Positions 1 through 64,000 of a stretch of 64,000 bases of DNA are shown here, one piece after another. The DNA lies in IMG/VR virus record IMGVR_UViG_3300049217_000071, positions 124,001 to 188,000 of that record; one strand, written 5' to 3'. Under the pieces are notes generated by a model, which ran no database searches, was not told the DNA's origin, and saw only the letters and a list, made by a program, of their open reading frames with translations. Numbering within the stretch: the first letter of the stretch is position 1; each line of letters opens with the position of its first letter. The position numbers were made by a program, and so were the translations under genes.

Positions 1-1
1 A

Positions 2-916
2 GCTTTTCCGGGAGTGGGTAAGCGTATCTATGTTGACAAGAACGCCTTCATCGTAACCGACCATCACAAAGCAGAAGATAAAGCTAAGAACGGTCATCTG
101 GGAACTACCTGTCGTGGTATTGGTCCCGCTTATAGAGATAAGATTGAGCGCACTGGCACACGCGTTGGAGATCTTCTCAAAGGTGGAGATCCATACTGGA
201 ATGACTTTATGTATCAGTTGGTTGGTAAGGGTGTCCGATTCGTGGATCTCTTGCAAATGCGAGATGAGATGTCTCGTGGCAATATTCTTTACGAGGGAGC
301 CCAAGGCGTTCTCTTGGACATCAATAACGGCATCTATCCTTACGTGAGTTGCAGTGATTGCACTGTAGGCGGCATCTATTCCAGCGGTTTTCATTTTGCA
401 CCTCCTCAAAAGGTTTATGGAGTAGCTAAAGCTTACACTACTAAAGTAGGTGAAGGTCCTTTCCCTACCGAGCTATCTGGTGAAGAAGCAGAGGCCCTTC
501 GTAAGAGAGGTAAAGAATATGGAGCCACTACAGGTCGTCCCAGGCGAGTAGGTTGGTTGGATTTGCCAGCCTTGGATTATGCTTGCAAAGTTTCTGGCAT
601 TACCGATCTTATCCTGACCAAATTTGATGTCTTGGCTGGAATGGAGAAGGTTCCGGTTTGTGTCTTGTATGAAGAACAGCCTCGTAGTCCAACGGCGTTC
701 TTTGATGCCAAGCCCCAGTATGTCAATCTAAAAGGTTGGGAGACTGTGGAAAGGCACGAACACGAAATTAGGGGGTCGGGTTTTAGAGGGGTCGATTTTG
801 CTGGCGAGCTGTATGATTTCATTGACCAGGTCGAAAAGTCTACTGGTCATCGAGTCGGATACGTTTCTCTGGGGACCGAAGACAAAGATATAGTCAAGTG
901 GCACTACTACGGTTGA
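2..916 (+). CDS. purA: adenylosuccinate synthetase (5' truncated by window)
   Basis: Frame open from base 2; GHLGTTCRGIGPAY, EGAQGVLLDINNGIYPYV and EYGATTGRPRRVGWLD are PurA signatures. Confidence 0.95.
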   Translation, partial: AFPGVGKRIYVDKNAFIVTDHHKAEDKAKNGHLGTTCRGIGPAYRDKIERTGTRVGDLLKGGDPYWNDFMYQLVGKGVRFVDLLQMRDEMSRGNILYEGAQGVLLDINNGIYPYVSCSDCTVGGIYSSGFHFAPPQKVYGVAKAYTTKVGEGPFPTELSGEEAEALRKRGKEYGATTGRPRRVGWLDLPALDYACKVSGITDLILTKFDVLAGMEKVPVCVLYEEQPRSPTAFFDAKPQYVNLKGWETVERHEHEIRGSGFRGVDFAGELYDFIDQVEKSTGHRVGYVSLGTEDKDIVKWHYYG

Positions 917-932
917 TGATATAGAACAGGGT

Positions 933-1964
933 ATGTTAGCTCTGGATAAGATTGATCCACAATTTAGAAAGCTGGTCGACCAACTATTTTTCACCGATAG
1001 AACCGATCTGGACACTTCTAATTTCTCAGCATTGCTGGGAAACAAAGACGAACACTTTGCCTACCTACATGATCGCTTTACTCGCAGTTTAGAGATCTTC
1101 TGGGATGAGGCTTTTTGGTTACATCGTTTTGATCTACTATTGTCTTTACATTCCAAAAGGGCCTCTATGGTTTTAGAGCCGCACCTGATTTCTCAGTTCC
1201 GTTCTTTGATCATTAGGAATTCGCAAGCTAATATCAACACTGATAATGCCTATATACAGTTCGTAGCTTGGTCGAAAGCCAAGAGCAGTAGGAAGGAAGA
1301 CGTTTCGGCTATTCGAGATTTCTTGTTGGGCCTTCCTCATATCATTCAGATCAATAGACTAACTGGTATAGTTTCTAACTTTGCCCCTCATATCTTCCAA
1401 AGCTGTGATGAATACATCGAGATTATCTCCAAGAAGATTGGGCAAGTAGCTCGCAACTTTGAGGTCTTGCAGCAATTAGAAAAGCAGGGACTCAAAATTG
1501 ATAAGGGCCCCGTCTTCAAGTTAGCTAAAGACCTGTTTCTCAAAAGAGTGCCTAATCGTAGTAATAAGCGCGCCCTGTTCATTATGATGGAAGATACGGC
1601 AGTGATGGGTCATTTGCAATCGGAATATCGTCCCCCCGTTCATCGATCCCGTTTGACCGATCTAATAGTATCCTGTGATTACAAGGAATTAGAACAGCAT
1701 CACTTGCGCAACATCAAGAACCTGCTTATCTTGGACGCCACCTTAGCGGATGAAATCTTATTCACCTATCTAGACAGTTTATACACATGTAGGGCTGGAT
1801 ATAAACGATCTAACATCAAGCGACTCATCCGTGTTTGCAAGACTTTCTCACAACTCTCTTCCAAAAAAGTATTGGCTTATCTGGCATCTACTAACAGAAT
1901 GTCTGACATCAAATATGTCTTGAAGGCATTCCCAGAGTTGAAACCCCTCGCCCCTTTTATATGA
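933..1964 (+). CDS. hypothetical protein
   Basis: 343-aa ORF, no recognised motif. Confidence 0.75.
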   Translation: MLALDKIDPQFRKLVDQLFFTDRTDLDTSNFSALLGNKDEHFAYLHDRFTRSLEIFWDEAFWLHRFDLLLSLHSKRASMVLEPHLISQFRSLIIRNSQANINTDNAYIQFVAWSKAKSSRKEDVSAIRDFLLGLPHIIQINRLTGIVSNFAPHIFQSCDEYIEIISKKIGQVARNFEVLQQLEKQGLKIDKGPVFKLAKDLFLKRVPNRSNKRALFIMMEDTAVMGHLQSEYRPPVHRSRLTDLIVSCDYKELEQHHLRNIKNLLILDATLADEILFTYLDSLYTCRAGYKRSNIKRLIRVCKTFSQLSSKKVLAYLASTNRMSDIKYVLKAFPELKPLAPFI

Positions 1965-1971
1965 GCCTATT

Positions 1972-2295
1972 ATGATGCACCTAACTGAAAAAGCCGCCAA
2001 GAAGATTGAAGAGATTGCCAATGCCGAGGGTGTGGGGCATTTCACCATTCGTGCCAAAGTTATTGGCGGTGGCTGTGCGGGCATGACGAACGACATCTAT
2101 TTTGACGATCAGATTCTGGATACAGACGAAGTGACCGAGCTTGACGGTGTAAAAGTAGTTGTAGATTTGATGTCATTTCAGTATTTAGATGGCACCACTA
2201 TAGACTACGTAGATTCTGAAATGGGTGGAGGATTCAAGTTCTTAAACCCTAATGTGAAGTCATCGTGTGGCTGTGGGCAATCACAATCTTACTGA
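1972..2295 (+). CDS. iscA: HesB/IscA family Fe-S cluster carrier (copy 1)
   Basis: GGGCAG and C-terminal SCGCG motifs; NPNVKSSCGCG. Confidence 0.92.
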   Translation: MMHLTEKAAKKIEEIANAEGVGHFTIRAKVIGGGCAGMTNDIYFDDQILDTDEVTELDGVKVVVDLMSFQYLDGTTIDYVDSEMGGGFKFLNPNVKSSCGCGQSQSY

Positions 2296-2780
2296 CCTCG
2301 TTTGTTTAGCACATTTATCTGGGTTTTTAGCTCGGCAAATTTCTCTGTAATTTCCGCACCCAACTCTGGGTTCCATCTTCTGGTAACGGCATTGGTTCCC
2401 AGTTTGAGATCATTCATTTTGAGACAGAGTAATGCTTGTTCTTTTTTCACCATAAGATACGGTAGCATTGATTTGATGGCGTTAGCTGCCATAGTGTTAG
2501 TTATGATCCATTCATAGCACGGACGCCAGTTTTTGTGTAGTTTAGCTTTACCAGTCTTTTTGTGTCTCAGCTTGCCGCCCCCAAATTCTCTTTGTAGTAT
2601 TTGGATTGGTTCTATTTTGCAATTATGAGCGCTTAGTTTGATTCTATACTGAACTCTGGCAATACCTTTTTTGTCGGTATATTTGGCAGTGATAATAGTT
2701 ATCGAGCCGTCCGCATCAATGAATCCGGCCAGATAGGCGTGAATTATTTCCTTATCAGTAGGCATGTAGGTATCCTCCAC
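2289..2780 (-). mobile_element. free-standing LAGLIDADG homing endonuclease
   Basis: AYLAGFIDADGSITI single LAGLIDADG motif; opposite strand to neighbours. Confidence 0.9.
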
Positions 2781-2800
2781 CAGTTATATATCCGAGTAAG

Positions 2801-3040
2801 ATGAAGATCATCAAGCAATTTAAGGACCCAGAGTTTTACGATAAAAGGTATGGTCCCTATGCCGCCCCTGGTTGGTGGGCGTGGGGATTAGGTGATGACG
2901 GTGAATTATATTGTCAAAGCACTGGTTTTCCAGATTGTGGTAAAGAGTGGCACGAGTTGAGATACTCTGCTTTTTATCCTCGTCTAAAAGATATGAAGAA
3001 GATCGTCAAAGAATTTGGAAACTGGTTAGTTTGGATTTGA
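2801..3040 (+). CDS. hypothetical protein
   Basis: 79-aa ORF filling the gap; ends with the shared hydrophobic C-terminal motif. Confidence 0.65.
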   Translation: MKIIKQFKDPEFYDKRYGPYAAPGWWAWGLGDDGELYCQSTGFPDCGKEWHELRYSAFYPRLKDMKKIVKEFGNWLVWI

Positions 3041-3049
3041 GGTAAGTAT

Positions 3050-4201
3050 ATGAGCAAGCACCCCGTATTAGATATCATTGTCAAGAAGAGCCCGCATCTT
3101 TCCTGGATGGAAGATCGCACCGTGCTTCTTGTGCGCCACGGCTCTCACGCTTACGGCACCAACACGGCTGCCTCAGATGAAGATTTCAAGGGCATTGCTA
3201 TTTCTCCTAAGAAGTATTTCCTGGGCACGATGTCTCGCTTTGAGCAGGCCGATCTAAAGGCTCCTGATCCTGATGCCGTTATCTATGACATCCGTAAGTT
3301 CTTCAACCTGGCCGCTGATTGCAACCCTAACATCATTGAGGTGTTGCATACGGATCCTGCCGATCATTTCTTGGTGGATCCAATCGGTGAAATCATCTTA
3401 GAGCACAAGGACGCTTTCTTGTCCAAAAAGATCAAGCATACCTTCTTGGGTTATTCGGTGGCTCAACTCAAGAGGATCAAGACGCATAAGCGTTGGATTA
3501 TGGATCCTCCTAAGACGCCTCCTACCCGAGCCGAACTGGGCTTGCCAGAGCAGACCTTGATCCCACAAGATCAAATGGTCGCTGCCATGGCCGAAATCCA
3601 AAAGGAAATGGATCGTTTTCAGTTTGACTTTATGGAGGGGATGGAAGAGTCAGCCAAGATTGGTCTACGCAACACCGTTTCTGAAATGTTGGCCGAGTTG
3701 AAGATTACTTCTGACCAGCACTGGGAGTCAGCCGCTCGCAAGATCGGTTTGAGTGATAACCTCATTCAAGTGATGCAACGAGAGCGCCAATACACCAGCG
3801 CTAAACGTGAGTGGGATCAATACCAGAACTGGAGAAAGACGCGCAACCCAATGCGTGCCGCTCTGGAGGAGAAGTATGGATATGATACCAAACACGCTTA
3901 CCATTTGGTTCGACTCATTCGTATGTGTCGAGAGATTCTGACCACAGGTAAGGTTATTGTCAAACGTCCTGACCGTGAAGAGCTGTTAGCTATTCGCAAC
4001 GGTGCTTGGTCTTACGATCAGCTGATTGAGTTTGCTGATTCGGAAGACAAAGCATTAGCCGAGTTGTATCTGACTTCTACGGCTCTTCCCAAGACGCCCG
4101 ACAAAGAGATGCTCGATCAGCTATGTATCAAGTTGGTAGAGCGCTCTCTTTCCAGGTTCTCTTGGTATTCTGTTCGTAAGCTATTCAAGAACTTGAGGTA
4201 A
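3050..4201 (+). CDS. DNA polymerase beta superfamily nucleotidyltransferase (RlaP/YcgL-like)
   Basis: HGSHAYGTNTAASDEDFKG (GSxxxG...DxD), NPNIIEVL, YDTKHAYHLVRL. Confidence 0.88.
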   Translation: MSKHPVLDIIVKKSPHLSWMEDRTVLLVRHGSHAYGTNTAASDEDFKGIAISPKKYFLGTMSRFEQADLKAPDPDAVIYDIRKFFNLAADCNPNIIEVLHTDPADHFLVDPIGEIILEHKDAFLSKKIKHTFLGYSVAQLKRIKTHKRWIMDPPKTPPTRAELGLPEQTLIPQDQMVAAMAEIQKEMDRFQFDFMEGMEESAKIGLRNTVSEMLAELKITSDQHWESAARKIGLSDNLIQVMQRERQYTSAKREWDQYQNWRKTRNPMRAALEEKYGYDTKHAYHLVRLIRMCREILTTGKVIVKRPDREELLAIRNGAWSYDQLIEFADSEDKALAELYLTSTALPKTPDKEMLDQLCIKLVERSLSRFSWYSVRKLFKNLR

Positions 4202-4202
4202 T

Positions 4203-4787
4203 ATGTCAAAGAAGTTTGATCCAAATGTATTGGTTATTGATGTGGAAAGCACTTGTTGGGAACCACCAGAAGTTCAACCTAAAGGTGAGTTCTCGGAGAT
4301 TATTGAGATTGGTATTGCTGTCGTCAATATCAAAACTCTCAAACTCACTAAGAATGATTCCATTATCATTCGTCCACAGAACTCTACCGTTAGTAAGTTC
4401 TGCACCAAACTGACTACTCTGACCCAAGATATGGTAGATCAGGGGATGACTTTCCAAGCTGCCATGGCGGTTCTCCGACAGAACTACGAGTCGGAGAATC
4501 GCACTATGGTCTCTTGGGGTGATTACGACCGCAAAATGTTCGAGCGCAACTGCAAGGACTACGGCTGTAAGTATCCTTTTGGACAGCGCCACCTCAATCT
4601 CAAAAATTGTTTCACCCTGCTCCATGGGCTCGACAAGGAACCAGGGATGTACAGCGCCCTGGATTATCTTGGAATGAAGCTGGACGGGACTCATCACAGG
4701 TGCATTGATGATGCTCGTAATATAGCGAATATCTTCATCAATACTTTAGGAAACTTTAGAGTTGGTGGCGCAACGAGAGACGGATAA
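4203..4787 (+). CDS. DEDDh 3'-5' exonuclease (ERI1/KapD-like)
   Basis: VIDVESTCW, EIIEIG, SWGDYD, HHRCIDDA. Confidence 0.9.
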   Translation: MSKKFDPNVLVIDVESTCWEPPEVQPKGEFSEIIEIGIAVVNIKTLKLTKNDSIIIRPQNSTVSKFCTKLTTLTQDMVDQGMTFQAAMAVLRQNYESENRTMVSWGDYDRKMFERNCKDYGCKYPFGQRHLNLKNCFTLLHGLDKEPGMYSALDYLGMKLDGTHHRCIDDARNIANIFINTLGNFRVGGATRDG

Positions 4788-4803
4788 TACGGCATATAAG
4801 TAT

Positions 4804-5151
4804 ATGGAAACTGAACCAAAAGCATTGCAAGTTTTTGTTTCTTTAGCCGCCGCAGAACAGGTCAAACTACAACTGCAAAAGCGCGGCACGCCTGAGGCTT
4901 ATCTACGATTGGGAGTTCGTGGAAGCGGATGTAATGGATTTAGTTATGCTTTGCAGTTTGAGGAAGCTCCCAAAGAAAAAGATAAAGTTTTCCAGGAAAA
5001 CGGAATCAATATAGTGATTGATCCTAAGAGTTTGCTCATTCTTAATGGGTGCACTTTAGATTGGGAAAAGACTTTGATGAAACAAGGTTATAAGTTTATT
5101 AACCCAAATGAAAAGTCGAAATGTGGGTGTGGCCACAGCTTCTCTGTCTAA
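4804..5151 (+). CDS. iscA: HesB/IscA family Fe-S cluster carrier (copy 2)
   Basis: GVRGSGCNGFSY and NPNEKSKCGCGHSF; start moved to ATG 4804. Confidence 0.92.
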   Translation: METEPKALQVFVSLAAAEQVKLQLQKRGTPEAYLRLGVRGSGCNGFSYALQFEEAPKEKDKVFQENGINIVIDPKSLLILNGCTLDWEKTLMKQGYKFINPNEKSKCGCGHSFSV

Positions 5152-5166
5152 CAAAGGAAAATCATC

Positions 5167-5391
5167 ATGATCCACGGAATCTATATGAAGAGTAAACCGA
5201 AGAACAAATGGCATCTTGTGTCTTACACAATGTCGCCAGAAATGGCTCAAAATGAGATGGATGAATATATGAAGCAAGCTATCTTAGAGGGTAATGAGCA
5301 AGCCCGGGTAGCTGTTCAGCTTTTTGATTCTCTCTTTTGGATGCCTGATTTTATAGACGAGATTACCGAGCAAAAACTGCTGTTCAATTGA
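5167..5391 (+). CDS. hypothetical protein
   Basis: 74-aa ORF. Confidence 0.6.
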   Translation: MIHGIYMKSKPKNKWHLVSYTMSPEMAQNEMDEYMKQAILEGNEQARVAVQLFDSLFWMPDFIDEITEQKLLFN

Positions 5392-5415
5392 GGCGTTATA
5401 TACTCATGTGATACC

Positions 5416-6525
5416 ATGAGTCCTAATGCATTAAACCTACGGGAAATAGATCAAGAACAAGCTCTCAACCTAACCAAGTTTTTTATCCAATCACAACAGA
5501 ACATTTTCCTGTTTGGTAGACGTGGAGTTGGTAAGACAGACATTGCTATTCAAGCTGCCAAGGAATGTGGCTTGAAAATCAATTACATCAATCTAAGTGT
5601 TATTGAGCGTTCTGATATAGCGGGCTACCCTGATATACATGCCCCCGGCGACATCATCAATTATAAGTCCCCACACTTCTTACCCAAGCTGGCTCCTGAT
5701 GCCAAGCCAGATAGTGTTATCCTCTTCGATGAAATTGACAAGGTGATGCCTGAAGTAACGGCTCCCTTGTTAGAGATTCTGCTTTTCAAGAGAATCAATG
5801 GGCTCCCTATCAATGCAGCGGCTTGCATCTTGACTGGCAACCTGGCAAGTGAAGGCGCCTACTCCAACCAAATTAGTTCCGCTTTGTTGGATAGGGGCGC
5901 TAAGTATATTCTGACTTTCAATTTCGAGCGTTGGGTGGATTGGGCCAAAGCCAACAATGTGCATGATTTGATTTTAGGTTTTCTGCGTAGCGATCCCAGT
6001 TTTGCTTGTGGCGCATTAGAAGATACAGCTTTTGCTTCACCCTCTCCTCGCAGTTGGACGTGGGCCTCGCAAGCACTCATCAAAGCGAAGGAACTCAAGA
6101 TGCCCGATATAGAATCGGTCACCCAAATTATCTCCGGCTATGTCGGTTATGAGGCGGGCTTGAGGTTTCGAGTTTGGTATGAGCACTATCGCAGATTTGA
6201 GCCATACGTTCATTCGTTGATTGAACGTGGCGATATGTCTATCAATTTCAGTATGCTACATCCAACAGAGCAAGTTGTCTTCGTTGTATCAGCTTGTTAT
6301 TACGCGAAACAAAGGGTTTTGGGAGACAAATCTAAGAATAGATTCGTATATCTAGAGCGCTTATGTGACTTCTTCAATAACCATGGAGTGGACACGGAAG
6401 TTCAAGTGATGGGACTGTATAATTCCTTTGACTTTGAGATGATAAGGGCGCATAAACTATATACCTGTAAACCCTTTTTCGACCACTTTACCAAGCTCAG
6501 CGATAACGTCCATTTCAAGAAATGA
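5416..6525 (+). CDS. AAA+ ATPase (MoxR-like phage type)
   Basis: Walker A GRRGVGKT, Walker B ILFDE, ALLDR, SPSPRSW. Confidence 0.85.
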   Translation: MSPNALNLREIDQEQALNLTKFFIQSQQNIFLFGRRGVGKTDIAIQAAKECGLKINYINLSVIERSDIAGYPDIHAPGDIINYKSPHFLPKLAPDAKPDSVILFDEIDKVMPEVTAPLLEILLFKRINGLPINAAACILTGNLASEGAYSNQISSALLDRGAKYILTFNFERWVDWAKANNVHDLILGFLRSDPSFACGALEDTAFASPSPRSWTWASQALIKAKELKMPDIESVTQIISGYVGYEAGLRFRVWYEHYRRFEPYVHSLIERGDMSINFSMLHPTEQVVFVVSACYYAKQRVLGDKSKNRFVYLERLCDFFNNHGVDTEVQVMGLYNSFDFEMIRAHKLYTCKPFFDHFTKLSDNVHFKK

Positions 6526-6535
6526 ATCGCTGGCC

Positions 6536-6563
6536 TTGACACCCAATTTTTAGGATTTACAAT
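6536..6563 (+). promoter_or_regulatory. sigma70-type promoter
   Basis: TTGACA-N16-TACAAT 20 nt upstream of the thioredoxin ATG. Confidence 0.65.
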
Positions 6564-6582
6564 TTCCCGTGCGTGAGGCCCA

Positions 6583-6915
6583 ATGAGCAATAATATCGTG
6601 ATTGTTGATGATTCCAATTTTCAAGTAGAAGTTCTTGATTCCAAATTACCAGTTCTCGTAGACTTTAGCGCTACCTGGTGCGGGCCATGTCAGAGACAAT
6701 ATCCTATCTTGGAGAAGTTTGCGGATGATCAAATCAATCGTGTCAAGGTGTGTAAGATAGATATTGATGATGCGCCTGCTATTACCGCTAAGCTCGGTAT
6801 TCGTGGTGTGCCTACTCTGATGGTTTTCAATGCTGGCGCCTCGGTAGGTTCCAAAGTAGGAATGACTTCTTTGGCAGAGATGGACAGTTTGGTATTGACT
6901 AAAACTGGTGTGTAA
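6583..6915 (+). CDS. trxA: thioredoxin
   Basis: VLVDFSATWCGPC, GIRGVPTL. Confidence 0.95.
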   Translation: MSNNIVIVDDSNFQVEVLDSKLPVLVDFSATWCGPCQRQYPILEKFADDQINRVKVCKIDIDDAPAITAKLGIRGVPTLMVFNAGASVGSKVGMTSLAEMDSLVLTKTGV

Positions 6916-7119
6916 ATGAATATTCAGACAGCCGCCGGGTATATGAAGCACGGCTACAGAATTAGGCGCGCAAGTTGGGCGCCTGGAGAATGTATTGATC
7001 CCTCTGTTTTTGATGATGGGGAATATCTTCCGTTTCACTTGGGGGAGTTGCTGGCTGATGATTGGGAGATTATTACGGAAGGTATAGTGAAGGACTTTCC
7101 GCTTACGTATTCTAATTGA
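6916..7119 (+). CDS. DUF2829/Tad2-like small protein
   Basis: GYRIRRASW and ELLADDWEI match the family pattern. Confidence 0.65.
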   Translation: MNIQTAAGYMKHGYRIRRASWAPGECIDPSVFDDGEYLPFHLGELLADDWEIITEGIVKDFPLTYSN

Positions 7120-7128
7120 GGAATAACA

Positions 7129-7404
7129 ATGTGGTTTGAAGATTTGATGCTCATAGCGCTGTTGGGCGTAGGTGTGTTCTTGATAGGCATTCCTTGCCAC
7201 AAGCTGATTACATCTATTCTCCCTAAAAAGAGAAACGCTCTCAAAGAAGCTAAGGAGAGGCTGGAACAGGCTCGCCTGGATTTGGAAGCGGCTCGCCTCA
7301 ATAAAGAGGCCGAGAAGCTGAATGAACGTATCTATGAGGAAGCTTTGCAAGAAGAGCAGGCCCTCGAAGAAGAGTTGAATGAACAACAGGAGAAACATAA
7401 ATGA
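7129..7404 (+). CDS. single-pass membrane protein with coiled-coil tail
   Basis: N-terminal hydrophobic helix, then an E/K-rich helix. Confidence 0.7.
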   Translation: MWFEDLMLIALLGVGVFLIGIPCHKLITSILPKKRNALKEAKERLEQARLDLEAARLNKEAEKLNERIYEEALQEEQALEEELNEQQEKHK

Positions 7405-8639
7405 GTCCAACAAGGAATGACGATAATTTTGGCTTGATTGTCAAGATGGTGATGGGGGCGATTGTCCTCATCGTAGGTGTTTGCGTGCTGTCTTGTAGCG
7501 TCACTACGGTGGATGCTAACGAGATTGTCATCAAGCAGGATGTGGTAGGCGGAGATTTGCACGTATGGGATACCCCAGGTGTTCATTGGCAGAACTTCGG
7601 CACTATCACTCGCTACAAGAGAAGCGAACAGTTGTGGTTCTCTATCAAGGAGGATGAAGGTAAGAAGACTGACGAATCCATCAAGGTGCGATTCAATGAC
7701 GGTGGCCACGGCAACATCTCCGGTTCTCTCCGTTATAGCCTCCCTACCAGCCCAGCTCAGATGCTAACCCTGCATCAGACCTATCACTCTATGGCAGCTA
7801 TTGACCACGAGCTGGTGCGTCAGGTAGTCAACAAGGGTGTTTATATGAGCGGTCCTTTGATGAGCAGCCGAGAGTCCTACGCTGAGAAGCGAGCCGACCT
7901 CATCAACTACATCACTGACCAGATTGTCAATGGTGTGTATCGCACGGAGCACGACACTATCAAAACCACGGATCCTCTGACCGGTCAAGAGAAGACGGTG
8001 GATGTGGTCAAGCCTAAGGTCAATACCAATTCACCTAACAGTATTGAGCGTGAAGAAGAGAGCCCCATTCAGAAGTTTGGAATGAGCGCTTCTAACATCA
8101 CCATCAACAACATTGACTACGATGTGGAAGTGGAAAAGCAGATTCAACAGCAACAGCAAGCCATTATGGCTGTGCAGCAAGCTATCGTCAATGCCCGTAA
8201 GGCAGAGCAAGATACGCTCACTGTGGAACAGCAAGGTAAGGCAGAAGCTGCCAAGGCTAAGTGGGCACAAGAAGTCGAGAAGGCAACCGCCGTGACTTCC
8301 GCCGAGAAGGATAAGGCAGTGGCCGTGACTCAGGCAGAGAAGAACAAGGAAGTGGCTCAGCTCAGCTTGGACACCGCTAAGTTGGCGGCACAAGAGACCA
8401 TCACTACCGCAACGGCAGGAGCCAATGCTCGTAAGATGGCTATCGCGGCTGACAACGCTTTGCAGGCCCGTTTGGATGCTTATGTAGAGGTCAACAAGGC
8501 TTGGGCAGATGCAGCCAGCAAGCAACGTCAGACGCCTGAAGTGGTTATGGGCGGAACTACTGGAAACTCTACCAGTTCTCTGATGGAAATGATGGCAGTC
8601 AAAGCTGCCCGCGATATGGCCGTCAACCCGAAGCCGTAA
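7401..8639 (+). CDS. SPFH/band 7 (flotillin-like) membrane protein
   Basis: N-terminal TM, SPFH-like core, AEQ/AEK-rich coiled coil. Confidence 0.8.
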   Translation: MSPTRNDDNFGLIVKMVMGAIVLIVGVCVLSCSVTTVDANEIVIKQDVVGGDLHVWDTPGVHWQNFGTITRYKRSEQLWFSIKEDEGKKTDESIKVRFNDGGHGNISGSLRYSLPTSPAQMLTLHQTYHSMAAIDHELVRQVVNKGVYMSGPLMSSRESYAEKRADLINYITDQIVNGVYRTEHDTIKTTDPLTGQEKTVDVVKPKVNTNSPNSIEREEESPIQKFGMSASNITINNIDYDVEVEKQIQQQQQAIMAVQQAIVNARKAEQDTLTVEQQGKAEAAKAKWAQEVEKATAVTSAEKDKAVAVTQAEKNKEVAQLSLDTAKLAAQETITTATAGANARKMAIAADNALQARLDAYVEVNKAWADAASKQRQTPEVVMGGTTGNSTSSLMEMMAVKAARDMAVNPKP

Positions 8640-8641
8640 CG

Positions 8642-8953
8642 ATGATGATTCTAGCCAAGCCAAAGAAGCCCGAGAAGATGATCACGGTCGATGGAATAGA
8701 GACATTCTACGATTGGGATCGCTACAACAAAAACATTCCTCTCGATGCTTTTTTGGTTTGGTGCAATGAAAAGACGCCCAAAGGCGCTACTGATGTTTCT
8801 ATCAGGGTTGATGAGTCTTGGGAGTATGATGATTGTATTGTTAGTTTGGAACTTCATTGGAAACAGGTGGTTCCAAACCCAGACTACGAACGTGCAATGA
8901 AGAAGTATGACACCAAACTAAAGAAGTGGAAAGCACAATGTCAGAAGTCGTAA
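8642..8953 (+). CDS. hypothetical protein
   Basis: 103-aa ORF. Confidence 0.65.
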   Translation: MMILAKPKKPEKMITVDGIETFYDWDRYNKNIPLDAFLVWCNEKTPKGATDVSIRVDESWEYDDCIVSLELHWKQVVPNPDYERAMKKYDTKLKKWKAQCQKS

Positions 8954-9873
8954 TGGTTCTGGGGCCTCCCGCCTCAGGTAAGAGCACGCTAACCAAAGAG
9001 CTGGCCAAGAAGGGCCACGTGGTTCTCAATCGCGACACTGAAGGTGGCAAGATTGTGGATTTGCTTCCTAAGATGGAAGCCCTCTTGAAAGACAAGAAGT
9101 CGGTCGTTCTTGACAACTTGTTTCCGACTGCCGAAGTTAGGAAGCCCTTTATCGAGATGGCTAAGAAGCATGATGTTTCCATTCACGCCATCGTCAAGAA
9201 GACCACCATCGAAGACGCTACTTTCAACTTCGTGCAAAGGGCCATCGGCATCTTGGGGACTTTTCCTGAGCCCGAGCTAATCAAGAAGAGCAAGCACCCC
9301 AATGTTTTTCCGCCTACCGTTCTCTTTAGGTATAAGAAGGAGTTTCAAGAGCCCACTACCGAGGAAGGTTTTGGTGTGGTTTCCAAGTCAGCCTTCGTTA
9401 GAGAAGATGATCCCAGTTTCACTAACAAGGCTCTCATCGTAGATTATGACGGCACCCTGCGTGAGTGCATCAATGGCAACGATAAGTATCCGGTCAGCAA
9501 AGACCAGATCGAGATGAAGGCCAACCGCAAAGAAGTGCTGCAAGCTTACAAGGACAAGGGATATATCTTGTTGGGATGCTCTAACCAAAGTGGCATTGCC
9601 AAGGGAGAATTGACGGCAGAAACAGCCAAAGAGCTATTCGATTTCACTAATCAGCAGTTGGGATTGGACATTGAGTATCGTTTCTGTCCTCATCAGTCAG
9701 CACCTATCTCTTGTTATTGCCGCAAGCCCCAAGTAGGAATTGGCGTAGAGTTTATGATCAAACACAAACTCAATCGTAAGGACACGATTTTTTGTGGTGA
9801 TATGAAAACTGACGAAACTTTCGCTAAGAGGTGCGGGTTTCAATACGTAGATCAGGCTGAATTTTTCAGATGA
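8938..9873 (+). CDS. polynucleotide kinase/3'-phosphatase, kinase plus HAD-IIIA
   Basis: GPPASGKST, LNRD, VLDN; IVDYDGTL, SNQSGI, CRKP, GDMKTD. Confidence 0.85.
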   Translation: MSEVVMVLGPPASGKSTLTKELAKKGHVVLNRDTEGGKIVDLLPKMEALLKDKKSVVLDNLFPTAEVRKPFIEMAKKHDVSIHAIVKKTTIEDATFNFVQRAIGILGTFPEPELIKKSKHPNVFPPTVLFRYKKEFQEPTTEEGFGVVSKSAFVREDDPSFTNKALIVDYDGTLRECINGNDKYPVSKDQIEMKANRKEVLQAYKDKGYILLGCSNQSGIAKGELTAETAKELFDFTNQQLGLDIEYRFCPHQSAPISCYCRKPQVGIGVEFMIKHKLNRKDTIFCGDMKTDETFAKRCGFQYVDQAEFFR

Positions 9874-9909
9874 TTGTTTCGGGGATATATGAGGAACAGG
9901 AGACATTTT

Positions 9910-10611
9910 ATGTTGCCTCGGACGCCCTACGGTTGGATCTACGCCATCATCAATAATATCAATCAGAAGATCTACGTAGGTCAGACTAAACATCCTAAGA
10001 AACGATGGGGAGCGCATAAATCTGCCGCAAAGAAAAACTCTTACCCAATAAACAGGGCACTCACTAAATATGGCACTGATAATTTCACTTATCAGCTAAT
10101 TGAGCCTCATTCTACTCTAAACGATCTAAATGATGCAGAGGCTTATTGGATCCGATTATTAGGAACAATGAGATCGGAAATCGGGTATAATATCCGACCA
10201 GGTGGAAATGTCGAGGTTATTTCGGAAGAGAGTAGAAAAAAGATGAGCGAGGCTGGTAAGGGAAGGATAGTATCCGAAGAAACGAGACAGAAAATTAGTG
10301 CCACTACAAGTGGCCCAAATAATCACGCTTACGGAATACCTAAGTCAGAAACCACCAAACAAAAATTGAGACAGGCCAATAGTGGTCGTTATGATGGCGT
10401 TCCGCGTTCCAAAGAAATCAAGCAAAAGATAGGCAAGGCAAACGAGACGCCTCTTACCATATTACGGGAACGTAGTATTGCTGACAAATATGTTGGCGGT
10501 CTTTCTTTCCATAAACTCGCAAAAGAGTTCAACATAGACGAAAAAAGAGTGAAACGCATTCTGTTGGAACACGGCATTCCAATAAGGAAAGCTGGCCGAC
10601 AATCGAAATAA
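9910..10611 (+). mobile_element. GIY-YIG homing endonuclease with NUMOD3-like repeats
   Basis: GWIYAIIN...IYVGQT, IGYNI, SEETRQKIS repeats. Confidence 0.88.
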
Positions 10612-10632
10612 TAATCAAGCGGAGTTTTTTAA

Positions 10633-10905
10633 GTGAAACAATCAGTTCAAGCAGAATGTAGTTCGTGTGGCGGCACTGGCGTCTATTGTGGGTTTGCAGA
10701 GCCCAGAGGCACAGGCGTAGTGTGTCTCAATTGTAATGGCACCGGTTGTCGCACCATTGAATATACGCCTTTTACGGCCATCAAGAGACGCAATGATGTC
10801 AGCCAGGTGATGCGTTCTCGTGGAACCTTTATTGCTACTGGTGTGGGCCCGGGAGGTAATGCTATTACCTATGAGGACTTCCTAAATGGAAAGAGGCCTC
10901 AATGA
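10633..10905 (+). CDS. small protein with DnaJ-type CxxCxGxG zinc finger
   Basis: CSSCGGTG and CLNCNGTG. Confidence 0.7.
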   Translation: MKQSVQAECSSCGGTGVYCGFAEPRGTGVVCLNCNGTGCRTIEYTPFTAIKRRNDVSQVMRSRGTFIATGVGPGGNAITYEDFLNGKRPQ

Positions 10906-11258
10906 ATAAATCCGTCAAGAAAAGAAACGACAATAAGCTAATACTTACGGTTCCTGATAAAGAATACCAGATATTAGTTTTTGCTGCAAAGCATCAGTCA
11001 GGGACATACAAAGTTTTCCAACTAATGGTAGAGGCCCTGAACGATGGTACTTGGAAATTTTTGGATCTGCCTGGAATAAGATCAACAATCATAGCTTGCT
11101 TTGACTGCCTAAGAATACAGGAGCGCTATGATTTTCTTCTGAACGAATCAAAAGACACTTTATCTTATGACAAAGACGGCTTCTATCTAAATAAAGAGCA
11201 TAAATTCGAGACACTTGACGAAGTAAAAAGGGCACTAGAAAATAAGGCGTTCTTATGA
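10902..11258 (+). CDS. hypothetical protein (C-terminal module shared with next gene)
   Basis: Ends HKFETLDEVKRALENKAFL. Confidence 0.7.
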   Translation: MNKSVKKRNDNKLILTVPDKEYQILVFAAKHQSGTYKVFQLMVEALNDGTWKFLDLPGIRSTIIACFDCLRIQERYDFLLNESKDTLSYDKDGFYLNKEHKFETLDEVKRALENKAFL

Positions 11259-11560
11259 TGAAAGAGTATGAATTCGTATCAATAATGGCAGAAGGTTATA
11301 GCAATCGTTTCTCTAAAGCACTTGAAGCCGTTGTCTCGGCCATCAATAACAAACATTGCGATATGCTCAACTTGGCCGCTGTCAGGATAAGAGTAGAGGA
11401 AGCAATGCAGGCTTTGGAAGTCAAGGTGCGTTTTGATTCACTTGCTAGTCAGAAAAAAAACAAGCTAACCTGTAATAATGCTGGTTTCGATCTGGATGGC
11501 CATAAGTTCGAGACATTGGATGAAGTGGAAAAAGCATTAGAGAACAAAGCATTTTTGTAA
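11255..11560 (+). CDS. hypothetical protein (C-terminal module shared with previous gene)
   Basis: Ends HKFETLDEVEKALENKAFL. Confidence 0.7.
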   Translation: MMKEYEFVSIMAEGYSNRFSKALEAVVSAINNKHCDMLNLAAVRIRVEEAMQALEVKVRFDSLASQKKNKLTCNNAGFDLDGHKFETLDEVEKALENKAFL

Positions 11561-11571
11561 ACGAGGAAATT

Positions 11572-12504
11572 ATGATCAAGGTAGAAATGTTAGTCGGAAT
11601 ACCAGGCTGTGGTAAGAGCACCTACGCTAAGCAGGTGATCGCTAAGGATCCCTCCAACTGGGTTCGAGTCAACAACGATGATTTGCGAGCTATGTTCAAT
11701 GGTTCGGTGTGGTCATCCGATTACGAGAAGATCGTAACGGATGCGCGCAACTACCTGATCCGAGATGCCCTCAAGCGTGGTAAGAACGTGATGATTGACA
11801 ACTTGAACTTGAACCGTCGTCATTTCGATGATGTGTGCAAGATTGCCAAGACGGTCAACGTGGACGTGCAAGTCTTCGAGAAGGCTTTCTATATCGAATT
11901 GGAAGAGGCCATGGAACGCAACGCCAAGCGTGAAGGTGCGGCTCGTGTGCCCGATGATGTTATCAAGAAGTGGTGGAAAGAGTCGGGTAAGCAACAGTTC
12001 AAGTTTTACAAGCCACGAGTAGAGATCTATCAGGAGCGTAAGGGCAACGTCAATCAACCGATGGATGGGCCGGCTCACGATCCTTCTTTGCCAACCGCTG
12101 TTCTATGCGACTTGGATGGAACCTTGGCTTTGATTCACAACAGAGGCCCTTACGATGCTTCTGACTGTGATGTCAAAGATCTACCAAACAAACCCGTGGT
12201 GTCATCCGTCAAGATGTATCACGATAGTGGGCACAAGATTGTTTTCTGTTCAGGCCGTGAGCAAAAATACGAACCTGAGACCAGACGTTTCATTGAAAAG
12301 CATTTGCCTGATGTTGTATATGAATTGTATATGCGTAAGACAGATGATTTCAGAAAAGACGCAATCATAAAAGAAGAAATCTATTGTGCCAATATTGAGG
12401 GCAAGTATAATGTGCTACTCGTGTTGGACGATCGCACGAGTGTCGTAGCTTTTTGGCGTGAAAAGGGCCTCACCTGCTTCCAGGTAGCTCCCGGCGATTT
12501 CTAA
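11572..12504 (+). CDS. pseT: T4 PseT-like polynucleotide 5'-kinase/3'-phosphatase
   Basis: GIPGCGKST, VNNDDLR; LCDLDGTL, SGR, LDDR, FQVAPGDF. Confidence 0.92.
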   Translation: MIKVEMLVGIPGCGKSTYAKQVIAKDPSNWVRVNNDDLRAMFNGSVWSSDYEKIVTDARNYLIRDALKRGKNVMIDNLNLNRRHFDDVCKIAKTVNVDVQVFEKAFYIELEEAMERNAKREGAARVPDDVIKKWWKESGKQQFKFYKPRVEIYQERKGNVNQPMDGPAHDPSLPTAVLCDLDGTLALIHNRGPYDASDCDVKDLPNKPVVSSVKMYHDSGHKIVFCSGREQKYEPETRRFIEKHLPDVVYELYMRKTDDFRKDAIIKEEIYCANIEGKYNVLLVLDDRTSVVAFWREKGLTCFQVAPGDF

Positions 12505-12547
12505 CAAGTTCTGGGCATTTGACGATATATACAGTGGAGGTCGTCAA

Positions 12548-13357
12548 ATGCCCAGAGTATATTACAAGAGAAATTGTCCAGGCTGCGGGAACGAGCTAAC
12601 ATATAAACACGTCGTTTCCTTCGACTACGCTGCCAAACACGAACAGAAATGTTCTGCTTGTTCAGCCAAGCAAAGAGAAAGTAGTAAACACGCCCTCTCG
12701 CCTGAAACAATCAGTTCGATTTTGGAAATGAATGCTGGTGGAATTCTCAATAGAGAGATCGCGCGAACGCTCGGAATACATCATCGAACGGTATCTTACC
12801 ACCTAAAGAAAAGTGGTAGAGAACAGAATTGGGCCAATCAGCCCATCGATATGCTATCTGATAGCAAAGCAAGATGTCGAAAATGTGGAGACATCAGGTC
12901 TATCGATGAGTTTCAGTTTGGCCGCAAAGGGCAGAAGTATGAGTATAGATTTTCTTATTGCAACAAATGCCGCAAGAAACAAGCCTATCTAAACCTCAAC
13001 AGTGGCATTGATAAGTTTCTCATCGATAAGTATCATCGATTAGTCAATCGCGGCAAGAAACTTGATATCATTTGCACGGTCTCTTGTGAAGAGTTCATTG
13101 CCCAGTATCACAAACAGGAAGGTAAGTGCTTCTACACAGATGAAGAAATGGTCTGTGAGGTTGGAGCCGGCAAGCATAGGAACAGTTTATCAGTCGATAA
13201 GATCGTGCCAACGAAAGGTTATGTCGTTGGCAATTTCGTATTCGCTACCAATAAGATCAATACCTGTAAGAGCGACTTGACATTAGATGAGATCAAACGA
13301 TGGATGCCCGAGTGGTATGCAAGGATAGAGAAGTTTATTGGAGGTCGAAGGGGCTGA
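12548..13357 (+). mobile_element. Zn-finger/HTH homing endonuclease-like protein
   Basis: CxxC pairs, HTH (REIARTLGIHHRTV), CFYT...LSVDKIVPTKGYVVGN. Confidence 0.72.
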
Positions 13358-13428
13358 CTTGCTTTCAAGTTGCCGAAGGTGATTTTTGATTTTGGTTCTG
13401 GCATCTATCAATAATCTATTATATAGAC

Positions 13429-14106
13429 ATGAAGATTGCAGAAGATAAAATAAAACAGATCGTTGAACTACATAGTGCCGGCCTAATAGACAGAGAAATT
13501 GGTGAAAAGGTCGGCCTATGTAGTGACGCTATATATTATCATCGTAAAAGATTAGGTCTCCTCGCTAATGGGCCAACTAAAGGATCGTTGGTAATCAATA
13601 AAAAAGGCGATAGAAAATGTTCTAAATGTGGCAAGTTTTATCCCGTTGATCATTATGAAACTGATAATGCGGGCAGCGTAAGACGAACCTGTTGTTTTTG
13701 CAAGAAAAAAGCGAACAAGCAAAATTATATAGATACCAAATCCAGTTTAGAAAAAGCAATTACTTATCGATGTCGTTATTGGAAAAAGAGAGCGAAAGAT
13801 AACAATATACAGTATGACATAGACTATGATTATGTAATGAGTATTTTGCAACGACAAAATTATAAGTGCTTCTACTCCGGCAAAGAAATGTTGTTAGATG
13901 GCAATCGTGAAGATCATAATTATAGTTTGTCGATTGATCGTGTAATCCCAGAATTGGGATATGTAGAAGGAAATGTTGTCTTCTGTGTTCATAAGATAAA
14001 CTTGATCAAGAATAATATGACGCTGAAAGAAATCGAAGAGTGGACACCAAAGTTCTATCAGAAAATTGTGGAGTCTGATTTCCTCCGCTTGACGCCCTAT
14101 TTATAA
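13429..14106 (+). mobile_element. HTH/Zn-finger homing endonuclease-like protein, paralogous to previous
   Basis: DREIGEKVG HTH, CSKC, CFYSG...LSIDRVIPELGYVEGN. Confidence 0.72.
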
Positions 14107-14116
14107 AACTTATGAT

Positions 14117-14887
14117 ATGGCTATGTCAATCAAGCTGCCGCGAACGCTACACATTGAAGGTTCCCGCGTGCCTCACGGCACGGCCGATCCAGATGCTGTC
14201 CAATTTGCTAAGTTGGCTGAGCAATTTCTGGTGGTGGAAGAGAAGGTGGATGGCACGGGCGTCAGCATCTTCTTTGATGATCAGTTGAATCCTCAAGTTT
14301 GGCATCGAGGTGGTCGCGCTATTGGCAAAGAGTTTGATTACCTATACACATTAGTTGATCTTCACCAAGACGAACTCTTCGATCTATTGAGCGATCGATA
14401 TATTCTCTTTGGAGAGTGGATGTTGCATAAGCATACCATCTTCTATGATTGCTTGCCTCATTATTTTTTGGAGTCGGATATTTACGACCGTAAAGAGAAT
14501 ATATGGCTGTCTACGATGGCCAGAAATAATCTGTTGTCTAAGCAGAGTTTCGTCAGGCAGGTGCCAGTTATTGGTGCCTTGAAGCCAACGCGTTTGGACC
14601 AGCTTACCAACCTGATTGGTGAATCGCTATATCAGTCCAAATTCTGGCGAGCCAACTTATGGGCAGTTTGTGATAGGATGAGTCGGCCATTGAAGTCCGT
14701 ATTAGAACAAACAGACCAGTCAGGCCTGATGGAAGGGCTCTATATCAAACACGAGGACGATAACCAAGTTATTGGACGCTATAAGTATGTACGCTATGAG
14801 TTCTTAGAGGCGATTCTCAAATCGGGCTCTCACCTAATTGATAGGGAACCCATTCACAATATCTCTGTCGGAGGTTATAGCTATTAG
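14117..14887 (+). CDS. RNA ligase family protein (ATP-dependent nucleotidyltransferase)
   Basis: Motif I EEKVDG, LFGEW, MEGLYIK, YKYVR. Confidence 0.85.
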   Translation: MAMSIKLPRTLHIEGSRVPHGTADPDAVQFAKLAEQFLVVEEKVDGTGVSIFFDDQLNPQVWHRGGRAIGKEFDYLYTLVDLHQDELFDLLSDRYILFGEWMLHKHTIFYDCLPHYFLESDIYDRKENIWLSTMARNNLLSKQSFVRQVPVIGALKPTRLDQLTNLIGESLYQSKFWRANLWAVCDRMSRPLKSVLEQTDQSGLMEGLYIKHEDDNQVIGRYKYVRYEFLEAILKSGSHLIDREPIHNISVGGYSY

Positions 14888-14895
14888 CTATAAGC

Positions 14896-15141
14896 GTGGC
14901 TATGTTAGTTGCAGCTCTTGTTATCTTGTTTGGGGCCATTGTTCTCAGTATGTTTGTGGGTTGGATTATCCGCATCTTCATCTTCTGTGGCTTTTGGTTC
15001 CTGTCATATTGGTGGCTCTTGGGTAATGTCCCGTGGGCAAAAGGGATTGCCTTGACGTTTGGAACGGGCTTTACCATTAGTTGGGCGGCAATGATTCCGT
15101 CCATCATCTGTTTTCTGTGTCTAATGTTTACCAGGGAGTAA
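14896..15141 (+). CDS. small membrane protein
   Basis: Largely hydrophobic 81-aa ORF. Confidence 0.65.
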   Translation: MAMLVAALVILFGAIVLSMFVGWIIRIFIFCGFWFLSYWWLLGNVPWAKGIALTFGTGFTISWAAMIPSIICFLCLMFTRE

Positions 15142-15145
15142 GACA

Positions 15146-15571
15146 ATGAGTCGTTGGGTCAAAGAAACCGGCTTCTTGAATGAAGAGGGCGAAAAAGCTA
15201 TGCAAGGTTTCAAGATGGCTTTGGAGGAGCTTTTGAATCAACCGGAAGCTCAGGCTATGAGTGAAGGCGAACTGCGAACCCTTGGGTGTTGCTTACAGAA
15301 CATTGTGGGCAATACAATGTCTAACACTATCAGGGCAGCGAAACAAAATACTGGACCGCTCTTTAGTATGACAGACGAACAATTCGATAAGCATCTACAA
15401 GACAAATACGGGGCAGATTGGATGCTCAAGGCTTTGGAGCCTGATGAGATGAAACGAGCCTTGCTACAGACCTCGGTAGTTGATCTCTTGAAAGAAGTGT
15501 TCCAAAGCGAATACATTCACTTTCCACAACACGGAGTGCGTTTTCCGAAAGGAGGGCCAACATACAAATGA
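15146..15571 (+). CDS. hypothetical protein
   Basis: 141-aa ORF. Confidence 0.7.
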   Translation: MSRWVKETGFLNEEGEKAMQGFKMALEELLNQPEAQAMSEGELRTLGCCLQNIVGNTMSNTIRAAKQNTGPLFSMTDEQFDKHLQDKYGADWMLKALEPDEMKRALLQTSVVDLLKEVFQSEYIHFPQHGVRFPKGGPTYK

Positions 15572-16815
15572 AGAAGCTGTTAGTCCAGGAATACCTGGAA
15601 ACCAAGACGTTTGGGGATCTGGTGCGAGACCATGGAGTCTATGCATCATTTTCCAAGTCAGGTCATAAGTTCTCTTTGAACTATGATCAGATTGAAGCAA
15701 AGGAAGCTGATCCTTTGGCACAGGAGTGCCGCGGACTCATTTTGTCCGCTCATGGTCGTGCTTTCGATTTTCAAGCTAAGGAAATCAATGGTCGTTTGAA
15801 CTATGACCACATTTCCCCGGGCGAGACCTATATTCTGGCTTACCCAATGAAAAGATTCTTCAATCACGGACAAGGTTCGGCCGCTGCCATTGACTGGGCA
15901 GATCCTAAGCTGGCTGTTCTAGAAAAGTTGGATGGAACTCTCTGCATTGTGTATCACGATGAGTTTCTCAATCTATGGTGCGTGGCAACTCGCTCCGTGC
16001 CTGAGGCCGATTTGCTGATGGATAATGGACTCTTCACTTTCCGAACTTTGTTCGAGAAGGCAATGCAAGAAACTTGCAAATTCACTTTCAATGATCTGTC
16101 TTCCTACTTGGATAAGTCATATACCTACTGTTTCGAGCTAACGACCCCATACAATCGTATTGTGGTCTCTTATCCGAAGAATGGAATAACGTTGTTATCT
16201 GCTCGCAATCTCAAAACGTTGCAAGAAGAGGATCCGGCTGGTCTTGGATTGTCTACGGTAATTGGTATACCGGTTGTGCAGGCTCATACCTACACCACTT
16301 TGGATGAACTGCTGACTTGGGTGTCTTCCTTGAACCCAATGGAGCACGAAGGCGTGGTAGTCCGAGATGCTAACTTCAATCGCATCAAGGTCAAGAACGC
16401 TGCTTATGTGGCTTACAACAAAGTCCGTGATACCTTGGCGGCTTCCGAACGCAACTGCGTGGAATTGATTCTGGCGGAGAAGGACGATGATGTTGTTGCT
16501 TTTTTGCCAGAGGAGATCGTTAAGAATCTTCAGAAGATCAAGGCGGGGCTACAGGTAGCCATTAGGCAACACGATAATGCTTACCTGGCTGCGAAGGCGC
16601 AAGCTGACGCAACTCTACCTGGGGACAAGAAGACCTTTGCTATTCTGGTAACTCAGAACAAAGATCTGTGGACGGCCCCCTTCTTCAATATGTTCGATGG
16701 AAAGTCTGTCAATATGAAGGACTTCATTCAGAAGAACCGTAAGGATGGAACCTGGGGTAATTCCTTCCTGGACAAAATGTTGGAGATGTCCAAGCATTAT
16801 TCCACTGAAGCATAA
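15568..16815 (+). CDS. T4 Rnl1-like RNA ligase
   Basis: ECRGLIL, KRFFNHG, EKLDGT, CFELTTPYNRIVV, EGVVV, KVKNAAY. Confidence 0.9.
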   Translation: MKKLLVQEYLETKTFGDLVRDHGVYASFSKSGHKFSLNYDQIEAKEADPLAQECRGLILSAHGRAFDFQAKEINGRLNYDHISPGETYILAYPMKRFFNHGQGSAAAIDWADPKLAVLEKLDGTLCIVYHDEFLNLWCVATRSVPEADLLMDNGLFTFRTLFEKAMQETCKFTFNDLSSYLDKSYTYCFELTTPYNRIVVSYPKNGITLLSARNLKTLQEEDPAGLGLSTVIGIPVVQAHTYTTLDELLTWVSSLNPMEHEGVVVRDANFNRIKVKNAAYVAYNKVRDTLAASERNCVELILAEKDDDVVAFLPEEIVKNLQKIKAGLQVAIRQHDNAYLAAKAQADATLPGDKKTFAILVTQNKDLWTAPFFNMFDGKSVNMKDFIQKNRKDGTWGNSFLDKMLEMSKHYSTEA

Positions 16816-16830
16816 TGATATATACTATGT

Positions 16831-17553
16831 ATGGGTAGCTCCTACGTATATGAGAATGAAGATAGCACAGATAGTCTAAGGTGGCTGGATAAGCTGGGTG
16901 ATGAACCCAGTGAGAAACCTAGTTTCAAGCTGACCTTTTTGGAAAAGCTACAAGACGAAATCATCCAATCGGGTGATGCTGCCTTAGCCTATTTCTTTGC
17001 TAACGATTTCGCTTATAAAACCTATCGAATGCAGAAGGTGGTGCTGGATAAAAAGGATGCTAAATACGCTTTCTTTTTTGCCCTCAATATCAAGAATGCT
17101 GATATCAAAGCTTTACAGGGTATTGTTTTAGGTTCTAAGAAACTCAAATACATTGCTAAGTTTGCTTGTTTTGTCAAACAAGCCGACCGTAAGCCACTGG
17201 AAAACTTCATTATCAAATCCAAAAGCGTCAAATACAATGATATGCTCTTGAAACATATCAAGGGGATGGATGCCAAAAAGATCAAAGACATCATCCTCGC
17301 TTCTGGTAAGCCTCGTTATCTATTTGAGTTAGCTAAGCATCTAACTACGGCTTCTGATATTGAACAGGTAGAAGACTTGATAATCAAATCTAATTCATTC
17401 ACCTATATGAGGTTGTTCGCGGAAAAGATCAAGAAAGCTAACGTTGAGAAAATTGAGCAGGCAGTTTTGGCTACCGAGAACGAAACGGAGATCAAGAAGT
17501 TCGCTCGATACGTTCGTGGATCGAAAATGAGGCAATTTTTGTTAGTATGGTAA
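16831..17553 (+). CDS. hypothetical protein with internal helical repeats
   Basis: Repeated AxYxxxFA/IxxA units. Confidence 0.7.
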   Translation: MGSSYVYENEDSTDSLRWLDKLGDEPSEKPSFKLTFLEKLQDEIIQSGDAALAYFFANDFAYKTYRMQKVVLDKKDAKYAFFFALNIKNADIKALQGIVLGSKKLKYIAKFACFVKQADRKPLENFIIKSKSVKYNDMLLKHIKGMDAKKIKDIILASGKPRYLFELAKHLTTASDIEQVEDLIIKSNSFTYMRLFAEKIKKANVEKIEQAVLATENETEIKKFARYVRGSKMRQFLLVW

Positions 17554-18203
17554 GGTTGATAATGCGCCAATTCGTATGGTCTCTGATTTTTGCCATTGGT
17601 TTGCTTTTTCTGTTCGCTCAGGTGGCTATGCCCATCCTTCAGCGTCCACAAACGGTATATCGACTCCCCGTTCACAAAACCCTGTATATTGCGCGCAATA
17701 TCCCGGATGAGGAGATGGCCTATATTTTAGAAGCCGCCTTGGAATGGAATACCGTGTCCAACGGAGAGATTACTTTCGACTTGCGTAGGATGCCGGTCAA
17801 GAATATGAGTCCTGGCGATTCTATCGTTATCCTCAATGTAACGCCCGATTATCCTGACATCATCATCTCCGACAATATCAATAAGTCCCAAACTCTTGGA
17901 CTTCATAATAGTCAGGTAGGTTTGGAATACATCGTTTTAGTTCCTGCTCGATTAGAAAAGGAACATATCACCGAAGTGGTGCTTCACGAGTTGGGGCACG
18001 CTTTGGGTATGAAACATATTGAGGGCATCGATGGTATAGGGTGTTTGATGTATCCTAATATTGATGAGGGATGCGATCACATTACCAATACCGACCTAAC
18101 TTATCTGTGCCAACTTTATCATTGTGATGCGAGCAAATTCCATGAACTCCCCGAAATACAACAGAACGTTTCATTTCCCTTTCTCCCCAGGGGCCACCAA
18201 TGA
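17547..18203 (+). CDS. matrixin-like metzincin metalloprotease
   Basis: N-terminal TM/signal; HELGHALGMKH, CLMYP Met-turn. Confidence 0.85.
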   Translation: MVRLIMRQFVWSLIFAIGLLFLFAQVAMPILQRPQTVYRLPVHKTLYIARNIPDEEMAYILEAALEWNTVSNGEITFDLRRMPVKNMSPGDSIVILNVTPDYPDIIISDNINKSQTLGLHNSQVGLEYIVLVPARLEKEHITEVVLHELGHALGMKHIEGIDGIGCLMYPNIDEGCDHITNTDLTYLCQLYHCDASKFHELPEIQQNVSFPFLPRGHQ

Positions 18204-18837
18204 CGATAAGATAGCTACGTCTATGGATCGTCTTATTGGCGTGCCTATCGTCTTGACCGAGAAAATGGATGGCTCTAATACCTCTTTAGAGCGTGAGGGA
18301 TGTTTTGCCCGTACTCACGCTGGAGCCCCCACACACAAATCTTTTGATCAGCTCAAGGCCTTGCATGCTACTATAAAACATTTGCTACCAAAGCACATAC
18401 AATATTTTGGTGAGTGGTGCTATGCCAAACACTCTATTGCTTATGAAGAGTTGCCCGGATATTTTCTAATGTTTGGTATTAGGGAGCTGCAAATTGCAGG
18501 ATACAATATAGGCGGGAAAGAAGGAGAAGATTTATCGTATTGGTATGATTGGCAAACAGTTGAAGATATGGCAACTATATTAGGCGTTCATACTGTGCCA
18601 GTTTTGTTCAAGGGACAAGTTTCCTCTGAAAAAGAACTACAAGAGTTAGTGGAAAGGTTGATGAAGCAGCCTTCGGTTTGTGGTGGCGTTCGAGAAGGCG
18701 TAGTGGCCAGAGTGAACGGCACTTTCAAGGAACCAGAGTTTTCCTCTTGCGTGATGAAGTGTGTCAGAGCTAATCACGTGCAAACCACCGAACATTGGAA
18801 GGACCAAGAAATTACGAAGAATAAACTCAAGTTATAA
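18142..18837 (+). CDS. RNA ligase family protein
   Basis: KYNRTFHFPFS, TEKMDGSN, FGEW, REGVVAR, KCVRANH. Confidence 0.87.
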   Translation: MNSPKYNRTFHFPFSPGATNDDKIATSMDRLIGVPIVLTEKMDGSNTSLEREGCFARTHAGAPTHKSFDQLKALHATIKHLLPKHIQYFGEWCYAKHSIAYEELPGYFLMFGIRELQIAGYNIGGKEGEDLSYWYDWQTVEDMATILGVHTVPVLFKGQVSSEKELQELVERLMKQPSVCGGVREGVVARVNGTFKEPEFSSCVMKCVRANHVQTTEHWKDQEITKNKLKL

Positions 18838-18846
18838 GTCAGGCAC

Positions 18847-18874
18847 TTGACAGGCCGAGCCTACGGCTTATCAT
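18847..18874 (+). promoter_or_regulatory. sigma70-type promoter
   Basis: TTGACA-N16-TATCAT in the intergenic gap. Confidence 0.6.
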
Positions 18875-18938
18875 AGTGAATATCGAGACATAAAGGCACA
18901 GCGGCATAAAGCGGAAGCGGAAAGGAAATTGAGACTAA

Positions 18939-19661
18939 ATGGAAGATAAATTACGCACCATAGTGATCGGTGATATTCACGGTTGTATTGAGGAGTTTGA
19001 CGAATTGGTCAAGAAACTCTCTTACGACAAAAACACAGATAGACTTATTTTGGCTGGCGATTTGATTGATCGAGGTCCTGATTCAGTAGCGGTAGTGGCG
19101 AGAGCCCGAGAGATGGATTTGGAATGTGTCATGGGCAACCACGACTACAAGTTCATGAAGTGGTTCCGTAGCTCTGGATCCCGCAACGATGTCTATGACA
19201 AACGAGCCCACTACACACAGTTATCCGATCTGGACATCGCATACATTGCTAGAATGTCAGACTACATCGAATTGCCTACTGCAATCGTAGTTCATGCCGG
19301 GTTGAAGCCCGGCATTCCTTTATCTAAACAGAGGAAAGACGATCTCTTCTACCTCCGATATACGGATGCTAACAGGAAGTTCATAAGCCTGAAGCAAATC
19401 AACAAGATAGGTAAAGAAGAGCTGGGCGCTGTTTTTTGGACAGAGTTTGGACCCTTCGGGAAGGACGTGGTCTTTGGACACAACGTCTTCTCTTATGAAG
19501 ATCCATTCATCCATCGCTTTGACGATGGCACCGCTTGTTATGGCATTGACACTGGCGCCTGTTTCGGTGGTCGCCTAACAGCATTGATATTGGAGACCAA
19601 GGAGTTAGTACAGGTGCAAGCTAAGCAGGTTTACTACAAGTCTGATTTTGACATACGATGA
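18939..19661 (+). CDS. PPP-family metallophosphoesterase
   Basis: GDIHG, GDLIDRG, GNHD, HAG, FGH, IDTG. Confidence 0.92.
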   Translation: MEDKLRTIVIGDIHGCIEEFDELVKKLSYDKNTDRLILAGDLIDRGPDSVAVVARAREMDLECVMGNHDYKFMKWFRSSGSRNDVYDKRAHYTQLSDLDIAYIARMSDYIELPTAIVVHAGLKPGIPLSKQRKDDLFYLRYTDANRKFISLKQINKIGKEELGAVFWTEFGPFGKDVVFGHNVFSYEDPFIHRFDDGTACYGIDTGACFGGRLTALILETKELVQVQAKQVYYKSDFDIR

Positions 19662-19670
19662 GGAGACGAG

Positions 19671-20189
19671 ATGAAGGAACTAAAAGCTGATCTGTTCGAA
19701 GTCATTTACGATAAGAGTGTGGATGCTATCTGCATCACCACCAACGCTCATTATACTTCAAATGGGCAAGCTGCGATGGGCGGGGGATGTGCTGGCGTAT
19801 GTGCAAGACGATGGCCCGAGACTTCTTTTAGGTTAGGCACGTGTCTGAAAAACTTTGGCACTAACGTTCCTTTTGTCATCGGTGCTTTGGATGAGCGGGC
19901 TAATTACCTGGAGCCCAAGATGAAAATGATCAGGGACAGAAAGTATAAGTGCCTCATCTTTAGCTTCCCCACCATCGATGACTTGATGGATGGCGCAAAG
20001 CTCGATCTCATTCGGAACTCGGCCAAAGAGTTGAAGGTTTTGGTGGATCGCTTCGAGTTGAGGGGCGTAATGGTTCCCCGTCCTGGAGTAGGCATTGGAG
20101 GTCTGGATTGGAGTCTGGTCAAGCCTCTTTTGACAGAGCATTTCGATGACCGATTCACAATTGTTTCTTTTGAGCACGAAGCCCCCTAA
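19671..20189 (+). CDS. macro domain (ADP-ribosylglycohydrolase-like) protein
   Basis: ADLF, ITTN, MGGGCA, FPT, PRPGVGIGGLDW. Confidence 0.8.
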   Translation: MKELKADLFEVIYDKSVDAICITTNAHYTSNGQAAMGGGCAGVCARRWPETSFRLGTCLKNFGTNVPFVIGALDERANYLEPKMKMIRDRKYKCLIFSFPTIDDLMDGAKLDLIRNSAKELKVLVDRFELRGVMVPRPGVGIGGLDWSLVKPLLTEHFDDRFTIVSFEHEAP

Positions 20190-20204
20190 GTTATATGATA
20201 GGGT

Positions 20205-20678
20205 ATGCCACCACGCCCTGTCCATAAATCAATCCCGGAATTAGAACTAACTTTGGCCCAGCAAAAGGCCGTCTTTACCCAGTTCCCTGATGCTACCTAC
20301 CATTACTACAATGGCTTCCAATCCAAAGCTGTCAATAAGGCTTATACCAAGTATGAGTTCAAGAGAATGGATTGGGGTATTTGGGTGATGCCTTATTGTG
20401 AGGTTGAGTTGGCACTTGGTGATAAAACGGAACTCATCAAGGTGTATTCATCACCTCGTCAAAGCCGATTGGTATATCTGGGCTGGGAGTATAAAACCAA
20501 GAGTCATATCATCAAGTTCTCCCGTATTGTTTTCAATTTCAAGCATAACAATTTCCGAGAGGATATGCTCAATGCTTGTCGAGCCGAAATGATGGGCTTC
20601 ATCAAAAACAAGCCTGGTCTCAAAATGGACGACAAACATTTAGAACCGCGTCTCAAGAAACTGTTAGTCTTTACCTAA
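20205..20678 (+). CDS. hypothetical protein
   Basis: 157-aa ORF ending RLKKLLVFT. Confidence 0.7.
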   Translation: MPPRPVHKSIPELELTLAQQKAVFTQFPDATYHYYNGFQSKAVNKAYTKYEFKRMDWGIWVMPYCEVELALGDKTELIKVYSSPRQSRLVYLGWEYKTKSHIIKFSRIVFNFKHNNFREDMLNACRAEMMGFIKNKPGLKMDDKHLEPRLKKLLVFT

Positions 20679-20683
20679 AGGTT

Positions 20684-20851
20684 ATGATGATTAGCAAATT
20701 CAAAGTGTCTGTCTATTTCGGTCTGGCTCTTATTACCGCTTTGTGGTGGGCAATGTTTGCTGCGGCTACTAATTGGTGGATTGGGCTCATTCTGGCCATC
20801 TGCTTAGTAGTGCTGCAAGAAATTGTTCGAAAGAATGTGAAGCTTCAATGA
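20684..20851 (+). CDS. small two-helix membrane protein
   Basis: Hydrophobic 55-aa ORF from ATG 20684. Confidence 0.55.
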   Translation: MMISKFKVSVYFGLALITALWWAMFAAATNWWIGLILAICLVVLQEIVRKNVKLQ

Positions 20852-21012
20852 AGATCCTCAAGTGTAAGCTCTGTATGGGCGAAGTAGAAATCGTCGGCAA
20901 TGACCGAGCCGTGGTCAAGAAAACCAAGTGCCTCAAATGTGGCCACACCAGCGAGCCTGAACAAAAGGGCCCGGAAGTAGTGATTATTAGGAAGCGACCG
21001 TTTGTGCAATGA
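20848..21012 (+). CDS. small zinc-ribbon protein
   Basis: CKLC...CLKC; ATGA overlap with previous gene. Confidence 0.6.
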   Translation: MKILKCKLCMGEVEIVGNDRAVVKKTKCLKCGHTSEPEQKGPEVVIIRKRPFVQ

Positions 21013-21934
21013 TATCTTGCTTGTTGGCCCTGAACCAAGTGATAGTTTTAGTTAGGCCTTCCAATAAATTGGTATTGGCCGTCCAGCCTAATAGTTTTTT
21101 GGCACGCGACACATCTAACAGTCGTTTGGGCTGTCCATCTGAAACTTCGCCAGTAAAGACAATATCGCCTTGATATTTCATTATGGCGGCAATCAAGTGA
21201 ACCAAATCCTTGATAGAAATATCGCGACCGATACCAAGATTGATTGGTAGTTCAGTGTCAAGACCATCATCTATGGCTTTGCAAATAGCTTCAGAGGCGT
21301 CTCCTGCATAGAGGAACTCTCTGGTGGCTTCGCCAGTTCCCCAGCATTTGACGTGTGAACTATGGTTGCAAATTGCGTCTTCGCACTTACGAATAAGTGC
21401 TGGAATGACGTGGCTATAAGTTGGATCATACGAATCGTATTCGCCATACATATTTACTGGTATGAGGTGAGCGCCTTTCATGCCGTATTGTTGGCGATAA
21501 GTTTGCCCCAACATAAGTAGTGTTCTTTTGGCCTGACCATATGGGAAGTTAGTTTCCTCAGCGGCCCCGTTCCAAATATCATCTTCTTTAAAAGGAACTG
21601 GACAATATTTGGGATAGGCACATACCGAGCCTAAAGAATAGACTTTGTTTACTTTATGAGTGCGGGCCGCTTCATAAACATTGAGGGCCATTTGGGTGTT
21701 GTCTCTTAGAAAATCTGCCGGATTGATGCGGTTTCCTAAGATGCCCGCACATCTTGCTGCCATATGCAATATTACATCTGGACGATAACACCGAACATTG
21801 TTCGCAAAATTAGCAAACTCTAACACGTCAAGTTCTTTGCTTGATGGCGCCCATACTTCGTGTTGATGTGCTTTTAATTTAGGTATGACGTGCTTTCCAA
21901 GAAAGCCAGTTCCACCAGTGACCAGAATTCTCAT
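20987..21934 (-). CDS. fcl: GDP-L-fucose synthase
   Basis: VTGGTGFLG, SLGSVCAYP, YGQAK, PVNMYG, HVIPALI, REFLYAGD. Confidence 0.92.
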   Translation of the reverse strand: MRILVTGGTGFLGKHVIPKLKAHQHEVWAPSSKELDVLEFANFANNVRCYRPDVILHMAARCAGILGNRINPADFLRDNTQMALNVYEAARTHKVNKVYSLGSVCAYPKYCPVPFKEDDIWNGAAEETNFPYGQAKRTLLMLGQTYRQQYGMKGAHLIPVNMYGEYDSYDPTYSHVIPALIRKCEDAICNHSSHVKCWGTGEATREFLYAGDASEAICKAIDDGLDTELPINLGIGRDISIKDLVHLIAAIMKYQGDIVFTGEVSDGQPKRLLDVSRAKKLLGWTANTNLLEGLTKTITWFRANKQDIIAQTVAS

Positions 21935-22935
21935 TGATGATAGTCCCTTAATGTTTTCTCGTTTTGTGCTAATTTCATATCGAAAGCGATCATTTCATCG
22001 ACCAAGTCTTCGAAAGTATATGCCGGCGTCCAGCCCAAATTTGTTCTCAGTTTAGAAGAATCTCCGCACAAAGCATCTACTTCAGAAGGTCGTAGATAGC
22101 GCGGGTCAAACTCGACATATCGGTTGTAATCTAAGTCCAGCTTGCTAAAAACCATCTGGGCAAACTCTTTGACGGAGTGAATCTCTCCGCTGGAGACCAC
22201 ATAATCGCTCGGCTGTGGCGCTGTGATAATCTTATACATTGCTTCGGCCACATCCTTGGCGTGCGACCAGTCTCGCCGGGCATCCAAATTTCCTAAATAG
22301 AGTTTATCTTGCAGCCCCAATTTGATTCGAGTGGCTGCCCTGGTGATTTTACGAGTAACGAAAGTTTCTCCTCTTCTAGGACTTTCGTGATTGAAGGAAA
22401 TGGCATTACAGGCGTGCAAGCCATAAGCTTCTCGATAATTGATAGTAGCAAAGTAGCCTGCTACTTTAGCTACACCATATGGTGAGCGAGGGTGAAATGG
22501 CGTGGCTTCATTTTGTGGTGGCGGTTGTGAGCCAAACATTTCGGAACTGGATGCTGTCAAAAATTTGGTTTCCGGGCTATTCTTGCGAAGAGCCTCCAAG
22601 ACTCTCATAACGCCAGTCCCGGTCACATCCATTGTGTACTCTGGGATATCAAAACTTACACGAACATGGCTTTGCGCCCCCATATTAAAGAACAGATCTG
22701 GTTTGATGTCGCCAATCCATCCAGATAAAGAGGCATAATCAGAGAGATCGCCATAGATTAACTCTAATTTATGTTCCAAGTGGGGGTCTACATAGATATG
22801 ATCAATACGCTCTGTATTGAGAGAACTGCTACGACGTTTCATTCCATAGACTTTATATCCCTTGGATAATAATAGGTCGCAGAGATATGAGCCGGTTTGT
22901 CCAGTTATGCCAGTGATACACGCCGTATCTGTCAT
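21931..22935 (-). CDS. gmd: GDP-mannose 4,6-dehydratase
   Basis: ITGITGQTGSYL, AQSHVRVSF, SSSEMFG, SPYGVAK, NHESPRRGETFVTRKI. Confidence 0.95.
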   Translation of the reverse strand: MTDTACITGITGQTGSYLCDLLLSKGYKVYGMKRRSSSLNTERIDHIYVDPHLEHKLELIYGDLSDYASLSGWIGDIKPDLFFNMGAQSHVRVSFDIPEYTMDVTGTGVMRVLEALRKNSPETKFLTASSSEMFGSQPPPQNEATPFHPRSPYGVAKVAGYFATINYREAYGLHACNAISFNHESPRRGETFVTRKITRAATRIKLGLQDKLYLGNLDARRDWSHAKDVAEAMYKIITAPQPSDYVVSSGEIHSVKEFAQMVFSKLDLDYNRYVEFDPRYLRPSEVDALCGDSSKLRTNLGWTPAYTFEDLVDEMIAFDMKLAQNEKTLRDYHQ

Positions 22936-22991
22936 TGTTTCCTTCGATTTGTAAGTGTATAAGAGATGATATATCATCGGATGAGGACAAC

Positions 22992-23249
22992 ATGCGAATT
23001 ACGCTCGGAAACCTAATCGATCAACTAACAATAGCGAATGTGAGAATTTGGATGGCGGAGGATATCAAAAGAAATCCTCGGGCTTCTGATGAAGAAATAG
23101 CTAAGGCAACCAAAGTTACTAACGTAGCTAACCAACAAAGAAACGATCTTATTCAGGCCATTGATGAAACAGTAAACGAGATGGTAGCTTCTGGTATACC
23201 ACAAAAGTTATATGGTCAAGGCTCTACTAAAATGTATGGTAAAAAGTAA
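22992..23249 (+). CDS. DUF4254-like small protein
   Basis: GNLIDQLTIANVRIW...RNDLIQAID; GAGGA RBS. Confidence 0.6.
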   Translation: MRITLGNLIDQLTIANVRIWMAEDIKRNPRASDEEIAKATKVTNVANQQRNDLIQAIDETVNEMVASGIPQKLYGQGSTKMYGKK

Positions 23250-23269
23250 TCATAATGATGTGAGGAATA

Positions 23270-24487
23270 ATGAAGGAACTATTTACATTGGGCGAGCTAC
23301 ACGTTTCAGATTTCTTGAAAGATGGGGAGTCGCCTGCCGGTAAAGTGGAGATGAAGCTTTTGTTGGATGATAACGGCTCTGTAAGATTAGAAAAGAGCGC
23401 GCCCCTCAACACTATGTATGGTAAGTATTGGTATCGTTCGGGTATCAATTATACTATGAGAAATGAGCTTGAAAATATTGTCAGCTCAATAACTAAAGTT
23501 TACAAGCTCAAAGAAAACGATCTTTGGGTAGATATTGCCAGTAATGATGGAACCTTATTGAGTTTTGTCCCCAGCAACCTACTTACGGTAGGAATAGATC
23601 CGTGTGACGACTCATTCAAAATAGAGGCAGAAAAACACGCCGATCTTGTTATACAAGACTATTTTACAGCCTCCGCCTTCAAGCGGTCTAAATTTGGTCA
23701 TAAGAAAGCAAAAGTGATTACTTCGATAGCTGTCTTTTATGATTTGGAAGACCCGGGCACTTTCATCGATGATGTGGCTGAAATTATGGATGATGATGGT
23801 TTATGGGTGATGCAGCTTAGCTACACGCCTCTAATGATCAAACAAATGGCTTTTGATAACATATGCCACGAGCATATTTTCTATTACTCTCTCTTTAATC
23901 TAAAGTCTTTGCTTGAAAAGCACGGATTTCAGATTGTGGATTGCCAGCTTAATGATATCAATGGCGGTTCGTTCCGCGTTTATATTATGAAGACTATTGG
24001 TAATACGAAAGTATTTTCCTCGCAACCATATAGAGATGTTTGCAATTTTAGAATCAATTCCCTATTGGATCACGAGAGAACTCTAAAAATAGACTCCGTA
24101 GAGACTTGGAAGAATTTTTTTGAAGACATTGAACTCCTCAAAAAGAAGACGGTGGATTTTATTGTTTCGGAAAAGGCTAAAGGTAAGAAGATTTGGGGAT
24201 ATGGAGCTTCCACTAAAGGAAACACCTTACTACAATACTTAAACTTGGATCATACGTTAATAGATGGTATTGCCGAACGTAGCACCTACAAATGGGGTCT
24301 GAAAACGGTAGGAACCAATATTCCAATCTTTTCAGAAGCTGAGATGAGAAGCGCTAAGCCAGATTACCTGTTGGTTTTGCCCTGGCACTTTATCAACGAG
24401 TTCGTGGAAAGAGAAGCTGAGTTTCTGAAGGGCGGTGGCAAGTTTATTGTTCCGTGCCCCACTTTTGAAATCATAGGTCTCAAGTAA
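23270..24487 (+). CDS. NDP-sugar C-methyltransferase family, class I SAM
   Basis: YWYRSG, VDIASNDGTLL, FDNICHEH, NGGS, GASTKGNTLL, VLPWHF. Confidence 0.88.
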   Translation: MKELFTLGELHVSDFLKDGESPAGKVEMKLLLDDNGSVRLEKSAPLNTMYGKYWYRSGINYTMRNELENIVSSITKVYKLKENDLWVDIASNDGTLLSFVPSNLLTVGIDPCDDSFKIEAEKHADLVIQDYFTASAFKRSKFGHKKAKVITSIAVFYDLEDPGTFIDDVAEIMDDDGLWVMQLSYTPLMIKQMAFDNICHEHIFYYSLFNLKSLLEKHGFQIVDCQLNDINGGSFRVYIMKTIGNTKVFSSQPYRDVCNFRINSLLDHERTLKIDSVETWKNFFEDIELLKKKTVDFIVSEKAKGKKIWGYGASTKGNTLLQYLNLDHTLIDGIAERSTYKWGLKTVGTNIPIFSEAEMRSAKPDYLLVLPWHFINEFVEREAEFLKGGGKFIVPCPTFEIIGLK

Positions 24488-24510
24488 TCTGAATAAAACG
24501 CCATTACAAT

Positions 24511-25194
24511 ATGGCTAAACCTTACATTATAGGTATTGCGGGCGAGTCAGGAGTTGGTAAGTCTACCATTGCCGCAATCATATCTCTTTTCTATGGTGCA
24601 GAAAACACGGCCGTCATCAGCACAGATGACCTACACAAATGGGAGAGAACTAATCCCGTTTGGGAAACCATTACACATCTGAACCCCGAAGCCAATAATT
24701 TGGAGCTTGGAGACATACACCTTTCGGAGATATCGCAGGGTAAGCCTATCTACCGATCTGTATACAACCATAGGACTGGATTCTTTGATCCTCCTAAGAG
24801 AATAGACCCGCGCCCCGTGGTAGTGGTCGAAGGTTTGCACGCTTTTTACACCGAGACCAGCAAAGATCTGATAGACTTAAAGGTTTATGTTGATACAAAT
24901 GAAGAACTGAAAACTCACTGGAAAATTATTAGAGACACTGAAGACCGCGGCTACAAGTATAATATGGTACTGGACGCTATCCACAAAAGAAGACACGATA
25001 GGTTTTCTTTTGCATCTAATAGACTTATGAACATCTATTGTAGTGGATTCAACAATATTGAGTATATCTTTGAAATGAGAGACAAGAAGGATGGCATCTT
25101 TTGTGGGGAGACTATTCTCTACGAGATGTTCAAGTTATACAACATACCACACACCGCTTTACCTATGCACGCCAATCATTTGAATCACGGTTAA
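24511..25194 (+). CDS. uridine kinase/phosphoribulokinase-like protein with a non-homologous C-terminus
   Basis: GIAGESGVGKST, DDLHKWER, YNHRTG, VEGLH, RDTEDRG. Confidence 0.75.
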   Translation: MAKPYIIGIAGESGVGKSTIAAIISLFYGAENTAVISTDDLHKWERTNPVWETITHLNPEANNLELGDIHLSEISQGKPIYRSVYNHRTGFFDPPKRIDPRPVVVVEGLHAFYTETSKDLIDLKVYVDTNEELKTHWKIIRDTEDRGYKYNMVLDAIHKRRHDRFSFASNRLMNIYCSGFNNIEYIFEMRDKKDGIFCGETILYEMFKLYNIPHTALPMHANHLNHG

Positions 25195-26111
25195 ACCATA
25201 CTGGCTTCAATGATATTCTTGACCGCATTATGTTCCGTTTGATCTGAAACAATATACTCGGCCGAATATTGAATTCTATCGCTGAGCAAACTGCTTGTCC
25301 AAAATTGATGTGGAGGCCTAACTACAACACCGGGCCCACAAAAGCAAACGAACTTTACTTTTCTTTGTAGCATATTCTCCTGTGTCCAAGCATAAGAAAA
25401 GACGCCTGAGGCACGACCCACGATAACATTGCAGTGAGTTGTTAATAATGAATTCTCATTCAGATCGGAGCCGCCCGGTTTTCTAATGATATCTTTGGAA
25501 TAGACTGCATTGGCAGGTAATGAATAGTTTCCTTCTTGATTAGAGAGAATGAATATCTTATCTGGATGTTTCCGTGCCAGCTCCGAAACAATAGGAGTCA
25601 TTGGAAAATTAGTTGCTTGTCCTGACATAGCAAGTCCATTTGAGGCGAATATTTTAGGTTGTGGATTTCGAGATAGCCAGGCTTGTGCTTGCTGGATGTA
25701 GAATTTAGAGTAATCAATGGTTGGAATAAAAGAAGACGGATCGCCAGAAATGTCTTGTAATGAAAATCCCCATAAACTCCTACAAGTATCATCAAAAGCT
25801 TGATATAAACAATCTAATGTCATACCGTGGATGTTCATATACCTATGACGTTGTTGAGCATACCACGTATTGATATAGGTCGTATTGTTTCTAGATTCTA
25901 AATTCTCAAACTGATTGAGACCAAGAGGAACCAAGTTTTCGTATGTTAATCCTGGTATATCTGATAACAAGCAAGGATCATTGGAGTGTGCATACGAAAA
26001 TGACATAGAGGGGTTAAAGGTATGAACCTTCTGCATTATCTTTCTGATGAATTCTCTGGAAATATGTAAATCACCATTGTGAAAGTGATTGAAAAATGTA
26101 ATTTTGTTCAT
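25191..26111 (-). CDS. hypothetical protein in glycosylation cluster
   Basis: 306-aa ORF, HNGDLH and VGRASG motifs; context. Confidence 0.7.
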   Translation of the reverse strand: MNKITFFNHFHNGDLHISREFIRKIMQKVHTFNPSMSFSYAHSNDPCLLSDIPGLTYENLVPLGLNQFENLESRNNTTYINTWYAQQRHRYMNIHGMTLDCLYQAFDDTCRSLWGFSLQDISGDPSSFIPTIDYSKFYIQQAQAWLSRNPQPKIFASNGLAMSGQATNFPMTPIVSELARKHPDKIFILSNQEGNYSLPANAVYSKDIIRKPGGSDLNENSLLTTHCNVIVGRASGVFSYAWTQENMLQRKVKFVCFCGPGVVVRPPHQFWTSSLLSDRIQYSAEYIVSDQTEHNAVKNIIEASMV

Positions 26112-26668
26112 TGTAATCTCGAACTTGAAATAGTGAGATATGGGCCAGGAATTACTTCTTTCATTGTATAATTGCGGACACCAGAATTATGAACGTGATA
26201 TGTTTTGATTGATTGGCTCGGATTAGATACTTTGTATCCGGCTTTCTCAAATTCGTGTGCGATTCTATTATCGCAACCCCTGATGCCAAGAGAGAAATCA
26301 CCAAAGACATTTTCCACTTTGCCTCTTACAATCCAAGTGTCTTGGCTATCTGGACGTTCAAAAAAACGGGGGCCAGCAGGAAGCCATTCCCATCGCAATA
26401 ATGCAAACATCTCCTTGTGCTTTATTTGTTCAGCTAACTGAATAGTTTCATCAAAAAAGATATCTGAATTACAAATGATATTGATATCATCTGGCCCAGT
26501 TATATCATTGATTTTCTGAAAAAAGAGATCGTAGGTTGGTTTAGTAGGAGTTTCGAAAACCACCGTATTGATAAAGGAATTCGATAAGTTTTTTTGTAAA
26601 CAAAGATCTATTTCCTTTTTGCGCAATGGCGCCTTATCTTCATAGTAGTTGTAAAATAGTCTTATCAT
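26108..26668 (-). CDS. putative glycosyltransferase-like protein
   Basis: ICNSDIFFD, DSQDTW, GCDNRIA; context. Confidence 0.6.
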   Translation of the reverse strand: MIRLFYNYYEDKAPLRKKEIDLCLQKNLSNSFINTVVFETPTKPTYDLFFQKINDITGPDDINIICNSDIFFDETIQLAEQIKHKEMFALLRWEWLPAGPRFFERPDSQDTWIVRGKVENVFGDFSLGIRGCDNRIAHEFEKAGYKVSNPSQSIKTYHVHNSGVRNYTMKEVIPGPYLTISSSRLQ

Positions 26669-26669
26669 A

Positions 26670-27650
26670 TTATACCAAGTGTATGAGGTTAGTGATTTGT
26701 AAAAGCTCTAATATTCTAGAAGAATAGGTATGTTCTTTATAAGCTCTTTTGTGCCCATTGATTCCTACCTGTGTAGCAATATCTGGATTAGCTTTACAAT
26801 ATCTAACAATATCGACAACTTGGGCCGCCGAGTGTGCAACGAAGATTTCGCTACCTTCTACGAAATAACTTTCGATACCTGGAAAATGCCAAGAGATAGT
26901 GGGGCGGCCCGCGGCTAAACAGTATAATAATCTGTCAGAAAAATAATGACCAATACTATTAAAGTTGCTTAGGCTAAAGGTACAGATACTGTTATTGTAT
27001 ATAGCGTTGCAATCTCTAGGAGAACACACTTTTGCTCCCCAGGCCGCAGAATGATATCCACTGCCAAAAAGACCAAATCGTTTCCCAAAATTGCTGTGTA
27101 AAACATTAGCGCATTCTACTCGTAGATGTCCGTCAGGAAAATTTCTTCCATAGTTATTACCTATGAAAGAGATATCATAATCAAATTCTGTTTTGTTCAT
27201 AGGAAAACTATAGTTAGGATCATATCCAATTTGCCAGTATTTGATGTTATGACAGCCGGCTTGCCTATACATTTCTAATTGTCCTGTGCTTGAAATCAGA
27301 GCGTGATCTATAACATTCGCAATCTTAATGAATTCTTTGATGGCGCCCGCCCTAACATCACCTGACCAGTTAGTAATCACCACGCCAGGACATGAGGCTC
27401 TTGCCTGTTCTATAATTTGTGGCTCAATAAGTCCCGTAAACTGCAACTGCATATGTATAAGATGCGGTTGAAATGATTTTACTTTTTCTAAAAAGTCTCG
27501 GGCCACTTCACCTTTGTTTTTAGTTCGTAACCAAATTCGATGAAAGTCGCAAATCTGTAATTGGACGCCCACATTATTCCAGGCATCATACATTCCTTGT
27601 TGGACACCATCAGCATCATTGAGTGGTAAGTATAAAACCTTTAGCATCAT
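26670..27650 (-). CDS. CgeB/YkvP-type GT-B glycosyltransferase
   Basis: DISFIGNNY, YFSDRLLYCLAAGRP, GHKRAYKEHTY. Confidence 0.8.
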   Translation of the reverse strand: MMLKVLYLPLNDADGVQQGMYDAWNNVGVQLQICDFHRIWLRTKNKGEVARDFLEKVKSFQPHLIHMQLQFTGLIEPQIIEQARASCPGVVITNWSGDVRAGAIKEFIKIANVIDHALISSTGQLEMYRQAGCHNIKYWQIGYDPNYSFPMNKTEFDYDISFIGNNYGRNFPDGHLRVECANVLHSNFGKRFGLFGSGYHSAAWGAKVCSPRDCNAIYNNSICTFSLSNFNSIGHYFSDRLLYCLAAGRPTISWHFPGIESYFVEGSEIFVAHSAAQVVDIVRYCKANPDIATQVGINGHKRAYKEHTYSSRILELLQITNLIHLV

Positions 27651-29449
27651 TCTCCCATCATTTTGATCATAGATTCATTGAGACTATTATTATGCGACAT
27701 ATCAAGTTGTGTTTTGTTTTGAGAGAATCTGTTGATGCATTCTGTAATGGCAGCTTGTAAGTTTTCTCTGTTGATATTGGAATCCATACCTTGACTCTTA
27801 GCTATTTGCACAAATGAGCCATCACAGGCCGCGGTGTTGTTAGTGATAAGTGGAATATTCATAGCTTTAGCTAAACCTGCAATGCCCGACATATAGTATT
27901 TATTGTTAGTTAGATCAATAATTCCTTTAGATCCTGACAAAGATTTGATGATAAAGCTGTAGTCATCCGCATCGGAAACAAAGATACCAAATGGTGGCAA
28001 CTTAATGGACGACCCTATTACTACTAAATTACCGAATTTTGTTTCCCAAGAGTCTAGAAGTATTTTAGTTAGCTCCATATTCTTCTCAAAATAAACAAAG
28101 TAATTGCCCTTTTCTTGGATGATCTGTAAGAGCGGCCAAGGACGACCCACTCTCTTGACATTAGCATCGGGAAGGTTTTTCAGAATCTCTTCTGCATTCA
28201 ATAAAGAGGGCGTCATAATAACGGGACACTGTTTAAGAATATTTAGATGTGTATAGTTGAGTGTGATACCGCTGGGCCATTCTTCAATCCATATTTTGCC
28301 CGGATAAAGGTTGTTGATAGAACACATAATAAAGTCAGGGTTTTCGTTAGATTTTGGAAACCCTTGCATTGTCAGAGTGTTCTGATGCACTTTCAAGTTT
28401 GGAAAGAGCGGCATAATGTTTTTGGCCCAAGCTTCCGCACCTGGGGTGGTTGGTAAAATAGTTCCGGCAGTTGAGAAGGTGACGGGGGCTAAAAATTGTT
28501 CGGGCCTAATGATAGCGAATTCTTTGCTAATTTTTCGCACTTGATCTGTGTTTGGATCGTGTTTAGGATCTGTGAGGCGCATAGTATGTCCAAGATTTTC
28601 GGGTCGCAAATCAACCCTGTTTCTATGCCAAGGTGCCCCAGGTTCTAATGTTATTACGTTAGAAGATTGGGGAGGTCTTGGACTGGCAGTCATTCGAGGT
28701 CTAACCGGTATACCACTATCCTGAACTGTAGAGATATGTCCCATAGGTGGAGTGGGGTTAGATAGAAGGCTACGGGCCGCATCCACGGGTGTAGTGCCGT
28801 ATTCTATCTGAATAGGGCTATTGTTTCTTACACAGAACCAAATGCGTCGATGTTTGCTATCGATGGACTTTTCGTTTCTCGACTGCCAATCATAAGCATA
28901 GTCACTAGCATTGTAGATAGCCTTATCTACTCGTTTGAAGTTCATTCCACATTCTGTGAGAACACGTTCAACAGCGGCGGCTGTAGGACGACAGCCCATA
29001 CCATTACTTGATAAGTCGTAGATGCCCTTGTTTTCTGGAACGGCAACACACAGAAAGGGGTCATCTGAATCGCACACGGCCGTTTCCAGTACTAGATTAG
29101 TGGTAGAAGCACAAACTGCACGAAGATGTGCCTCAAAGTTATTGAGATGGCACAGCAGACCCATATCTAAGGTTAGGTCAAAAGATTTGCCATGAAATGG
29201 CCAGTTGCCGTCTAAATCGGCTTTGACACACTTGATGCCGCTGAATTTCTTAGATACAATCTTGAGGTGCTCCTGGCGAGCGTCTACCCCCGTGACATCA
29301 GAGCCCAAACGGTATAGGACTCCACCAATATCGCCATAACCGCAACCCAAATCAAGAACTTTCTTGTGGTAAAAGAATTTGTGTCCATAGAAATCGACAA
29401 TGCCTTTCGCACGCTTCTGGTTCCACTCAAAGTATCTTCCATCGAACAT
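27647..29449 (-). CDS. class I SAM methyltransferase fused to a C-terminal GT-like domain
   Basis: VLDLGCGYG, GVDAR, GLLCHL; Pro-rich linker; C-terminal WIEEW/IMTPS domain. Confidence 0.72.
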   Translation of the reverse strand: MFDGRYFEWNQKRAKGIVDFYGHKFFYHKKVLDLGCGYGDIGGVLYRLGSDVTGVDARQEHLKIVSKKFSGIKCVKADLDGNWPFHGKSFDLTLDMGLLCHLNNFEAHLRAVCASTTNLVLETAVCDSDDPFLCVAVPENKGIYDLSSNGMGCRPTAAAVERVLTECGMNFKRVDKAIYNASDYAYDWQSRNEKSIDSKHRRIWFCVRNNSPIQIEYGTTPVDAARSLLSNPTPPMGHISTVQDSGIPVRPRMTASPRPPQSSNVITLEPGAPWHRNRVDLRPENLGHTMRLTDPKHDPNTDQVRKISKEFAIIRPEQFLAPVTFSTAGTILPTTPGAEAWAKNIMPLFPNLKVHQNTLTMQGFPKSNENPDFIMCSINNLYPGKIWIEEWPSGITLNYTHLNILKQCPVIMTPSLLNAEEILKNLPDANVKRVGRPWPLLQIIQEKGNYFVYFEKNMELTKILLDSWETKFGNLVVIGSSIKLPPFGIFVSDADDYSFIIKSLSGSKGIIDLTNNKYYMSGIAGLAKAMNIPLITNNTAACDGSFVQIAKSQGMDSNINRENLQAAITECINRFSQNKTQLDMSHNNSLNESMIKMMGE

Positions 29450-29471
29450 TGGTTGCCTTCCCTATCACTTA

Positions 29472-30227
29472 TTAGGTTTTAGCCATATCAAACGGAATAT
29501 AATAGGGTTTTTGCCTGTTTATATAGGCTCGGCAGTTAGCTTGGAATTTGGTCAGGTTGTTTTTGTGCTGTAAAGTCTTGAACTCTCGATATTCGCCAGT
29601 ATCCAAAGCACCCTCCCCAAAGTGAGTGCCGTTGGTCTTGAGGTAGCCTATCTCATATCCCATCATTCTGGCTCGGAAATAAAAATCAGCGTCTTCCTCA
29701 CCATACAGGCCATACTCCATATTGAAGAAGCCGATCTGCTTATGCAAATCTTTATGGAAGACGGCACAAGCAGTTCCCAAATTCCCAATGGGTTTATGTT
29801 GGAAGGTAATACCGTTGCGAGTTAGTAATGGATAATTGGTGCCTTCCATATTGATACCAATGGATATTTTGTTTTTATGACCTTGGATAATCTCTACACA
29901 ATCTTCTAACCAGTGTTTATGTACTTCGACATCATTGTCGATAGTAGCCAAGTAGTCGTGCTCATAACCATTAGCAATAGCTAATCCTTGATTACGTCCC
30001 ACGGCAATGCCTAAGTTCTTTTCATTGCGATGAAGGTGAATGTAGTTAGAGCAGTTTGGTATCAAATCTTTCTGAAACCACTCTACTGTTCCATCAGTGG
30101 AACCATTGTCTACTACAACCAACCTATAGAGTCCGGTGGTATTGGCCAGGAAGTTGTCTATCATTCTCTTGGTCAACTCTAATCTATTGTAGGTGCACAT
30201 CATTACGATGGTTTCGGGTGAGGTCAT
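29472..30227 (-). CDS. GT2 family glycosyltransferase
   Basis: CTYNR, VVDNGSTDGT, IDNDV, YGEEDAD. Confidence 0.9.
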   Translation of the reverse strand: MTSPETIVMMCTYNRLELTKRMIDNFLANTTGLYRLVVVDNGSTDGTVEWFQKDLIPNCSNYIHLHRNEKNLGIAVGRNQGLAIANGYEHDYLATIDNDVEVHKHWLEDCVEIIQGHKNKISIGINMEGTNYPLLTRNGITFQHKPIGNLGTACAVFHKDLHKQIGFFNMEYGLYGEEDADFYFRARMMGYEIGYLKTNGTHFGEGALDTGEYREFKTLQHKNNLTKFQANCRAYINRQKPYYIPFDMAKT

Positions 30228-30286
30228 TTTTATTCCTTCGCATTTATATACCGCCTTTCCAGCATTAGTTATAGAAACGAGACGCT

Positions 30287-30685
30287 ATGCCTTATTCCGA
30301 AAAAATTTTAGAACACGCCGAGAACCCACGTAATGTAGGTGTTTTGGACAAGAACGATCCCAATGTGGGAACGGGACTGGTAGGAGCCCCCGCCTGTGGC
30401 GATGTGATGCGTCTTCAGATCAAAGTTGATCCTCTAACTGACACCATCACGGATGCCAAATTCAAGACTTTCGGCTGTGGCTCGGCTATCGCTTCCTCGT
30501 CCCTGGCCACCGAGTGGCTCAAGGGAAAGACTATCGATGAGGCAGAAGCTATAAAAAACTCTGACATAGTGGAGGAGCTAAACTTGCCGCCCGTCAAAAT
30601 TCATTGCTCGGTTTTGGCAGAGGATGCTATCAAAGAAGCTATTGCAGATTATCGTAAGAAGAAAGCTCTCAAGGTGACGCAATAA
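30287..30685 (+). CDS. iscU: Fe-S cluster scaffold IscU
   Basis: NPRNVG, APACGDVMRLQI, FGCGSAIAS, LPPVKIHCSVLAEDA. Confidence 0.97.
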   Translation: MPYSEKILEHAENPRNVGVLDKNDPNVGTGLVGAPACGDVMRLQIKVDPLTDTITDAKFKTFGCGSAIASSSLATEWLKGKTIDEAEAIKNSDIVEELNLPPVKIHCSVLAEDAIKEAIADYRKKKALKVTQ

Positions 30686-30858
30686 TGGTAGAGACTGATC
30701 TAAAAGCCGTAGTCAAGAATTTGAGTGAGTGGCTCAAAAGTCCCGAAGGAATAGTGGCTATGAAAAGGGCGGCGGAGAAGGCAGCCAAAGATCGAGCTAA
30801 AATTGAGAGGCTGCGTAAGATTCCTTGGGAGCTTCTCCATAAACCAATGGACTTCTAA
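30685..30858 (+). CDS. hypothetical 57-aa protein (below ORF-track cutoff)
   Basis: TAATG overlap with iscU; MVETDLKAVV...LHKPMDF. Confidence 0.5.
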   Translation: MVETDLKAVVKNLSEWLKSPEGIVAMKRAAEKAAKDRAKIERLRKIPWELLHKPMDF

Positions 30859-30873
30859 TAAGATGGCATCCAT

Positions 30874-31446
30874 ATGATGTCTTCCTTAGCCCGCCTCAAA
30901 ATATTGCAGAGAATAGCTCAAACAGCGGCAGCACAACCAACTACCACCGCTCCGGCCACCACTACCCCTTTGAGCATTCCGGCCGCTCCAGCTTTCAATG
31001 CAGCTTCGGGACCTTGGGCTTGGATTACGCAGTTTTATAACCCTAATACCGTTCGCACTTTGTCTTCTTTATTGGGTATGATTAGCACCTCTATGCACTA
31101 TGCCAGTCAAGGTAAGTTCAATCTGGTAATAAATCAGACCAATTTAGGAGGGGTGGATCCCAGTGCTACTGGTTCTACCGATGCTAAGAACCTGATTTTG
31201 TTAGCTAAAACTTTCTACTCTACCTTCTTGAACAATGGACAGCCCCAGGCTAAGCCGCCTACACCCATCCAAATCAATGGCTGGGCTGATAGCATCAAAA
31301 CTTCTCAACCGCTTTTGAACATAAGCCAAATGAATCCAACCGGAGCTGCTGCCCAGCAAATGCACTTGGATGGCAGCCTGTATCAAAACATTGCCAATTC
31401 TCTAAACTATCTAAAGATGTATAATCCTTCAGTGCTGGCCCGCTAA
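30874..31446 (+). CDS. hypothetical protein, possibly virion-associated
   Basis: 190-aa ORF with Ala/Thr/Pro linker after RIAQ. Confidence 0.7.
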   Translation: MMSSLARLKILQRIAQTAAAQPTTTAPATTTPLSIPAAPAFNAASGPWAWITQFYNPNTVRTLSSLLGMISTSMHYASQGKFNLVINQTNLGGVDPSATGSTDAKNLILLAKTFYSTFLNNGQPQAKPPTPIQINGWADSIKTSQPLLNISQMNPTGAAAQQMHLDGSLYQNIANSLNYLKMYNPSVLAR

Positions 31447-31462
31447 TCGTTATATTCCAATT

Positions 31463-32254
31463 ATGTCAAGCAAGCTAAAAGACCGCATGGAGCGCTATCA
31501 GGCGCAAAGTGATCACAAACTACTGGAACGATTGCCGATTGTTATCTGCATCAATGGTCGAGGTTTCACCAAAGTGACCCAATTGCTGGACAAGCCTTAT
31601 TGTTCCAAGTTAGCGGAATGCCTCATCTCCACTATGATTTACATCTGTCCGATGATTGAGGGAGCTTTGTTTGCCTATCAGCACAATGATGAGATTGTCA
31701 TCATCGCTCGTAATGACCAAACTAACGATACCTCTCCCTGGTTCGATAACAAGATTCAGAAGATTTGTTCGGCTACCGCCTCTATTGCTACGGTGCATTT
31801 CAACAAGTGTGCAGCTTCCTTGCAATTGGATCTAACTGGTGACGCCGCCTTTCTCTCACAGGTTTTCACGCCACCCAATGTGGCAGAAGCGATTCAGTCG
31901 GTTGTTTACAAACAGCAACAGAACTTTCACACTTCCATTCAGTCGGCTTGTTTGTATGAACTGCTCAAGAAGTATAACAAAGATGCCATCAAGGATATGT
32001 TGACTGGACTTTCTATTGATGAGAAAGTAGATTTGCTTTCCCAGGAATGTGGGGTAGATTTCAACAGCTATCCTATTTCTTTCAGGCGTGGGGCGGCTTG
32101 CTATAAGGTTCCTAAGGTGATAGACGGCGTGATGAAAAATAGATGGCAGCTCAACTCGGAATTACCTATCTTTGCTAAAGATCAGTCTTTTCTATCCAAC
32201 CTCTTCAAGAACGGGGCCGATATTTTTAGACAAGAAGGTTTCGATGAACCTTGA
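31463..32254 (+). CDS. tRNA-His guanylyltransferase (Thg1)-like protein
   Basis: LKDRMERY, INGRGF, HNDEI, WFDNKIQKICS, YKQQQN, RRG. Confidence 0.85.
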   Translation: MSSKLKDRMERYQAQSDHKLLERLPIVICINGRGFTKVTQLLDKPYCSKLAECLISTMIYICPMIEGALFAYQHNDEIVIIARNDQTNDTSPWFDNKIQKICSATASIATVHFNKCAASLQLDLTGDAAFLSQVFTPPNVAEAIQSVVYKQQQNFHTSIQSACLYELLKKYNKDAIKDMLTGLSIDEKVDLLSQECGVDFNSYPISFRRGAACYKVPKVIDGVMKNRWQLNSELPIFAKDQSFLSNLFKNGADIFRQEGFDEP

Positions 32255-32735
32255 CAAATTCGTAAAGAGCAAAGGGTATCAACATAGCTGCCCCTTTTGT
32301 GGAACAGATCTTATCTCTATTGACGATCCTTATTTTGGCAATCGTGGGCAAAAGGGTTATGCGTGTGAAGTTTGTTTTATTGAAGGTGTTCTGACTAAGT
32401 CAGGAAAGCCTTTCTCTCGATACAACATCGGAGTAGTAGAAAATGTCGATGTAGGCCCCCACCGTATTTTAGAGCAGCTCATCGTGGATGAAACTTTCTA
32501 CATTCATCATAAAGAGAACAAGTGGTATAATGTCCATAACGATATGGTCAAGAGTCAAACCGTGATGGTATTGACGGAGCCGATGAATGAAAGTCATATT
32601 TTTTATGCGGGCGAGATCCCCATTGGTTTAGTCTGGATTAGTGACTTAGTGGTGCTACCTTATATTGATTCTTGGACGCTAACTGATGAAGCAGCCACCA
32701 TTTCTAAAATACGCACCTATCTTACTTTTATGTGA
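32244..32735 (+). CDS. hypothetical Zn-ribbon protein
   Basis: CPFC, CEVC; ends KIRTYLTFM. Confidence 0.65.
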   Translation: MNLDKFVKSKGYQHSCPFCGTDLISIDDPYFGNRGQKGYACEVCFIEGVLTKSGKPFSRYNIGVVENVDVGPHRILEQLIVDETFYIHHKENKWYNVHNDMVKSQTVMVLTEPMNESHIFYAGEIPIGLVWISDLVVLPYIDSWTLTDEAATISKIRTYLTFM

Positions 32736-32741
32736 GGACAA

Positions 32742-33140
32742 ATGACAGTCAAAGGTTATGCCAGTATGTATTCAGGAAGAGCAAATCCTGAAAGAGAATT
32801 GACACCAACAGAGATCTCTGCCGTCAAAGAAATAATGTCTAGTTTGAGTGAGCCCTGGACAGGAGCCACTCATCCGCAGTTGGGCTTTACGGGGTATGGA
32901 GTTTGGAGCCCGGATGAAAATTGGTATGTAAGTGCGGATTTCCGAGGCTTTGCGACCGTATGGGATGTCAAGAAGTTAGGCTTGGATTATTACAAGGACA
33001 CTGTGGGGCTGACTGCTTATTTGGCATCCATCCTGAAAGAGATGTTGGATAAGCATTATGAGGATGATAAGAAGGCGATGGATGACTATATTGCCAGTTT
33101 AGTTCCATTTGTGACTCCGCCTTGGGAGCCTAATTTATAA
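32742..33140 (+). CDS. hypothetical protein
   Basis: 132-aa ORF with GAGGA RBS. Confidence 0.7.
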   Translation: MTVKGYASMYSGRANPERELTPTEISAVKEIMSSLSEPWTGATHPQLGFTGYGVWSPDENWYVSADFRGFATVWDVKKLGLDYYKDTVGLTAYLASILKEMLDKHYEDDKKAMDDYIASLVPFVTPPWEPNL

Positions 33141-33152
33141 CATTGCTGGGGC

Positions 33153-33180
33153 TTGACGCCTGACCTTCCGTGGCTATATT
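33153..33180 (+). promoter_or_regulatory. sigma70-type promoter upstream of tRNA cluster
   Basis: TTGACG-N16-TATATT. Confidence 0.55.
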
Positions 33181-33252
33181 TGAGTCAGCGGGACGTGCAT
33201 CTAAAAAATCGGATAAAAATCTGCTACTAACCTGATATAGTAGTTGAAGTAA

Positions 33253-33326
33253 GCTTGCTTAGTATAACGGCATTATATCGCCCTTGTAACGCGATGAAGA
33301 GGGTTCGACTCCCTCCGCAAGCTCCA
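33253..33326 (+). tRNA. tRNA-Thr(UGU)
   Basis: Anticodon loop CTTGTAA, T arm GAGGG-TTCGACT-CCCTC, encoded CCA; C31-C39 mismatch. Confidence 0.88.
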
Positions 33327-33436
33327 ACCCTGTGGGCTCCCCTTTACTGGGGTCAAAGATGCTCAGGTAGTTTGATGTTCTCGCAAGAGAATTATGGTAA
33401 GGTGCTCAATCTAAACATCAAACGAGAGCACATTAG

Positions 33437-33511
33437 GCTGTTGTAGTTCAGTGGCAGAATTCCTCATTGGTAATGAGGCGGTCGTGGGTTCGATCCCCAC
33501 CAACAGCTCCA
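33437..33511 (+). tRNA. tRNA-Thr(GGU)
   Basis: Acceptor GCTGTTG/CAACAGC, CCTCA-TTGGTAA-TGAGG, encoded CCA. Confidence 0.93.
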
Positions 33512-33624
33512 GACTTTGCGTCTCAGGTTAGTGAAACTAACGTCGGCAGAACCCCCGACACAGTGTCCCGACAGTGGCAGTCAAATTGACGATAGATGGA
33601 TGACGGACAGTTGATACAAAGTAT

Positions 33625-33698
33625 GCTGATGTCATATAGTGGCATTATGTCGCCTTCGTAACGCGATCACGTGAGTTCGATTCTCACCTTCAGCTCCA
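33625..33698 (+). tRNA. tRNA-Thr(CGU)
   Basis: Loop TTCGTAA, T arm GTGAG-TTCGATT-CTCAC, encoded CCA; C31-C39 mismatch. Confidence 0.88.
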
Positions 33699-33737
33699 AG
33701 TCCAGTATCTCCCCCGATATTGGGCTTTTTTGTTTTT
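33699..33737 (+). terminator. intrinsic terminator-like hairpin
   Basis: AGTCCAGTATC / GATATTGGGCT stem followed by TTTTTGTTTTT. Confidence 0.6.
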
Positions 33738-33739
33738 AT

Positions 33740-34091
33740 GGGGATGACCTGGTTTCGACCGAGTAAAGACTTATCGAAATGATGCAGACAGAAGAGATTA
33801 CACTTCTCAAAGTAATCACATCTTAAATGCTGATGAATTTGCATTTGCTGAAGCGGCCTAAGAACCCTTCACATTCTTTAGATAAGACTGCTTGAGTAAT
33901 CTAAAGCGTGTAAACCTACAAAGCTGGTTATTGAGTAGGGCTACGATATTCAATAATGAGACCACAGTAGATATCCCGTCAAAGAGAATATTTGACAGCG
34001 TTGTCAATGACGCTAATATTGACTATGTCTGTGAATGATTTTCGATGATGGCGTATTTGGGACTGCGGTTCGATTCCGCACATCTCCACCA
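33740..34091 (+). ncRNA. ssrA: tmRNA; tag peptide (A)ADEFAFAEAA at 33829-33861
   Basis: 5' GGGGATGACCTGGTTTCGAC, 3' GGTTCGATTCC...CATCTCCACCA, G3-U70 pair, TTAAAT resume context, ORF ending AA-stop. Confidence 0.93.
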
Positions 34092-34325
34092 ATGAAGAAG
34101 ATTCTGCTATTAGCATTCTTATTATCGTGCAGCAAAACAGAGCCTGAATTCAAGGCGTCCTACCATATGCTCTGGCAATCGACAGAGATTTTGAGCGGCC
34201 ACGAAACGGTCAAGCTGTATTACGATGTGAGCAACGAAAACCTTTGCTACCTGTATTACTATGATGGTTCGGATGTCGCTCATCAAATGACTTGTGTAAA
34301 ACAACCAAGACTCGTAGGTTTCTAA
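34092..34325 (+). CDS. putative lipoprotein
   Basis: MKKILLLAFLLSC lipobox-like; ATG abuts the tmRNA CCA. Confidence 0.6.
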   Translation: MKKILLLAFLLSCSKTEPEFKASYHMLWQSTEILSGHETVKLYYDVSNENLCYLYYYDGSDVAHQMTCVKQPRLVGF

Positions 34326-34663
34326 TGAAGACAATCATATTGGCTATGTGTTTAGCATTGACGGCTTGTGCTCATAAAGAAGAGCCGCAAGTGCATCACG
34401 AGGTTCAACATTCCTCTCCGCATCCCGAGCCTGTTCCGGTCGCCACCAATCCGTTTGAGAAACCGCCTTCCAAAGCACCTCTTCCGTTTCATGAGGCAGT
34501 GCAAGCGTCCCATTGGGAACAAGTGGGTGGTGGGTTCAAAATGAATGAGAGTTGGTCTCTTTGGACATGGAGAGATTCGGCTAATCACACCACTTGCTAC
34601 TTCTACAATGTTATGGCCGATAAACGGCTAATCGGGCACGGGATGTCCTGTGTGAAAGAATGA
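34325..34663 (+). CDS. putative lipoprotein
   Basis: MKTIILAMCLALTAC lipobox. Confidence 0.65.
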   Translation: MKTIILAMCLALTACAHKEEPQVHHEVQHSSPHPEPVPVATNPFEKPPSKAPLPFHEAVQASHWEQVGGGFKMNESWSLWTWRDSANHTTCYFYNVMADKRLIGHGMSCVKE

Positions 34664-35157
34664 AGTGGCCCCTCCCTAATAAGCTCCTCGTTCTTCCTGA
34701 TCCGGGAGCAGTGGGCGATTTTGCTTTTAGGCGTTCCTTTTACCATCATCCAGGCGTGGATATCTATTGTGATTTTGGGCAGGAAGTGCAAGCCATTGAA
34801 GATGGCACGGTGGTGCATATCGAAAACTTCACTGGTCCCAACGCTAACCCGCCCAGCCCTTGGTGGCACGAAACCTTTTCCATTCTCATCGAAGGTAGGT
34901 TAGGTGTCTTGGGTTATTGCGAACTCAAGCCTCTCCCGCATATTCAAGTGGGGATGAAGATCAAAGAAGGCGACCTACTTGCAACTATCGTGCCAGTCCT
35001 CAAAAAGGATAAGGGCAACGGCACCACGATGTTGCATTTCGAGCACTATATGCACGGCACCAGGCACCACGTCACTTGGGTGCTGGATACGGTCAAACCC
35101 TTGGAACTACTGAATTCCAGGTTTTTACTGGAAGATCTGATGACGGTAATAAAGTGA
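34660..35157 (+). CDS. M23 family peptidase-like protein
   Basis: HPGVDIY, VQAIEDGTV, MLHFE (first His of HxH replaced by Met). Confidence 0.78.
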   Translation: MKWPLPNKLLVLPDPGAVGDFAFRRSFYHHPGVDIYCDFGQEVQAIEDGTVVHIENFTGPNANPPSPWWHETFSILIEGRLGVLGYCELKPLPHIQVGMKIKEGDLLATIVPVLKKDKGNGTTMLHFEHYMHGTRHHVTWVLDTVKPLELLNSRFLLEDLMTVIK

Positions 35158-35170
35158 TATATGTCTAAGT

Positions 35171-35329
35171 ATGTGGTACGGTAAAAACGATGGCAAGTGG
35201 GATGATGATTCGGAGATTGCTCCCAAGCAACTAACTGCTGCCCAAGTAGTAGAAGAATTGAAACGACAAGAAAACATTCAACGATTGAAAGACCTTTTAG
35301 AGGAGTTATTCAATGACAAGCGATACTAA
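35171..35329 (+). CDS. hypothetical 52-aa protein (below ORF-track cutoff)
   Basis: MWYGKNDG...LFNDKRY fills the gap, downstream of TGATATAT. Confidence 0.5.
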   Translation: MWYGKNDGKWDDDSEIAPKQLTAAQVVEELKRQENIQRLKDLLEELFNDKRY

Positions 35330-35354
35330 TCTATAGAACGATTTACTGCGGGAT

Positions 35355-35906
35355 ATGCAACAATGCCCGCAAACTAACACTCAGTCCGTCTACCAACACG
35401 GACTTTCAGTGCGGGATCACCTATTCGAATTGATTTCATTTTTGGAAACTGGCACCATCAGCAATGATTGGAGATTGCCTACTTGGATGCACGAGTATCG
35501 CGAACAATTGCGTTCAGCTCTGCTGCCCAAGGAAGTGATTGAAGAATACGCCATTCACCACGATTGTGGCAAGCCCTACTGTCTCACCATTGATGAACAG
35601 GGTAGGCGACACTTTGCCAATCACGCTGAGACTTCTTACCGCAAGTGGTTGGAGGTGGGCGGTAGTGCAGAAGCAGCCCTGTTGATGAAGATGGATATGG
35701 ATATCCATCAGCTCAAGGCAGCCGGTGTGGAAGAGTTTGCTCAGAGACCACAAGCCATTACGTTGTTGTTAGCGGGATTGGCCGAGGTGCATTCTAACGC
35801 CAAGATGTTTGGTGGTTTGGAATCTGAGTCCTTCAAGATCAAGTGGAATCAAATCAACAAGCGTGGCAAAGCAATTTGCTTCAAACTATATGGGAGATCG
35901 TTATGA
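35355..35906 (+). CDS. HD-domain phosphohydrolase-like protein
   Basis: HGLSV, IHHDCGKP, HAETS, DMDIH. Confidence 0.75.
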   Translation: MQQCPQTNTQSVYQHGLSVRDHLFELISFLETGTISNDWRLPTWMHEYREQLRSALLPKEVIEEYAIHHDCGKPYCLTIDEQGRRHFANHAETSYRKWLEVGGSAEAALLMKMDMDIHQLKAAGVEEFAQRPQAITLLLAGLAEVHSNAKMFGGLESESFKIKWNQINKRGKAICFKLYGRSL

Positions 35907-36253
35907 GTCTATAGATCAAGCCTGGTGATAAGCTTTATGTTATCACCCGAGAAGATATGGCAGCAGGTTATCAGGGAGTGCAGTCTATTCACGCCGGCAT
36001 TCAGTTTGGTGTGGAGCATCCCGAGATTCACAAGGTGTGGTATGAGAAATCAAACTACCTGGGATGGTTGTCGGTGGCAGATGAGATAGCTCTCATTCAG
36101 TTGATTGAGCAAGCTATTCTTCACGACATTACTTTCTCTGTTTTTCGTGAGCCTGATATAGGCAACCAGATTACGGCCATTGCCTTGGCCCCTGGTCCTA
36201 AGTCTAAGAAGTTGTGTGGTAAGTTGAAGTTAGCTCTAAAGGAGGAAAAATGA
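35903..36253 (+). CDS. PTH2-like peptidyl-tRNA hydrolase with in-frame TAG at codon 4
   Basis: GGAG RBS, ATGA overlap with HD gene; MSL*IKPGDKLYVITREDMAAGYQGVQSIHA...FREPDIGNQITAIAL. Confidence 0.8.
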
Positions 36254-36489
36254 ATTGGGTAAATCAAGAGAAGGGCCCCGAATGTTATTGTGGAATGCCT
36301 ACCGCAGTTGTCGTGTTAGAAAGTGGTAGAGCCGAATTGCTTTGCATTTTCCATACCAACGCAGAAGGTGCTATGTTTCCGTTGCCCAAGGAACGCCCAG
36401 AGAACTGGCCCGACCTAACCAAGGACGAGCTGAATGCGTGTATGTTCTTGGGTGATGCCGAAGATCAGGCGAGGGAAGATGACGAGTAA
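36250..36489 (+). CDS. hypothetical protein
   Basis: GGAGG RBS, CYCG motif. Confidence 0.65.
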   Translation: MNWVNQEKGPECYCGMPTAVVVLESGRAELLCIFHTNAEGAMFPLPKERPENWPDLTKDELNACMFLGDAEDQAREDDE

Positions 36490-36679
36490 AATCAACACCA
36501 GATGGGAGTTGGGAATCCCACACGATCCTCGTTCTATAGCGATATACACAGGAATCGCTAAGATTGATGTCGAGGAATGTGGCGATACTTTTGGTTTCAA
36601 ATCCGGTGGTGATGGAGATAACGGAGAAACTCTAATGTATCTCCTAGATGTTTACTTTGAGGATTTGGATAAACAATGA
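36479..36679 (+). CDS. hypothetical protein
   Basis: 66-aa ORF from ATG 36479. Confidence 0.6.
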   Translation: MTSKINTRWELGIPHDPRSIAIYTGIAKIDVEECGDTFGFKSGGDGDNGETLMYLLDVYFEDLDKQ

Positions 36680-36966
36680 GAAAGACTGCTATTGCTTCCT
36701 TATCTGAGCGTTTAGCCGGCTGGACAGATTTGGATGGAGCTGCCTATGAAGTTGGTGCCTGTCTTGGTTTATGGCCCGAGTTTGGAGCCCCATACAATGA
36801 AGATCCTTGGCACGGAGTCAAAGGCATCATGTGGTTTTCTACCGGAGATCACTTTTACCGTTTCCTGGATGGCTTGGTGGAAATGGGTTGGTTGGAACGA
36901 CGAGAAGAGCCTGATATAGCTTATAGGTGGAACGCTTCTTCTGTTTACGATTGGGGTGATGAATAA
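36676..36966 (+). CDS. hypothetical protein
   Basis: 96-aa ORF, ATGA overlap. Confidence 0.6.
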   Translation: MRKTAIASLSERLAGWTDLDGAAYEVGACLGLWPEFGAPYNEDPWHGVKGIMWFSTGDHFYRFLDGLVEMGWLERREEPDIAYRWNASSVYDWGDE

Positions 36967-36992
36967 AATTTCTGTTCTTGGTATAGTGGTCG

Positions 36993-37691
36993 TTAGAGAA
37001 GCCCCCTATTTTTGAGTCGCTTCTTGACAGCGTGAAAGCTTACACCAAGTTTTTTCGACACCTGATAGATGTTTGAGTTTTCTACCATTGCTACCAAGTC
37101 ATCGTTTGTGGGCCAGGTTATTTTGGTGAGTTTATCAAATTTCGTTCTGTTGAAGCATTCTTGACACATTAGGCTTTGGATAGATTTTGGTTTGCCGCAT
37201 TTACAAGTATTCTTGTCTTTATTTTTCTTACTCTTCGTAGTATTTTTGCCACAGAACGTCTCTGTTTGACTATGGCAGTTAGGGCACAATAGGCGCAGAT
37301 TTTCAATCCTATTGTCTGTGTGATTGCCGTTGATATGATCGAGTTGTAAAGATAGCGGTTTACCTAACCAAGAATTTACACCGCAACCTTTACCGTAGCA
37401 TTTTTCTTCAATGAAACCTTCTTTGATTAGTCTGCGTTTTCTGCCTGTGTCTAATATATAGTCGCTGTTTTCCACCAATATCTCCGACCAAGAGATCGTT
37501 CTTTGTGTCGTATTCTTGGAATGTGCTTTGCCGAGGAAGTGCGAGATATCTATCGTCAATTCATTGATAGCGTCTTTGACTATTTTATAGTTTCTTCCCC
37601 TTGGATCAACGTCAAGTTTTCTCAACACTTCCGCAAAAGATGTGCTTTCTTCGATATACTTCTTGATAAGTTGGTTGTCGTAGTTTTGCAT
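36993..37691 (-). mobile_element. HNH homing endonuclease
   Basis: LQLDHINGNHTDNRIENLRLLCPNCHSQT; C-terminal HTH. Confidence 0.9.
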
Positions 37692-37749
37692 AATTGAACC
37701 TCACTTATAACAATGGCCAATTATTAGTAGTCGGGTGCAATCATTTTAT

Positions 37750-37822
37750 GGTCCTATAACTCAAAGGCAGAGATTCGTCTCTAAAACGAAGGGTGCGGTT
37801 TCGAGATCCGCTAGGACCGCCA
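37750..37822 (+). tRNA. amber suppressor tRNA (CUA anticodon), copy 1
   Basis: Acceptor GGTCCTA/TAGGACC, G73, CCA; TTCGT-CTCTAAA-ACGAA arm; T loop TTCGAGA. Confidence 0.87.
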
Positions 37823-37834
37823 GAAGGAAAGACT

Positions 37835-38131
37835 ATGAAATTTCCGTCCCTCAAGAATGAAAATCCACGAACTTGGAAGTGCAAAATCTTTGGATGCAAT
37901 GATGAAGAACTGCCGCTTATCTGGCAAGAACCGGGTGAGAAGCACGGTATCAAGGGATGGAGTTTTGCCACAGCTACCAGAACTTTAACCACCTACATAG
38001 TTCGAGGATGTAAGTGGTGTAGGAATTATAGGACAATCTTCGGTGATGTCGATGAGATTTGGCCTAAATGGTTGTGTGATTGTGAGATTTGTGAAAAGAG
38101 TAGAGTAAATGACACATCTACCCATAGCTAA
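37835..38131 (+). CDS. hypothetical Cys-rich protein
   Basis: ATG 37835 after AAGGA; CKIFGC, CKWC, CDCEIC. Confidence 0.6.
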   Translation: MKFPSLKNENPRTWKCKIFGCNDEELPLIWQEPGEKHGIKGWSFATATRTLTTYIVRGCKWCRNYRTIFGDVDEIWPKWLCDCEICEKSRVNDTSTHS

Positions 38132-39101
38132 CGAACAATATGTGGATCCTTCCCTGGATTTAGAGGAAGAGATCAAGCGTCTCAAAGAGAAACGCAACGC
38201 GGTTATTCTGGCTCACTACTACCAAGAGTCGGAAATCCAAGATGTGGCTGATTTCATTGGCGACTCTTTACAACTATCGCAAGAAGCGGCCAAAACCAAA
38301 GCGGACGTTATCTGTTTTGCGGGCGTCCATTTTATGGCGGAGACGGCCAAGATTCTCAACCCCGAGAAGATTGTGCTTTTGCCTGATTTGGAAGCCGGCT
38401 GTTCTTTGGCGGATGGTTGTCCGGCTGACAAGTTTCAAGCTTGGATTGAATTGCATAAGAAAGATAAGCTGTGCACCGTGGTCAGCTACATCAACTGCTC
38501 GGCCGAGGTGAAAGCTTTGTCGGATTACATCTGCACCTCTTCTAACGCAGAAACTATAATCAGATTCATTGCCGCCAAATGTGCGAAGGGCTGGGGAGAA
38601 CCTAACATTCTTTTCGCTCCCGATAAGCATTTGGGCGCCTATCTGATCAAGAAAACCGGTATCCCAATGACCTTGTGGCAAGGGACTTGTATTGTGCACG
38701 AAACTTTCAGTGCTCGCAAGTTGATTGGCCTCAAGACCAGAAACCCAGATGCTTTGGTTATTGCTCACCCAGAATGTGAAGAGTCGGTGCTAAACTTAGC
38801 AGACCATATCTCTTCCACCACGGGATTGCTCAAGTTTGCCATTGCTAATCCGGCCAAGAAGTTTATTGTGGCCACAGAGTCAGGTATTTTGCATCAGATG
38901 CAAAAGGCTTGTCCTGACAAGGAGTTTATTCCGGCTCCTCCTGAGGCTAACTGTGCCTGCAACGAATGTCCTTATATGAAGAAGAACACTCTGGAGAAGG
39001 TATATCTATCCTTACGAGATATGAAGCCAGAGATTACTCTGTCGGATAGACTTATGGATCGTGCTCGAATTTCGATTGATAGAATGATGGCTCTCAGCTA
39101 A
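38109..39101 (+). CDS. nadA: quinolinate synthase A
   Basis: AVILAHYYQ, GDSL, GVHFMAETAKIL, GCSLA, CIVHE, HPEC, CNECPYM. Confidence 0.96.
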   Translation: MTHLPIANEQYVDPSLDLEEEIKRLKEKRNAVILAHYYQESEIQDVADFIGDSLQLSQEAAKTKADVICFAGVHFMAETAKILNPEKIVLLPDLEAGCSLADGCPADKFQAWIELHKKDKLCTVVSYINCSAEVKALSDYICTSSNAETIIRFIAAKCAKGWGEPNILFAPDKHLGAYLIKKTGIPMTLWQGTCIVHETFSARKLIGLKTRNPDALVIAHPECEESVLNLADHISSTTGLLKFAIANPAKKFIVATESGILHQMQKACPDKEFIPAPPEANCACNECPYMKKNTLEKVYLSLRDMKPEITLSDRLMDRARISIDRMMALS

Positions 39102-39115
39102 TAGGAGAAACTACT

Positions 39116-39280
39116 ATGTGGTTATTGGAATTGATTGGTATTTCGTTGGTAGCAGGAACGGTGCTCGGCATTTCTTGGCGAGTGATTGAAGATTGGTGGG
39201 ATAAGGGCGAAGCTGAAAGGTTGGCTCAGAAGGTGGCTGCTGCGGAAGAAGCCGCTTCTTATACCAATAAACCTGAATAA
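39116..39280 (+). CDS. small membrane protein (below ORF-track cutoff)
   Basis: AGGAG RBS; MWLLELIGISLVAGTVLGISW. Confidence 0.6.
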   Translation: MWLLELIGISLVAGTVLGISWRVIEDWWDKGEAERLAQKVAAAEEAASYTNKPE

Positions 39281-39288
39281 GGTTTGAT

Positions 39289-39361
39289 GCGCCATTAGCT
39301 CAGTTGATAGAGCGGTCGACTCTAAAACGAACGGTCGTGGGTTTGAGTCCCACATGGCGCA
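39289..39361 (+). tRNA. amber suppressor tRNA (CUA anticodon), copy 2; weak anticodon stem, no encoded CCA
   Basis: Acceptor GCGCCAT/ATGGCGC, D stem GCTC/GAGC, loop CTCTAAA, T arm GTGGG-TTTGAGT-CCCAC. Confidence 0.75.
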
Positions 39362-39389
39362 CTAAAACTACTAAAATGATATACTCAAC

Positions 39390-39656
39390 ATGACTAGATT
39401 AGAAATCCAAGCACGCGTTAGAGTAATTCGTGAAGAATTAGAAAACAGGCATAAAACCGGCATGACCAAATTGGCCGATGCTGATGGCATTCCGGCCGAA
39501 GCTATTTTTCAAGCCGCCAAGAAGATCAAAGGTCTCAAACCTCGTGTGGAGTATCCTTCCATCTACGAAAACGCAGAGTTTGTAGGAACGGGCGATGCTC
39601 AGTATTCCATCGAGTGGGAATCACTCGATCCCAACGATCACAGAAACGACAGATAA
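39390..39656 (+). CDS. hypothetical protein
   Basis: 88-aa ORF downstream of TGATATAC. Confidence 0.65.
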   Translation: MTRLEIQARVRVIREELENRHKTGMTKLADADGIPAEAIFQAAKKIKGLKPRVEYPSIYENAEFVGTGDAQYSIEWESLDPNDHRNDR

Positions 39657-39678
39657 TTCAAGGAGAAAAACAAGCTAA

Positions 39679-40218
39679 ATGCAACCAGCCACTACCAACA
39701 ACCAAACACAGTATCGCACCCGTATCAACCAATTCATTCGCGTCCCTCAGATCAGGGTCGTGTTAGCCGATGGCAGCAACGGGGGCATTATGAATACGCA
39801 AGATGCTCTCAAGCTGGCCCGAGAGCAAGGACTAGATCTAATCGAGATCAATCCTAAGAGCGTTCCGCCTGTCTGCAAGATTGCCGACTATGGCAAGATG
39901 AAGTATGACGACAAGAAGAAGCTTCAGAACGCCAAGAAAAACCAGCAGGTGCAAGAGCTGAAAGAGCTAACCTTCCGTCCCAACACGGACGAGGGCGACT
40001 TGGCTCACAAGCTGGAGAAGGCTAAAGAGTTCATTGCGGAAGGCAACAAGGTCAAGTTCACGGTGCGTTTCCGTGGTCGTGAAATTGTTCACGCCAATAT
40101 CGGCAAAGAGAAGCTGGAATGGTTCTTGCAACAGTTAGATGGTTTGGTTGCCCCTAATCCCCAGGTAAATCTGGAAGGGAAATTCATGTCAATGGTGGTT
40201 TCACCTGTTAGAAAGTAA
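39679..40218 (+). CDS. infC: translation initiation factor IF-3
   Basis: RINQFIRVPQIRV, LDLIEI, PPVCKIADYGK, KELTFRP, KVKFTVRFRGRE. Confidence 0.96.
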   Translation: MQPATTNNQTQYRTRINQFIRVPQIRVVLADGSNGGIMNTQDALKLAREQGLDLIEINPKSVPPVCKIADYGKMKYDDKKKLQNAKKNQQVQELKELTFRPNTDEGDLAHKLEKAKEFIAEGNKVKFTVRFRGREIVHANIGKEKLEWFLQQLDGLVAPNPQVNLEGKFMSMVVSPVRK

Positions 40219-40222
40219 GATC

Positions 40223-40528
40223 ATGGCACTCACTAGAACACAAAAAATCCAAAGAGCTAAGCTACTCTTGAAAACCGCCCAAAAAGCTATTGCGCCTTAT
40301 CAAAAAAAGCTAGATGCCGCTGAAGCCGAGCTTCATAGAGCAGAAGTTTCCTTCGATAAGGGTGAGCGTGTTAGAGTAACGCAAACCTGTAAACGTGGCT
40401 GCTGTGTGGAATGCGAATTCAATGGTGTGATAGTCGGCCCTACACCTAACGGTATGTGGAACGTCAAAGCTGATAACAGCGGTCATATTCACGAATACAT
40501 CTATGAAGGCGATATGAAGCGACTATGA
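40223..40528 (+). CDS. hypothetical protein
   Basis: 101-aa ORF. Confidence 0.65.
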   Translation: MALTRTQKIQRAKLLLKTAQKAIAPYQKKLDAAEAELHRAEVSFDKGERVRVTQTCKRGCCVECEFNGVIVGPTPNGMWNVKADNSGHIHEYIYEGDMKRL

Positions 40529-40959
40529 AGTGCCCTAATTGCCTCACCACGATGAAGTGTATTAGAGAGATTCATCACGTGCCCGGACAGCCCGGTAGAG
40601 AACGAATGGATCTGCACTGTATCAAACCAATCAAGGGCAAAGACTATGAGGGGCGTGGGTGCGAACTCATATGTCATATGGGCGTCATCACAGAAGATCC
40701 TAAAGAGTGGGTTTGCCACGATTACAATTTCGAGTTTAGGCACGAAGGGAAACGCTTCTACCTAAGAGGGTATGATTATTTAGTTGATTCAATTCACCAA
40801 ACTTTTCATCGTCCCTACGAAAAAGCTACCATCCTTTCTATAAGTGGTGGAGATCAAATAATGAAGGTAGAATTCATCCCAATTTCTACCGGAGACAATA
40901 TGCACGAAGAAGCCTGGAAACTCTTCCATCGTCTCCGAAACCTGGTTATATTCTCGTAA
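40525..40959 (+). CDS. hypothetical Zn-ribbon protein
   Basis: CPNC; ends RLRNLVIFS. Confidence 0.65.
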   Translation: MKCPNCLTTMKCIREIHHVPGQPGRERMDLHCIKPIKGKDYEGRGCELICHMGVITEDPKEWVCHDYNFEFRHEGKRFYLRGYDYLVDSIHQTFHRPYEKATILSISGGDQIMKVEFIPISTGDNMHEEAWKLFHRLRNLVIFS

Positions 40960-40972
40960 TATAGTAGGTAAT

Positions 40973-41047
40973 GTCCCCGTAGCTCAGCGGAAGAGCAGCG
41001 GTTTCCTAAACCGAAGGTCGCAAGTTCGAATCTCGCCGGGGATACCA
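40973..41047 (+). tRNA. tRNA-Arg(CCU)
   Basis: GTCCCCG/CGGGGAT acceptor, loop TTCCTAA, TTCGAAT, encoded CCA. Confidence 0.9.
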
Positions 41048-41096
41048 ATGAAAACATTAGACCAAGTGCGCGCAATCTTCTGATATATAAGTCGGT

Positions 41097-41585
41097 ATGA
41101 CAAATGCCGAATGTTCTCCCGTCGCACAAAAGAACCTTGATACCCTCGTATTCCTGCTGCAATGTAGGTTGCAAAGTAAGTGTAAAGCTAAAGGCTTAGA
41201 TGATGTAGGCAACATTGTCTATGTGGATTGCGATATCTATTCCAAAGATATGTTGCAATCCTTTATTGCTCTTTCGGTTTCTGATTTCAATCAAGTCCCT
41301 TATTTTACCTTCTTTACATTGGAAGATGATAAGTTTGTGGAATGCTTTACTGAAGTTCTGGTAGAAGGCGCTACTTTGTATGCCCTTTCTTCTCAAGCCC
41401 TTATTGAGAGAGGCCGCGAGTTTCAGATTACCGATGGTGGCATCGATTTCGCTCCGCCTACCATCTCGGAAATGCTCAATACACAGTTCTCTACCTTGTT
41501 GGCTCACCATTGGGAAAAGCTAAAGACTATCAAAGCCTCCTTCTCTGAATACAATCTCGAAGAATTCAAGAAGTCTAAGAAGTAA
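41097..41585 (+). CDS. hypothetical protein, possibly virion head-completion-like
   Basis: 162-aa ORF; structural role is a weak recollection, not verified. Confidence 0.55.
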   Translation: MTNAECSPVAQKNLDTLVFLLQCRLQSKCKAKGLDDVGNIVYVDCDIYSKDMLQSFIALSVSDFNQVPYFTFFTLEDDKFVECFTEVLVEGATLYALSSQALIERGREFQITDGGIDFAPPTISEMLNTQFSTLLAHHWEKLKTIKASFSEYNLEEFKKSKK

Positions 41586-41604
41586 GTCTGATATATAACC
41601 GTTT

Positions 41605-42342
41605 ATGAAGAACGGCATTATTCTGGCAGGTGGCACAGGCTCTCGACTGGCCCCTTTGACACACGTGGTCAATAAGCATTTGCTTGGGGTCAATGGTAAG
41701 TTTATCATCGATTATCCTATTGAGTCTCTCAAAAGAATGGGCTGTCAGGACATTACGGTTATCTTGGGTGGAGAACATTATCCACAGGTCATCGGATACT
41801 TAGGAGATGGTAGCCGTTATGGGCTCAATTTCAACTACGTGTATCAACAGAGGCCTTCCGGCATAGCCCAGGCTATCAATCTGTGTAAGAGGTTCGTCTA
41901 TGACGACTCCGACTTCTCGGTTATTCTGGGCGACAATATATTCGAGAATACCATTCATTGGTCGAATCCTAATTGGAAAACCAATCCCAGGGCCCAAATT
42001 TTGCTGGCCGATCACTTTGACCTCAAACGCTTTGGAGTGGTTTCTTTGGATGCCGATGGCAAAATCGTCAAGATTGTGGAGAAGCCTAAGGAATTAGATC
42101 CTAACTACCAGAATTTAGCCGTCTCCGGCTGCTATCTTTTTACGCCACAATATTTCGAGTATTTCAAGCAACTCACACCAAGTGCTCGCGGAGAGTATGA
42201 AATCACTGACATTATCCGTCTGTACTTAGAAAATGACAACCTATCCTACTCGACCATTGAAGGTCTGTGGAGCGATGCCGGTACCCACGAGTCAATTGGG
42301 TTTGTCAATAACTACTTCTACAACAAAGTCCATCCAACGTGA
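41605..42342 (+). CDS. rmlA: glucose-1-phosphate thymidylyltransferase-like
   Basis: GIILAGGTGSRL, NKHLL, GIAQA, ILGDN, SARGEYEITD, DAGT. Confidence 0.9.
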   Translation: MKNGIILAGGTGSRLAPLTHVVNKHLLGVNGKFIIDYPIESLKRMGCQDITVILGGEHYPQVIGYLGDGSRYGLNFNYVYQQRPSGIAQAINLCKRFVYDDSDFSVILGDNIFENTIHWSNPNWKTNPRAQILLADHFDLKRFGVVSLDADGKIVKIVEKPKELDPNYQNLAVSGCYLFTPQYFEYFKQLTPSARGEYEITDIIRLYLENDNLSYSTIEGLWSDAGTHESIGFVNNYFYNKVHPT

Positions 42343-42381
42343 TATAGTTAGTGTGGATTTCTTACTCCAATTCGAGGACAC

Positions 42382-43293
42382 ATGAAAATTCTCACACTGG
42401 GTGACGGCTTTATCGCCAACCACTTGCCTTACGAACAAATTAGAGACGAGGATGGGCATCCCTTCAGGTTGACGCCCAACGAAGAAGACGTAGACTACTG
42501 CCTATCCAAAGACAAGCCTGATGTCATCATCAACTGTTTGGGGCGCACAGGTCGCCCCAATGTTGATTGGTGTGAAAGCCACAGGGCAGAAACTTATCTG
42601 GCTAACGTAACCCTGCCGCTAATGATAGCAGAATGGTGCGAGGCACATGATGTCCATATGATCCAGATCGGTTCGGGATGCATTTACTTTGGCCCTTCTC
42701 CTAATATGGGCTATGGGATGTATTGTGGGCCCGACCCCAAGTATAAAGGCTACACATCTACGGATCACGGTTGGTTAGAGACTGACTTCGCTAACCCGCA
42801 GTCTTACTACTCCAAGACTAAGTATGCCTGTGATCTCGCGTTAGGTGAAATGCCCAACGTTACCACACTCCGCATCAGGATGCCTCTCTCCGAGAAAGAT
42901 ACACCCCGCAATCTCATCAACAAACTACGAGGATACAAAGAAGTCATCGACATCCCCAACTCCGTTACCTTTATGAGCGATTTGATTCGCTGCGTTGATT
43001 GGGCGGCCCATAGCTCGTTGGGAGCCGGCATCTTCCACGTAGTCAATCCGCAGCCTTTGACAGCGGCTCGTATTATGCAGGAGTTTCAGAAGCACGTTCC
43101 AAATCATAAGTTTGAGATCATTGGAGAGCGACGTTTACAAGATTTGGTAGTAGCTAAGCGTTCTAATTGCATTCTCTCGGGAGAGAAACTCTTGAAAGAA
43201 GGTTTCCGAATGACTCCTACCGAAGACGAGTTGAAATACTGTATGTCTCACTACATCAAGAATATGAATCAGGAAGGATTGTATGTCAAATAA
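42382..43293 (+). CDS. NDP-4-keto-6-deoxyglucose 3,5-epimerase/4-reductase (NRS/ER-like SDR)
   Basis: GRTGRPNVDWCESH, GSGCIY, SYYSKTK, LRIRMP. Confidence 0.8.
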   Translation: MKILTLGDGFIANHLPYEQIRDEDGHPFRLTPNEEDVDYCLSKDKPDVIINCLGRTGRPNVDWCESHRAETYLANVTLPLMIAEWCEAHDVHMIQIGSGCIYFGPSPNMGYGMYCGPDPKYKGYTSTDHGWLETDFANPQSYYSKTKYACDLALGEMPNVTTLRIRMPLSEKDTPRNLINKLRGYKEVIDIPNSVTFMSDLIRCVDWAAHSSLGAGIFHVVNPQPLTAARIMQEFQKHVPNHKFEIIGERRLQDLVVAKRSNCILSGEKLLKEGFRMTPTEDELKYCMSHYIKNMNQEGLYVK

Positions 43294-43477
43294 GAACCTC
43301 ACCATCGACCTCAAAGCTAGGAAGGATGTGGATGGCAGAACCTTTTATGTCGGCAAGATCAAGGGGCCAATTCTCATTGATTGTTCGCAGGGTGCTGTTT
43401 TCTTAGTCTTCATCAGCGATCATGGAGATGAGCAGTTGCAAGTAGCTCAGATGGACAACAAAGAATTGGACGATTGA
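43283..43477 (+). CDS. hypothetical protein
   Basis: 64-aa ORF. Confidence 0.6.
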   Translation: MSNKNLTIDLKARKDVDGRTFYVGKIKGPILIDCSQGAVFLVFISDHGDEQLQVAQMDNKELDD

Positions 43478-43478
43478 A

Positions 43479-43781
43479 ATGATGCACTTCGAGGATTTAT
43501 GGACGCAGTGCGAGGGGCTTCAGAAAGAGGCGGCTCAAACTCATAGTATTCCAGAGATGGCGGAAGAGTTGATGATGAAGATCAACCTTTACAAAGCCAT
43601 AACAGAGAAAACCAAGATTCCTACAGAAGAGCTTCAGAGAATGAGAACTCGTATCCTGGGTGAAATTCTACTGACACTCACCAAATTGTCATTGAAAGAC
43701 AACGTGAATGTATTCGAGGCCTTAGCAGAGGCCTTTCAAATTCGCACTATCGAACAATTAGACAGCAAGCATTCCGCTTAG
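43479..43781 (+). CDS. hypothetical helical protein
   Basis: 100-aa ORF; ends in TAG. Confidence 0.65.
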   Translation: MMHFEDLWTQCEGLQKEAAQTHSIPEMAEELMMKINLYKAITEKTKIPTEELQRMRTRILGEILLTLTKLSLKDNVNVFEALAEAFQIRTIEQLDSKHSA

Positions 43782-44113
43782 ACAGTCTTGACGGTCATAC
43801 CTGGCAAGGTCTTCTGAACCACTGCCATAAGAGCGTTGAAGGCGTTGTTGGAATCTTTGCCTGGTGAAAAACGAACGTGCACTTCATTGCCGTGGACTTC
43901 CACTACATCAATCACACCCTTGCCTGGCTTGAGTGCGGCAGGTAGAGCTTTGATGAGGGTTTCCGCAGGACGTAGGTTAGGTTGGTTAGCTTCTGGCATA
44001 ACCAAAGCTGGTGCGCCTTGAGGGCCTAAACCTTGGGCTAATTTGTTGATAATCCTCTGTTGCTTTTCAGCAATCTTTACGAGTTGTTGAATGATTTCTT
44101 TGTCAGTTGCCAT
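43778..44113 (-). CDS. hypothetical protein, possibly virion-associated
   Basis: LVKIAEKQQRIINKLAQ then Pro/Gly linker; AAGGTG RBS. Confidence 0.65.
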   Translation of the reverse strand: MATDKEIIQQLVKIAEKQQRIINKLAQGLGPQGAPALVMPEANQPNLRPAETLIKALPAALKPGKGVIDVVEVHGNEVHVRFSPGKDSNNAFNALMAVVQKTLPGMTVKTV

Positions 44114-44182
44114 GGGGTACACCTTTTTTACATTGAAAGAGATTGATATTGTATATGCTCAATATTTAGCTGATAGTTTTGA

Positions 44183-44626
44183 TTATTCGGCCAGAGTTTG
44201 TTGTAGAAGGTAAACCGACTCTTCACGGCTGCTGGCGATGGCCATAATCATATCGTCCAGGCCCAGCGTTAGGTTGCCCTCTTCCTCGAAGCAGTTATAC
44301 GCCTTCTTGGAGAACTGTAGAAAATCTTTCTCCACATTTAGGGACATCTGAAGCGGCGAGCCCTCCAAGGCCTTATATTTCAGTAGAAGTTTATGAATCA
44401 GGTCGGCTTGCAAGTCGTAATCCAAGCACTTATCGCTAAAGAGGCCAATAAACTTTTCGGCCGCCAAATCCAAGTCCTTCAGAGCCGAGTTGTATAATCT
44501 CTCGAATAACTGATGATCCCCATAAAAGGGAGGACCCTTGGTAGTCCAGTGGCTGTGCTGATGAATGAGCGCTATGACTTTGAGAGTAGCGATATACAAA
44601 GCCGCGGTTTTGCTACACTTATCCAT
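44183..44626 (-). CDS. Dps/ferritin-like protein
   Basis: HQHSHWTTKGPPFYGDHQLFERLY...DLAAEK ferroxidase-type pattern. Confidence 0.75.
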   Translation of the reverse strand: MDKCSKTAALYIATLKVIALIHQHSHWTTKGPPFYGDHQLFERLYNSALKDLDLAAEKFIGLFSDKCLDYDLQADLIHKLLLKYKALEGSPLQMSLNVEKDFLQFSKKAYNCFEEEGNLTLGLDDMIMAIASSREESVYLLQQTLAE

Positions 44627-44685
44627 AAGTTAGGTTCCTGCCTGCAAGAAGTTGAATGGCACAAACATATGTTTTTATTAGTATC

Positions 44686-45297
44686 TTACAGCAGAATAGT
44701 ATGTTTCAAGCCTCGTTCCCAGACTTCTTGTGCGTAAACATCGCCGTGTTCATACTGATTGCCTAATTGCATAGAGTAGTTGTAATATTGGGGACGGCCC
44801 AAAGTGAGCGGATTATTAGAAATGACATAGCCCAAGCGTCCATTGTAGAGCTGGTGCCACGGTTTATTTTGGGCATTAGAAACGAAGCTAACCTCCAAGT
44901 TATCACCCAATTCAGTGCGTCCAATGATTTTTTCGGGGATACCACCATCTACAATGAAAATAGAACGACTATGGTATTCTGCTAACACCACATTGGGACT
45001 GGAGCGAATCCACCGTTTGAGAATGGCCTCTGACTCTTCTAGCTTGGCAAAGAGCAAATAATCCTGACGACCAGCGTTGTAAATGACCTTACCGGTCGCC
45101 AAATATTGATCCATTATTTCAATACGCTTCTTGACTTCCGACAAATCGTTATTAGGAAAACACAGTCCGCTATTGAAAATGATCCAATCGTATTGCGAAA
45201 ACATACTTTCCACTTGCAATAGTTTATGCAGGCGATCGTACACCGGCCCCACCACTAAGAGTTTTTGGGCCGGCTTCAGTGTGATTTGCGATATCAT
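44686..45297 (-). CDS. degenerate metallophosphoesterase-fold protein
   Basis: Spacing of LLVVGPVYD / IIFNSG / AGRQD / IVDGG mirrors PPP motifs but lacks the metal ligands. Confidence 0.5.
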   Translation of the reverse strand: MISQITLKPAQKLLVVGPVYDRLHKLLQVESMFSQYDWIIFNSGLCFPNNDLSEVKKRIEIMDQYLATGKVIYNAGRQDYLLFAKLEESEAILKRWIRSSPNVVLAEYHSRSIFIVDGGIPEKIIGRTELGDNLEVSFVSNAQNKPWHQLYNGRLGYVISNNPLTLGRPQYYNYSMQLGNQYEHGDVYAQEVWERGLKHTILL

Positions 45298-45418
45298 CTC
45301 GGATAGCTATATCCTCTACGGCAAAATTTTCAGCATAAACGAATGGCGAACTGGATCTCGACAAAAGTATAAGGGGATCAAAGGGGATATAGCAGTTATA
45401 TGTAGATTTAGGAGCCCT

Positions 45419-45772
45419 GTGAAAAAACCGAAAACCATCGTTCCCTTTTCTTTCAAAGAGATGAGTAAACAGCAAATGGTTGATCATCTCAATGACAAGT
45501 ATCCCATTAGCCTCAAACATAACGAAGACTTAGTCAATCGAGTTCATGCCCGCTATCCCCTTCTACATAAGTCTGAAGTAGGGATCATCATCAAAGCTAT
45601 TTTTGGAAGTTTTCGCGATTTGCTGGTGCTGGGAAAGATCCTCAATTTCAATAGCTTGTTTTTTGACACCAAATTGCATTTCTTTGATTACCGACGAGAC
45701 GGCCATATATTACCTTCTCTGAAAGTCCGTATTTCCACGCCTCCCAAACTAAGGAAAAATGAAAAACACTGA
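45419..45772 (+). CDS. HU/IHF-like DNA-binding protein
   Basis: AGGAG-GTG start; LVNRVHARY...IIIKAIFGSFRDLLVLGK. Confidence 0.5.
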   Translation: MKKPKTIVPFSFKEMSKQQMVDHLNDKYPISLKHNEDLVNRVHARYPLLHKSEVGIIIKAIFGSFRDLLVLGKILNFNSLFFDTKLHFFDYRRDGHILPSLKVRISTPPKLRKNEKH

Positions 45773-46097
45773 CGACCCAGAATTGCCGACTTCGGATAGC
45801 GTAGCGGAAGAGATTAGTGCCAAGTTGGATCTTGAGAAAATCAAGGCTAACATTTCCGAGTATGATAGCGAAAAGTTGTGCGATATGATTGTGTGTGATC
45901 GATATTTCGGATTAGAACAGAAGATTTCTACTGTATGTATGGAAGAGTTAGCCAAACGTCGTATAGCTGGTGATACTTTTGACTTTGAGACTCGTATCGA
46001 TAAATCACTCAAGACTCTGCCGTCGCTCAAGTTTGTGATGCCAGATTTTCGTTCAATGTTGGGTGGGCTGGCACGTAGAGGAATCAAGACACGATGA
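45759..46097 (+). CDS. hypothetical protein
   Basis: 112-aa ORF. Confidence 0.7.
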   Translation: MKNTDDPELPTSDSVAEEISAKLDLEKIKANISEYDSEKLCDMIVCDRYFGLEQKISTVCMEELAKRRIAGDTFDFETRIDKSLKTLPSLKFVMPDFRSMLGGLARRGIKTR

Positions 46098-46678
46098 ATC
46101 AAAAACTAACCGAAGAAATTGTCTATCACATTCTGGCCAACTTAGGGGTTTTGCCAGCCGCCTTTACTTCTTCCGAAAAGATGCAGTCCTTGGTAGACAA
46201 AAAGTTCTTGTTGCCAGAGAAGATTGTTTTAGAGATGGAGGGAGGAGAAATTGTTCGCAAGAACATTTTTGGTTGTCAGATCTCCGTGACAGACGCCAAA
46301 GACCTCAAGATTCTATTAGGGGATTGCACGTTGTCTCCTGAATTGCCTGAATATTGTTTGGTGGTGCAGCTCAAAGATATGCCAATCTTTGGGGCTTACT
46401 TATGTTTCACTAAACTATATGATCCAGAACCGACCGCTGTTGAAGAAGTGGATTCCGAGGCTTTGATAGCCGTCAGTGTTGATAAGAAAAATTGGATGCC
46501 GTGCAGCGGATATCTACAAGCCACTTTCCTAGCAGGAATGGAACAAACACGAGATTTAGGGTTTGGTTGGTCAAAGTGCACCAAGTATCAAGACCAGTAT
46601 CAGATGCTTCTGTCGTTCATCAAATTCCATCGCAATTTCTACGGAGGCAACAATGAGGGGCAAGAAGTCCAATCCTGA
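46094..46678 (+). CDS. hypothetical protein
   Basis: 194-aa ORF. Confidence 0.7.
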   Translation: MNQKLTEEIVYHILANLGVLPAAFTSSEKMQSLVDKKFLLPEKIVLEMEGGEIVRKNIFGCQISVTDAKDLKILLGDCTLSPELPEYCLVVQLKDMPIFGAYLCFTKLYDPEPTAVEEVDSEALIAVSVDKKNWMPCSGYLQATFLAGMEQTRDLGFGWSKCTKYQDQYQMLLSFIKFHRNFYGGNNEGQEVQS

Positions 46679-47105
46679 GTTCATTTCTCAGTTTATACAA
46701 ATAGCAGTTAGGGCAGGCCACGAAACTCCTGAGGCCATTGTCAAATTCGCCAAAGAACAGATTGAGAAAATAGATGATGAGATTAGGGCCGCAGAGAGCA
46801 AGAAGATAACCAGATCTAGTCTTTTAGATGTGGTAGCCTCTTTTGAGGCGCCCAATAAAGATAAAACGGAGGAGGCTAAGCTTCTACCTTTTTTCGAGAT
46901 AAGCCATCAAGATAGATGCAAAGTAATTTGTGATATGTTGAAAAAAGTAAATAGTTTACCTGTCCATAGTGAAGTTGGCACAGAACATAATTTTTGCATC
47001 AAACAACTAATTGGGGCTAACATTATCAACAGAACGGGCGATATCTTAGTGCAGGGCGAAAGATTCGATGAGTATATGAAGTTTGTCTTACGTGAGGTCG
47101 AGTGA
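46653..47105 (+). CDS. hypothetical protein
   Basis: GGAGG RBS before ATG 46653. Confidence 0.7.
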   Translation: MRGKKSNPEFISQFIQIAVRAGHETPEAIVKFAKEQIEKIDDEIRAAESKKITRSSLLDVVASFEAPNKDKTEEAKLLPFFEISHQDRCKVICDMLKKVNSLPVHSEVGTEHNFCIKQLIGANIINRTGDILVQGERFDEYMKFVLREVE

Positions 47106-47503
47106 TTACTCTCATACAAATTCGTTCGGGAGAACTTCATTTAGTTGACTATATGTCGAATGATGGTACACGTCATAGAACCAAATGTGGTAAGATATAC
47201 ACGACTTCCCAGCTTATCAACACGCTGGACTTGGATAGCCCGATCGCTGTGGTTTGTCAACGCTGCTATGAGGTTGCTGAGGAGAATTTGGTCTATGATA
47301 GAAACAAATACCCACAGAGCGCTAAAGGCGAATTATACGAGCATCTTTGCAGGAATTACAAACATATCCAAATGAAGGCAAGAGATACAGAGACCTTCTA
47401 TTCCCCCATTACAAATGATAGGTTTGTGCAAGCGGTATGTAATTATCAGAAGCTTTTAGAGAAGCATAAGAGCCATAAATTATGGAAGTGGTATGCTCGA
47501 TAA
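47102..47503 (+). CDS. hypothetical Zn-binding protein
   Basis: H...TKCG...CQRC. Confidence 0.6.
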   Translation: MITLIQIRSGELHLVDYMSNDGTRHRTKCGKIYTTSQLINTLDLDSPIAVVCQRCYEVAEENLVYDRNKYPQSAKGELYEHLCRNYKHIQMKARDTETFYSPITNDRFVQAVCNYQKLLEKHKSHKLWKWYAR

Positions 47504-47819
47504 CATTAGCAAACGAGACTTATGGCATTATGTCAATCGCAAGATCAAGAGATTGATACATCACTACCATATTTTCAGCATCATCAGTATTTTATTTGAT
47601 GAGATGACCAGGGATTTACGAGATGGTAAGGAGATCAAAATCACCAATTTGGGAACTCTGGTCTTGAAAACAATGCCGCCCAGGAAGTATCACGATGTTA
47701 GATTCCATAAAGTAATGGAGTCCCCAGGACATCGAGTATTGCGATTATTTTTAGCTCGCCCCATCCGCAAAAAATTATGTGATTCGCTCGACCTTGACAG
47801 CAAATTGAAGGATGACTAA
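47493..47819 (+). CDS. HU/IHF family DNA-binding protein
   Basis: ISKRDL, LFDEMTRDLRDGKEIKITNLGTL, PPRKY. Confidence 0.75.
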   Translation: MLDNISKRDLWHYVNRKIKRLIHHYHIFSIISILFDEMTRDLRDGKEIKITNLGTLVLKTMPPRKYHDVRFHKVMESPGHRVLRLFLARPIRKKLCDSLDLDSKLKDD

Positions 47820-48201
47820 GATGAATAGAAAGGGAGCGCGTCAAATCGTTTTTGTCTGTGTGGCATTGTCTCCGCAAAATGAGTTGGTAGTGAAGACCAT
47901 TGCCGCCCCAACTCCTCACGAAGCTTCTGCTTTGTTCACTGAGAGGTATTTCATTCCTGTCAAAGAAGTAGCTGGGCCTTTCTACAAGAAAAGGGCCCAG
48001 GTTATCGAAGCAACTCGCACACTGAAGTTTTCCGAGCAAACCAAGAGAGGTGAATACAATGGCTGGATTGTGGACGCCATGCTCTTGAAGGAACCGGAAA
48101 ACCAAGCATACTTACTTTTTATCAAGAGGTTGGATAACAAAAAGCAACCTGCTCCTAAGTGCACCGTGATAGTTCCTATTTCCGATTTGAGGTTTTACTA
48201 A
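47812..48201 (+). CDS. hypothetical protein
   Basis: 129-aa ORF. Confidence 0.7.
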   Translation: MTKMNRKGARQIVFVCVALSPQNELVVKTIAAPTPHEASALFTERYFIPVKEVAGPFYKKRAQVIEATRTLKFSEQTKRGEYNGWIVDAMLLKEPENQAYLLFIKRLDNKKQPAPKCTVIVPISDLRFY

Positions 48202-48202
48202 T

Positions 48203-48553
48203 ATGAACAAAGCGTTTTTACTGAAAGTGAAAAATATTCTCCTAAGCGAAAAAGATGCTATAATGAAGCAGACCAAACGTGATGTCGATATAGACACCGA
48301 TGGAGATGAAACAGATGAAATTCAGGCCGGTATTCTGATTGACATAAACAACCAGCTTACCACTCGCAACTCGGAAAAGCTGGTGCAGATAGCAGAAGCT
48401 CTTCATCGAGTAGACAACAAAACCTATGGGTTATGTTTAGACTGCGGTGAGATGATTCCTGAAAAGAGATTATTGATCAATCCGTATTTTCAGACTTGTA
48501 TTTCTTGTGCCGAAGAGCGCGAAGCCGAAGTCAAACAGCGAAAGAGAGCCTAA
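48203..48553 (+). CDS. dksA: DksA/TraR C4 zinc-finger protein
   Basis: DETDE tip; IAEALHRV...TYGLCLDCGEMIPEKRLLINPYFQTCISC. Confidence 0.88.
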   Translation: MNKAFLLKVKNILLSEKDAIMKQTKRDVDIDTDGDETDEIQAGILIDINNQLTTRNSEKLVQIAEALHRVDNKTYGLCLDCGEMIPEKRLLINPYFQTCISCAEEREAEVKQRKRA

Positions 48554-48554
48554 A

Positions 48555-49142
48555 TTGAATACACTAGTTTTAGAGCAGACCGAAAACGGTGAAGTGCCGA
48601 TGGATGTGTATCAGAAGCTTGCTAATGATCGCATTCTTTTTATTACCGACTATATTGATGATCGTATTGCAACAGACATCATTGCCACGTTGCTACTCAA
48701 AGATCAGGGCGAGGACAGCGATAAAAAGATAACCATCTTCATCAACTCTCATGGCGGTGATGTTCGTAATGCCTTTATGGTTTATGACATCATGCAAATG
48801 ATCCACGCCCCCATCGAAACGGTGTGTATTGGCGCTGCAATGGATGAAGCCGCCCTACTGTTAGCTGGCGGCACCAAAGGGATGCGATTGGCTACCAGGA
48901 ACGCTGTGATTACAGTAAGTCAGTTAGTCCACGACTGGCATATGCATACTAATTTGACGGATGCTAAAAATCTGTTGGAACAATCCCAGATCGATAATGC
49001 TCGTATCTTGGAGATTTATTCTAAGGCCACTGGCAAGAGCGTCAAAGAGTTGAAAGAAGATTTAGATCGACGTATCTTTCTAGATGCTCCCCAAGCAGTG
49101 AAGTATGGTTTGATTGACAAGGTAGTTTCTACCAATAAGTAA
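48555..49142 (+). CDS. catalytically inactive ClpP homologue (ClpR-like)
   Basis: TTG start; DRILF, FINSHGG; CIGAAMDEAA (Ser to Asp) and ITVSQL (His to Ser). Confidence 0.85.
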   Translation: MNTLVLEQTENGEVPMDVYQKLANDRILFITDYIDDRIATDIIATLLLKDQGEDSDKKITIFINSHGGDVRNAFMVYDIMQMIHAPIETVCIGAAMDEAALLLAGGTKGMRLATRNAVITVSQLVHDWHMHTNLTDAKNLLEQSQIDNARILEIYSKATGKSVKELKEDLDRRIFLDAPQAVKYGLIDKVVSTNK

Positions 49143-49150
49143 GGTGAATT

Positions 49151-49750
49151 ATGGGTAAAAAAGAAAAGAAGGATAGTCAGGAATACGATCCGTTTCACCA
49201 GCTATTGATGTTGGGATACGCCGAATCTTATGTCAAGATGTCCAAAAGTCGCGCCATTTTTCTCTCCGAAGACATTACCCAAAGAGTGGGGGCGGAGTTA
49301 TCGGCTATGATGCTCTATTACGATAATATGGATCACGAGTTGCCTATTCATTTGTATATTCATTCCAATGGCGGGGATGTTTCTGGTCTGGCTAACATTT
49401 ATGATGTGATGCAAATGGTCCATGCCCCTGTGGAAACTATCCTACTGGGTAAGTGCTATTCGGCCGGAGCGGTCATCCTGGCGGCTGGTAGCGCCGGCAA
49501 ACGTTATGCTTTGCGCAGTTCCAAGGTCATGATTCACGGTATTCAGTTTGCTTTCCCTATCCCAGGCGATGATATGACTAGCAATAAGAACTACCTGAAG
49601 TTCATTGACGAAAACAACGATAACATAATGAAAATGCTAGCTCACCACACCAAACAGCCTTTGGACAAGATCAAAGCTGACTGCACCCGAGAGTTGTGGA
49701 TGGATGCCAAAAAGGCTAAAGAATACGGTATTATCGATCATATCCTCTAA
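49151..49750 (+). CDS. clpP: ClpP protease subunit, catalytic residues intact
   Basis: YIHSNGG, LGKCYSAGA, KVMIHG, WMDAKKAKEYGIID. Confidence 0.9.
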   Translation: MGKKEKKDSQEYDPFHQLLMLGYAESYVKMSKSRAIFLSEDITQRVGAELSAMMLYYDNMDHELPIHLYIHSNGGDVSGLANIYDVMQMVHAPVETILLGKCYSAGAVILAAGSAGKRYALRSSKVMIHGIQFAFPIPGDDMTSNKNYLKFIDENNDNIMKMLAHHTKQPLDKIKADCTRELWMDAKKAKEYGIIDHIL

Positions 49751-49786
49751 TTGAAAGGCAGGATGGTAAATAAATAGCATATCCAT

Positions 49787-51223
49787 ATGGAAAAGACTGC
49801 TAGAAAACCATCTGCCGATCCCGTCCAAGAGAAATTGAGACAAAACAAAGCGACCTGGAACAAGGACGTTTCTGTTTTCATCAATGATCTCATTCATCTC
49901 AAAAAGACGATGAACGGCTGGCCGTCTAAGTTTTTCAAGGAGCGCTCTCGTATTGTGGAGCCTATGCCGGCTGATCCGGCTACCATCATCGGTTCTTTGG
50001 CCGGCGATTTCCAAGAGATAACCAATCGCGGTAATGCTTTGGTGCAAGAGCAGCTCAACTATTCCCAGAACCGTCGTAAGAGACAACCAAAGCAACTCAA
50101 CCTGCCTTTAGGGCAACCTGCTACGCCAGCCACCCCAGCTAAGCCAGAAGAAGCTCCTAAAGTAGATTTGACCAAGCAACTTTCTTTGCCAGCCGTGGCT
50201 GCTTTGGAATCAGAGTTGGTCAAGGTGGCTTTTGCTTTGGAAGAGAAGTATGCTTTGGAAACCGAAGCTTCTAATCCGTTGACTCGTTTTTACACCAGAC
50301 TCAAGACGCCCACCATCGGTTTTGGTGAAGGTGCTCGTGTGCGTCAGTTGCGAATGACGATGCTGAAGGGTTGCGTGCAAACTCTTCGAGAACTCAAGAA
50401 GCTACAAAAAGAAATTGTCAAGTCATCTAAGATCAGCACCAAGTCTTCTCACAACATTATGTCAGCCTTGGCTAAGCAGTGGTCAGCCGTCTTGACCAAT
50501 TTCAAGCCATACTATGACGAGAAGGCAAAGTCAATTCCTACCGATGAACCAGTTGAACAAGTGGCCCCAGAAGATGCTCAGGTCCCAGAAGGAGAAGTAG
50601 ATGAAGATTTTCCGCTATACAAAATGGATAGGGCCAAGTTCATCATTTCTGATCTGAAGAATAACAGGGCCAATTTCGGTAGTTTTATACCTAAAGAGTT
50701 AGACGCCATCATCGACAAAATCAATGCTATTCCAGCAGCTAAGAAGGTGGATTTCGTTCTGCGCTCTAACATAGAAGAAGTGTATAACCAAGCCCTGGTA
50801 GCCCTCAATGGCAGGCTGGGCACTACTGGAAACTCTCTCAAAGAGATTGCTGTGCAACTTCGTAAGGCTAAGAGTCTGCCGGCCGTTGCCCCAACTCCGG
50901 CACCTTCTCCAGTGGCGGTAGAACCGCCTGCACCAGAGGCTTTAGAGACTCAGGCACAAGCTATGCGATGGTTAGGTAAAGCCAGACATGGCCTTTTGCC
51001 GGGTAGCACTTCTGGTCGTAGGTTGGAAATTTATCGTAAGATCGGAGAGCTAAAAGTAGAACTCAACAAGATAATGAACCTACTAGAGAAGGGCCTAGAT
51101 CTTCCTGAGTTATATGCCGCCATTATTCCTTTTGATAGGGGCGTGATGTCGCTAAGAAAGATGGTCAGGTCATTGTATACTTCCGAGTATCCTAATGAAG
51201 CTGTGCCGATGCCGTTCTTCTAA
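49787..51223 (+). CDS. hypothetical protein with Pro/Ala linkers, possibly virion-associated
   Basis: 478-aa ORF. Confidence 0.75.
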   Translation: MEKTARKPSADPVQEKLRQNKATWNKDVSVFINDLIHLKKTMNGWPSKFFKERSRIVEPMPADPATIIGSLAGDFQEITNRGNALVQEQLNYSQNRRKRQPKQLNLPLGQPATPATPAKPEEAPKVDLTKQLSLPAVAALESELVKVAFALEEKYALETEASNPLTRFYTRLKTPTIGFGEGARVRQLRMTMLKGCVQTLRELKKLQKEIVKSSKISTKSSHNIMSALAKQWSAVLTNFKPYYDEKAKSIPTDEPVEQVAPEDAQVPEGEVDEDFPLYKMDRAKFIISDLKNNRANFGSFIPKELDAIIDKINAIPAAKKVDFVLRSNIEEVYNQALVALNGRLGTTGNSLKEIAVQLRKAKSLPAVAPTPAPSPVAVEPPAPEALETQAQAMRWLGKARHGLLPGSTSGRRLEIYRKIGELKVELNKIMNLLEKGLDLPELYAAIIPFDRGVMSLRKMVRSLYTSEYPNEAVPMPFF

Positions 51224-51231
51224 AAGGAAAT

Positions 51232-51639
51232 ATGGAATCAGGATACGTCTACATTCACAACAATGTTTTTCCTACGCTGCTAGCTATTTCAGAAGAGGAG
51301 CAAGGTCGTGGGCTAATGGGTCAAAAATGGCCGCCTCCCGTAATGGCATTTGTGTATCCGCAACCTAAGGTCAATAAGTTTTGGATGAAGAATACGCCAA
51401 GTCCTTTGGATATTGTCTTCTGTCATCAAGGTAAGGTCTCTCAGATCTGCTATGGTGAACCACATTCTACTGCGGCTATTGGCGACAATGTCTTTAGTGA
51501 TTTGATTATTGAGCTGCCACATGGCACAGTTGATTCTAGCGGGATTAGGCTTGGACATTCGGTAGGCTTAGTAAGTCCTACGCAAGATGAGCTGCGCCAG
51601 ATCATTGCTGAAAAATACCACGATTTCGTAAAATTCTGA
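51232..51639 (+). CDS. DUF192 family protein
   Basis: EQGRGLM, FWMKNTPSPLDIVF, IELPHG. Confidence 0.85.
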   Translation: MESGYVYIHNNVFPTLLAISEEEQGRGLMGQKWPPPVMAFVYPQPKVNKFWMKNTPSPLDIVFCHQGKVSQICYGEPHSTAAIGDNVFSDLIIELPHGTVDSSGIRLGHSVGLVSPTQDELRQIIAEKYHDFVKF

Positions 51640-51699
51640 GACCCCTTGCGCCCCTTATTTGTATGATTAGATTGTGGTGGTGGAAGGCAGCGTGTCATT

Positions 51700-52689
51700 A
51701 TGGATACCGTTCAACAGTTCAACAAGATTCTCGATTCCTTCAAGATTCGAGCGATCTGTCTGTCGTCCAACCAAATCGATAACTACACTTTTTACGATCT
51801 TCGCCTAGAGCCCAATGTCAAGGTGAAGGAAATTGATAGGTATAGCGATGAGATTTCGTTGGCTATGCACGCCCCGTGTAAACCGATTATCAAAGTTTTG
51901 CACGAACAAGGAATAGTGCGTATGGAGTTTGCTACTCCTCGTATAGAGCCACTTCGACTGTTTGATCTGTTTACCAATAAGAAGGTGCCGACCGGAGACC
52001 TTGTTTGTCTTCTGGGTCAGACTATAGATGGTCAGAAGGTATGGATGGACCTGATGCAGAATCCGCATATGATTGTGGCAGGCACCACCGGATCTGGTAA
52101 GAGCACGCTGCTCAATAACATTGTGGCTAATGTGCTCAACTACAACGATGCCGATATTTTTTTGGTGGATCCTAAGCGGATCGAGTTCTCGGAATATGAG
52201 AAGCATATCAAAGCTATTGAGGTGTATTACACCTTCAGCGATGCGTTGGAACTAGTTTCTAATATGGTAGAGGTGATGGAGGAAAGGTATAACAGAATTA
52301 GATCTGGCGCCGACCCTCGTGAACTGAAGCCAATTCTCATTGTGGTAGATGAGTTTGCTGATTTGATTATGCAGGATAAGGGCGATCTTTTCTATACACA
52401 GGTTTGTAGGTTGGCGCAGAAATGTCGCGCTGCCAAAATCTCTATGGTTTTAGGCACGCAAAGACCGTCTGTCAACATCATCAATGGCACTATCAAGGCT
52501 AACTTTCCTGCCCGCATTGCTTGCCGTGTAGCCAGCCACGTGGATTCTAAAGTGATTCTAGATGCTTCTGGCGCTGAGAATTTACTGGGTAAGGGCGATG
52601 CTTTGTTGCGAGATAACTATCGCTATCTAGAACGTTTTCAAGTGGCATATACGGACGCAGCAGAAGTATGCAGTGTGTTCGGAGCATAA
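51700..52689 (+). CDS. FtsK/SpoIIIE motor-domain protein (no TM or gamma domain)
   Basis: PHMIVAGTTGSGKS, DPKRIE, VVDEFADL, GTQRPS, GAENLLGKGD. Confidence 0.92.
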   Translation: MDTVQQFNKILDSFKIRAICLSSNQIDNYTFYDLRLEPNVKVKEIDRYSDEISLAMHAPCKPIIKVLHEQGIVRMEFATPRIEPLRLFDLFTNKKVPTGDLVCLLGQTIDGQKVWMDLMQNPHMIVAGTTGSGKSTLLNNIVANVLNYNDADIFLVDPKRIEFSEYEKHIKAIEVYYTFSDALELVSNMVEVMEERYNRIRSGADPRELKPILIVVDEFADLIMQDKGDLFYTQVCRLAQKCRAAKISMVLGTQRPSVNIINGTIKANFPARIACRVASHVDSKVILDASGAENLLGKGDALLRDNYRYLERFQVAYTDAAEVCSVFGA

Positions 52690-54029
52690 TGAGTCAAGTT
52701 ATCAATTTGATGGATGTGGATACTTTAGTGCAAAGGTTCCTCAAGGAACGTGAGCAGGGTATCAACACTTTACATCGTATCTACTTTCATAATAGTAATC
52801 AGCTATCCTTGCGTGCTCTCAACGAAGAATTAGCGGAAGAACTCCGCACCGGCTGCATCACTTTCTTGAACAAAGGTTCTCCGTTGGATGAACTGGGAGC
52901 CTATTTATTCTACATTGCTAACGCTTACTGTAAGAAGATTGCTATTCCTTTTGTCAAGAAGAAAACCGAGTATCTATGTCCAGGTTGTCTTTTTTTGAGT
53001 AAGGATGGTCTGCTTACTAACAACAAAATATTTCGTTGTCTCGAATGCGAGTCAGGGCTGAAAGGAACTACTGATCCTAAAACAATTCAGTTCTTCCATA
53101 CGTTTTACCGACATAATAAAAACGGATATCATTGTCAAGATTGCGAAAGGTTTATTCCGCATCCTTTGGACAATTCTACCAATGTCTCGTGCCCCTACTT
53201 CGATTGTCTTTTCGTAGGCTCTATTACTAACCTTAGGAAGATGCACCACCCGACTTCGCAGTCTAATCCAGAGAAATTGATTTTAGATGCCGCACAAGAT
53301 GGTAGTTCTTTTCTCAAAGATAGTATTGTCTCACAAGAAGCTGACGCTCATACGCAATTAGAGATAGAGCAGGATTTGCAGGATAAAGTCAAGTCTTTGC
53401 TCGATATCATTGAGACACAAAGTAATAATGTTCCGTATAGTAGTTCGGATTTTACAGTTCGTCATAAACAGTATGTCTATCAAGCTTTTGGCAATCTGTT
53501 GAAAGAGTTTCCGGTGGAAATGATTGGTTATCTTCTGAATAGTTCGGATAGCCGATCCGGTTTTCAACACAAAGTATTTCAGGAATACATCAAACTTTTA
53601 GAGTCTTCCTTACCTTTTTTCGTGACTAGGCACCGCAAACTTCATAGGGTAGATCATCTATTGGACGAAACCCTGTGTTTATTTGATGGCATTTCCGTTT
53701 TTGAGGGTATGGTCAATGATAGGCTGAATGTCAAAAATGGCACCAAAGAGTTTTACATTGGTGGTAGGAAGGCGGCTTACACCAAACCCTATTACATCGG
53801 CAAGCTGTTGAACGTTATCGATAGTGAGAAGAAAGCACCGCTGATGCACTTGGTCAAAGAATATAGTTTCTCTAAGATTCGTATGTGTGATATAGAGCCT
53901 GGTACGCCCGTTACCGTCACGCATCTGCGTGTTCCGCCACATTATCAAATGGGTGGAATGGTGTATGTCAACCGTGTTCGTAAGAAGATTGCCGACCGTG
54001 CTAAAGCGGTCATTACCCAGGTTACCTAA
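52689..54029 (+). CDS. large multi-zinc-finger hypothetical protein
   Basis: CPGC, CLEC, CQDC, CPYFDC. Confidence 0.75.
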   Translation: MSQVINLMDVDTLVQRFLKEREQGINTLHRIYFHNSNQLSLRALNEELAEELRTGCITFLNKGSPLDELGAYLFYIANAYCKKIAIPFVKKKTEYLCPGCLFLSKDGLLTNNKIFRCLECESGLKGTTDPKTIQFFHTFYRHNKNGYHCQDCERFIPHPLDNSTNVSCPYFDCLFVGSITNLRKMHHPTSQSNPEKLILDAAQDGSSFLKDSIVSQEADAHTQLEIEQDLQDKVKSLLDIIETQSNNVPYSSSDFTVRHKQYVYQAFGNLLKEFPVEMIGYLLNSSDSRSGFQHKVFQEYIKLLESSLPFFVTRHRKLHRVDHLLDETLCLFDGISVFEGMVNDRLNVKNGTKEFYIGGRKAAYTKPYYIGKLLNVIDSEKKAPLMHLVKEYSFSKIRMCDIEPGTPVTVTHLRVPPHYQMGGMVYVNRVRKKIADRAKAVITQVT

Positions 54030-54497
54030 ATGGAAGAAAAAGAACATAAAGAGCCGCCGTATACAGTCAATGGATCTCAAACTTTTCCAGCTCGTGGCCG
54101 ATGTAAACACTGTGGTAAGTCTGCCCTCAACTGGTATCCAGATTGGACTAGTCCGTGGCCTATTAGGAATTGGCGTCAAAAAGCTAACGGTAATTCCGCC
54201 CGCCAATACCGTGGTTGGGTAGGTGGCACCAATCAAGATCTTCTTCGCAGTTTGGTGTATCGTGAGAAAACCGGTTGGTATGTCCAATCTCGCGGACTCA
54301 ATTCTTATCGCACGGGAGCCCAACGTAGCGTTGCTAAATGGGTAAGCCCAGATCAAGTGATGTTAGTGTGTGCTAATTGTGGCAAGAGTAAATGGGCCAT
54401 TTTAGATGATTACAATCAAAATCGCCCAGACATCAAACATCGTAAGGCGCGCATCAATTATCCACAAAAAGCTAAGCCATCAAAAGATTTTTGGTGA
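54030..54497 (+). CDS. hypothetical basic Zn-binding protein
   Basis: CKHC, CANC. Confidence 0.65.
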   Translation: MEEKEHKEPPYTVNGSQTFPARGRCKHCGKSALNWYPDWTSPWPIRNWRQKANGNSARQYRGWVGGTNQDLLRSLVYREKTGWYVQSRGLNSYRTGAQRSVAKWVSPDQVMLVCANCGKSKWAILDDYNQNRPDIKHRKARINYPQKAKPSKDFW

Positions 54498-54896
54498 GCT
54501 ATTCTCAATCTTCTCTCGAACTTGGTCTTCCAAGAAGTTGAAGTTGTCGGCTAGTTCCTCAAAAAGTTTCCATTGTCTGTTGGTCATTCGATAACAGGAG
54601 TAGTAAGACATTTGGGCCAGAGTATCGTAATAGTCTTTGCTGGCGAATCGTAAATGAGTAGGCGCCCAAGTATTTGAGAAAAATACCCAATCGCCAATGT
54701 TTTGGTAGGTCAAAAAATCTTGTTTATTGCGGGCTTGACTAAACAGCAAAGTAAGGCTATCTTGGGAGAAATCGAACTCTACAGATTTGTATTTTCCGTA
54801 AATACTGGTGATATATATACGAGTAGTAGGTTGACACTTGATATCAACTAGCAGCTCTTCAAAAAAGCTGCCAATATTATTTTGGATGTGTATCAT
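54480..54896 (-). CDS. hypothetical protein
   Basis: Fills gap; start uncertain, overlaps the HNH start codon. Confidence 0.45.
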   Translation of the reverse strand: MIHIQNNIGSFFEELLVDIKCQPTTRIYITSIYGKYKSVEFDFSQDSLTLLFSQARNKQDFLTYQNIGDWVFFSNTWAPTHLRFASKDYYDTLAQMSYYSCYRMTNRQWKLFEELADNFNFLEDQVREKIENSSPKIF

Positions 54897-55722
54897 GAAT
54901 AATAATGTGAAAATATGTAGCAAGTGCGGAATTGAGAAAGATAGAAGTTGTTTTTCTAAAGGTGAGAGATTTAAAGATGGACTTCAGTCGATGTGTAAAG
55001 ATTGTGCTAAAGTTTATCGAGAGAATAATAGAGCCACTATCGCTTCGAGTAAAAAATCTCATTATGAAAATAATAAGGATGATATTTTACAATATCAAAA
55101 AGATTATTATCAGAATAATAAAGATGATATTGTCATTGTTCAAAAAGAATATAGAAAAAATAATAAGCTAAAAATAGCCGATCACAATAGTGAATATTAC
55201 AAAAATAATAAGGCATCTATTGATCTTCAACATGCAGAATATTATGAAAACAATAAAGAAAGAATGACTGCAATTCAAAAACAATACTATGAAAATCATA
55301 AAGATGAGATAGATAGTTATCGTAGGGAATATTATAAAAATCGCGCTCATAACGACTTGTTATTCAAAATTAAAAGAAGAGTATCAAGCCAGGTTTGGCA
55401 TTTTCTTTTCAAAAGTGGATCAAGCAAAAACAACAAATCCATTTGTGATTTTCTCCCCTATTCTATTCAAGAATTAAAGGAACATCTTGAGAAGCAATTT
55501 GAATCGTGGATGACTTGGAATAATTATGGCAGGTATGTGGTTAAAAATTGGGATGATAATGATTCTTCTACTTGGAAATGGCAGATAGACCATGTAATAC
55601 CACATAGTAAATTTATTTATATTTCCATGGAAGACGAAGAGTTTAAGAAATGTTGGGCATTAAGTAATTTGCGCCCATATTCAGCTAAACAAAACTTACT
55701 GGATAGTAATAGAGAAAAATAA
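54895..55722 (+). mobile_element. AT-rich HNH homing endonuclease with YxxNK repeats
   Basis: CSKC...CKDC, repeated YYENN units, WQIDHVIPHS...WALSNLRP. Confidence 0.85.
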
Positions 55723-55727
55723 AGAAT

Positions 55728-55901
55728 ATGAAAGAATTAGAAATAGTAAAACATGTAAATGATTCTCAAGAATATGAAAAAGAATTGCGTAGTCTAGGCT
55801 GGTGTTTAGATTGTCAAGGTTACGGTCAGGATTTGGGTAATGGCTCGCCTTGTCAGAATTGTAACGGAACTGGTAAATACTCCTATGAGAAATCAGAATG
55901 A
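55728..55901 (+). CDS. 57-aa DnaJ-type zinc-finger protein (below ORF-track cutoff)
   Basis: CLDCQGYG...CQNCNGTG; ATGA overlap with topA. Confidence 0.6.
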   Translation: MKELEIVKHVNDSQEYEKELRSLGWCLDCQGYGQDLGNGSPCQNCNGTGKYSYEKSE

Positions 55902-57706
55902 AGACATTAGTAATTGTGGAGTCCCCAGCTAAGGCTGGCAAGATTCAAGGATTTCTTGGCAAAGATTATACGGTAATGGCCAGTGTGGGCCATATTGCCG
56001 ACTTAGCTAAAGGTGGTCGATTCGGTCTAGGCATTGATATTGAGAATGACTTCAAGCCACACTATGTTTTGATGGAAGACAAGATTGCCATTGTAGATGA
56101 TCTTCTCAAGGCGGCTAAAAAGGTAGATCGTATTCTAATTGCAAGCGACCCTGATCGTGAGGGCGAGGCTATCGCCTGGCATTTGTCCAAACGATTAGAA
56201 GATACGGGCAAGCCAATCAAGAGGGTGGTTTTCGGAGAAATCAAGAAGTCAGTGGTTCAGAAGGCTATTCAGAACCCACGAGATGTGGATCTCAACCTCT
56301 TTCATTCCCAAGAAGCTCGTCGTTTGTTAGATCGTTTGGTAGGCTTTATGGCCTCTCCGTTTCTAATGAACTGTATCGGCCCCAAACTATCAGCCGGCCG
56401 TGTGCAATCGGTGGTGACTCGTATGGTCATTGACCGCGAACGAGAGATTGAGGTTTTCGTTCCAGAAGAGTTTTGGACTATTCAGGTCAGTTTGACCAAG
56501 GATAGCAAGCAAGGCTTTATGACCAAGTATTCGGGCCGTCCTGTGGATGCTACCAGTGCCGAGGCTATGCGAGCTAAATTGGCCGCTCCTGGCGCTGAAT
56601 ACATTATCTCCGAGGTCAACTCCGACCCAGAGAGCAAGTACCCTCAGGCCCCGCTGGTAACTTCTACACTTCAGCGCATTATGTCCAAGGAACACGGAAT
56701 GAGCGCTGATCAGACGATGAAGGCAGCTCAGGGTTTGTATGAAGCTGGTTATTGCACTTACATCAGAACAGACTCCGTTCGAGTAGGTGAAGAAGCTTTG
56801 GTGGAAGTTCGTCAATGGCTAACCGATAACAAGTATCAGCTTCCTAAGAAGGCCCTGACTTACAAGAACAAAGATGCGGCTCAGGATGCTCACGAATGTA
56901 TTCGTCCTTCTGATCTATCTCTCCTCCCTGGTAGCAATTACGCTATCATTGATCCCAATGAGAAATTGGTCTATGAGACCATTTGGAAGCATTTCGTAGC
57001 CAGCCAGATGTTGCCGGCCGTTTACGATACACTAAGGATTACCGCGCATGTCAAAGGTGATAAATCAGCCGAAGTCAAGGCTTCGGGTAAAGCTCTCAAG
57101 AGCAAAGGCTTCTTGGAAATCTTGGGCGTTTCTGACGAAAGCAAAATTGAAATTCCATCAGAGCTTGTTATGGGAGACATTTTGCTTCCTTTCGGAAGAT
57201 CTCCTGTTAGAATGGAAAAGAAACAAACTCAGCCGCCACCCCGATATTCGGAAGACAAACTCATCAAAGAACTAGATGCTAGGAACATTGGCCGTCCAGC
57301 CACTTATGCTGAATTGCTGAGTAAGATTACTCTCCGCAATTATGTGGAAAAGAGAGGTAGTGTCTTCCACGCCACTGATTTGGGTAAGAAGATTACTGAT
57401 GAACTTTTGCAGTTCTTTACCTTTATGGATTATGATTACACCGCCAAGATGGAAAAGCAACTCGATGAAATCGAGGGTGGTAAAGTAAATCACGTGGATA
57501 TGCTGAAAAAGTTTTATCCAGATTTCAAGAAGGAAATCGACAAGGCATATCTACAACACGGTGCTACGATGTGCTCAAAATGCGGAAGCCCAATGTCAGT
57601 TCGCACTACCAAAGGTGGCGATAAGTTTCTCGGATGCTCCGCCTATCCTAAGTGCAAAAGCACCATCAATCTCGGATCCTCACCCGCTACAGCTCACGTT
57701 GCCTAA
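55898..57706 (+). CDS. topA: type IA DNA topoisomerase
   Basis: LVIVESPAK, ASDPDREGE, SAGRVQS, CTYIRTD (catalytic Tyr), GRPATYA, C-terminal Zn ribbon. Confidence 0.96.
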   Translation: MKTLVIVESPAKAGKIQGFLGKDYTVMASVGHIADLAKGGRFGLGIDIENDFKPHYVLMEDKIAIVDDLLKAAKKVDRILIASDPDREGEAIAWHLSKRLEDTGKPIKRVVFGEIKKSVVQKAIQNPRDVDLNLFHSQEARRLLDRLVGFMASPFLMNCIGPKLSAGRVQSVVTRMVIDREREIEVFVPEEFWTIQVSLTKDSKQGFMTKYSGRPVDATSAEAMRAKLAAPGAEYIISEVNSDPESKYPQAPLVTSTLQRIMSKEHGMSADQTMKAAQGLYEAGYCTYIRTDSVRVGEEALVEVRQWLTDNKYQLPKKALTYKNKDAAQDAHECIRPSDLSLLPGSNYAIIDPNEKLVYETIWKHFVASQMLPAVYDTLRITAHVKGDKSAEVKASGKALKSKGFLEILGVSDESKIEIPSELVMGDILLPFGRSPVRMEKKQTQPPPRYSEDKLIKELDARNIGRPATYAELLSKITLRNYVEKRGSVFHATDLGKKITDELLQFFTFMDYDYTAKMEKQLDEIEGGKVNHVDMLKKFYPDFKKEIDKAYLQHGATMCSKCGSPMSVRTTKGGDKFLGCSAYPKCKSTINLGSSPATAHVA

Positions 57707-57729
57707 TTGAAAGAACGAGTTATTATCGC

Positions 57730-59043
57730 ATGAAAACCAGTTCCGCCCCGCAAAAGTATCTGGCTCCCCAGGATTTGGAGAACCAAGAGAACTTGTCTTT
57801 GCAGCGACTAAAGAGCCTAGTTCCGGCCCTTTCCGATAACGATGTTGATGATCGCCCTTGCGCCAATTTCATTGATCTAATGAATTGGGTATCCGCTAAT
57901 TTTAGCGCGTATCTTACTGACACTACTAACCTGAGTAAGTTTGTTCATAATCGTGTTATTGTGGATGGGCAGTTTCTAGAGTTTTGTGAAGAGAATAAAG
58001 TCAGCATAGACTGTCTTTACAGAGATTCCATCGTTTCTTGGAAGACCGATAACGATTTTGAGAAGTTCTTTGCTCAAGGCGTTTTCCTCATCAAGACCAA
58101 AGGTGTTGAGTTTCTTCACGCCGCTTTGTTCCACAAGGGCAATCAGAACGAAGATGAAATCAGTTTTTTCATTGTGTGTTCAGAAAACAATTATGAAGGC
58201 TACCGCAAACTGCGTAATGAGTTTGACGAGTGGGTGCAAGAAAGAGATCGTAGCAATCTTCACATTCGTGTGGTAGAAGGCGAAGACCTTCCTTATACCA
58301 AAGATAGCACCTGGGAAGAGTTGTTTCTTCCCAAGGACATCAAGTCCGAAATCAAGGGCTTGGTAGAAAACTTCCTATCTTCTAAGGATTTCTACTTGGA
58401 AAACCGCATTCCTTGGAAGCGCGGTATTTTGTTATATGGCAAGCCGGGCAACGGTAAGACCTCCATTATCCGCACCATTATGTCGGCTTACAACTTCAAG
58501 CCCGTCACCATCGTAGCTGGTGCCAACGATGAGGCTGTGCGAGAGGCTTTTACTTATGCGGAAGATCAAAGCCCTGCCCTACTTTACTTTGAGGATTTGG
58601 ATTCTCTTTTAGAGAAGAGTGTAGATATCTCTTCCTTCCTCAATTTGATGGACGGTATCTCGGCTAAAAATGGATTGTTGGTTATTGCTACTGCCAATGA
58701 TGTCAAAAAGCTAAAAACCAATATTACGGAGAGGCCCTCTCGATTTGACAGAAAATTTGAGATTCCTCCTCCAAATGCAGAAATGGCTTATATATATCTA
58801 AAGAGATGGTTTGGTAATCTCATCACCCTCAAGAAGTGTCGAGAACTTGCCAAATATGCTTCTAAATACGAATTTTCTTATGCTTATCTGAAAGAACTGT
58901 ATATTTCTGCTATGTTTGAGGCTTTGGCTCATAACCGTAAGGCTCCCACGGAAAAGGATGTACAGCACGCTCTCAACCGACTAGTCAAGGATAAAAACCT
59001 CTTGAATGGCGGCACGGTCAATATGGACAAGTATTTCAAGTGA
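57730..59043 (+). CDS. AAA+ ATPase
   Basis: GKPGNGKT, YFEDLD, ATAND, RPSRFDRK. Confidence 0.88.
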   Translation: MKTSSAPQKYLAPQDLENQENLSLQRLKSLVPALSDNDVDDRPCANFIDLMNWVSANFSAYLTDTTNLSKFVHNRVIVDGQFLEFCEENKVSIDCLYRDSIVSWKTDNDFEKFFAQGVFLIKTKGVEFLHAALFHKGNQNEDEISFFIVCSENNYEGYRKLRNEFDEWVQERDRSNLHIRVVEGEDLPYTKDSTWEELFLPKDIKSEIKGLVENFLSSKDFYLENRIPWKRGILLYGKPGNGKTSIIRTIMSAYNFKPVTIVAGANDEAVREAFTYAEDQSPALLYFEDLDSLLEKSVDISSFLNLMDGISAKNGLLVIATANDVKKLKTNITERPSRFDRKFEIPPPNAEMAYIYLKRWFGNLITLKKCRELAKYASKYEFSYAYLKELYISAMFEALAHNRKAPTEKDVQHALNRLVKDKNLLNGGTVNMDKYFK

Positions 59044-59065
59044 AAGTGAAAATAGGTTTTTGATT

Positions 59066-59428
59066 ATGAAAGATCAGAATAAAAGAAACAGAAGAAACTT
59101 CAAAAAGGCGCCGAGAGGGGGTGATACTACAGCCGCAGTTTCCGATCCGTTTGCACGTCATGAACCAGTGCAAGCGCAACCACTAGAAGTCAAGGTGTAT
59201 GGAAACAATTTCGATAAAGCTCTCCGAGCTTTTCGAGACCTCGTACAGAAGGAACGCATTCTTTCTGTCTATAAAGAGAAGAAATCGTATGAGAAGCCAT
59301 CTGACAAACGCAGGAGAAAGCGCAACGAATCTAAGAGAAAACTAATGGAACTGTGCAGTAAGGGTGAATGTATTCACTCTGAACACAAAGGCCGCCAGTC
59401 CCAAAGGAAAAATTCTAGACATCAGTGA
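59066..59428 (+). CDS. rpsU: ribosomal protein bS21 homologue with N- and C-terminal extensions
   Basis: VKVYGNNFDKALRAFRDLVQKERIL...YEKPSDKRRRK. Confidence 0.85.
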   Translation: MKDQNKRNRRNFKKAPRGGDTTAAVSDPFARHEPVQAQPLEVKVYGNNFDKALRAFRDLVQKERILSVYKEKKSYEKPSDKRRRKRNESKRKLMELCSKGECIHSEHKGRQSQRKNSRHQ

Positions 59429-59458
59429 AATGCTTTCTCGTAATGAACGGGAAACAAT

Positions 59459-60226
59459 ATGTCTGACACTAATGGAAAAGTAAAAACGTACAAGAACCCT
59501 GATAGAGCGCAAGGCGAGAAGTATAAGCCATACGTTCCACAATATCAGGTTCACGGTAAAGAACCAGAGGAGTATCACGGGGCAGTAGTGCCAGGTGGTA
59601 TTGCTCTGGCTAAACCTAGCTCTGATAATCCAAGAGCTAAGAGACCTGGCATTCGACAGCCTTACGCTGTAGAAAGCACTTCTCCAATAGGCAGGGGCCG
59701 AGGCCCTGTTCCTAATGTCGGAAACAATATGGAACACACTTGGTCAAATGTTGATGGTGATGTTATCGACGATTTGTCAGGAGTAGCCATAGACCCTAAT
59801 CAGGAGATGATTGACAACAATGATTTCGTTACTGACGAGGCTTTAGGTATTCAGACACCTATGGTTTGGCAAAATGGTCCTACGGCCGATGATGTTCAGG
59901 CCGCCCCGGAGAGGGGTAAAGTCACCATTGAAATGCCTCCTGTTGCTGTTCGAGCAGAGTTGGCGAAGAAAATGGATACAGATCAGCGATCTAATCCCGT
60001 GTCACCTGACGAAATCCTGTATATTCTCAAGGACTTAGCTGAGGAATCCTATCTGCTTATGGTAGAAGGAACCCCTGTTTGTTCTGGTCCTATGGAAGAA
60101 ATTCAGGACCAAGCCCGCGCTATGGTCTTTGGAGAACACGAAATCTGTGATGGAAATCCTGTCTCACCCGATGATATAGTTATTCTCAAGAGGGTCAAAG
60201 TAAAAGTTGGCCTGTTCTTAGAATAA
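59459..60226 (+). CDS. hypothetical protein
   Basis: 255-aa ORF. Confidence 0.75.
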   Translation: MSDTNGKVKTYKNPDRAQGEKYKPYVPQYQVHGKEPEEYHGAVVPGGIALAKPSSDNPRAKRPGIRQPYAVESTSPIGRGRGPVPNVGNNMEHTWSNVDGDVIDDLSGVAIDPNQEMIDNNDFVTDEALGIQTPMVWQNGPTADDVQAAPERGKVTIEMPPVAVRAELAKKMDTDQRSNPVSPDEILYILKDLAEESYLLMVEGTPVCSGPMEEIQDQARAMVFGEHEICDGNPVSPDDIVILKRVKVKVGLFLE

Positions 60227-60233
60227 GGGTATT

Positions 60234-61073
60234 ATGACACAGGAACCGAGAAAAGCAACAGATGTTCTTATAGAGATGGAATCTAATGTCCGCCAGTTAT
60301 TGGACATAGTTCGTGCTCAAGACTTGAACATCAAGGTATTATCGAACAAGCTGAATGAATTGCTGGGGCGTCTAGATAGGCAAGATGCAGTTCGTCCCAA
60401 GATTACTGTGGAAGCTATTCAGAATGTTCCTCTTCCGGCCGTCAATTTTCCGCCAGCTTTTCCACAGATGCCGGCCGGAGAACCAGAACGCACTATTCCT
60501 GTGACGGCTGAAAACCGATTACCACAAGAAAATAATCCTCAAGGCTTCCGACGCACTTCTCGTCCTGAGACTTTTTCACCAGAAAAAGAAATCAAGATGC
60601 CGATCCAAATGCCTAAGATGCCGGCCCCTCCACCTAACCCTAATGCCATGAGGCCACCTCCAGGACGTTCTGCTCCCGAATCAACGGCCATGATGCCGCC
60701 TGGTGCCGTCACTAATCGTGGTCAGCAATTACCTCCAATGCAATCTCCGCCTATGCCAACCGAGGTGAGCCAGCCGCCTTCCACAACCCCCAATCACGAT
60801 CAGGTGCCCACCCAACAACGTTGTGTAGATAAGAATGGCAAGTCTATCTTCTTAGCAGATGTGCAGATTACCGATATGATTACGGGTCAGCCTTATTTCA
60901 AGACTCGAACCAATGGCACGGGTAAATGGATGGCTTCTTTGCCGGTGGGAGAATATCGAGTGCTTATTAGAAAGCAAGGCTCCTCTCTCAAAGATAAGGT
61001 TGAGGCTATCCAAGATGTTCATGTAGATGGTAGCAAGAGTCCATTAGAATTGCCAATGTTGATTATCAAGTGA
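60234..61073 (+). CDS. hypothetical Pro-rich protein with C-terminal beta domain
   Basis: N-terminal coiled coil, Pro-rich linker, TRTNGTGKW. Confidence 0.7.
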   Translation: MTQEPRKATDVLIEMESNVRQLLDIVRAQDLNIKVLSNKLNELLGRLDRQDAVRPKITVEAIQNVPLPAVNFPPAFPQMPAGEPERTIPVTAENRLPQENNPQGFRRTSRPETFSPEKEIKMPIQMPKMPAPPPNPNAMRPPPGRSAPESTAMMPPGAVTNRGQQLPPMQSPPMPTEVSQPPSTTPNHDQVPTQQRCVDKNGKSIFLADVQITDMITGQPYFKTRTNGTGKWMASLPVGEYRVLIRKQGSSLKDKVEAIQDVHVDGSKSPLELPMLIIK

Positions 61074-61080
61074 GGAAATT

Positions 61081-61428
61081 ATGGGCAGCAAGAAAGATCT
61101 GTTTAGATTTGATGTTACGCTCAAAGACTTGCTAAATCTTCGTTCCCGCGCCCTAGACATCCCCCGGTTAGCCGCGGTCTTTACCCTACTCAAAACGTTC
61201 TGGTATAAACTATCATACAAGGCCTCGGAGGCAAAACGTTGGAACAGAATTAGGGTTGGCTCTATCGAAGTCTTTCTAGATGAAGATGACCATTTACATC
61301 TGGATTTTATCACTAGGTTCAATTGGACAAACGCCAAACCCTATCTAGAAGCTCTCGATATTATTTCCAAGTCTGAGTCAATGAAAGATATTCCTGACGA
61401 ACTGAAAGATTTCGATTTACCGTATTAG
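61081..61428 (+). CDS. hypothetical protein
   Basis: GAGGA RBS; ends in TAG in frame with next gene. Confidence 0.65.
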   Translation: MGSKKDLFRFDVTLKDLLNLRSRALDIPRLAAVFTLLKTFWYKLSYKASEAKRWNRIRVGSIEVFLDEDDHLHLDFITRFNWTNAKPYLEALDIISKSESMKDIPDELKDFDLPY

Positions 61429-61443
61429 AACATAGGTGTTGAG

Positions 61444-62040
61444 ATGAGTAAGAAGTTTCAAGTCATCGTGGCTGATCCTCCGTGGAGCTTCAGTGATTCT
61501 CTGAAGATGTCCGCCGTTAAGCGTGGGGCCAAGTCCCAGTACAGCACTATGACAACTTCTAAGATTGCCGAGATGCCCGTGCAGGCCTCTTGCCATCCTG
61601 ACGGGGCAGTCTTATGTTTGTGGGTGCCAGGCAGCCTTTTGCAAGAGGGTCTGGACGTGATGAAGGCTTGGGGTTTCAATCACAAGCAGACTTATGTGTG
61701 GGTCAAAACCAAAAAGCGAGCTTGTGATTATCCATTACATGAGTGTTTGTCTTTTGGAATGGGCCATACTTTCCGTCAGACACACGAAATCTGTTTGATA
61801 GGTACCAATGGTAAAATCAATAAGCAGTTGAAGAACAAATCGCAACGTTCGGTCAGCTTTGCTGAAAACCTAAGGCATTCATCCAAACCTGATCACTTGC
61901 AAAAATCTTTGGAAACTATGTTTCCTAAAGCTCGTAAACTAGAATTGTTTGCCAGGCGCATCCGTCCTGGTTGGACTTGTCTGGGGAACGAGATATGCAA
62001 CGGAGAGGATATTTACGTATCTCTTTCCAAACTAACATAA
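61444..62040 (+). CDS. MT-A70 family N6-adenine methyltransferase
   Basis: IVADPPW, LCLWV, AWGF, YVWVK, HSSKP, LELFAR. Confidence 0.9.
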   Translation: MSKKFQVIVADPPWSFSDSLKMSAVKRGAKSQYSTMTTSKIAEMPVQASCHPDGAVLCLWVPGSLLQEGLDVMKAWGFNHKQTYVWVKTKKRACDYPLHECLSFGMGHTFRQTHEICLIGTNGKINKQLKNKSQRSVSFAENLRHSSKPDHLQKSLETMFPKARKLELFARRIRPGWTCLGNEICNGEDIYVSLSKLT

Positions 62041-62152
62041 CGGAGGCTCATGTAGATTATCATGTCAAAGAAAACATGATAAATTCGTTTCATTCTATCA
62101 TTAGTTTAGCATATATTTCATACACTTACGTTTCGGAGGTTCAACAGTTCAT

Positions 62153-62881
62153 ATGAGCGGTTCGGATAAGTTACGACAGACGATTACAGATAACAAGATT
62201 GGTAACGCAAAGGCTCAGAAAGTAGAAAAGGAAGTAGTTGCTGCTACGCGAAAAGCTGTAAAGAAAATGCAAGCTACACATTCAGATTATACGTTTCTTT
62301 GGGAAGAAGAGCTGAAGAAATTTGATATACACGCCCATTTGAGAGATCAGTTTTCTGATCCGGCAGTCGGATCAAATTTGACTGTGAATGAGAGTGGAAT
62401 CAAGCCAGATGGAGGTTTTCTTTTTCTAGTTGCGCCGGGCAAGCGTAAGTTCCTGTTAGGTGCTGTGGAAGCTAAAAAGCAAGGAACTAACGACGTGAGA
62501 GCGGAAGAGGGGAAAGATAAACAAGCACGCGGAAATGCTATTGAAAGAACTTGCAAGAATTATGTTGAGATCGCAAACGCTTTCCTAGGTGAGGATATCT
62601 TCTCCTATCTCATTTTCATGAGAGGCTGTGATCTAGAGGACCTTGACTCCTCTATTAGAGACAGGGTAACCAACATGAATCTAGGGTGCCCATTCAATGA
62701 GCTATATGTAGATAAAATTGCAGACAAGATGGGAAAATTACATCCAAGGGCGAGTTTGTTTGTGGGAATTACTGACGTTGAGGCTATGTCAGAAAAGATA
62801 TTCGAAATGTTAGAAGCCTCCATGAAATATTACTTAAACAAGTATGCGGGAGAGTTTAATGACGCTACTCAACGAAAATGA
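62153..62881 (+). CDS. EcoRI-family type II restriction endonuclease
   Basis: IKPDGG, VEAKKQG, GNAIER match the EcoRI PD...EAK and GNAIER motifs. Confidence 0.85.
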   Translation: MSGSDKLRQTITDNKIGNAKAQKVEKEVVAATRKAVKKMQATHSDYTFLWEEELKKFDIHAHLRDQFSDPAVGSNLTVNESGIKPDGGFLFLVAPGKRKFLLGAVEAKKQGTNDVRAEEGKDKQARGNAIERTCKNYVEIANAFLGEDIFSYLIFMRGCDLEDLDSSIRDRVTNMNLGCPFNELYVDKIADKMGKLHPRASLFVGITDVEAMSEKIFEMLEASMKYYLNKYAGEFNDATQRK

Positions 62882-63965
62882 GAATTATCTATCAGAGCAA
62901 CTCATTACCTACATCGGCAATAAAAGAAAGCTGCTCAATTTTATTGAGACTGCCGTTCTCAAAGTCAAAGAAGATTTAGGAAAGGATAAACTGTCTCTAT
63001 TAGACGGTCTGGCTGGCTCAGGAGTTGTTAGTCGAGCCTTTAAGAAGCACGCTTCAATTCTTTACTCGAACGACTTAGAGTATTACTCATATATAATTGG
63101 ACAGTGCTATCTAACCAATGAATCAGATGTTCCACTCAAAGAATTGGGCACTCATATCGAACATTTAGAGAAAATAAAACTTCAGAATCGTAAAGGCATC
63201 ATGCGGAAGTTGTATTCTCCGCAAAACGACCAAGACATCAAAAAAGGGGAAAGAACTTTTTTCACTAATCGGAATGCCAAAATCATAGATAACGCCATGC
63301 ACTATATACATAGTAGTGATGTATCTGATAAGGTTAGACCATTTCTTCTTGCGCCGCTTCTATCAGAAGTCTCCATTCATGCTAATACCTCTGGTGTATT
63401 CAAAGGTTTTTACAAGAACTCTAAAACAGGCATAGGTCAATTTGGCGGTGATGGACAAAATGCACTCCAAAGAATACTGGGCGATATTGAAATCAAGAGC
63501 CCCGTTTTTAGTAATTTTTCGTGCCATTGTGAAATGTATAATCAGGATATAAATATTCTGGTTAAAAGTCTACCAGAAGTAGATTTGGCATATTATGATC
63601 CGCCATACAACCAACACCCATATGGTTCAAACTATTTCATGCTCAATATCGTAGCTAAAAATGAAGAACCACAAGAGGTGAGTGAAGTGTCTGGCATTCC
63701 TACTAATTGGAATAAATCAGCCTACAACAAAAGGAAAGAGGCTGAGATTTTTCTTGACGATCTTATCAAGAACACTAATGCTAAGTATGTTGCCCTGTCA
63801 TATAATGATGAGGGAATAATTCCAATTGACAAGATTAAAGACATACTATCTAATTATGGTACAACCTCTCTATTAGAGAAAGATTATAATACCTTTAGGG
63901 GTAGTAGAAATTTAAATGATAGAGACCTCAAAGTAAAAGAGATTCTCTTTTTACTTAAAAAGTAA
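62859..63965 (+). CDS. N6-adenine DNA methyltransferase (D12/Dam-like class)
   Basis: YIGNKRKL, DGLAGSGVVS, YYDPPYNQHPYGSNY, LSYNDEG. Confidence 0.92.
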   Translation: MTLLNENENYLSEQLITYIGNKRKLLNFIETAVLKVKEDLGKDKLSLLDGLAGSGVVSRAFKKHASILYSNDLEYYSYIIGQCYLTNESDVPLKELGTHIEHLEKIKLQNRKGIMRKLYSPQNDQDIKKGERTFFTNRNAKIIDNAMHYIHSSDVSDKVRPFLLAPLLSEVSIHANTSGVFKGFYKNSKTGIGQFGGDGQNALQRILGDIEIKSPVFSNFSCHCEMYNQDINILVKSLPEVDLAYYDPPYNQHPYGSNYFMLNIVAKNEEPQEVSEVSGIPTNWNKSAYNKRKEAEIFLDDLIKNTNAKYVALSYNDEGIIPIDKIKDILSNYGTTSLLEKDYNTFRGSRNLNDRDLKVKEILFLLKK

Positions 63966-64000
63966 TGGAAAGGTAAAATGAATATTGTAGAAGATAAAGA

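What the first reader, a model, noticed from the sequence alone, without database searches (positions are those of the whole stretch)
933..40959. Unrelated proteins share one C-terminal motif: a possible docking tag or degron
Otherwise unrelated ORFs end with Phi-[KR]-x-Phi-Phi-x-[FW]-x-COOH: LKPLAPFI (933), LKKLLVFT (20205), IRTYLTFM (32244), LRNLVIFS (40525). Looser matches are FGNWLVWI (2801), MRQFLLVW (16831), QKLLFN (5167) and ALENKAFL (10902, 11255). A shared extreme C-terminal peptide resembles a hub-binding tag (compare the T4 gp45 clamp-binding C-termini of gp43/gp55/gp33), a packaging signal, or a degron for the phage Clp/AAA proteins.
Basis: partly seen in the sequence, partly recalled or inferred. 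Interest (0 to 1): 0.72.

Follow-up and report, generated by a model that had tools for sequence, protein, structure and literature searches.

The report
Shared tail marks one phage family
The shared C-terminal peptide is real and conserved, but it mostly marks one undescribed, many-copy family of small zinc-ribbon proteins in huge phages rather than a tag on unrelated proteins, and its function is still unknown.

Summary
The quoted C-termini exist, and the motif is far from chance. Across the whole 268-kb phage contig, 8 proteins end with it against 0.16 expected.

The carriers are mostly not unrelated. Seven of the eight true carriers are small (103-208 aa) proteins with an N-terminal CxxC zinc ribbon, a variable beta-sheet body and a conserved C-terminal module of about 25 residues: [LI]-P-x-F-x-x-D-F-S-[DN]-x-x-K-L-x-x-K-[IL]-K-T-[YL]-h-h-F-S-COOH (h = hydrophobic). 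A profile of that module finds about 121 distinct 50%-identity clusters among 1.84 billion proteins, and every one ends flush with the C-terminus. AlphaFold places the motif at the end of a confident C-terminal amphipathic helix.

- **Window 32244 and 40525:** members of this family.
- **Window 20205:** carries the same terminal nonapeptide on a body with a different N-terminus; homology is unresolved.
- **Window 933 and all five "loose" matches:** chance level, or a separate tandem paralogue pair.

There is no Pfam, PHROG or PDB match. The docking-tag or degron reading is untested, and the predicted structure counts against a free peptide. It is not excluded, because strict C-terminal register and conserved polar helix residues hint at a shared interaction surface.

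The parts
40525..40959 (+). Family member, 144 aa: N-terminal CxxC zinc ribbon, seven predicted beta strands, C-terminal helix ending ...KLFHRLRNLVIFS.
   Evidence: Sequence. 79 homologues, several on contigs of 190-511 kb, keep the tail. AlphaFold pLDDT 86.9, pTM 0.82, helix 126-143. Tail scores 14.7 bits, above all internal windows. With tails removed, the zinc-ribbon region still aligns weakly with the short subfamily (E about 0.002-0.003).
40867..40956 (+).
32244..32735 (+). Family member of the long subfamily, 163 aa from the ATG (an upstream TTG at 32172 is also open). CxxC...CxxC, ends ...SKIRTYLTFM.
   Evidence: The long-subfamily profile finds it at E = 3e-15, and at E = 1e-8 with the last 26 residues removed. 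An orthologue in relative G001 (45% identity) ends EKIKTYILFS. Tail scores 21.9 bits.
32655..32732 (+). C-terminal module of 32244 (last 26 residues).
20205..20678 (+). Carrier of the same terminal nonapeptide (RLKKLLVFT) on a different body, 157 aa: N-terminal helix instead of a zinc ribbon, then a beta sheet and two C-terminal helices. Either a separate family or a very remote branch.
   Evidence: 41 homologues; HLEPRLKKL is the most conserved block of the protein. Two tandem copies in G002 and G003, at 35% and 21% identity, end RLKKLLIFT and KLKKLLIFA. AlphaFold pLDDT 87.1, terminal helix 148-155. Its BFVD matches are a different set from those of 40525. Tail scores 13.3 bits with no internal window as high. 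Against the zinc-ribbon profiles only the tail aligns, apart from a weak body segment against 40525 (E about 0.01).
20637..20675 (+). Terminal 13 residues of 20205 (HLEPRLKKLLVFT).
933..1964 (+). Not a member: 343-aa protein ending LKPLAPFI, a chance look-alike of the degenerate motif.
   Evidence: No zinc ribbon, and two prolines inside the motif. Scores at background on the family matrix (-11.8 bits, 261 internal windows as good). One such hit is expected at P = 0.14. No relatives were found, so conservation could not be tested.
10902..11560 (+). Not members: tandem paralogue pair (10902-11258 and 11255-11560) that share ALENKAFL by descent.
   Evidence: 38% identity, E = 9e-21. They meet only 2 of the 5 motif positions.

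Best explanation
The motif is the last nine residues of the signature C-terminal module of a previously undescribed family of small proteins in huge phages. The family is present in many copies per genome, and the motif is shared mainly by descent.

**Architecture of a typical member (about 100-210 aa).**
- An N-terminal zinc ribbon (CPxC ... C-x-H or CxxC).
- A fast-evolving, mostly acidic beta-sheet body.
- An invariant ending: [LI]-P-x-F-x-x-D-F-S-[DN]-x-x-K-L-x-x-K-[IL]-K-T-[YL]-h-h-F-S-COOH (h = hydrophobic). This reads as a last beta strand, a capping turn and an amphipathic helix that always stops one residue after the Phe.

**Shown.** The family exists, the module sits strictly at the C-terminus, it is conserved at the protein level rather than the DNA level, and several carriers are homologous outside the tail.

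**Inferred from AlphaFold and the helical periodicity.** One face of the helix (positions -12, -11, -8, -5, -4) packs on the sheet and holds the fold together, which is why the module survives when the body has diverged beyond recognition. The most conserved residues (K-13, K-9, T-6, F-2) lie on the other side of the helix. They probably form a second conserved surface, either against the zinc ribbon or for a partner common to all paralogues.

**Guess.** The variable bodies give each paralogue a different target, for example in host takeover or counter-defence.
For: **Enrichment and out-of-sample replication.**

**Discreteness.** An independent scoring matrix separates 8 carriers (11-30 bits) from everything else (0.8 bits or less).

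**Shared zinc ribbon.** Seven of the 8 carriers have N-terminal CxxC pairs, as do 103 of 121 metagenomic members. Most of the exceptions look like N-terminally cut gene calls.

**Homology beyond the tail.**
- Profiles with the tail removed still find 32244, 106052, 115384, 27775 and 46635.
- With 26 residues removed, the L004 group against the short subfamily gives E = 3e-16, and short against long gives E = 7e-6.

**Conservation in relatives.**

**Copy number.** A 30-residue profile finds 7, 4, 9 and 9 copies in this contig and three relatives. Every copy ends at the stop codon, and three lie in tandem in G003.

**Breadth.**
- 123 clusters reach E <= 1e-3 among 1.84 billion representatives, and about 121 are true.
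- All of these are flush with the C-terminus.
- The Phe sits exactly one residue from the end in 116 of the 116 sequences where the core motif could be located; 3 others had no detectable core.

**Tail versus body.** Mean identity is 50% in the tail and 16% in the body, against 9% for shuffled bodies.

**Predicted structure.**
- In 40525 the motif ends a confident helix (residues 126-143; pLDDT 94-95 over residues 111-140, 73 over the last four).
- The model matches one apparent orthologue and at least six same-fold proteins at 7-16% identity (TM 0.48-0.64) from uncultured phages in BFVD.

**Protein-level constraint.** Synonymous codons differ among copies and the downstream DNA is unrelated.
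Against: - The body of ORF 20205 cannot be shown to be homologous to the zinc-ribbon members. Only the tail aligns with the short and long profiles, its N-terminus is a helix, and its BFVD matches are a different set. At least one occurrence may therefore be a transferred or convergent module.
- The strongest conservation falls on polar residues and a Phe that are not on the main hydrophobic face, and the register to the C-terminus is absolute. A purely structural role does not obviously require either.
- Function is unknown: there is no Pfam, PHROG, PDB or AlphaFold DB match.
Confidence: 0.75

Rival explanations
1. Hub-docking or sorting signal. The terminal helix with its free C-terminus is recognised by one common partner, so a diversified set of paralogues, and the differently built 20205 family, are all recruited to the same machine or place. 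Candidates are a protease complex, the virion or a replication factor.
For: - Register to the C-terminus is absolute, in 116 of the 116 sequences where the core motif could be located, and all true database hits are flush with the end.
- The highest information content is on K-9, K-7, T-6 and F-2, which lie off the main hydrophobic face.
- The tail is much more conserved than the body across paralogues.
- The same nonapeptide is nearly invariant in the 20205 family, whose body is not detectably related.
Against: - AlphaFold builds the motif as part of a confident helix in the folded domain, not as a flexible extension.
- No DnaN-type clamp domain (PF00712) was detected in this contig or in the complete relative G003; the gp45-type domain (PF02916) was searched in this contig only.
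- The carriers are not polymerases, sigma factors or other known clamp clients.
- No partner has been identified.
Confidence: 0.2
2. C-terminal degron. The tail targets these proteins for timed destruction by the phage's own ClpP pair with an AAA+ unfoldase.
For: - The contig encodes two adjacent ClpP genes (window about 48588-49747), an AAA ATPase (57652-59043) and a tmRNA (33740-34091).
- The ClpP pair is also present in relatives G001 and G003, which carry the family.
Against: - The tail ends h-F-S and is basic and helical, unlike ssrA-type tags.
- The phage's own tmRNA tag is ADEFAFAEAA.
- The tail is predicted to be structured.
- Co-occurrence rests on three related genomes only.
- A degron would not explain conservation of the preceding strand and the DFSD turn.
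Confidence: 0.07
3. Chance similarity of hydrophobic C-termini, or a motif defined after the fact.
For: - The motif is degenerate and was defined after seeing the data.
- ORF 933 and the five loose matches are indeed at chance level.
Against: - Out-of-sample replication at P = 7e-6.
- The independent matrix gives a clean gap between carriers and everything else.
- Conservation in relatives, and about 121 database clusters.
Confidence: 0.01
4. A DNA or RNA element (promoter, terminator or recombination site) at gene 3' ends that happens to be translated.
For: None beyond the fixed position at gene ends.
Against: The copies use different synonymous codons for Leu, Lys, Phe and Ser. They use both TAA and TGA stops, and the downstream sequence is unrelated.
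Confidence: 0.01

Closest known systems
Lineage-specific expansions of small zinc-ribbon proteins in jumbo phages, e.g. the roughly 35-copy zinc-ribbon family of Bacillus phage G (Iyer et al. 2021, PMC7824862, read)
   Same: Many scattered and tandem paralogues per large phage genome. Small proteins with an N-terminal zinc ribbon. No known function. Plausibly diversified binders.
   Different: Homology to the phage G family was not tested. This family is defined by an invariant 25-residue C-terminal strand-turn-helix module flush with the C-terminus, which that paper does not describe. The bodies here are mostly acidic (median pI 5.3 without the tail), which argues against generic DNA binding.
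T4 and RB69 gp45 sliding-clamp-binding C-terminal peptides of gp43, gp55 and gp33
   Same: A short, hydrophobic, aromatic-containing peptide at the extreme C-terminus of several proteins of one phage.
   Different: Those tails are flexible extensions on unrelated replication and transcription proteins and dock on a phage clamp. Here the carriers are paralogues, the peptide is the end of a predicted structured helix, and no clamp domain was detected in this contig, nor a DnaN-type one in the complete relative G003.
Poxvirus ankyrin/PRANC (F-box-like) multigene families (analogy from general knowledge, not tested)
   Same: A viral multigene family with variable target-binding bodies and a conserved module at the extreme C-terminus, present in many paralogues per genome.
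   Different: PRANC is a known adaptor to the host SCF ubiquitin ligase. No partner is known here, and the fold and sequence are unrelated. This is an analogy for the hub-docking reading only.
ssrA/tmRNA-type C-terminal degrons recognised by ClpXP or ClpAP (general knowledge)
   Same: A signal that depends on the C-terminus; the phage encodes ClpP and a tmRNA.
   Different: ssrA-type tags are unstructured and end in small nonpolar residues; the phage's own tag ends AEAA. The family tail is basic, helical and ends F-S.

Membership tests
New family: zinc ribbon plus C-terminal LPxFxxDFSDxxKLxxKIKTYhhFS module (defined here) | Terminal module scores above all internal windows on a matrix built from independent metagenomic members | tested here: met
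   Met by window 20205, 32244 and 40525 and by genome 27775, 46635, 75972, 106052 and 115384. Not met by window 933, 2801, 16831, 5167, 10902 or 11255.
New family: zinc ribbon plus C-terminal LPxFxxDFSDxxKLxxKIKTYhhFS module (defined here) | N-terminal CxxC ... CxxC or C-x-H zinc ribbon | tested here: met
   Present in 32244, 40525 and the five members outside the window, and in 103 of 121 database members. Absent from 20205, whose N-terminus is a predicted helix.
New family: zinc ribbon plus C-terminal LPxFxxDFSDxxKLxxKIKTYhhFS module (defined here) | Homology detectable outside the tail | tested here: inconclusive
   - Clear for 32244 (E = 1e-8), 106052 and 115384.
- Marginal for 27775 and 46635 (E = 0.006-0.007).
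- Weak for 40525 (E about 0.002-0.003, zinc-ribbon region).
- Not detected for 75972.
- For 20205, only a weak body segment against 40525 (E about 0.01).
New family: zinc ribbon plus C-terminal LPxFxxDFSDxxKLxxKIKTYhhFS module (defined here) | Module flush with the C-terminus, with exactly one residue after the Phe | tested here: met
   116 of the 116 sequences where the core motif could be located. All hits in four genomes end at the stop codon.
T4-type clamp-binding C-terminal tails | The phage (or host) sliding clamp is the docking hub, and a clamp gene is present | tested here: inconclusive
   PF02916 (gp45) and PF00712 (DnaN) give no hit in this contig, which is only 62% complete. PF00712 gives no hit in the complete 452-kb relative G003. 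The host clamp is unknown, and divergent clamps could be missed.
T4-type clamp-binding C-terminal tails | Carriers are otherwise unrelated replication or transcription proteins | tested here: not met
   The carriers are paralogous small zinc-ribbon proteins with no Pfam or PHROG family.
T4-type clamp-binding C-terminal tails | The tail is a flexible peptide outside the folded domain | tested here: not met
   AlphaFold builds a helix at 126-143 of 40525 (pLDDT 94-95 over residues 111-140, 73 over the last four) and at 148-155 of 20205 (pLDDT about 72-83). This is a prediction only.
Bacterial beta-clamp-binding motif (QL[SD]LF type; general knowledge) | A conserved Gln opens the pentapeptide | tested here: not met
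   The corresponding position (-6) is Thr in 92% of members.
ssrA-like ClpX/ClpA C-terminal degron | An unstructured tail ending in small nonpolar residues (LAA/AA type) | tested here: not met
   The tail ends h-F-S and is predicted helical. The phage's own tmRNA tag ends AEAA.
ssrA-like ClpX/ClpA C-terminal degron | Tail-dependent degradation | not testable with these tools
   Needs reporter stability assays.
Phage G-type zinc-ribbon expansion (PMC7824862) | Sequence homology to that family | not tested
   Only the description in the paper was read. tblastn of 40525 against 50,697 GenBank phage records found nothing.

The most novel reading that the evidence does not exclude
The invariant C-terminal strand-turn-helix, with its fixed free end and its K-13/K-9/T-6/F-2 ridge, is a docking module. 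It would recruit a diversified set of adaptor-like paralogues, and the differently built 20205 family, to one common phage or host machine such as the phage's ClpP/AAA protease or the virion. That would make it a bacteriophage counterpart of viral families like poxvirus ANK-PRANC, which combine a variable body with a conserved C-terminal adaptor.
Probability: 0.2. Interest if true: 0.7.

Novelty: new variant of a known kind. Interest (0 to 1): 0.42.

Why it matters
Huge phages carry hundreds of genes with no assigned function. This analysis groups at least eight genes of this contig, 9-10 of a complete 452-kb relative, and about 121 database clusters into one recognisable family, defined by a simple C-terminal signature of about 25 residues that current libraries (Pfam, PHROGs, PDB) do not hold. 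A conserved zinc ribbon, a hypervariable body and an invariant C-terminal helix in absolute register together resemble a diversified binder or adaptor family. Such a family is a good candidate for host takeover or counter-defence functions, and it gives a concrete handle for experiments: delete or mutate the last residues.

Tried and rejected
**Named relatives.** Megablast of 20 kb, and tblastn of a methyltransferase and of ORF 40525, against 50,697 GenBank phage records found nothing.

**Related loci.**
- The mixed alignment A1 had no stretch conserved enough to search with.
- The 478-aa protein and ORF 933 found nothing in IMG/VR or in metagenome contigs.
- Tail conservation of ORF 933 therefore could not be tested.

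**Fold searches.** The two AlphaFold models gave no convincing match.
- ORF 40525 was searched against PDB by Foldseek, AlphaFold DB clusters, ESM Atlas structures and an all-against-all PDB alignment; best Z = 5.0.
- ORF 20205 was searched by the all-against-all PDB alignment; best Z = 5.5, weakly GNAT-like.
- Protein-atlas feature searches returned nothing usable.

**Family libraries.** Pfam and PHROGs on all carriers, and Pfam and PDB sequence profiles on the family alignment, gave no family.

**Complex prediction.** A homodimer job for ORF 40525 returned no verdict (score 0.00). It counts neither for nor against binding.

**DNA-level explanation.** Rejected: synonymous codons differ among copies.

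**Possible extra member.** Genome 63881-64141 (ending RIIKLAVFA) scores only 0.8 bits on the family matrix and is not counted.

**TAG recoding.**
- TAG is the rarest stop (13 of 352 genes), and tRNA genes with a CUA anticodon are present.
- Only two TAG-ending ORFs run on in frame into coding-like sequence, so this is inconclusive.
- It does not affect the family, whose members all end in TAA or TGA.


Full report
**Setting.** The window is bases 124,001-188,000 of a single 268,344-bp virus contig with 44.7% G+C. CheckV rates the contig about 62% complete. No GenBank phage record is similar at the DNA or protein level. No gene finder was available, so I called genes with a codon-usage score. 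This gave a strict set of 352 genes and an inclusive set of 414. A C-terminus depends only on the stop codon, so the choice of start codon does not affect the tests.

**The observation.** All quoted C-termini are present. The coordinates are ORF starts.
- The strict motif h-[KR]-x-h-h-x-[FW]-x-COOH (h = hydrophobic) ends 8 of 414 proteins. From its frequency at internal positions, 0.16 are expected (P = 9e-12).
- Composition shuffles average 0.20 hits, and 1,422 spurious ORFs give one.
- The motif was defined inside the window, yet it ends 4 of 311 proteins outside the window against 0.118 expected (P = 7e-6). This replication means the core finding is not an artefact of defining the motif after seeing the data.

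**Who carries it.**
- Seven of the eight true carriers are 103-208 aa and have an N-terminal CxxC pair.
- Their similarity extends about 25-30 residues upstream of the end: a hydrophobic strand with Pro, a D-F-S-D-like turn, then the helix.
- I built a scoring matrix from the last nine residues of metagenomic family members only. It puts eight C-termini of this contig at 11-30 bits. The best of 79,245 internal windows reaches 9.2 bits, and the next C-terminus reaches 0.8.
- The eight carriers are window 20205, 32244 and 40525, and genome 27775, 46635, 75972, 106052 and 115384.
- ORF 933 scores at background.
- With these proteins removed, the motif is not enriched at C-termini. There is 1 hit against 0.15 expected, and near-matches number 8 against 5.4. 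The only general C-terminal bias is towards basic residues.
- ORFs 10902 and 11255 are tandem paralogues.

**Are the carriers related beyond the tail?** Largely yes.
- Family profiles with the last 26 residues cut off still find genome 106052 (E = 5e-33), window 32244 (E = 1e-8), genome 115384 (E = 4e-6), genome 27775 (E = 0.006) and genome 46635 (E = 0.007) among 1,834 ORFs.
- In profile-profile comparisons with 26 residues removed, the L004 group against the short subfamily gives E = 3e-16, and short against long gives E = 7e-6.
- ORF 40525 keeps only a weak match over the zinc-ribbon region (E about 0.002).
- ORF 20205 is the exception. Against the short and long profiles only its tail aligns. 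A weak body segment aligns with the 40525 group (E about 0.01) whether or not tails are present.

**Conservation elsewhere.**
- ORF 40525 has 79 homologues, several on contigs of 190-511 kb, and they keep LFHRLRNLxIFS.
- The L004 group keeps DFSDKxKLYxKLKTYLLFS, and this is the best-conserved block of the protein.
- In the 20205 group, HLEPRLKKL is the best-conserved block.
- In three IMG/VR relatives of 252, 349 and 452 kb, orthologues at 21-45% identity keep the tail.
- A 30-residue profile finds 7, 4, 9 and 9 copies in the four genomes. Every copy ends at the stop codon, all new ones have a CxxC N-terminus, and three lie in tandem.
- A 44-position profile searched against 1.84 billion cluster representatives returns 123 hits at E <= 1e-3. 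Two are repeat-protein false positives. All the rest end flush with the C-terminus.
- Mean pairwise identity is 50% in the last 25 residues and 16% in the rest, against 9% for shuffled bodies.
- The constraint acts on the protein. The copies use different synonymous codons and different stop codons, and their downstream DNA is unrelated.

**Structure.**
- AlphaFold gives a confident model of ORF 40525 (pLDDT 86.9, pTM 0.82), with seven beta strands and a single helix at residues 126-143. The motif is the end of that helix; pLDDT is 94-95 over residues 111-140 and 73 over the last four.
- The model of ORF 20205 (pLDDT 87.1) has an N-terminal helix, a beta sheet, a helix at 118-134 and a short terminal helix at 148-155.
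- Neither model matches a solved or AlphaFold DB fold convincingly.
- In the viral model library, 40525 matches one apparent orthologue and at least six same-fold proteins at 7-16% identity (TM 0.48-0.64) from uncultured phages. ORF 20205 matches three different proteins. This fits two structural groups in the same phage lineage.
- On a helical wheel, positions -12, -11, -8, -5 and -4 form the hydrophobic face.
- The most informative residues, K-9, K-7, T-6 and F-2, are not on that face. K-13, K-9, T-6 and F-2 fall within about 60 degrees of each other.
- The Phe is exactly one residue from the end in 116 of the 116 sequences where the core motif could be located.
- Without the tail, the bodies are mostly acidic, with a median pI of 5.3.

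**Interpretation.**
No DnaN-type clamp domain (PF00712) is detectable here or in the complete relative G003, and the gp45-type domain (PF02916) was searched in this contig only. The carriers are not clamp clients. The tail does not resemble ssrA-type tags, and the phage's own tmRNA tag is ADEFAFAEAA.
- Three observations go beyond what a packing helix needs: the absolute register to the C-terminus, the conserved polar ridge, and the presence of the same nonapeptide on the 20205 body. I therefore keep a shared interaction surface or docking role as a live minority hypothesis.
- The ClpP pair is present here and in two relatives, but that is weak circumstantial evidence.
- A homodimer prediction gave no verdict.

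**Comparison with known systems.**
- The nearest described phenomenon is the lineage-specific expansion of small zinc-ribbon proteins in jumbo phages, such as the roughly 35 copies in Bacillus phage G (PMC7824862). Homology to that family was not tested.
- The family has no Pfam, PHROG or PDB relative.
- It is therefore a new family of a known general kind. Its function is unknown.

Noticed in passing
window 33740-34091 (+): A phage-encoded tmRNA gene (Rfam RF00023, 113.7 bits) with tag peptide ADEFAFAEAA. It sits just after three tRNA-Thr genes at 33253-33698.
   Followed up: partly
window 37750-37822 and 39289-39362 (+); also relatives G002 and G003: Two tRNA genes with a CUA anticodon (amber suppressors). 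The second is confirmed by Rfam. TAG is the rarest stop (13 of 352 genes). A family gene in the relatives G002 and G003 has an in-frame TAG. In this contig two TAG-ending ORFs continue in frame into coding-like sequence: genome 92981-93352, and window 61081-61428 followed by 61444-62040. TAG read-through or partial recoding is possible, but the evidence is inconclusive.
   Followed up: partly
window about 48588-49747 (+): Two adjacent ClpP protease genes (Pfam PF00574, E about 1e-47 each). The pair is conserved in relatives G001 and G003. In both relatives the second copy's match has an in-frame TGA. A 478-aa gene with no Pfam family follows at 49787-51223.
   Followed up: partly
window 10902-11258 and 11255-11560 (+): Tandem paralogues (38% identity, E = 9e-21) with overlapping stop and start codons. 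Both end HKFETLDEVxxALENKAFL. Function unknown.
   Followed up: yes
window 40973-41047 (+): A tRNA-Arg(CCU) gene lies 14 bases downstream of family member 40525.
   Followed up: no
window 55898-59043, 3050-4201, 7401-8639, 23270-24487, 27647-29449 (-), 62844-63965: Recognisable genes in the window:
- type IA topoisomerase with a C-terminal zinc ribbon
- AAA ATPase
- RlaP-like nucleotidyltransferase
- SPFH/Band 7 protein
- C-methyltransferase
- 600-aa SAM methyltransferase on the minus strand
- Dam-like N6-adenine methyltransferase
   Followed up: no
relatives G002 and G003 (loci L006, L007 and others): The 349-kb record that IMG/VR labels a provirus and the 452-kb record with terminal repeats gave pairwise equivalent hits in every search. 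They appear to be nearly the same phage. In G003, family copies sit in tandem at 408761-409529 with another at 406249.
   Followed up: no
locus L045 (Logan contig, 3.4 kb): A family member lies next to a phage-encoded translation initiation factor IF3 gene and an R2K ATP-grasp gene. This is typical huge-phage content.
   Followed up: no

Follow-up and report, generated by a model that had tools for sequence, protein, structure and literature searches.

Suppressor-tRNA-dependent translation as the probable control of an HD/PTH2-like hydrolase pair in large phages

How is a gene expressed when a stop codon follows its start by a few codons, and which of its neighbours act together with it? This question is raised by a region of the huge phage recorded as IMGVR_UViG_3300049217_000071 (G000), which we studied in a window of 64,000 nt covering positions 124,001-188,000 of the record; the record is estimated to be 62% complete, 38% of the genome being missing. 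An earlier note on this DNA had listed, at 33253-41047 of the window, three tRNA-Thr genes, a tmRNA, an HD protein, an amber-interrupted PTH2, two tRNA(CUA), IF3 and tRNA-Arg, with a Thg1-like gene upstream and bS21, DksA and ClpP elsewhere, and had read them as one candidate system of translation termination and rescue. All these parts were found; how they belong together is a different matter.

Two overlapping genes with interrupted leaders

The leader of the HD gene (35300-35336, plus strand) consists of a GAGGAG motif (35300-35305), a 7-nt spacer, an ATG at 35313, six sense codons and a TAG (35334-35336), and was picked up by a genome-wide scan for ATG followed by up to seven codons and TAG. 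The frame then goes on (35337-35906, plus strand) through six codons, NDLLRD, to a methionine at 35355 and the 183 aa of a predicted HD-domain phosphohydrolase, closed by a TGA (35904-35906). The leader of the second gene (35892-35914, plus strand) presents GGGAG (35892-35896), a 6-nt spacer, an ATG at 35903 which overlaps the HD stop codon as ATGA, the codons AGT and CTA, and a TAG (35912-35914), followed by ATC. The 112 aa after this TAG (35915-36253, plus strand, stop TGA 36251-36253) belong to a phage-specific family with the fold of PTH2 hydrolases. The earlier note had seen the amber codon of the PTH2-like gene next to an HD gene, which stands, and had missed that the HD gene itself is amber-interrupted too. 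The coupling it proposed between the two genes is supported: their adjacency is conserved, they overlap through the ATGA, and in two lineages (L045 and L104/L108) one leader precedes a fusion protein of both.

The HD protein has no Pfam match and its family (PHROG 14850) is of unknown function. Its relatives keep the H...HD...H...D ligands, with H15, H22, H69-D70, H90, D114, H118 and H146 invariant, and the AF2 model (pLDDT 93.4) presents an HD fold. Structurally, the model comes closest to a class II tRNA nucleotidyltransferase (3wfq_G, residues 259-448, Z 14.3), its AFDB neighbours include CCA tRNA nucleotidyltransferases, and the sole significant sequence match of the family profile is to class II enzymes (3wfo-3wfs, E 5e-5 around the HD motif), with an HD(C/I)GKP motif context common to both. 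In E. coli, the HD domain of the CCA-adding enzyme has phosphatase and 2',3'-cyclic phosphodiesterase activity. Unlike the class II enzymes, the 183-aa phage protein is a stand-alone HD domain with no nucleotidyltransferase head, and the phage encodes PolyA_pol-type enzymes separately. Judged from its model, the HD protein is a putative phosphohydrolase of the type that forms the HD region of class II CCA-adding enzymes.

The piece of the PTH2-like gene after the TAG spans positions 2-114 of the 115 of the Pfam profile with 21.3 bits (cut-off 23), and the family profile matches the PTH2 structure 2zv3 (E 1.5e-11). The AF2 model (pLDDT 96.7) has its strand 1 at residues 6-12, and the only internal methionine, residue 15, lies downstream of this strand. 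The best Foldseek matches are Bit1/PTH2, MJ0051 and AF2095 (TM 0.70-0.81); the likeness to archaeal and eukaryotic PTH2, that of S. solfataricus included, covers the full-length alpha/beta fold, and the RxD, QxxH(A) and acidic-T motifs align. In contrast to canonical PTH2, the phage family falls below the Pfam cut-off, lacks two residues of the GKGK loop, replaces the loop lysine by Tyr, His or Gln and misses 4 more residues behind the acidic motif (here E-P-D); without the canonical loop lysine, its substrate is uncertain. The family (PHROG 1866, function unknown) gave 13 matches in 185,579 species genomes, all on MAG contigs, and on this sequence evidence is phage-restricted and divergent.

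Recurrence of the leader and its link to suppressor tRNAs

A leader made of ATG, zero to six codons and TAG precedes the PTH2-like gene in 74 of 80 IMG/VR loci, in 31 of the 38 IMG/VR clusters formed at 70% identity and in 11 of 13 MAG contigs, against 3.4% of 1416 other open frames in the same loci (binomial P about 3e-39, a value that overstates independence since the clusters are related). These gated genes are diverse, with PTH2-like identities down to 35-45% and a GC content from 23 to 61%, and the HD homologues are gated in 20 loci out of 20, by ATG, one to six codons and a stop. The idea that the TAGs arose as errors of sequencing or assembly, or that both genes are decaying pseudogenes, draws on nothing beyond the view of a single genome and is refuted by the comparative data: the same feature precedes strongly conserved proteins in over 100 independent metagenomic loci, as well as in huge-phage genomes from GenBank (LR756500) and on MAG contigs, which leaves this idea practically no probability.

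Two suppressor tRNA genes, both on the plus strand and predicted by ARAGORN, lie 1.5 and 3 kb downstream of the pair. The first tRNA(CUA) (37750-37822) has G73, an encoded CCA and a 3-bp D stem; it was missed by the whole-window Rfam filters and reached 45.2 bits with the Rfam tRNA model (gathering 29) when searched alone. The second (39289-39362; Rfam 60 bits) has A73 and is of a type common to L030, L035 and L040 in an alignment of 80 suppressor tRNAs, which fall into several unrelated sequence types. Across the family, 24 of the 31 gated clusters have a tRNA(CUA) inside the locus, usually within 2 kb, and where a locus has a single tRNA, this is CUA in about 15 cases out of 19. The stop varies together with the anticodon: L104 and L108 have a TGA leader stop with a tRNA(UCA) nearby, and L057 has a TAG leader with a tRNA(UUA), able to wobble-read UAG. 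For L051, a tRNA(UUA) was predicted from its TAA leader before the genome was checked, and the only suppressor in this 676-kb genome indeed has the anticodon UUA, CUA being absent. Among the loci compared, no mismatch between leader stop and suppressor anticodon was seen. Because the leader TAG is conserved and the stop co-varies with the suppressor anticodon, these comparisons strongly support UAG suppression on the PTH2-like gene by the phage tRNA(CUA), as the earlier note had suggested. A few ungated relatives (L014, L015, L016 and L084) still lie beside a suppressor tRNA, which indicates that the link between tRNA and enzyme is not only regulatory.

The leader could instead be an independent mini-ORF, after whose termination ribosomes re-initiate at the next codon (ATT, GTG, ATG) or at the HD methionine 35355, the neighbouring suppressor tRNA being incidental or expression-lowering. 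In keeping with this, about 85% of the PTH2-like leaders have ATT, GTN, ATA, ATC or ATG directly behind the stop, where re-initiation may occur, every HD homologue keeps a conserved methionine 6-7 codons after the leader stop (13 in L025), and the SD of the phages Bxz1 and Myrna has a spacing that suits a GTG after the TAG. However, in several lineages the stop is followed by AAC, AGA, GGC, AGC, ACN, GCC or CTN and strand 1 is reached without any start codon; among 69 distinct gated genes, 64 lack ATG, GTG and TTG from the stop to strand 1. The six codons before the HD methionine are conserved at the protein level through synonymous changes and, in lineages that use an SD, this motif is placed for the leader ATG and lies 14-18 nt from the post-stop codon. 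Re-initiation would also let the stop vary freely, whereas nearly all lineages keep TAG and, where the stop changes, it matches the local suppressor anticodon. We therefore regard re-initiation as quite improbable and suppression of the leader stop as the better reading.

The genetic code and the extent of the unit

Recoded phages and their relatives typically carry suppressor tRNAs and are depleted in TAG (Borges et al. preprint), and the record is incomplete: a set of genes, typically late, in its missing part might use TAG as a sense codon (code 15 type), the TAG of the PTH2-like gene being an ordinary recoded codon, and the PTH2-like gene of L038 does contain another TAG further inside, at a Gln/Glu position. 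The close relative G001, 100% complete with 447,763 bp (448 kb), makes this very improbable, as it is standard-code in every 20-kb bin. Standard-code coding density is high in G001 and in the 268 kb of this record, and in both TAG-as-sense never beats the TGA control. Moreover, G000 and G001 have no conserved TAG-leader genes in common besides the HD and PTH2-like genes, whose TAG is always at codon 2-8, never scattered. Since the rest of the genome is standard-code, the tRNA(CUA)s would serve, or be sensed by, the HD/PTH2-like operon and not a recoded genome.

Around the pair, the plus strand carries tRNA-Thr(UGU) (33253-33326), tRNA-Thr(GGU) (33437-33511) and tRNA-Thr(CGU) (33625-33698), all three found by ARAGORN and Rfam and retained in close relatives, the tmRNA (33740-34091; ARAGORN, Rfam 113.7 bits, tag ADEFAFAEAA), IF3 (39679-40218; Pfam IF3_N 96 bits, IF3_C 91.5 bits) and tRNA-Arg(CCU) (40973-41047; ARAGORN, Rfam). 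A Thg1-like tRNA 5'-end enzyme, kept in the close clade, is encoded upstream (31463-32254, plus strand; Pfam Thg1 62.2 bits), and a DksA/TraR zinc finger (48422-48523), two ClpP (48588-49133 and 49223-49747) and bS21 (59186-59344) elsewhere in the window. Integrated into one control system, these parts would suppress UAG, mark stalled products with a tag and degrade them, and also recycle peptidyl-tRNA and split ribosomes. Besides their presence, such a system has on its side that the order Thg1-tRNA-Thr-(tmRNA)-M23-HD-PTH2-tRNA-CUA-(NadA)-IF3-tRNA-Arg-RmlA-RmlD is kept in the close clade, that G001 keeps Thg1-HD-PTH2-IF3-...-ClpP-bS21, and that few ORFs end in TAG, 14 of 301 here, with some half of the 14 spurious, and 24 of 482 in G001, as would be predicted were termination at UAG unreliable during infection.

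Yet this order is limited to the close clade. The complete G001 has no tmRNA, which occurs within 4-10 kb of the PTH2-like gene in only 16 of 104 related loci (IF3 in 17 of the 104) and lies 93 kb away from it in G004; no homologue of IF3, ClpP, bS21 or the HD protein was detected in the more distant G002 and G004, despite their gated PTH2-like gene. Unrelated genes are interspersed between the parts (an M23 peptidase, two lipoprotein-like ORFs, an HNH endonuclease, NadA and sugar-nucleotide enzymes), and the stretch 33253-41047 lies at the end of a far longer tRNA region of 130 kb, the 53 tRNAs of the whole record being spread over 32-165 kb. TAG stops are not depleted in G004 (57 of 384), and G002 has an ochre suppressor tRNA although 80% of its stops are TAA, which together argue against efficient global suppression. 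The view of the whole 8 kb, with bS21, DksA and ClpP, as one wired system thus did not survive the comparison and we consider it unlikely: what recurs in relatives is the HD/PTH2-like pair with its leader stop and a suppressor tRNA, and not the wide island. The tmRNA (in only part of the close clade), IF3, Thg1, ClpP and bS21 are neighbours at the level of the clade, which may share the physiology of the conserved unit but lie outside it; tRNA-Arg is a clade-level neighbour too, and so are the three tRNA-Thr genes, at most putative members of the switch.

Known systems and the proposed switch

We found no prior description in the literature of a stop-gated HD/PTH2-like pair with a suppressor tRNA, and several known systems share some of its traits. 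Code 15 phages (TAG to Gln; Lak, crAss-like and others) carry suppressor tRNAs and are depleted in TAG stops, and their recoding has been proposed as a translational regulator (Borges et al. 2021 preprint; jumbo-phage survey PMC13037316). In these phages and here, a phage tRNA(CUA) would be needed for phage genes with an in-frame TAG. The present genome differs in being standard-code, its complete relative included, with one two-gene operon affected; the stop is at codon 2-8 of a non-conserved leader, in contrast to scattered late-gene TAGs, and the target is a putative tRNA-end hydrolase pair with a physically linked tRNA gene ('hydrolase' occurs 0 times in the Borges et al. 2021 preprint and in PMC13037316). 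Closer in sequence, Mycobacterium phages of cluster C have a PTH2-like homologue (Bxz1 gp154, Myrna gp84; about 39-42% identity) annotated 'peptidyl tRNA hydrolase', with a TAG directly preceding the annotated start and, 130-300 nt downstream, a tRNA(CUA), the adjoining tRNA being annotated 'OTHER' or 'Ser'. Unlike here, the arrangement is SD-N-(A/G)TG-TAG-GTG, a bare start plus TAG with no adjacent HD partner, and the SD spacing described above makes gating doubtful in these phages.

Two bacterial and phage precedents concern the leader itself. The E. coli prfB gene (RF2) is autoregulated at an early in-frame UGA, where termination competes with a +1 frameshift and no dedicated tRNA takes part. 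In prfB as in the phage genes, an early in-frame stop would set the output through release factor versus an alternative event, and the product belongs to peptidyl-tRNA ester hydrolysis or termination; the phage would use a dedicated suppressor tRNA instead of the frameshift. Lambda bar and other minigenes are ORFs of two to four codons classically associated with drop-off of short peptidyl-tRNA and Pth dependence, and they are toxic in pth-deficient cells. Leaders such as that of L004 (ATG ATA TAG) resemble them as two- to four-codon ORFs ending in a stop; in contrast to stand-alone minigenes, the mini-ORF here is in frame with, and directly before, a hydrolase gene and is paired with a suppressor tRNA.

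Taking all this together, we consider it likely that the HD/PTH2-like pair of putative tRNA 3'-end hydrolases is translated in a suppressor-tRNA-dependent manner. Two adjacent overlapping genes, each with its own ribosome-binding site and ATG, open with mini-leaders of seven (HD) or three (PTH2-like) codons, start included, with the UAG just before the conserved N-terminus. A ribosome reaching this UAG would either terminate with release factor 1 or pass with the phage tRNA(CUA), and only readthrough would give the full enzymes. Both enzymes would act on tRNA 3' ends, the PTH2-like protein by removing peptidyl or acyl groups and the HD protein by removing phosphate-type blocks, leading to tRNA recycling or repair. 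Their output would be set by the competition between charged suppressor tRNA and release factor, and the gate could act as a timer or a homeostat tying the enzymes to the phage tRNA pool and to the state of termination. If this is true, full tRNA-end hydrolases would be made only when the phage's own UAG-reading tRNA works, an arrangement kept in many large phages with matching changes of stop and anticodon.

Two stop-gated genes in a standard-code genome

The window (bases 124001-188000 of the 268,344-bp IMG/VR virus record G000; completeness 62% by CheckV; GC 44.7%) comes from a moss metagenome. Its genetic code was assessed by comparing ORF coverage under the standard code with that obtained when TAG, TGA or TAA is read as sense, in the window, the 268-kb record, the full genome of the close relative G001 (447,763 bp, 100% complete) and the records G002 and G004, which hold the related loci L051 and L038, respectively. 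Under the standard code, coverage of the record by long ORFs was 0.77-0.99 in every 10-kb bin, and reading TAG as sense gained no more than the TGA and TAA controls. Genome-wide recoding (code 15) left no signal in any of the five sequences, and G001 follows the standard code throughout. In G000, TAG ends only 14 of 301 ORFs, about half of the 14 being spurious, and in G001 it ends 24 of 482; it is a rare stop in both, but not in G004 (57 of 384). The in-frame TAGs at 93350 and 185426 of G000 were set aside as cases of neighbouring genes with their own starts, Ntn-hydrolase-like (TTG start) and MT-A70 methylase. Like code 15 phages, this phage encodes suppressor tRNA(CUA), in two genes (no. 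1, 37750-37822; no. 2, 39289-39362); unlike them, it lacks numerous genes with in-frame TAG and has only two conserved genes with a TAG leader.

These two genes encode an HD protein and a PTH2-like protein, and each begins with a leader, or gate, in which an ATG and a few sense codons run into an in-frame stop. Scanning the whole G000 genome for an ATG with up to seven codons, a TAG and an open frame no shorter than 90 codons gave eight matches, one of them directly 5' of the HD gene, and only the HD and PTH2-like matches are conserved in G001, the other six not. The HD leader consists of GAGGAG, a 7-nt spacer, ATG (35313), six codons and TAG (35334-35336), with N D L L R D between it and Met 35355; HD homologues show the same arrangement in 20 of 20 related loci. 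Because synonymous changes (TTA/CTC/CTA, ATT/ATC, GAT/GAC) leave the protein sequence of the six codons after the TAG, xxLI(R/K)D, intact, these codons are probably translated in the leader frame.

The PTH2-like frame reads ATG (35903) AGT CTA TAG (35912-35914) ATC AAG CCT GGT GAT AAG CTT TAT GTT..., its ATG being overlapped by the TGA of the HD gene and preceded by GGGAG 6 nt upstream. The piece after the TAG covers positions 2-114 of the 115 of PF01981, with 21.3 bits, just below the cut-off of 23.0; the amber-interrupted PTH2 described in the earlier note is borne out. The coupling of HD to PTH2 described there is also supported, by the ATGA overlap in the window and by fusions (in L045 and L104/L108 one leader precedes one protein, PTH2 first and HD second), which together mark the two as partners; what the note did not state is that the HD gene is itself amber-interrupted. 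In the AF2 model of the PTH2-like protein (pLDDT 96.7), the first beta strand comprises residues 6-12 (KLYVITR) and lies 5' of the sole internal Met (residue 15), and a start at ATG 35957 would therefore be predicted to lose a core strand. An in-frame stop separates a functional start from the conserved coding part, with no alternative start. The RNA at the gates gave no significant fold (Z -0.28 to +0.96), and a hairpin over the internal HD ATG (Z -1.96) is at best suggestive.

Conservation of the gate and co-variation with the suppressor anticodon

Pattern searches of IMG/VR with the PTH2-like piece, the HD protein and the family alignment returned 15, 11 and 353 confirmed relatives, and 80 loci were kept from the last. 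The first in-frame stop 5' of the (D)KLxVxTRxD strand is a TAG after ATG plus 0-6 codons in 74 of these 80 loci. Grouped at 70% identity, they form 38 clusters, 31 with a TAG leader, 24 of which have a tRNA(CUA) in the 4-10 kb flanks, usually at less than 2 kb; the background for such leaders is 3.4% of 1416 other open frames of the same loci (binomial P ~3e-39, to be read with the relatedness of the clusters in mind). In lineages with a recognisable SD, the latter is spaced for the leader ATG. A scan of 185,579 species genomes gave 13 matches, all in MAG contigs resembling binned huge phages, with a TAG gate in 11 and a tRNA(CUA) within ~600 nt in ten, and the GenBank huge phage LR756500 reads ATG AAG TAG ATT, with a tRNA(CUA) 1.1 kb off. 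This conservation of the leader among relatives excludes an assembly error as the origin of the leader TAGs.

The codon after the stop is ATT, GTN or ATG in ~85% of PTH2 leaders, and this potential start-like codon makes re-initiation after the leader stop a partial rival of readthrough; no ATG, GTG or TTG lies between the stop and strand 1 in 64 of the 69 distinct gated genes. The Mycobacterium phages Bxz1 and Myrna carry the arrangement SD-N-(A/G)TG-TAG-GTG, in which the SD spacing fits the GTG, and their gate is doubtful for this reason. Both have an adjacent tRNA just 3' of the PTH2-like gene that ARAGORN calls as tRNA(CUA), its annotation being 'tRNA-OTHER' in Bxz1 (L028 3666-3739) and 'tRNA-Ser' in Myrna (L133 2966-3037). 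Four loci (L014, L015, L016 and L084) are ungated yet lie beside a suppressor tRNA.

A leader TAG goes with tRNA(CUA) in the majority of loci. L104 and L108 close their seven-codon leader with TGA, and there tRNA(UCA) replaces CUA. The leader of L051, ATG AAA GAA ACA, is common to TAG-gated relatives, but its stop is TAA; a tRNA(UUA) was predicted for this genome and then found, the 675,678-bp G002 having UUA as its sole suppressor (tRNA at 37754) and no tRNA(CUA). At L057 a TAG leader has a tRNA(UUA) adjacent, and tRNA(UUA) can read UAG by wobble. L003 has TAC in place of the leader TAG, and its neighbouring tRNA has an abnormal anticodon loop. No mismatched pair of leader stop and suppressor anticodon was seen among the loci compared. 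Of all the evidence for decoding of the leader stop by the suppressor tRNA, this co-variation weighs most, and we infer that readthrough of the leader stops depends on that tRNA. Since 612 of the 763 called genes of G002 stop at TAA, efficient ochre suppression would carry translation past the ends of most genes of this phage; the presence of an ochre suppressor in such a TAA-rich genome argues that suppression may be weak or context-bound, suited to a gate rather than to the whole proteome.

Compared with the remaining tRNAs of the genome, the two tRNA(CUA) of the window reach just 64-69% similarity. Suppressors across loci include U1-A72/G73 Gln-like and G1-C72/A73 types and one with a long variable arm, and a single amino-acid identity was dropped because the tRNAs fall into several sequence types. 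In the record we found no GlnRS/GluRS-type synthetase, no class IIb (Lys/Asp/Asn-type) synthetase and no release factor, RF-1-domain proteins being absent among the matches. In the PTH2-like gene of L038 (L038:6001-6330, in G004), a second in-frame TAG occupies a position that is Gln/Glu in close relatives, a possible hint to the amino acid inserted; the long variable arm of the adjacent tRNA(CUA), on the other hand, is of the kind seen in Ser, Leu or Tyr tRNAs.

The gate also occurs outside the two enzymes. Five HNH-type homing-endonuclease ORFs of ~245-335 aa (L062:5249-5990, L064:1715-2450, L068:1936-2690, L058:5193-5980 and L085:4984-5990, ends approximate) open with a duplicated 5' end of the gated PTH2-like gene, namely ATG, 1-3 codons, TAG and KLIVITRRDLxPGYQAVQ, and sit directly upstream of the intact gated gene, so that the endonuclease seems to be carried along by a copied gate. 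Clustering of the other TAG-leader frames of 104 loci yielded no third gated family beyond HD and these endonuclease ORFs.

Clade-level synteny and the tRNA zone

The RNA and protein parts listed in the earlier note are present: ARAGORN, Rfam and Pfam confirmed three tRNA-Thr, tmRNA, two tRNA(CUA), IF3, tRNA-Arg, Thg1, a DksA-type protein, ClpP and bS21. ARAGORN and Rfam agree on the positions reported for the three tRNA-Thr, the two tRNA(CUA) and tRNA-Arg(CCU); tRNA(CUA) no. 1 scores 45.2 bits (gathering 29) when searched alone and was filtered out in the whole-window Rfam scan. The tmRNA is full-length against RF00023 (113.7 bits, gathering 47) and has the tag frame ADEFAFAEAA. Pfam finds Thg1 and both domains of IF3 (IF3_N 96.0 bits, IF3_C 91.5 bits), and also detects in the stretch three genes missing from the note, for an M23 peptidase, an HNH endonuclease and a full-length NadA. 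The DksA-type zinc finger, two ClpP and bS21 lie elsewhere in the window, the DksA/TraR zinc finger being followed at once by two tandem ClpP (all three within 48422-49747), of which the ClpP pair is kept in G001.

The proposal that these 8 kb form one wired system is not supported, as its parts do not consistently co-occur in relatives. The close clade shares the order Thg1 - tRNA-Thr - (tmRNA) - M23 - HD - PTH2 - tRNA-CUA - (NadA) - IF3 - tRNA-Arg - RmlA - RmlD, and G001 retains Thg1-HD-PTH2-two tRNA(CUA)-IF3-RmlA-RmlD-ClpP-bS21; this complete genome has no tmRNA, and G002 and G004 have, of the parts compared, only the gated PTH2-like gene and its suppressor. Among 104 loci, tmRNA occurs in 16, IF3 in 17, Thg1 in 24 and NadA in 6. 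What is conserved is the gated gene or genes together with the suppressor tRNA; the wider order is kept in the close clade only, as a clade-level synteny in which translation genes are mixed with unrelated genes. The whole record carries 53 tRNAs and the tmRNA in blocks by amino acid from 32 to 165 kb (Pro, Asn, Asp, Ile, Lys, Ala, Gln, Ser, Val, Gly, Leu, Glu, Arg and Thr; G000:C1:32453-165047, ~130 kb), and the 'island' is therefore the terminal part of a very large tRNA zone. One tRNA of the record (33569-33647) received a 4-base anticodon call (UAAU).

Several neighbours deserve a word. The complete NadA (quinolinate synthase; 38109-39101, Pfam 382 bits) sits between suppressor tRNA no. 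1 and no. 2 and, being present in only 6 of the 104 loci, seems to be an NAD-synthesis gene inserted recently. The HNH endonuclease (36993-37691, minus strand) lies on the strand opposite to the adjoining tRNA(CUA) no. 1; L026 has a homologue at the matching place, and the tRNA arrays of relatives are dotted with HNH genes. Directly 3' of the tmRNA, two small ORFs (34092-34325 and 34325-34663) have lipoprotein-type signal peptides (MKKILLLAFLLSC... and MKTIILAMCLALTAC...), and the first, from its listed start, runs into the 3' end of the tmRNA. Another small ORF (39390-39656), with no match in Pfam or PHROG, has its first 35-48 residues kept directly 3' of a tRNA(CUA) in 16 related loci.

The two enzymes, a proposed mechanism and its meaning

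The PTH2-like family profile matches solved PTH2 structures (2zv3, E 1.5e-11; also 1rzw/3erj, 1wn2, 1q7s and 1xty), and the AF2 model superposes by Foldseek on Bit1/PTH2, MJ0051 and AF2095 (TM 0.70-0.81, probability 1.00). Catalysis by PTH2 involves a loop Lys and an Asp, K18 and D86 in S. solfataricus. RxD, QxxH and acidic-T motifs are retained in the family, which is 2 residues shorter than canonical PTH2 in the GKGK loop and has a 4-residue deletion after the acidic motif. Its acidic position is an invariant E79, with an added invariant D81, and Q23, H26 and T87 are also invariant; the position of the catalytic loop Lys is occupied by Tyr, His, Gln, Val, Ala, Thr or Leu instead. The family corresponds to PHROG 1866, which has no function assigned there. 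The comparison would point to a branch of the PTH2 fold that is confined to phages and so far uncharacterised, with a putative hydrolase activity.

The HD protein has the metal ligands H...HD...H...D (invariant H22, H69-D70, H90, D114, H118 and H146). Its model (pLDDT 93.4) best matches residues 259-448 of 3wfq (VIA-align, Z 14.3), the HD-motif region of class II tRNA nucleotidyltransferases (profile E 5e-5), followed by the HD domains of PhnZ and PgpH (Z 9-10). Its AFDB neighbours are 'HD domain-containing protein' entries and CCA tRNA nucleotidyltransferases, and Pfam HD (PF01966) does not match the protein of the window and matches 3 of 12 relatives, at best with E 7e-4. Because both parent families act at tRNA 3' ends, we infer by analogy that the module may clean or recycle these ends; plausibly, the HD protein is a stand-alone enzyme of the CCA-enzyme type and the pair are factors of tRNA repair or counter-defence.

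In the mechanism we propose, ribosomes would initiate at the leader ATG and reach the stop within a few codons, where they would either terminate or be carried through by the phage suppressor tRNA, the enzymes being made only on readthrough. As sense codons face no release-factor competitor, the output of the gate would be steep with respect to the ratio of charged suppressor tRNA to release-factor activity, and the operon could serve as a timer that starts as soon as the phage expresses its tRNA genes, or as a homeostat. The loop would close, as for prfB, if the suppressor tRNA or the short peptidyl-tRNAs at the gate were substrates of the enzymes. We consider this last version improbable, though worth spelling out: the HD and PTH2-like enzymes would act on tRNA 3' ends, including those of the suppressor tRNA or of very short drop-off peptidyl-tRNAs at the leader stop, so that their synthesis would report usable (charged, undamaged) phage tRNA against release factor, a prfB-like homeostat built from a dedicated tRNA, and would shield the large tRNA set of the phage from host toxins whose action (acetylation, pyrophosphorylation, extra nucleotides) blocks or damages tRNA 3' ends. 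If true, it would explain suppressor tRNAs in standard-code huge phages, even an ochre one where 80% of stops are TAA.

The XacN1 authors state that they could not identify targets for the suppressor tRNAs of that phage, and the phage-recoding and jumbo-phage surveys treat suppressor tRNAs only within genome recoding. In the limited literature searched, these phage-recoding and jumbo-phage papers included, no PTH2 or HD gene gated by a stop next to a suppressor tRNA is described. XacN1 was rejected as a cultured model, since unrelated ORFs flank its suppressor tRNAs and its PTH2 is of the canonical kind, with no gate; its suppressors are not explained by the gated HD/PTH2-like module. What appears to be new is a proposed form of suppressor-tRNA-dependent decoding, confined to one operon in standard-code genomes and with a defined target. 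On the practical side, gated genes are mis-started or truncated by gene callers, and a short N-terminal leader with a stop is a signature to scan for beside any phage suppressor tRNA. The suppressor tRNAs of standard-code phages, previously without known target, would have one, a conserved and physically linked two-enzyme module of putative tRNA-end hydrolases whose leader stop tracks the suppressor anticodon across phages of 23-61% GC. If readthrough is true, one tRNA and one stop codon would make a compact natural switch, and a new regulatory layer would be added to the phage takeover of translation.

What the first reader, a model, noticed from the sequence alone, without database searches (positions are those of the whole stretch)
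48555..49750. Tandem inactive and active ClpP genes: a viral ClpR/ClpP-like protease
The first copy has Asp at the nucleophile Ser (GAAMDE versus GQAASM) and Ser at the catalytic His (TVSQ versus MIHQ). The second keeps both (CYSAG, MIHG). Mixed ClpP/ClpR cores are established in cyanobacteria and plastids; I do not know of one described in a phage. It could be a private protease for tmRNA-tagged or motif-tagged substrates, or poison or retarget host ClpP.
Basis: partly seen in the sequence, partly recalled or inferred. Interest (0 to 1): 0.65.

Follow-up and report, generated by a model that had tools for sequence, protein, structure and literature searches.

The report
Inactive plus active ClpP pair in huge phages
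A lineage of very large phages carries two adjacent ClpP protease genes, one with all three catalytic residues lost and one with them kept; both are tightly conserved, so they most likely build one mixed protease core, a phage counterpart of the ClpP/ClpR cores of cyanobacteria and plastids that arose separately.

Summary
Gene c1 (48555-49142, TTG start) and gene c2 (49151-49750) are both full-length ClpP homologues (PF00574, about 158 bits each). c1 has lost all three catalytic residues: Ser to Asp, His to Ser, Asp to Arg. c2 keeps Ser and His and has Glu at the acid position.

The window lies in a 268-kb phage record. The tandem pair is present in all 27 related loci examined, with contigs up to about 490 kb. 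c1 is not a pseudogene: its dN/dS is 0.02 and its dN equals that of c2.

c1-type proteins form a large clade of their own, in which none of about 160 sequences has the triad. This clade is unrelated to plant ClpR. Sister phage lineages carry one active, canonical ClpP in the same gene module. The pair therefore looks like a duplication with complementary losses: c1 keeps the canonical N-terminal hairpin and c2 keeps the active site.

Best reading: the two proteins form one obligate mixed ClpP core that host unfoldases drive, since the phages encode no ClpX or ClpA. Physical assembly was not shown; the complex prediction gave no verdict. A phage tmRNA lies 15 kb upstream.

Verdict: a new variant of a known kind.

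The parts
48555..49142 (+). c1: catalytically dead ClpP paralogue, 195 aa, TTG start. The triad positions hold Asp97, Ser122 and Arg173. The canonical ClpP N-terminal hairpin and the handle helix are retained.
   Evidence: Pfam 158.2 bits. PDB alignment. Family triad census. AF2 model at pLDDT 93.5 with strands 4-9 and 12-17 and helix 134-159. Foldseek TM 0.94 to solved ClpPs. dN/dS 0.021.
49143..49150 (+). 8-nt spacer between c1 and c2, containing a GGTGA ribosome-binding motif. In relatives the two genes are separated by about 0-15 nt or overlap.
   Evidence: Sequence. Gene coordinates in relatives.
49151..49750 (+). c2: ClpP paralogue with the active site retained, 199 aa: Ser104, His129, Glu181. 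Its first ~25 residues do not align to the canonical ClpP N-terminus.
   Evidence: Pfam 158.6 bits. PDB alignments start only at c2 residue 24-27. NCBIfam alignments start at model position 21-24, against 6-11 for c1. Ser and His are invariant in 121 sequences, and the acid residue is Glu in 91 and Asp in 30. dN/dS 0.024.
48203..48553 (+). DksA/TraR-type zinc-finger protein. It lies immediately upstream of the clpP gene or genes in every related locus examined; the genes are linked, but its role is unknown.
   Evidence: PF01258 47 bits and phrog_54. Synteny.
49787..51223 (+). Conserved downstream ORF 'X', 478 aa here and 333-833 aa in relatives. It has a conserved N-terminal region, a variable middle, and no recognisable family. 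It also follows the single clpP in sister lineages.
   Evidence: No Pfam or PHROG hit. Atlas search gave nothing usable. Homologous N-termini in L013, L034 and L050.
51232..51639 (+). DUF192 protein, a conserved member of the same gene module.
   Evidence: PF02643 59.5 bits. Synteny.
51700..52689 (+). FtsK/SpoIIIE-type ATPase, a conserved member of the same gene module.
   Evidence: PF01580 101.7 bits. Synteny.
47493..47819 (+). HU-like DNA-binding protein, a conserved upstream member of the module.
   Evidence: PF00216 30.6 bits. Synteny.
33740..34091 (+). Phage tmRNA with predicted tag ADEFAFAEAA. It may be functionally linked to the pair (a supply of tagged substrates), but the only evidence is co-occurrence.
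   Evidence: ARAGORN. Rfam RF00023 113.7 bits, E 1.6e-44. A tmRNA lies 11-14 kb upstream of the ClpP pair in the 6 related records that have one; here it is 15 kb upstream. Other tags end in MAA and QAA.

Best explanation
c1 and c2 are the two subunits of one phage-encoded, ClpP-type proteolytic core.

Origin. An ancestral phage ClpP sat in a module of dksA-like gene, clpP, ORF X, DUF192 and an FtsK-like ATPase. It was duplicated, and the two copies then lost complementary features. c1 lost all three catalytic residues but kept the full ClpP fold, including the canonical N-terminal axial hairpin. c2 kept Ser-His-Asp/Glu but has a divergent N-terminus.

Inferred working. The two proteins co-assemble, either as a dead c1 heptamer stacked on a catalytic c2 heptamer or as mixed rings. 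The c1 face presents the canonical axial loops to an AAA+ unfoldase, and substrates are cut at the c2 sites. These phages encode no ClpX, ClpA or ClpC-type partner, so the unfoldase is most likely the host's. The core would then give the phage its own degradation chamber for host unfoldases to drive. Possible substrates include proteins tagged by the phage's own tmRNA.

What is shown: the sequence features, the fold of c1, the conservation of the pair, the purifying selection and the evolutionary pattern.

What is inferred: co-assembly, ring architecture, the unfoldase partner and the substrates.
For: 1. Both genes are genuine full-length ClpP homologues.

2. c1 lacks the triad, and so does every c1-type protein seen. 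Among the 120 closest orthologues none has S/H/D. The same holds for about 37 c1-type representatives among the best 150 (clusters at 50% identity) in a search of 1.84 billion proteins. In those, the residues at the three sites vary freely, so no alternative catalytic set is conserved.

3. c2-type proteins always keep Ser and His, with Asp or Glu as the acid.

4. The pairing looks obligate. The order c1 then c2, adjacent or overlapping, was found in 18 of 18 IMG/VR loci, in L034 and L035, next to 4 distant c1 representatives at 39-49% identity, and next to 2 distant c2 representatives. There are exactly two PF00574 genes in each of 7 related genomes.

5. Constraint is equal and strong. dN/dS is 0.021 for c1 and 0.024 for c2 against the closest relative. 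Mean dN is 0.262 against 0.277 over 185 pairs.

6. The retained features are complementary. c1 aligns to ClpP from the very N-terminus (S. aureus residue 6; NCBIfam model position 6-11). Its AF2 model has the hairpin and the handle (pLDDT 93.5), and its best structural matches are ClpP2 chains of the M. tuberculosis ClpP1P2 complex (TM 0.94). c2 aligns only from about residue 25.

7. Sister lineages keep an undivided form. Three basal active ClpPs (P0279, P0318, P0313) are single genes behind a dksA-like gene, one of them followed by a clear homologue of X. They have both the triad and a canonical N-terminus.

8. In the trees c1 (100/100) and c2 (99/87) are each one clade. Both join the same unresolved node together with the phage single ClpPs.

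9. No Clp unfoldase or adaptor was found. ClpX (TIGR00382) and ClpB_D2-small gave no hit in 8 related records, three of them 92-100% complete, and ClpS gave none in this record.

10. There is precedent for a division of labour between ClpP rings. In Streptomyces ClpP1P2 one ring cuts and only the other binds the ATPases (PMC9765437). [quoted passage not shown] ClpP/ClpR cores are reviewed in PMC7966870.
Against: - No direct evidence of assembly. The one complex prediction gave no verdict, and no 7+7 model could be run.
- The residues of the hydrophobic docking pocket are at least as canonical in c2 (Tyr69, Tyr119, Leu121) as in c1 (Phe62, Leu112, Thr114). This mapping relies on my own recollection of the E. 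coli pocket residues. Which face binds the unfoldase therefore stays open.
- The trees do not resolve c1 and c2 as sisters.
- The host, and therefore its Clp ATPases, is unknown.
- One near-complete relative (G006, 92% complete) has the pair but no tmRNA, so the tmRNA link is not obligatory.
- No expression data could be obtained.
Confidence: 0.6

Rival explanations
1. c1 acts on the host rather than on c2. It would be a dominant-negative ClpP mimic that co-assembles with, or caps, host ClpP. Alternatively it soaks up host ClpX/ClpA through its canonical N-terminal face, shutting down or diverting host Clp proteolysis. c2 would work separately.
For: c1 keeps the canonical ClpP N-terminus and fold, and is as similar to cellular ClpPs (34-39% identity) as to c2 (29%). 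The phages encode no Clp ATPase of their own. Phage proteins are known targets of host ClpXP, for example lambda O as cited in PMC6102473.
Against: The strict adjacency and often overlapping reading frames of c1 and c2 over a very wide divergence, and the complementary loss pattern, are what is expected of subunits of one complex. A host-directed decoy would be expected to track host ClpP, and so to evolve faster and more erratically than c2, but dN is equal. The two readings are not mutually exclusive.
Confidence: 0.12
2. The two genes are independent. c2 is a stand-alone phage ClpP, and c1 has taken on a non-proteolytic role of its own, such as a chaperone-like or scaffold ring or a regulator, without entering a complex with c2.
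For: Solved ClpR and ClpP of the apicoplast form separate homo-heptamers that have been hard to catch together (PMC7966870). The residues at the dead site of c1 vary freely, so c1 needs no defined pocket.
Against: This reading does not explain why c2 lost the canonical N-terminus exactly in the lineages that have c1, while single-copy relatives keep it. It also does not explain why neither gene was found without the other in the 27 related loci examined.
Confidence: 0.15
3. The pair is the head-maturation (prohead) protease of these phages, a ClpP-family S14 protease that acts inside the procapsid.
For: The best PHROG matches carry the label 'head maturation protease' (phrog_94, 65 and 88 bits). 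A RefSeq record names a jumbo-phage ClpP that way (H25). No S77 or S78 prohead protease was detected in 8 related genomes.
Against: - Both proteins score far higher on cellular ClpP models (148-166 bits) than on the ClpP-related head-maturation model NF045542 (52 and 63 bits, cut-off 120).
- They lie in a module of DNA-binding and ATPase genes, 56 kb from the terminase and 58 kb from the portal.
- A separate candidate head-maturation protease domain sits in the morphogenesis region (phrog_18299, E 1.8e-11).
- The missing S77/S78 hits carry little weight, because Pfam also fails to find the capsid protein in complete relatives.
Confidence: 0.08
4. c1 is a decaying pseudogene left over from a tandem duplication.
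For: All three catalytic residues are lost.
Against: The frame is intact in every relative. dN/dS is 0.02-0.2 and equal to that of c2. The clade has persisted down to 39% identity and is always of full length. The predicted fold is confident.
Confidence: 0.01

Closest known systems
ClpP/ClpR hetero-oligomeric cores of cyanobacteria (ClpP3/R), plant plastids (P-ring/R-ring) and apicoplasts (PMC7966870)
   Same: An inactive ClpP paralogue without the catalytic triad and without a propeptide is encoded together with, and presumably working with, an active ClpP. The inactive copy is conserved and essential-looking rather than decaying.
   Different: The origin is independent. c1 forms its own clade with phage ClpPs and is far from plant ClpR2 in the trees. 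The pair is encoded by a virus. The dedicated unfoldases and adaptors of those systems (ClpC, ClpS, ClpT) were not found here. Stoichiometry and ring composition are unknown here.
Asymmetric ClpP1P2 heterotetradecamers of Streptomyces and Mycobacterium tuberculosis (PMC9765437, PMC4416901)
   Same: Two ClpP paralogues lie in one operon, with labour divided between the rings. In Streptomyces, ClpP1 supplies proteolysis and only ClpP2 binds ClpX/ClpC. The best structural matches of the c1 model are ClpP2 chains of the M. tuberculosis ClpP1P2 complex.
   Different: From my own knowledge of these systems, both paralogues there keep the catalytic triad. Here the putative docking subunit has lost all three residues, so the division of labour would be complete and irreversible. 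Binding of any ATPase was not tested here.
Single ClpP genes (with or without ClpX/ClpA/ClpS) of jumbo phages, e.g. phage G ClpXP and Atu_ph07 (PMC7824862, PMC12484599, PMC6102473)
   Same: A phage-encoded, cellular-type ClpP that is thought to act on host or phage proteins rather than in head maturation. Sister lineages of the present phages carry exactly such a single active ClpP in the same module.
   Different: Here the gene is split into a dead and a live paralogue, and no phage unfoldase accompanies it. No c1-type protein is present in the GenBank phage collection searched; the best match is 39% identical and is a generic ClpP.
ClpP-related phage head-maturation proteases (NCBIfam NF045542, phrog_94)
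   Same: The same superfamily (MEROPS S14 / ClpP-crotonase fold), encoded by a phage.
   Different: Scores are below that family's cut-off, the genes are not in the morphogenesis module, and the full tetradecamer-type architecture (N-terminal hairpin, handle) is retained.

Membership tests
ClpP (Pfam PF00574, MEROPS S14) | Sequence match to the family model above the curated cut-off, over the full length | tested here: met
   c1 scores 158.2 bits and c2 158.6 bits against a cut-off of 20.2, covering model positions 3-181 and 8-179 of 182. Solved ClpPs match at E 1e-30 to 1e-35.
ClpP (Pfam PF00574, MEROPS S14) | ClpP fold with N-terminal axial hairpin and handle helix | tested here: met
   For c1: AF2 pLDDT 93.5, strands 4-9 and 12-17, helix 134-159; Foldseek TM 0.94, rmsd 1.3 over 192 residues. 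Its sequence aligns from residue ~25 to the end, and its N-terminus does not align.
ClpP (Pfam PF00574, MEROPS S14) | Ser-His-Asp catalytic triad | tested here: not met
   c1 has Asp97, Ser122 and Arg173, so it is a family member by descent and fold but not an enzyme. c2 has Ser104, His129 and Glu181. Within the c2 family the acid is Asp in 30 and Glu in 91 of 121 sequences. Activity with Glu was not tested.
ClpP (Pfam PF00574, MEROPS S14) | NCBIfam subfamily or equivalog cut-offs for cellular ClpP | tested here: not met
   The best model, NF001368, gives 166.4 bits (c1) and 148.5 bits (c2) against a cut-off of 249. TIGR00493 gives 140 and 124 bits against 308.6. Both proteins are divergent phage forms.
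ClpP (Pfam PF00574, MEROPS S14) | Assembly into a double-heptamer barrel and coupling to an AAA+ unfoldase | not testable with these tools
   The pairwise complex prediction gave no verdict. The host unfoldase is unknown.
ClpR (inactive ClpP paralogue of cyanobacteria, plastids, apicoplasts) | ClpP homologue that lacks the catalytic triad and has no propeptide | tested here: met
   c1 lacks all three residues. It starts at the position where a solved ClpP starts (c1 residue 4 aligns with residue 6 of the solved chain).
ClpR (inactive ClpP paralogue of cyanobacteria, plastids, apicoplasts) | Descent from the cyanobacterial/plastid ClpR lineage | tested here: not met
   Plant ClpR2 (P0387, named) nests among presumed cellular ClpPs. 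c1 is a separate clade with 98 and 100/100 support. Cyanobacterial ClpR itself was not in the sample.
ClpR (inactive ClpP paralogue of cyanobacteria, plastids, apicoplasts) | Forms a hetero-oligomeric core with active ClpP | tested here: inconclusive
   Only indirect evidence: strict gene pairing, equal constraint and complementary features. The prediction gave no verdict.
ClpP-related phage head-maturation protease (NF045542; phrog_94) | Score over the family cut-off | tested here: not met
   51.9 bits (c1) and 63.4 bits (c2) against a cut-off of 120. The PHROG matches of 65 and 88 bits are weaker than the matches to cellular ClpP.
ClpP-related phage head-maturation protease (NF045542; phrog_94) | Location in the head morphogenesis module (portal, scaffold, capsid) | tested here: not met
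   The terminase lies at G000 229,951-231,828 and the portal at 232,007-233,824, whereas the ClpP pair is at 172,555-173,750. In 6 relatives the terminase lies about 50-52 kb downstream of the pair.
Asymmetric ClpP1P2 (Actinobacteria and others) | Two co-encoded ClpP paralogues, both with catalytic triads, forming one homo-heptamer ring each | tested here: not met
   Co-encoding is met. c1 lacks the triad. Ring composition is not testable here.

The most novel reading that the evidence does not exclude
A large lineage of huge phages has independently evolved a fully split ClpP machine. A dead 'docking and gating' ring (c1) captures host Clp unfoldases, and a live ring (c2) does all the cutting. 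This core works with the phage's own tmRNA, whose tags end in the unusual EAA, MAA or QAA. Together they would form a phage-private pathway for ribosome rescue and degradation, or a way to retarget host proteolysis during infection.
Probability: 0.2. Interest if true: 0.75.

Novelty: new variant of a known kind. Interest (0 to 1): 0.55.

Why it matters
Mixed cores of active and inactive ClpP subunits have so far been described only for cyanobacteria and their organelle descendants. Why a chambered protease should keep dead subunits is still an open question.

This system is an independent, virus-encoded case of the same solution. It comes with its own evolutionary control: sister phages have one undivided, active ClpP in the same gene module. 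That makes the question testable with two small soluble proteins. One can ask what the dead ring contributes (unfoldase docking, gating, or activation of the live ring) and compare the result with the single-gene form.

The finding also points to proteolysis as a core function of this group of ~400-500 kb phages rather than an accessory one, and possibly as a function tied to their tmRNA. Finally, it would add a viral way of using host AAA+ unfoldases.

Tried and rejected
- **Complex prediction of c1 with c2.** It gave no verdict (score 0.07, mark 0.32). It is not used as evidence either way.
- **First AF2 model of c1.** It came from a 16-row alignment and reached only pLDDT 51.8, so it was discarded. 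A 109-row alignment then gave pLDDT 93.5.
- **The look-up of sequencing runs.** No expression data or read mapping were obtained, and read laying was not used.
- **blastn of the locus against GenBank phages.** No match. A tblastn search found only generic ClpPs at 39% identity or less. The double hit in the 636-kb record LR756504 is not this module.
- **Promoter and terminator scan.** Counts were at chance level and no operon boundaries could be defined.
- **ORF X.** No Pfam or PHROG family, and the Atlas search gave nothing usable. Its C-terminal PFF is conserved only in close relatives, so I dropped the idea that it is a ClpP-docking motif.
- **Phage AAA+ proteins as private unfoldases.**
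  - The 369-aa protein at 5416-6525 has only a borderline ClpA-D2/ClpB-like match (26.6 bits). It has no ClpB_D2-small domain, and its LGF tripeptide sits in a helix-like context.
  - The 463-aa protein at 57652-59043 belongs to the classical AAA clade (YjoB/VCP/PAN-like). To my knowledge that clade is not known to dock on ClpP.
  - Neither protein is excluded as a partner, but neither is supported.
- **Pfam capsid families and S77/S78 proteases.** No hits even in complete relatives, so these absences say little.
- **SmpB.** Not found in this 62%-complete record.
- **Genetic code.** Only table 11 was used.
Full report
**1. What is there**

The window is bases 124,001-188,000 of a 268,344-bp IMG/VR virus record, estimated 62% complete. 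Two same-strand ORFs lie at the reported place.

- c1 has a long GTG frame from 48507, but that frame overlaps the upstream gene. The TTG at 48555, one base after the upstream stop, gives an N-terminus MNTLV… This is the N-terminus of the whole orthologue family, whose members are mostly 194-196 aa. c1 is therefore 48555-49142, 195 aa.
- c2 is 49151-49750, 199 aa. It starts 8 nt after the c1 stop, behind a GGTGA motif.

Both match Pfam CLP_protease over almost the whole model, at 158 bits each against a cut-off of 20.2. Both match dozens of solved ClpPs at E 1e-30 to 1e-35. They are 29% identical to each other, about as far apart as either is from cellular ClpPs.

**2. Catalytic residues**

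In the alignment to a solved ClpP, c1 has Asp at the nucleophile Ser, Ser at the His, and also Arg at the catalytic Asp. All three triad residues are gone.

c2 has Ser104 and His129, with Glu181 at the acid position. Among the 120 closest c2 orthologues plus c2 itself, Ser and His are invariant, and the acid is Glu in 91 and Asp in 30.

Among the 120 closest c1 orthologues none has Ser/His/Asp. The commonest pattern is Asp-Ser/Thr-Arg.

**3. c1 is not a pseudogene**

Against the closest relative with DNA available (L034, 95% identical protein), dN/dS is 0.021 for c1 and 0.024 for c2. Over 185 pairs of loci the mean dN is 0.262 for c1 and 0.277 for c2, with r = 0.84. Every pair with usable dS gives a ratio of 0.22 or less. 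The dead copy is as constrained as the live one.

**4. The pair is a conserved feature of a large phage lineage**

- All 18 related IMG/VR loci carry c1 followed directly by c2. Their contigs reach 481 kb and CheckV completeness reaches 100%. c1 is 58-76% identical and c2 53-74% identical to the window's copies.
- Each of 7 related genomes has exactly two PF00574 genes.
- A profile search of 1.84 billion representative proteins put about 37 c1-type representatives, clustered at 50% identity, among the best 150. None of them has the triad. The residues at the three sites vary freely (GSI, NGI, FSK, DNR, GSG and others), so no replacement catalytic set is conserved.
- Four of these distant c1 proteins (39-49% identity) and two distant c2 proteins were traced to their contigs. 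All sit in the same module: HU-like, dksA-like, c1, c2, a large variable ORF X, DUF192, an FtsK-like ATPase, and then topoisomerase IA. c1 and c2 are adjacent or overlapping.

**5. Origin**

A quick tree of 156 sequences makes the dead proteins one clade (SH-aLRT 98) and c2-type proteins another (97). A careful tree of 60 sequences gives 100/100 and 99/87. Both clades join one unresolved node together with a set of active ClpPs from similar contigs.

Three of those basal active ClpPs were traced. Each is a single clpP gene directly behind a dksA-like gene. In L050 it is followed by a clear homologue of ORF X. Each has both the triad and a canonical ClpP N-terminus.

Plant chloroplast ClpR2, the only named inactive ClpP in the sample, lies far away among presumed cellular ClpPs. 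I labelled that group 'cellular' from its canonical motifs; only this one member carries a name.

The simplest history is that a phage ClpP was duplicated in place and the two copies degenerated in complementary ways. The trees are unrooted and do not resolve c1 and c2 as sisters, so this remains an inference.

**6. Complementary features**

c1 aligns to ClpP from its first residues: residue 6 of a solved ClpP and model positions 6-11 of the NCBIfam ClpP models. With a deep alignment its AF2 model is confident (pLDDT 93.5, pTM 0.87). The model shows the N-terminal β-hairpin (strands 4-9 and 12-17) and the long handle helix (134-159). Foldseek superposes it on solved ClpPs over 192 of 195 residues (TM 0.94, rmsd 1.3 Å), and ClpP2 chains of the M. 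tuberculosis ClpP1P2 complex rank first.

c2 aligns only from about residue 25. Its N-terminal segment is not conserved across the c2 clade, whereas the c1-clade consensus follows the canonical N-terminal consensus.

[quoted passage not shown] The pocket residues, as I recall them for E. coli, are partly kept in both copies. It therefore remains open which face docks an unfoldase.

**7. Partners**

ClpX (TIGR00382) and the ClpB_D2-small domain gave no hit in this record or in 7 relatives, three of them 92-100% complete. ClpS gave none in this record. A host unfoldase is thus the likeliest motor.

Two phage AAA+ proteins in the window are weak alternatives. One is at 5416-6525, with a borderline ClpA-D2/ClpB-like match. 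The other is at 57652-59043 and is YjoB/VCP/PAN-like.

**8. The tmRNA link**

The window holds a full-length tmRNA at 33740-34091 (Rfam 113.7 bits, E 1.6e-44; predicted tag ADEFAFAEAA). Seven of the 8 related records have a tmRNA. In the relatives it lies 11-14 kb upstream of the ClpP pair. Two further tags end in MAA and QAA. tmRNAs in huge phages are known (PMC7162821).

However, one 92%-complete relative has the pair without a tmRNA, and no SmpB was found in this record.

**9. Is it the prohead protease?**

Probably not.

- The proteins score two to three times higher on cellular ClpP models than on the ClpP-related head-maturation model, where they fall below its cut-off.
- They sit among DNA-binding and ATPase genes.
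- The large terminase and the portal lie 56-58 kb downstream.
- A 1,229-aa protein in that region has a stretch matching a 'head maturation protease' PHROG (E 1.8e-11).

The lack of S77/S78 hits says little, because Pfam also misses the capsid protein in complete relatives.

**10. Comparison with what is known**

In function, the closest analogues are two.

- The ClpP/ClpR cores of cyanobacteria, plastids and apicoplasts (PMC7966870).
- The asymmetric ClpP1P2 cores, above all that of Streptomyces, where one ring cuts and only the other binds the ATPases (PMC9765437).

By descent, c1 belongs to neither. It is a phage-specific dead branch of ClpP.

ClpP genes in jumbo phages are known (PMC7824862, PMC12484599, PMC6102473). 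I found no description of a dead/live pair in a phage in the library available. The phrases 'phage ClpP', 'phage-encoded ClpP' and 'viral ClpP' occur in none of its papers. The GenBank phage collection holds no c1-type protein. That library covers only open-access papers and preprints, so the novelty claim is limited to that extent.

**11. Limits**

- Physical assembly was not shown. The complex prediction gave no verdict, and c2 was not modelled.
- The host is unknown.

**12. Verdict**

The ClpR/ClpP-like interpretation is the best-supported reading, at about 0.6. I rate it a new variant of a known kind, of moderate to good interest.

Noticed in passing
window 33253-34091: A cluster of three tRNA-Thr genes (anticodons TGT, GGT, CGT) is directly followed by a full-length tmRNA with predicted tag ADEFAFAEAA. 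The same arrangement of tRNA-Thr genes followed by a tmRNA recurs in related phage genomes. Other tags, where ARAGORN reported one, are ANDNAFAMAA and ANDNAFVPMAQAA.
   Followed up: partly
window 37750-37822 and 39289-39362: ARAGORN calls two tRNAs with anticodon CTA as 'tRNA-Pyl'. These are candidate amber-suppressor tRNAs. Only the second reached the Rfam tRNA threshold. The ORFs of the window read well under table 11, and I did not test for TAG recoding.
   Followed up: no
window 3050-4201, 8926-9873, 11572-12504, 15568-16815: A set of RNA-repair-type genes: a nucleotidyltransferase (phrog_388), polynucleotide kinase homologues (phrog_505) and an RNA ligase (phrog_562). Together they look like a tRNA repair module. 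A Thg1-like gene occurs near the module in distant relatives (L037, L038).
   Followed up: no
window 57652-59043: A 463-aa classical-clade AAA ATPase directly after topoisomerase IA. Its best solved relatives are B. subtilis YjoB, VCP-like ATPase and PAN (E about 1e-31). It could be an unfoldase, but nothing links it to the ClpP pair.
   Followed up: partly
window 49787-51223: ORF X has conserved N- and C-terminal parts and a Pro/Ala-rich variable middle. Its length ranges from 333 to 833 aa among relatives. It always follows the clpP gene or genes, also in the single-ClpP lineages. No family, fold or look-alike was found.
   Followed up: partly
L050:4001-4636, L051:4001-4642, L052:2038-2817: Sister phage lineages carry one active ClpP with a canonical N-terminus in the same dksA-like to clpP module. 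They are natural 'undivided' controls for the c1/c2 pair.
   Followed up: yes
G000:C1:239149-242838 (L057:7150-10839), outside the window: A 1,229-aa protein in the morphogenesis region, near the terminase and portal, has residues 119-213 matching phrog_18299 'head maturation protease' (E 1.8e-11). It has no Pfam hit. It is a candidate true prohead protease, fused to a large unknown part.
   Followed up: partly
related virus records G003, G004, G005: IMG/VR classes three relatives as 'provirus', although they are 267-481 kb and syntenic with records classed as linear phage. Either these huge phages can integrate or the label is an artefact. Host flanks, if real, would identify the host.
   Followed up: no
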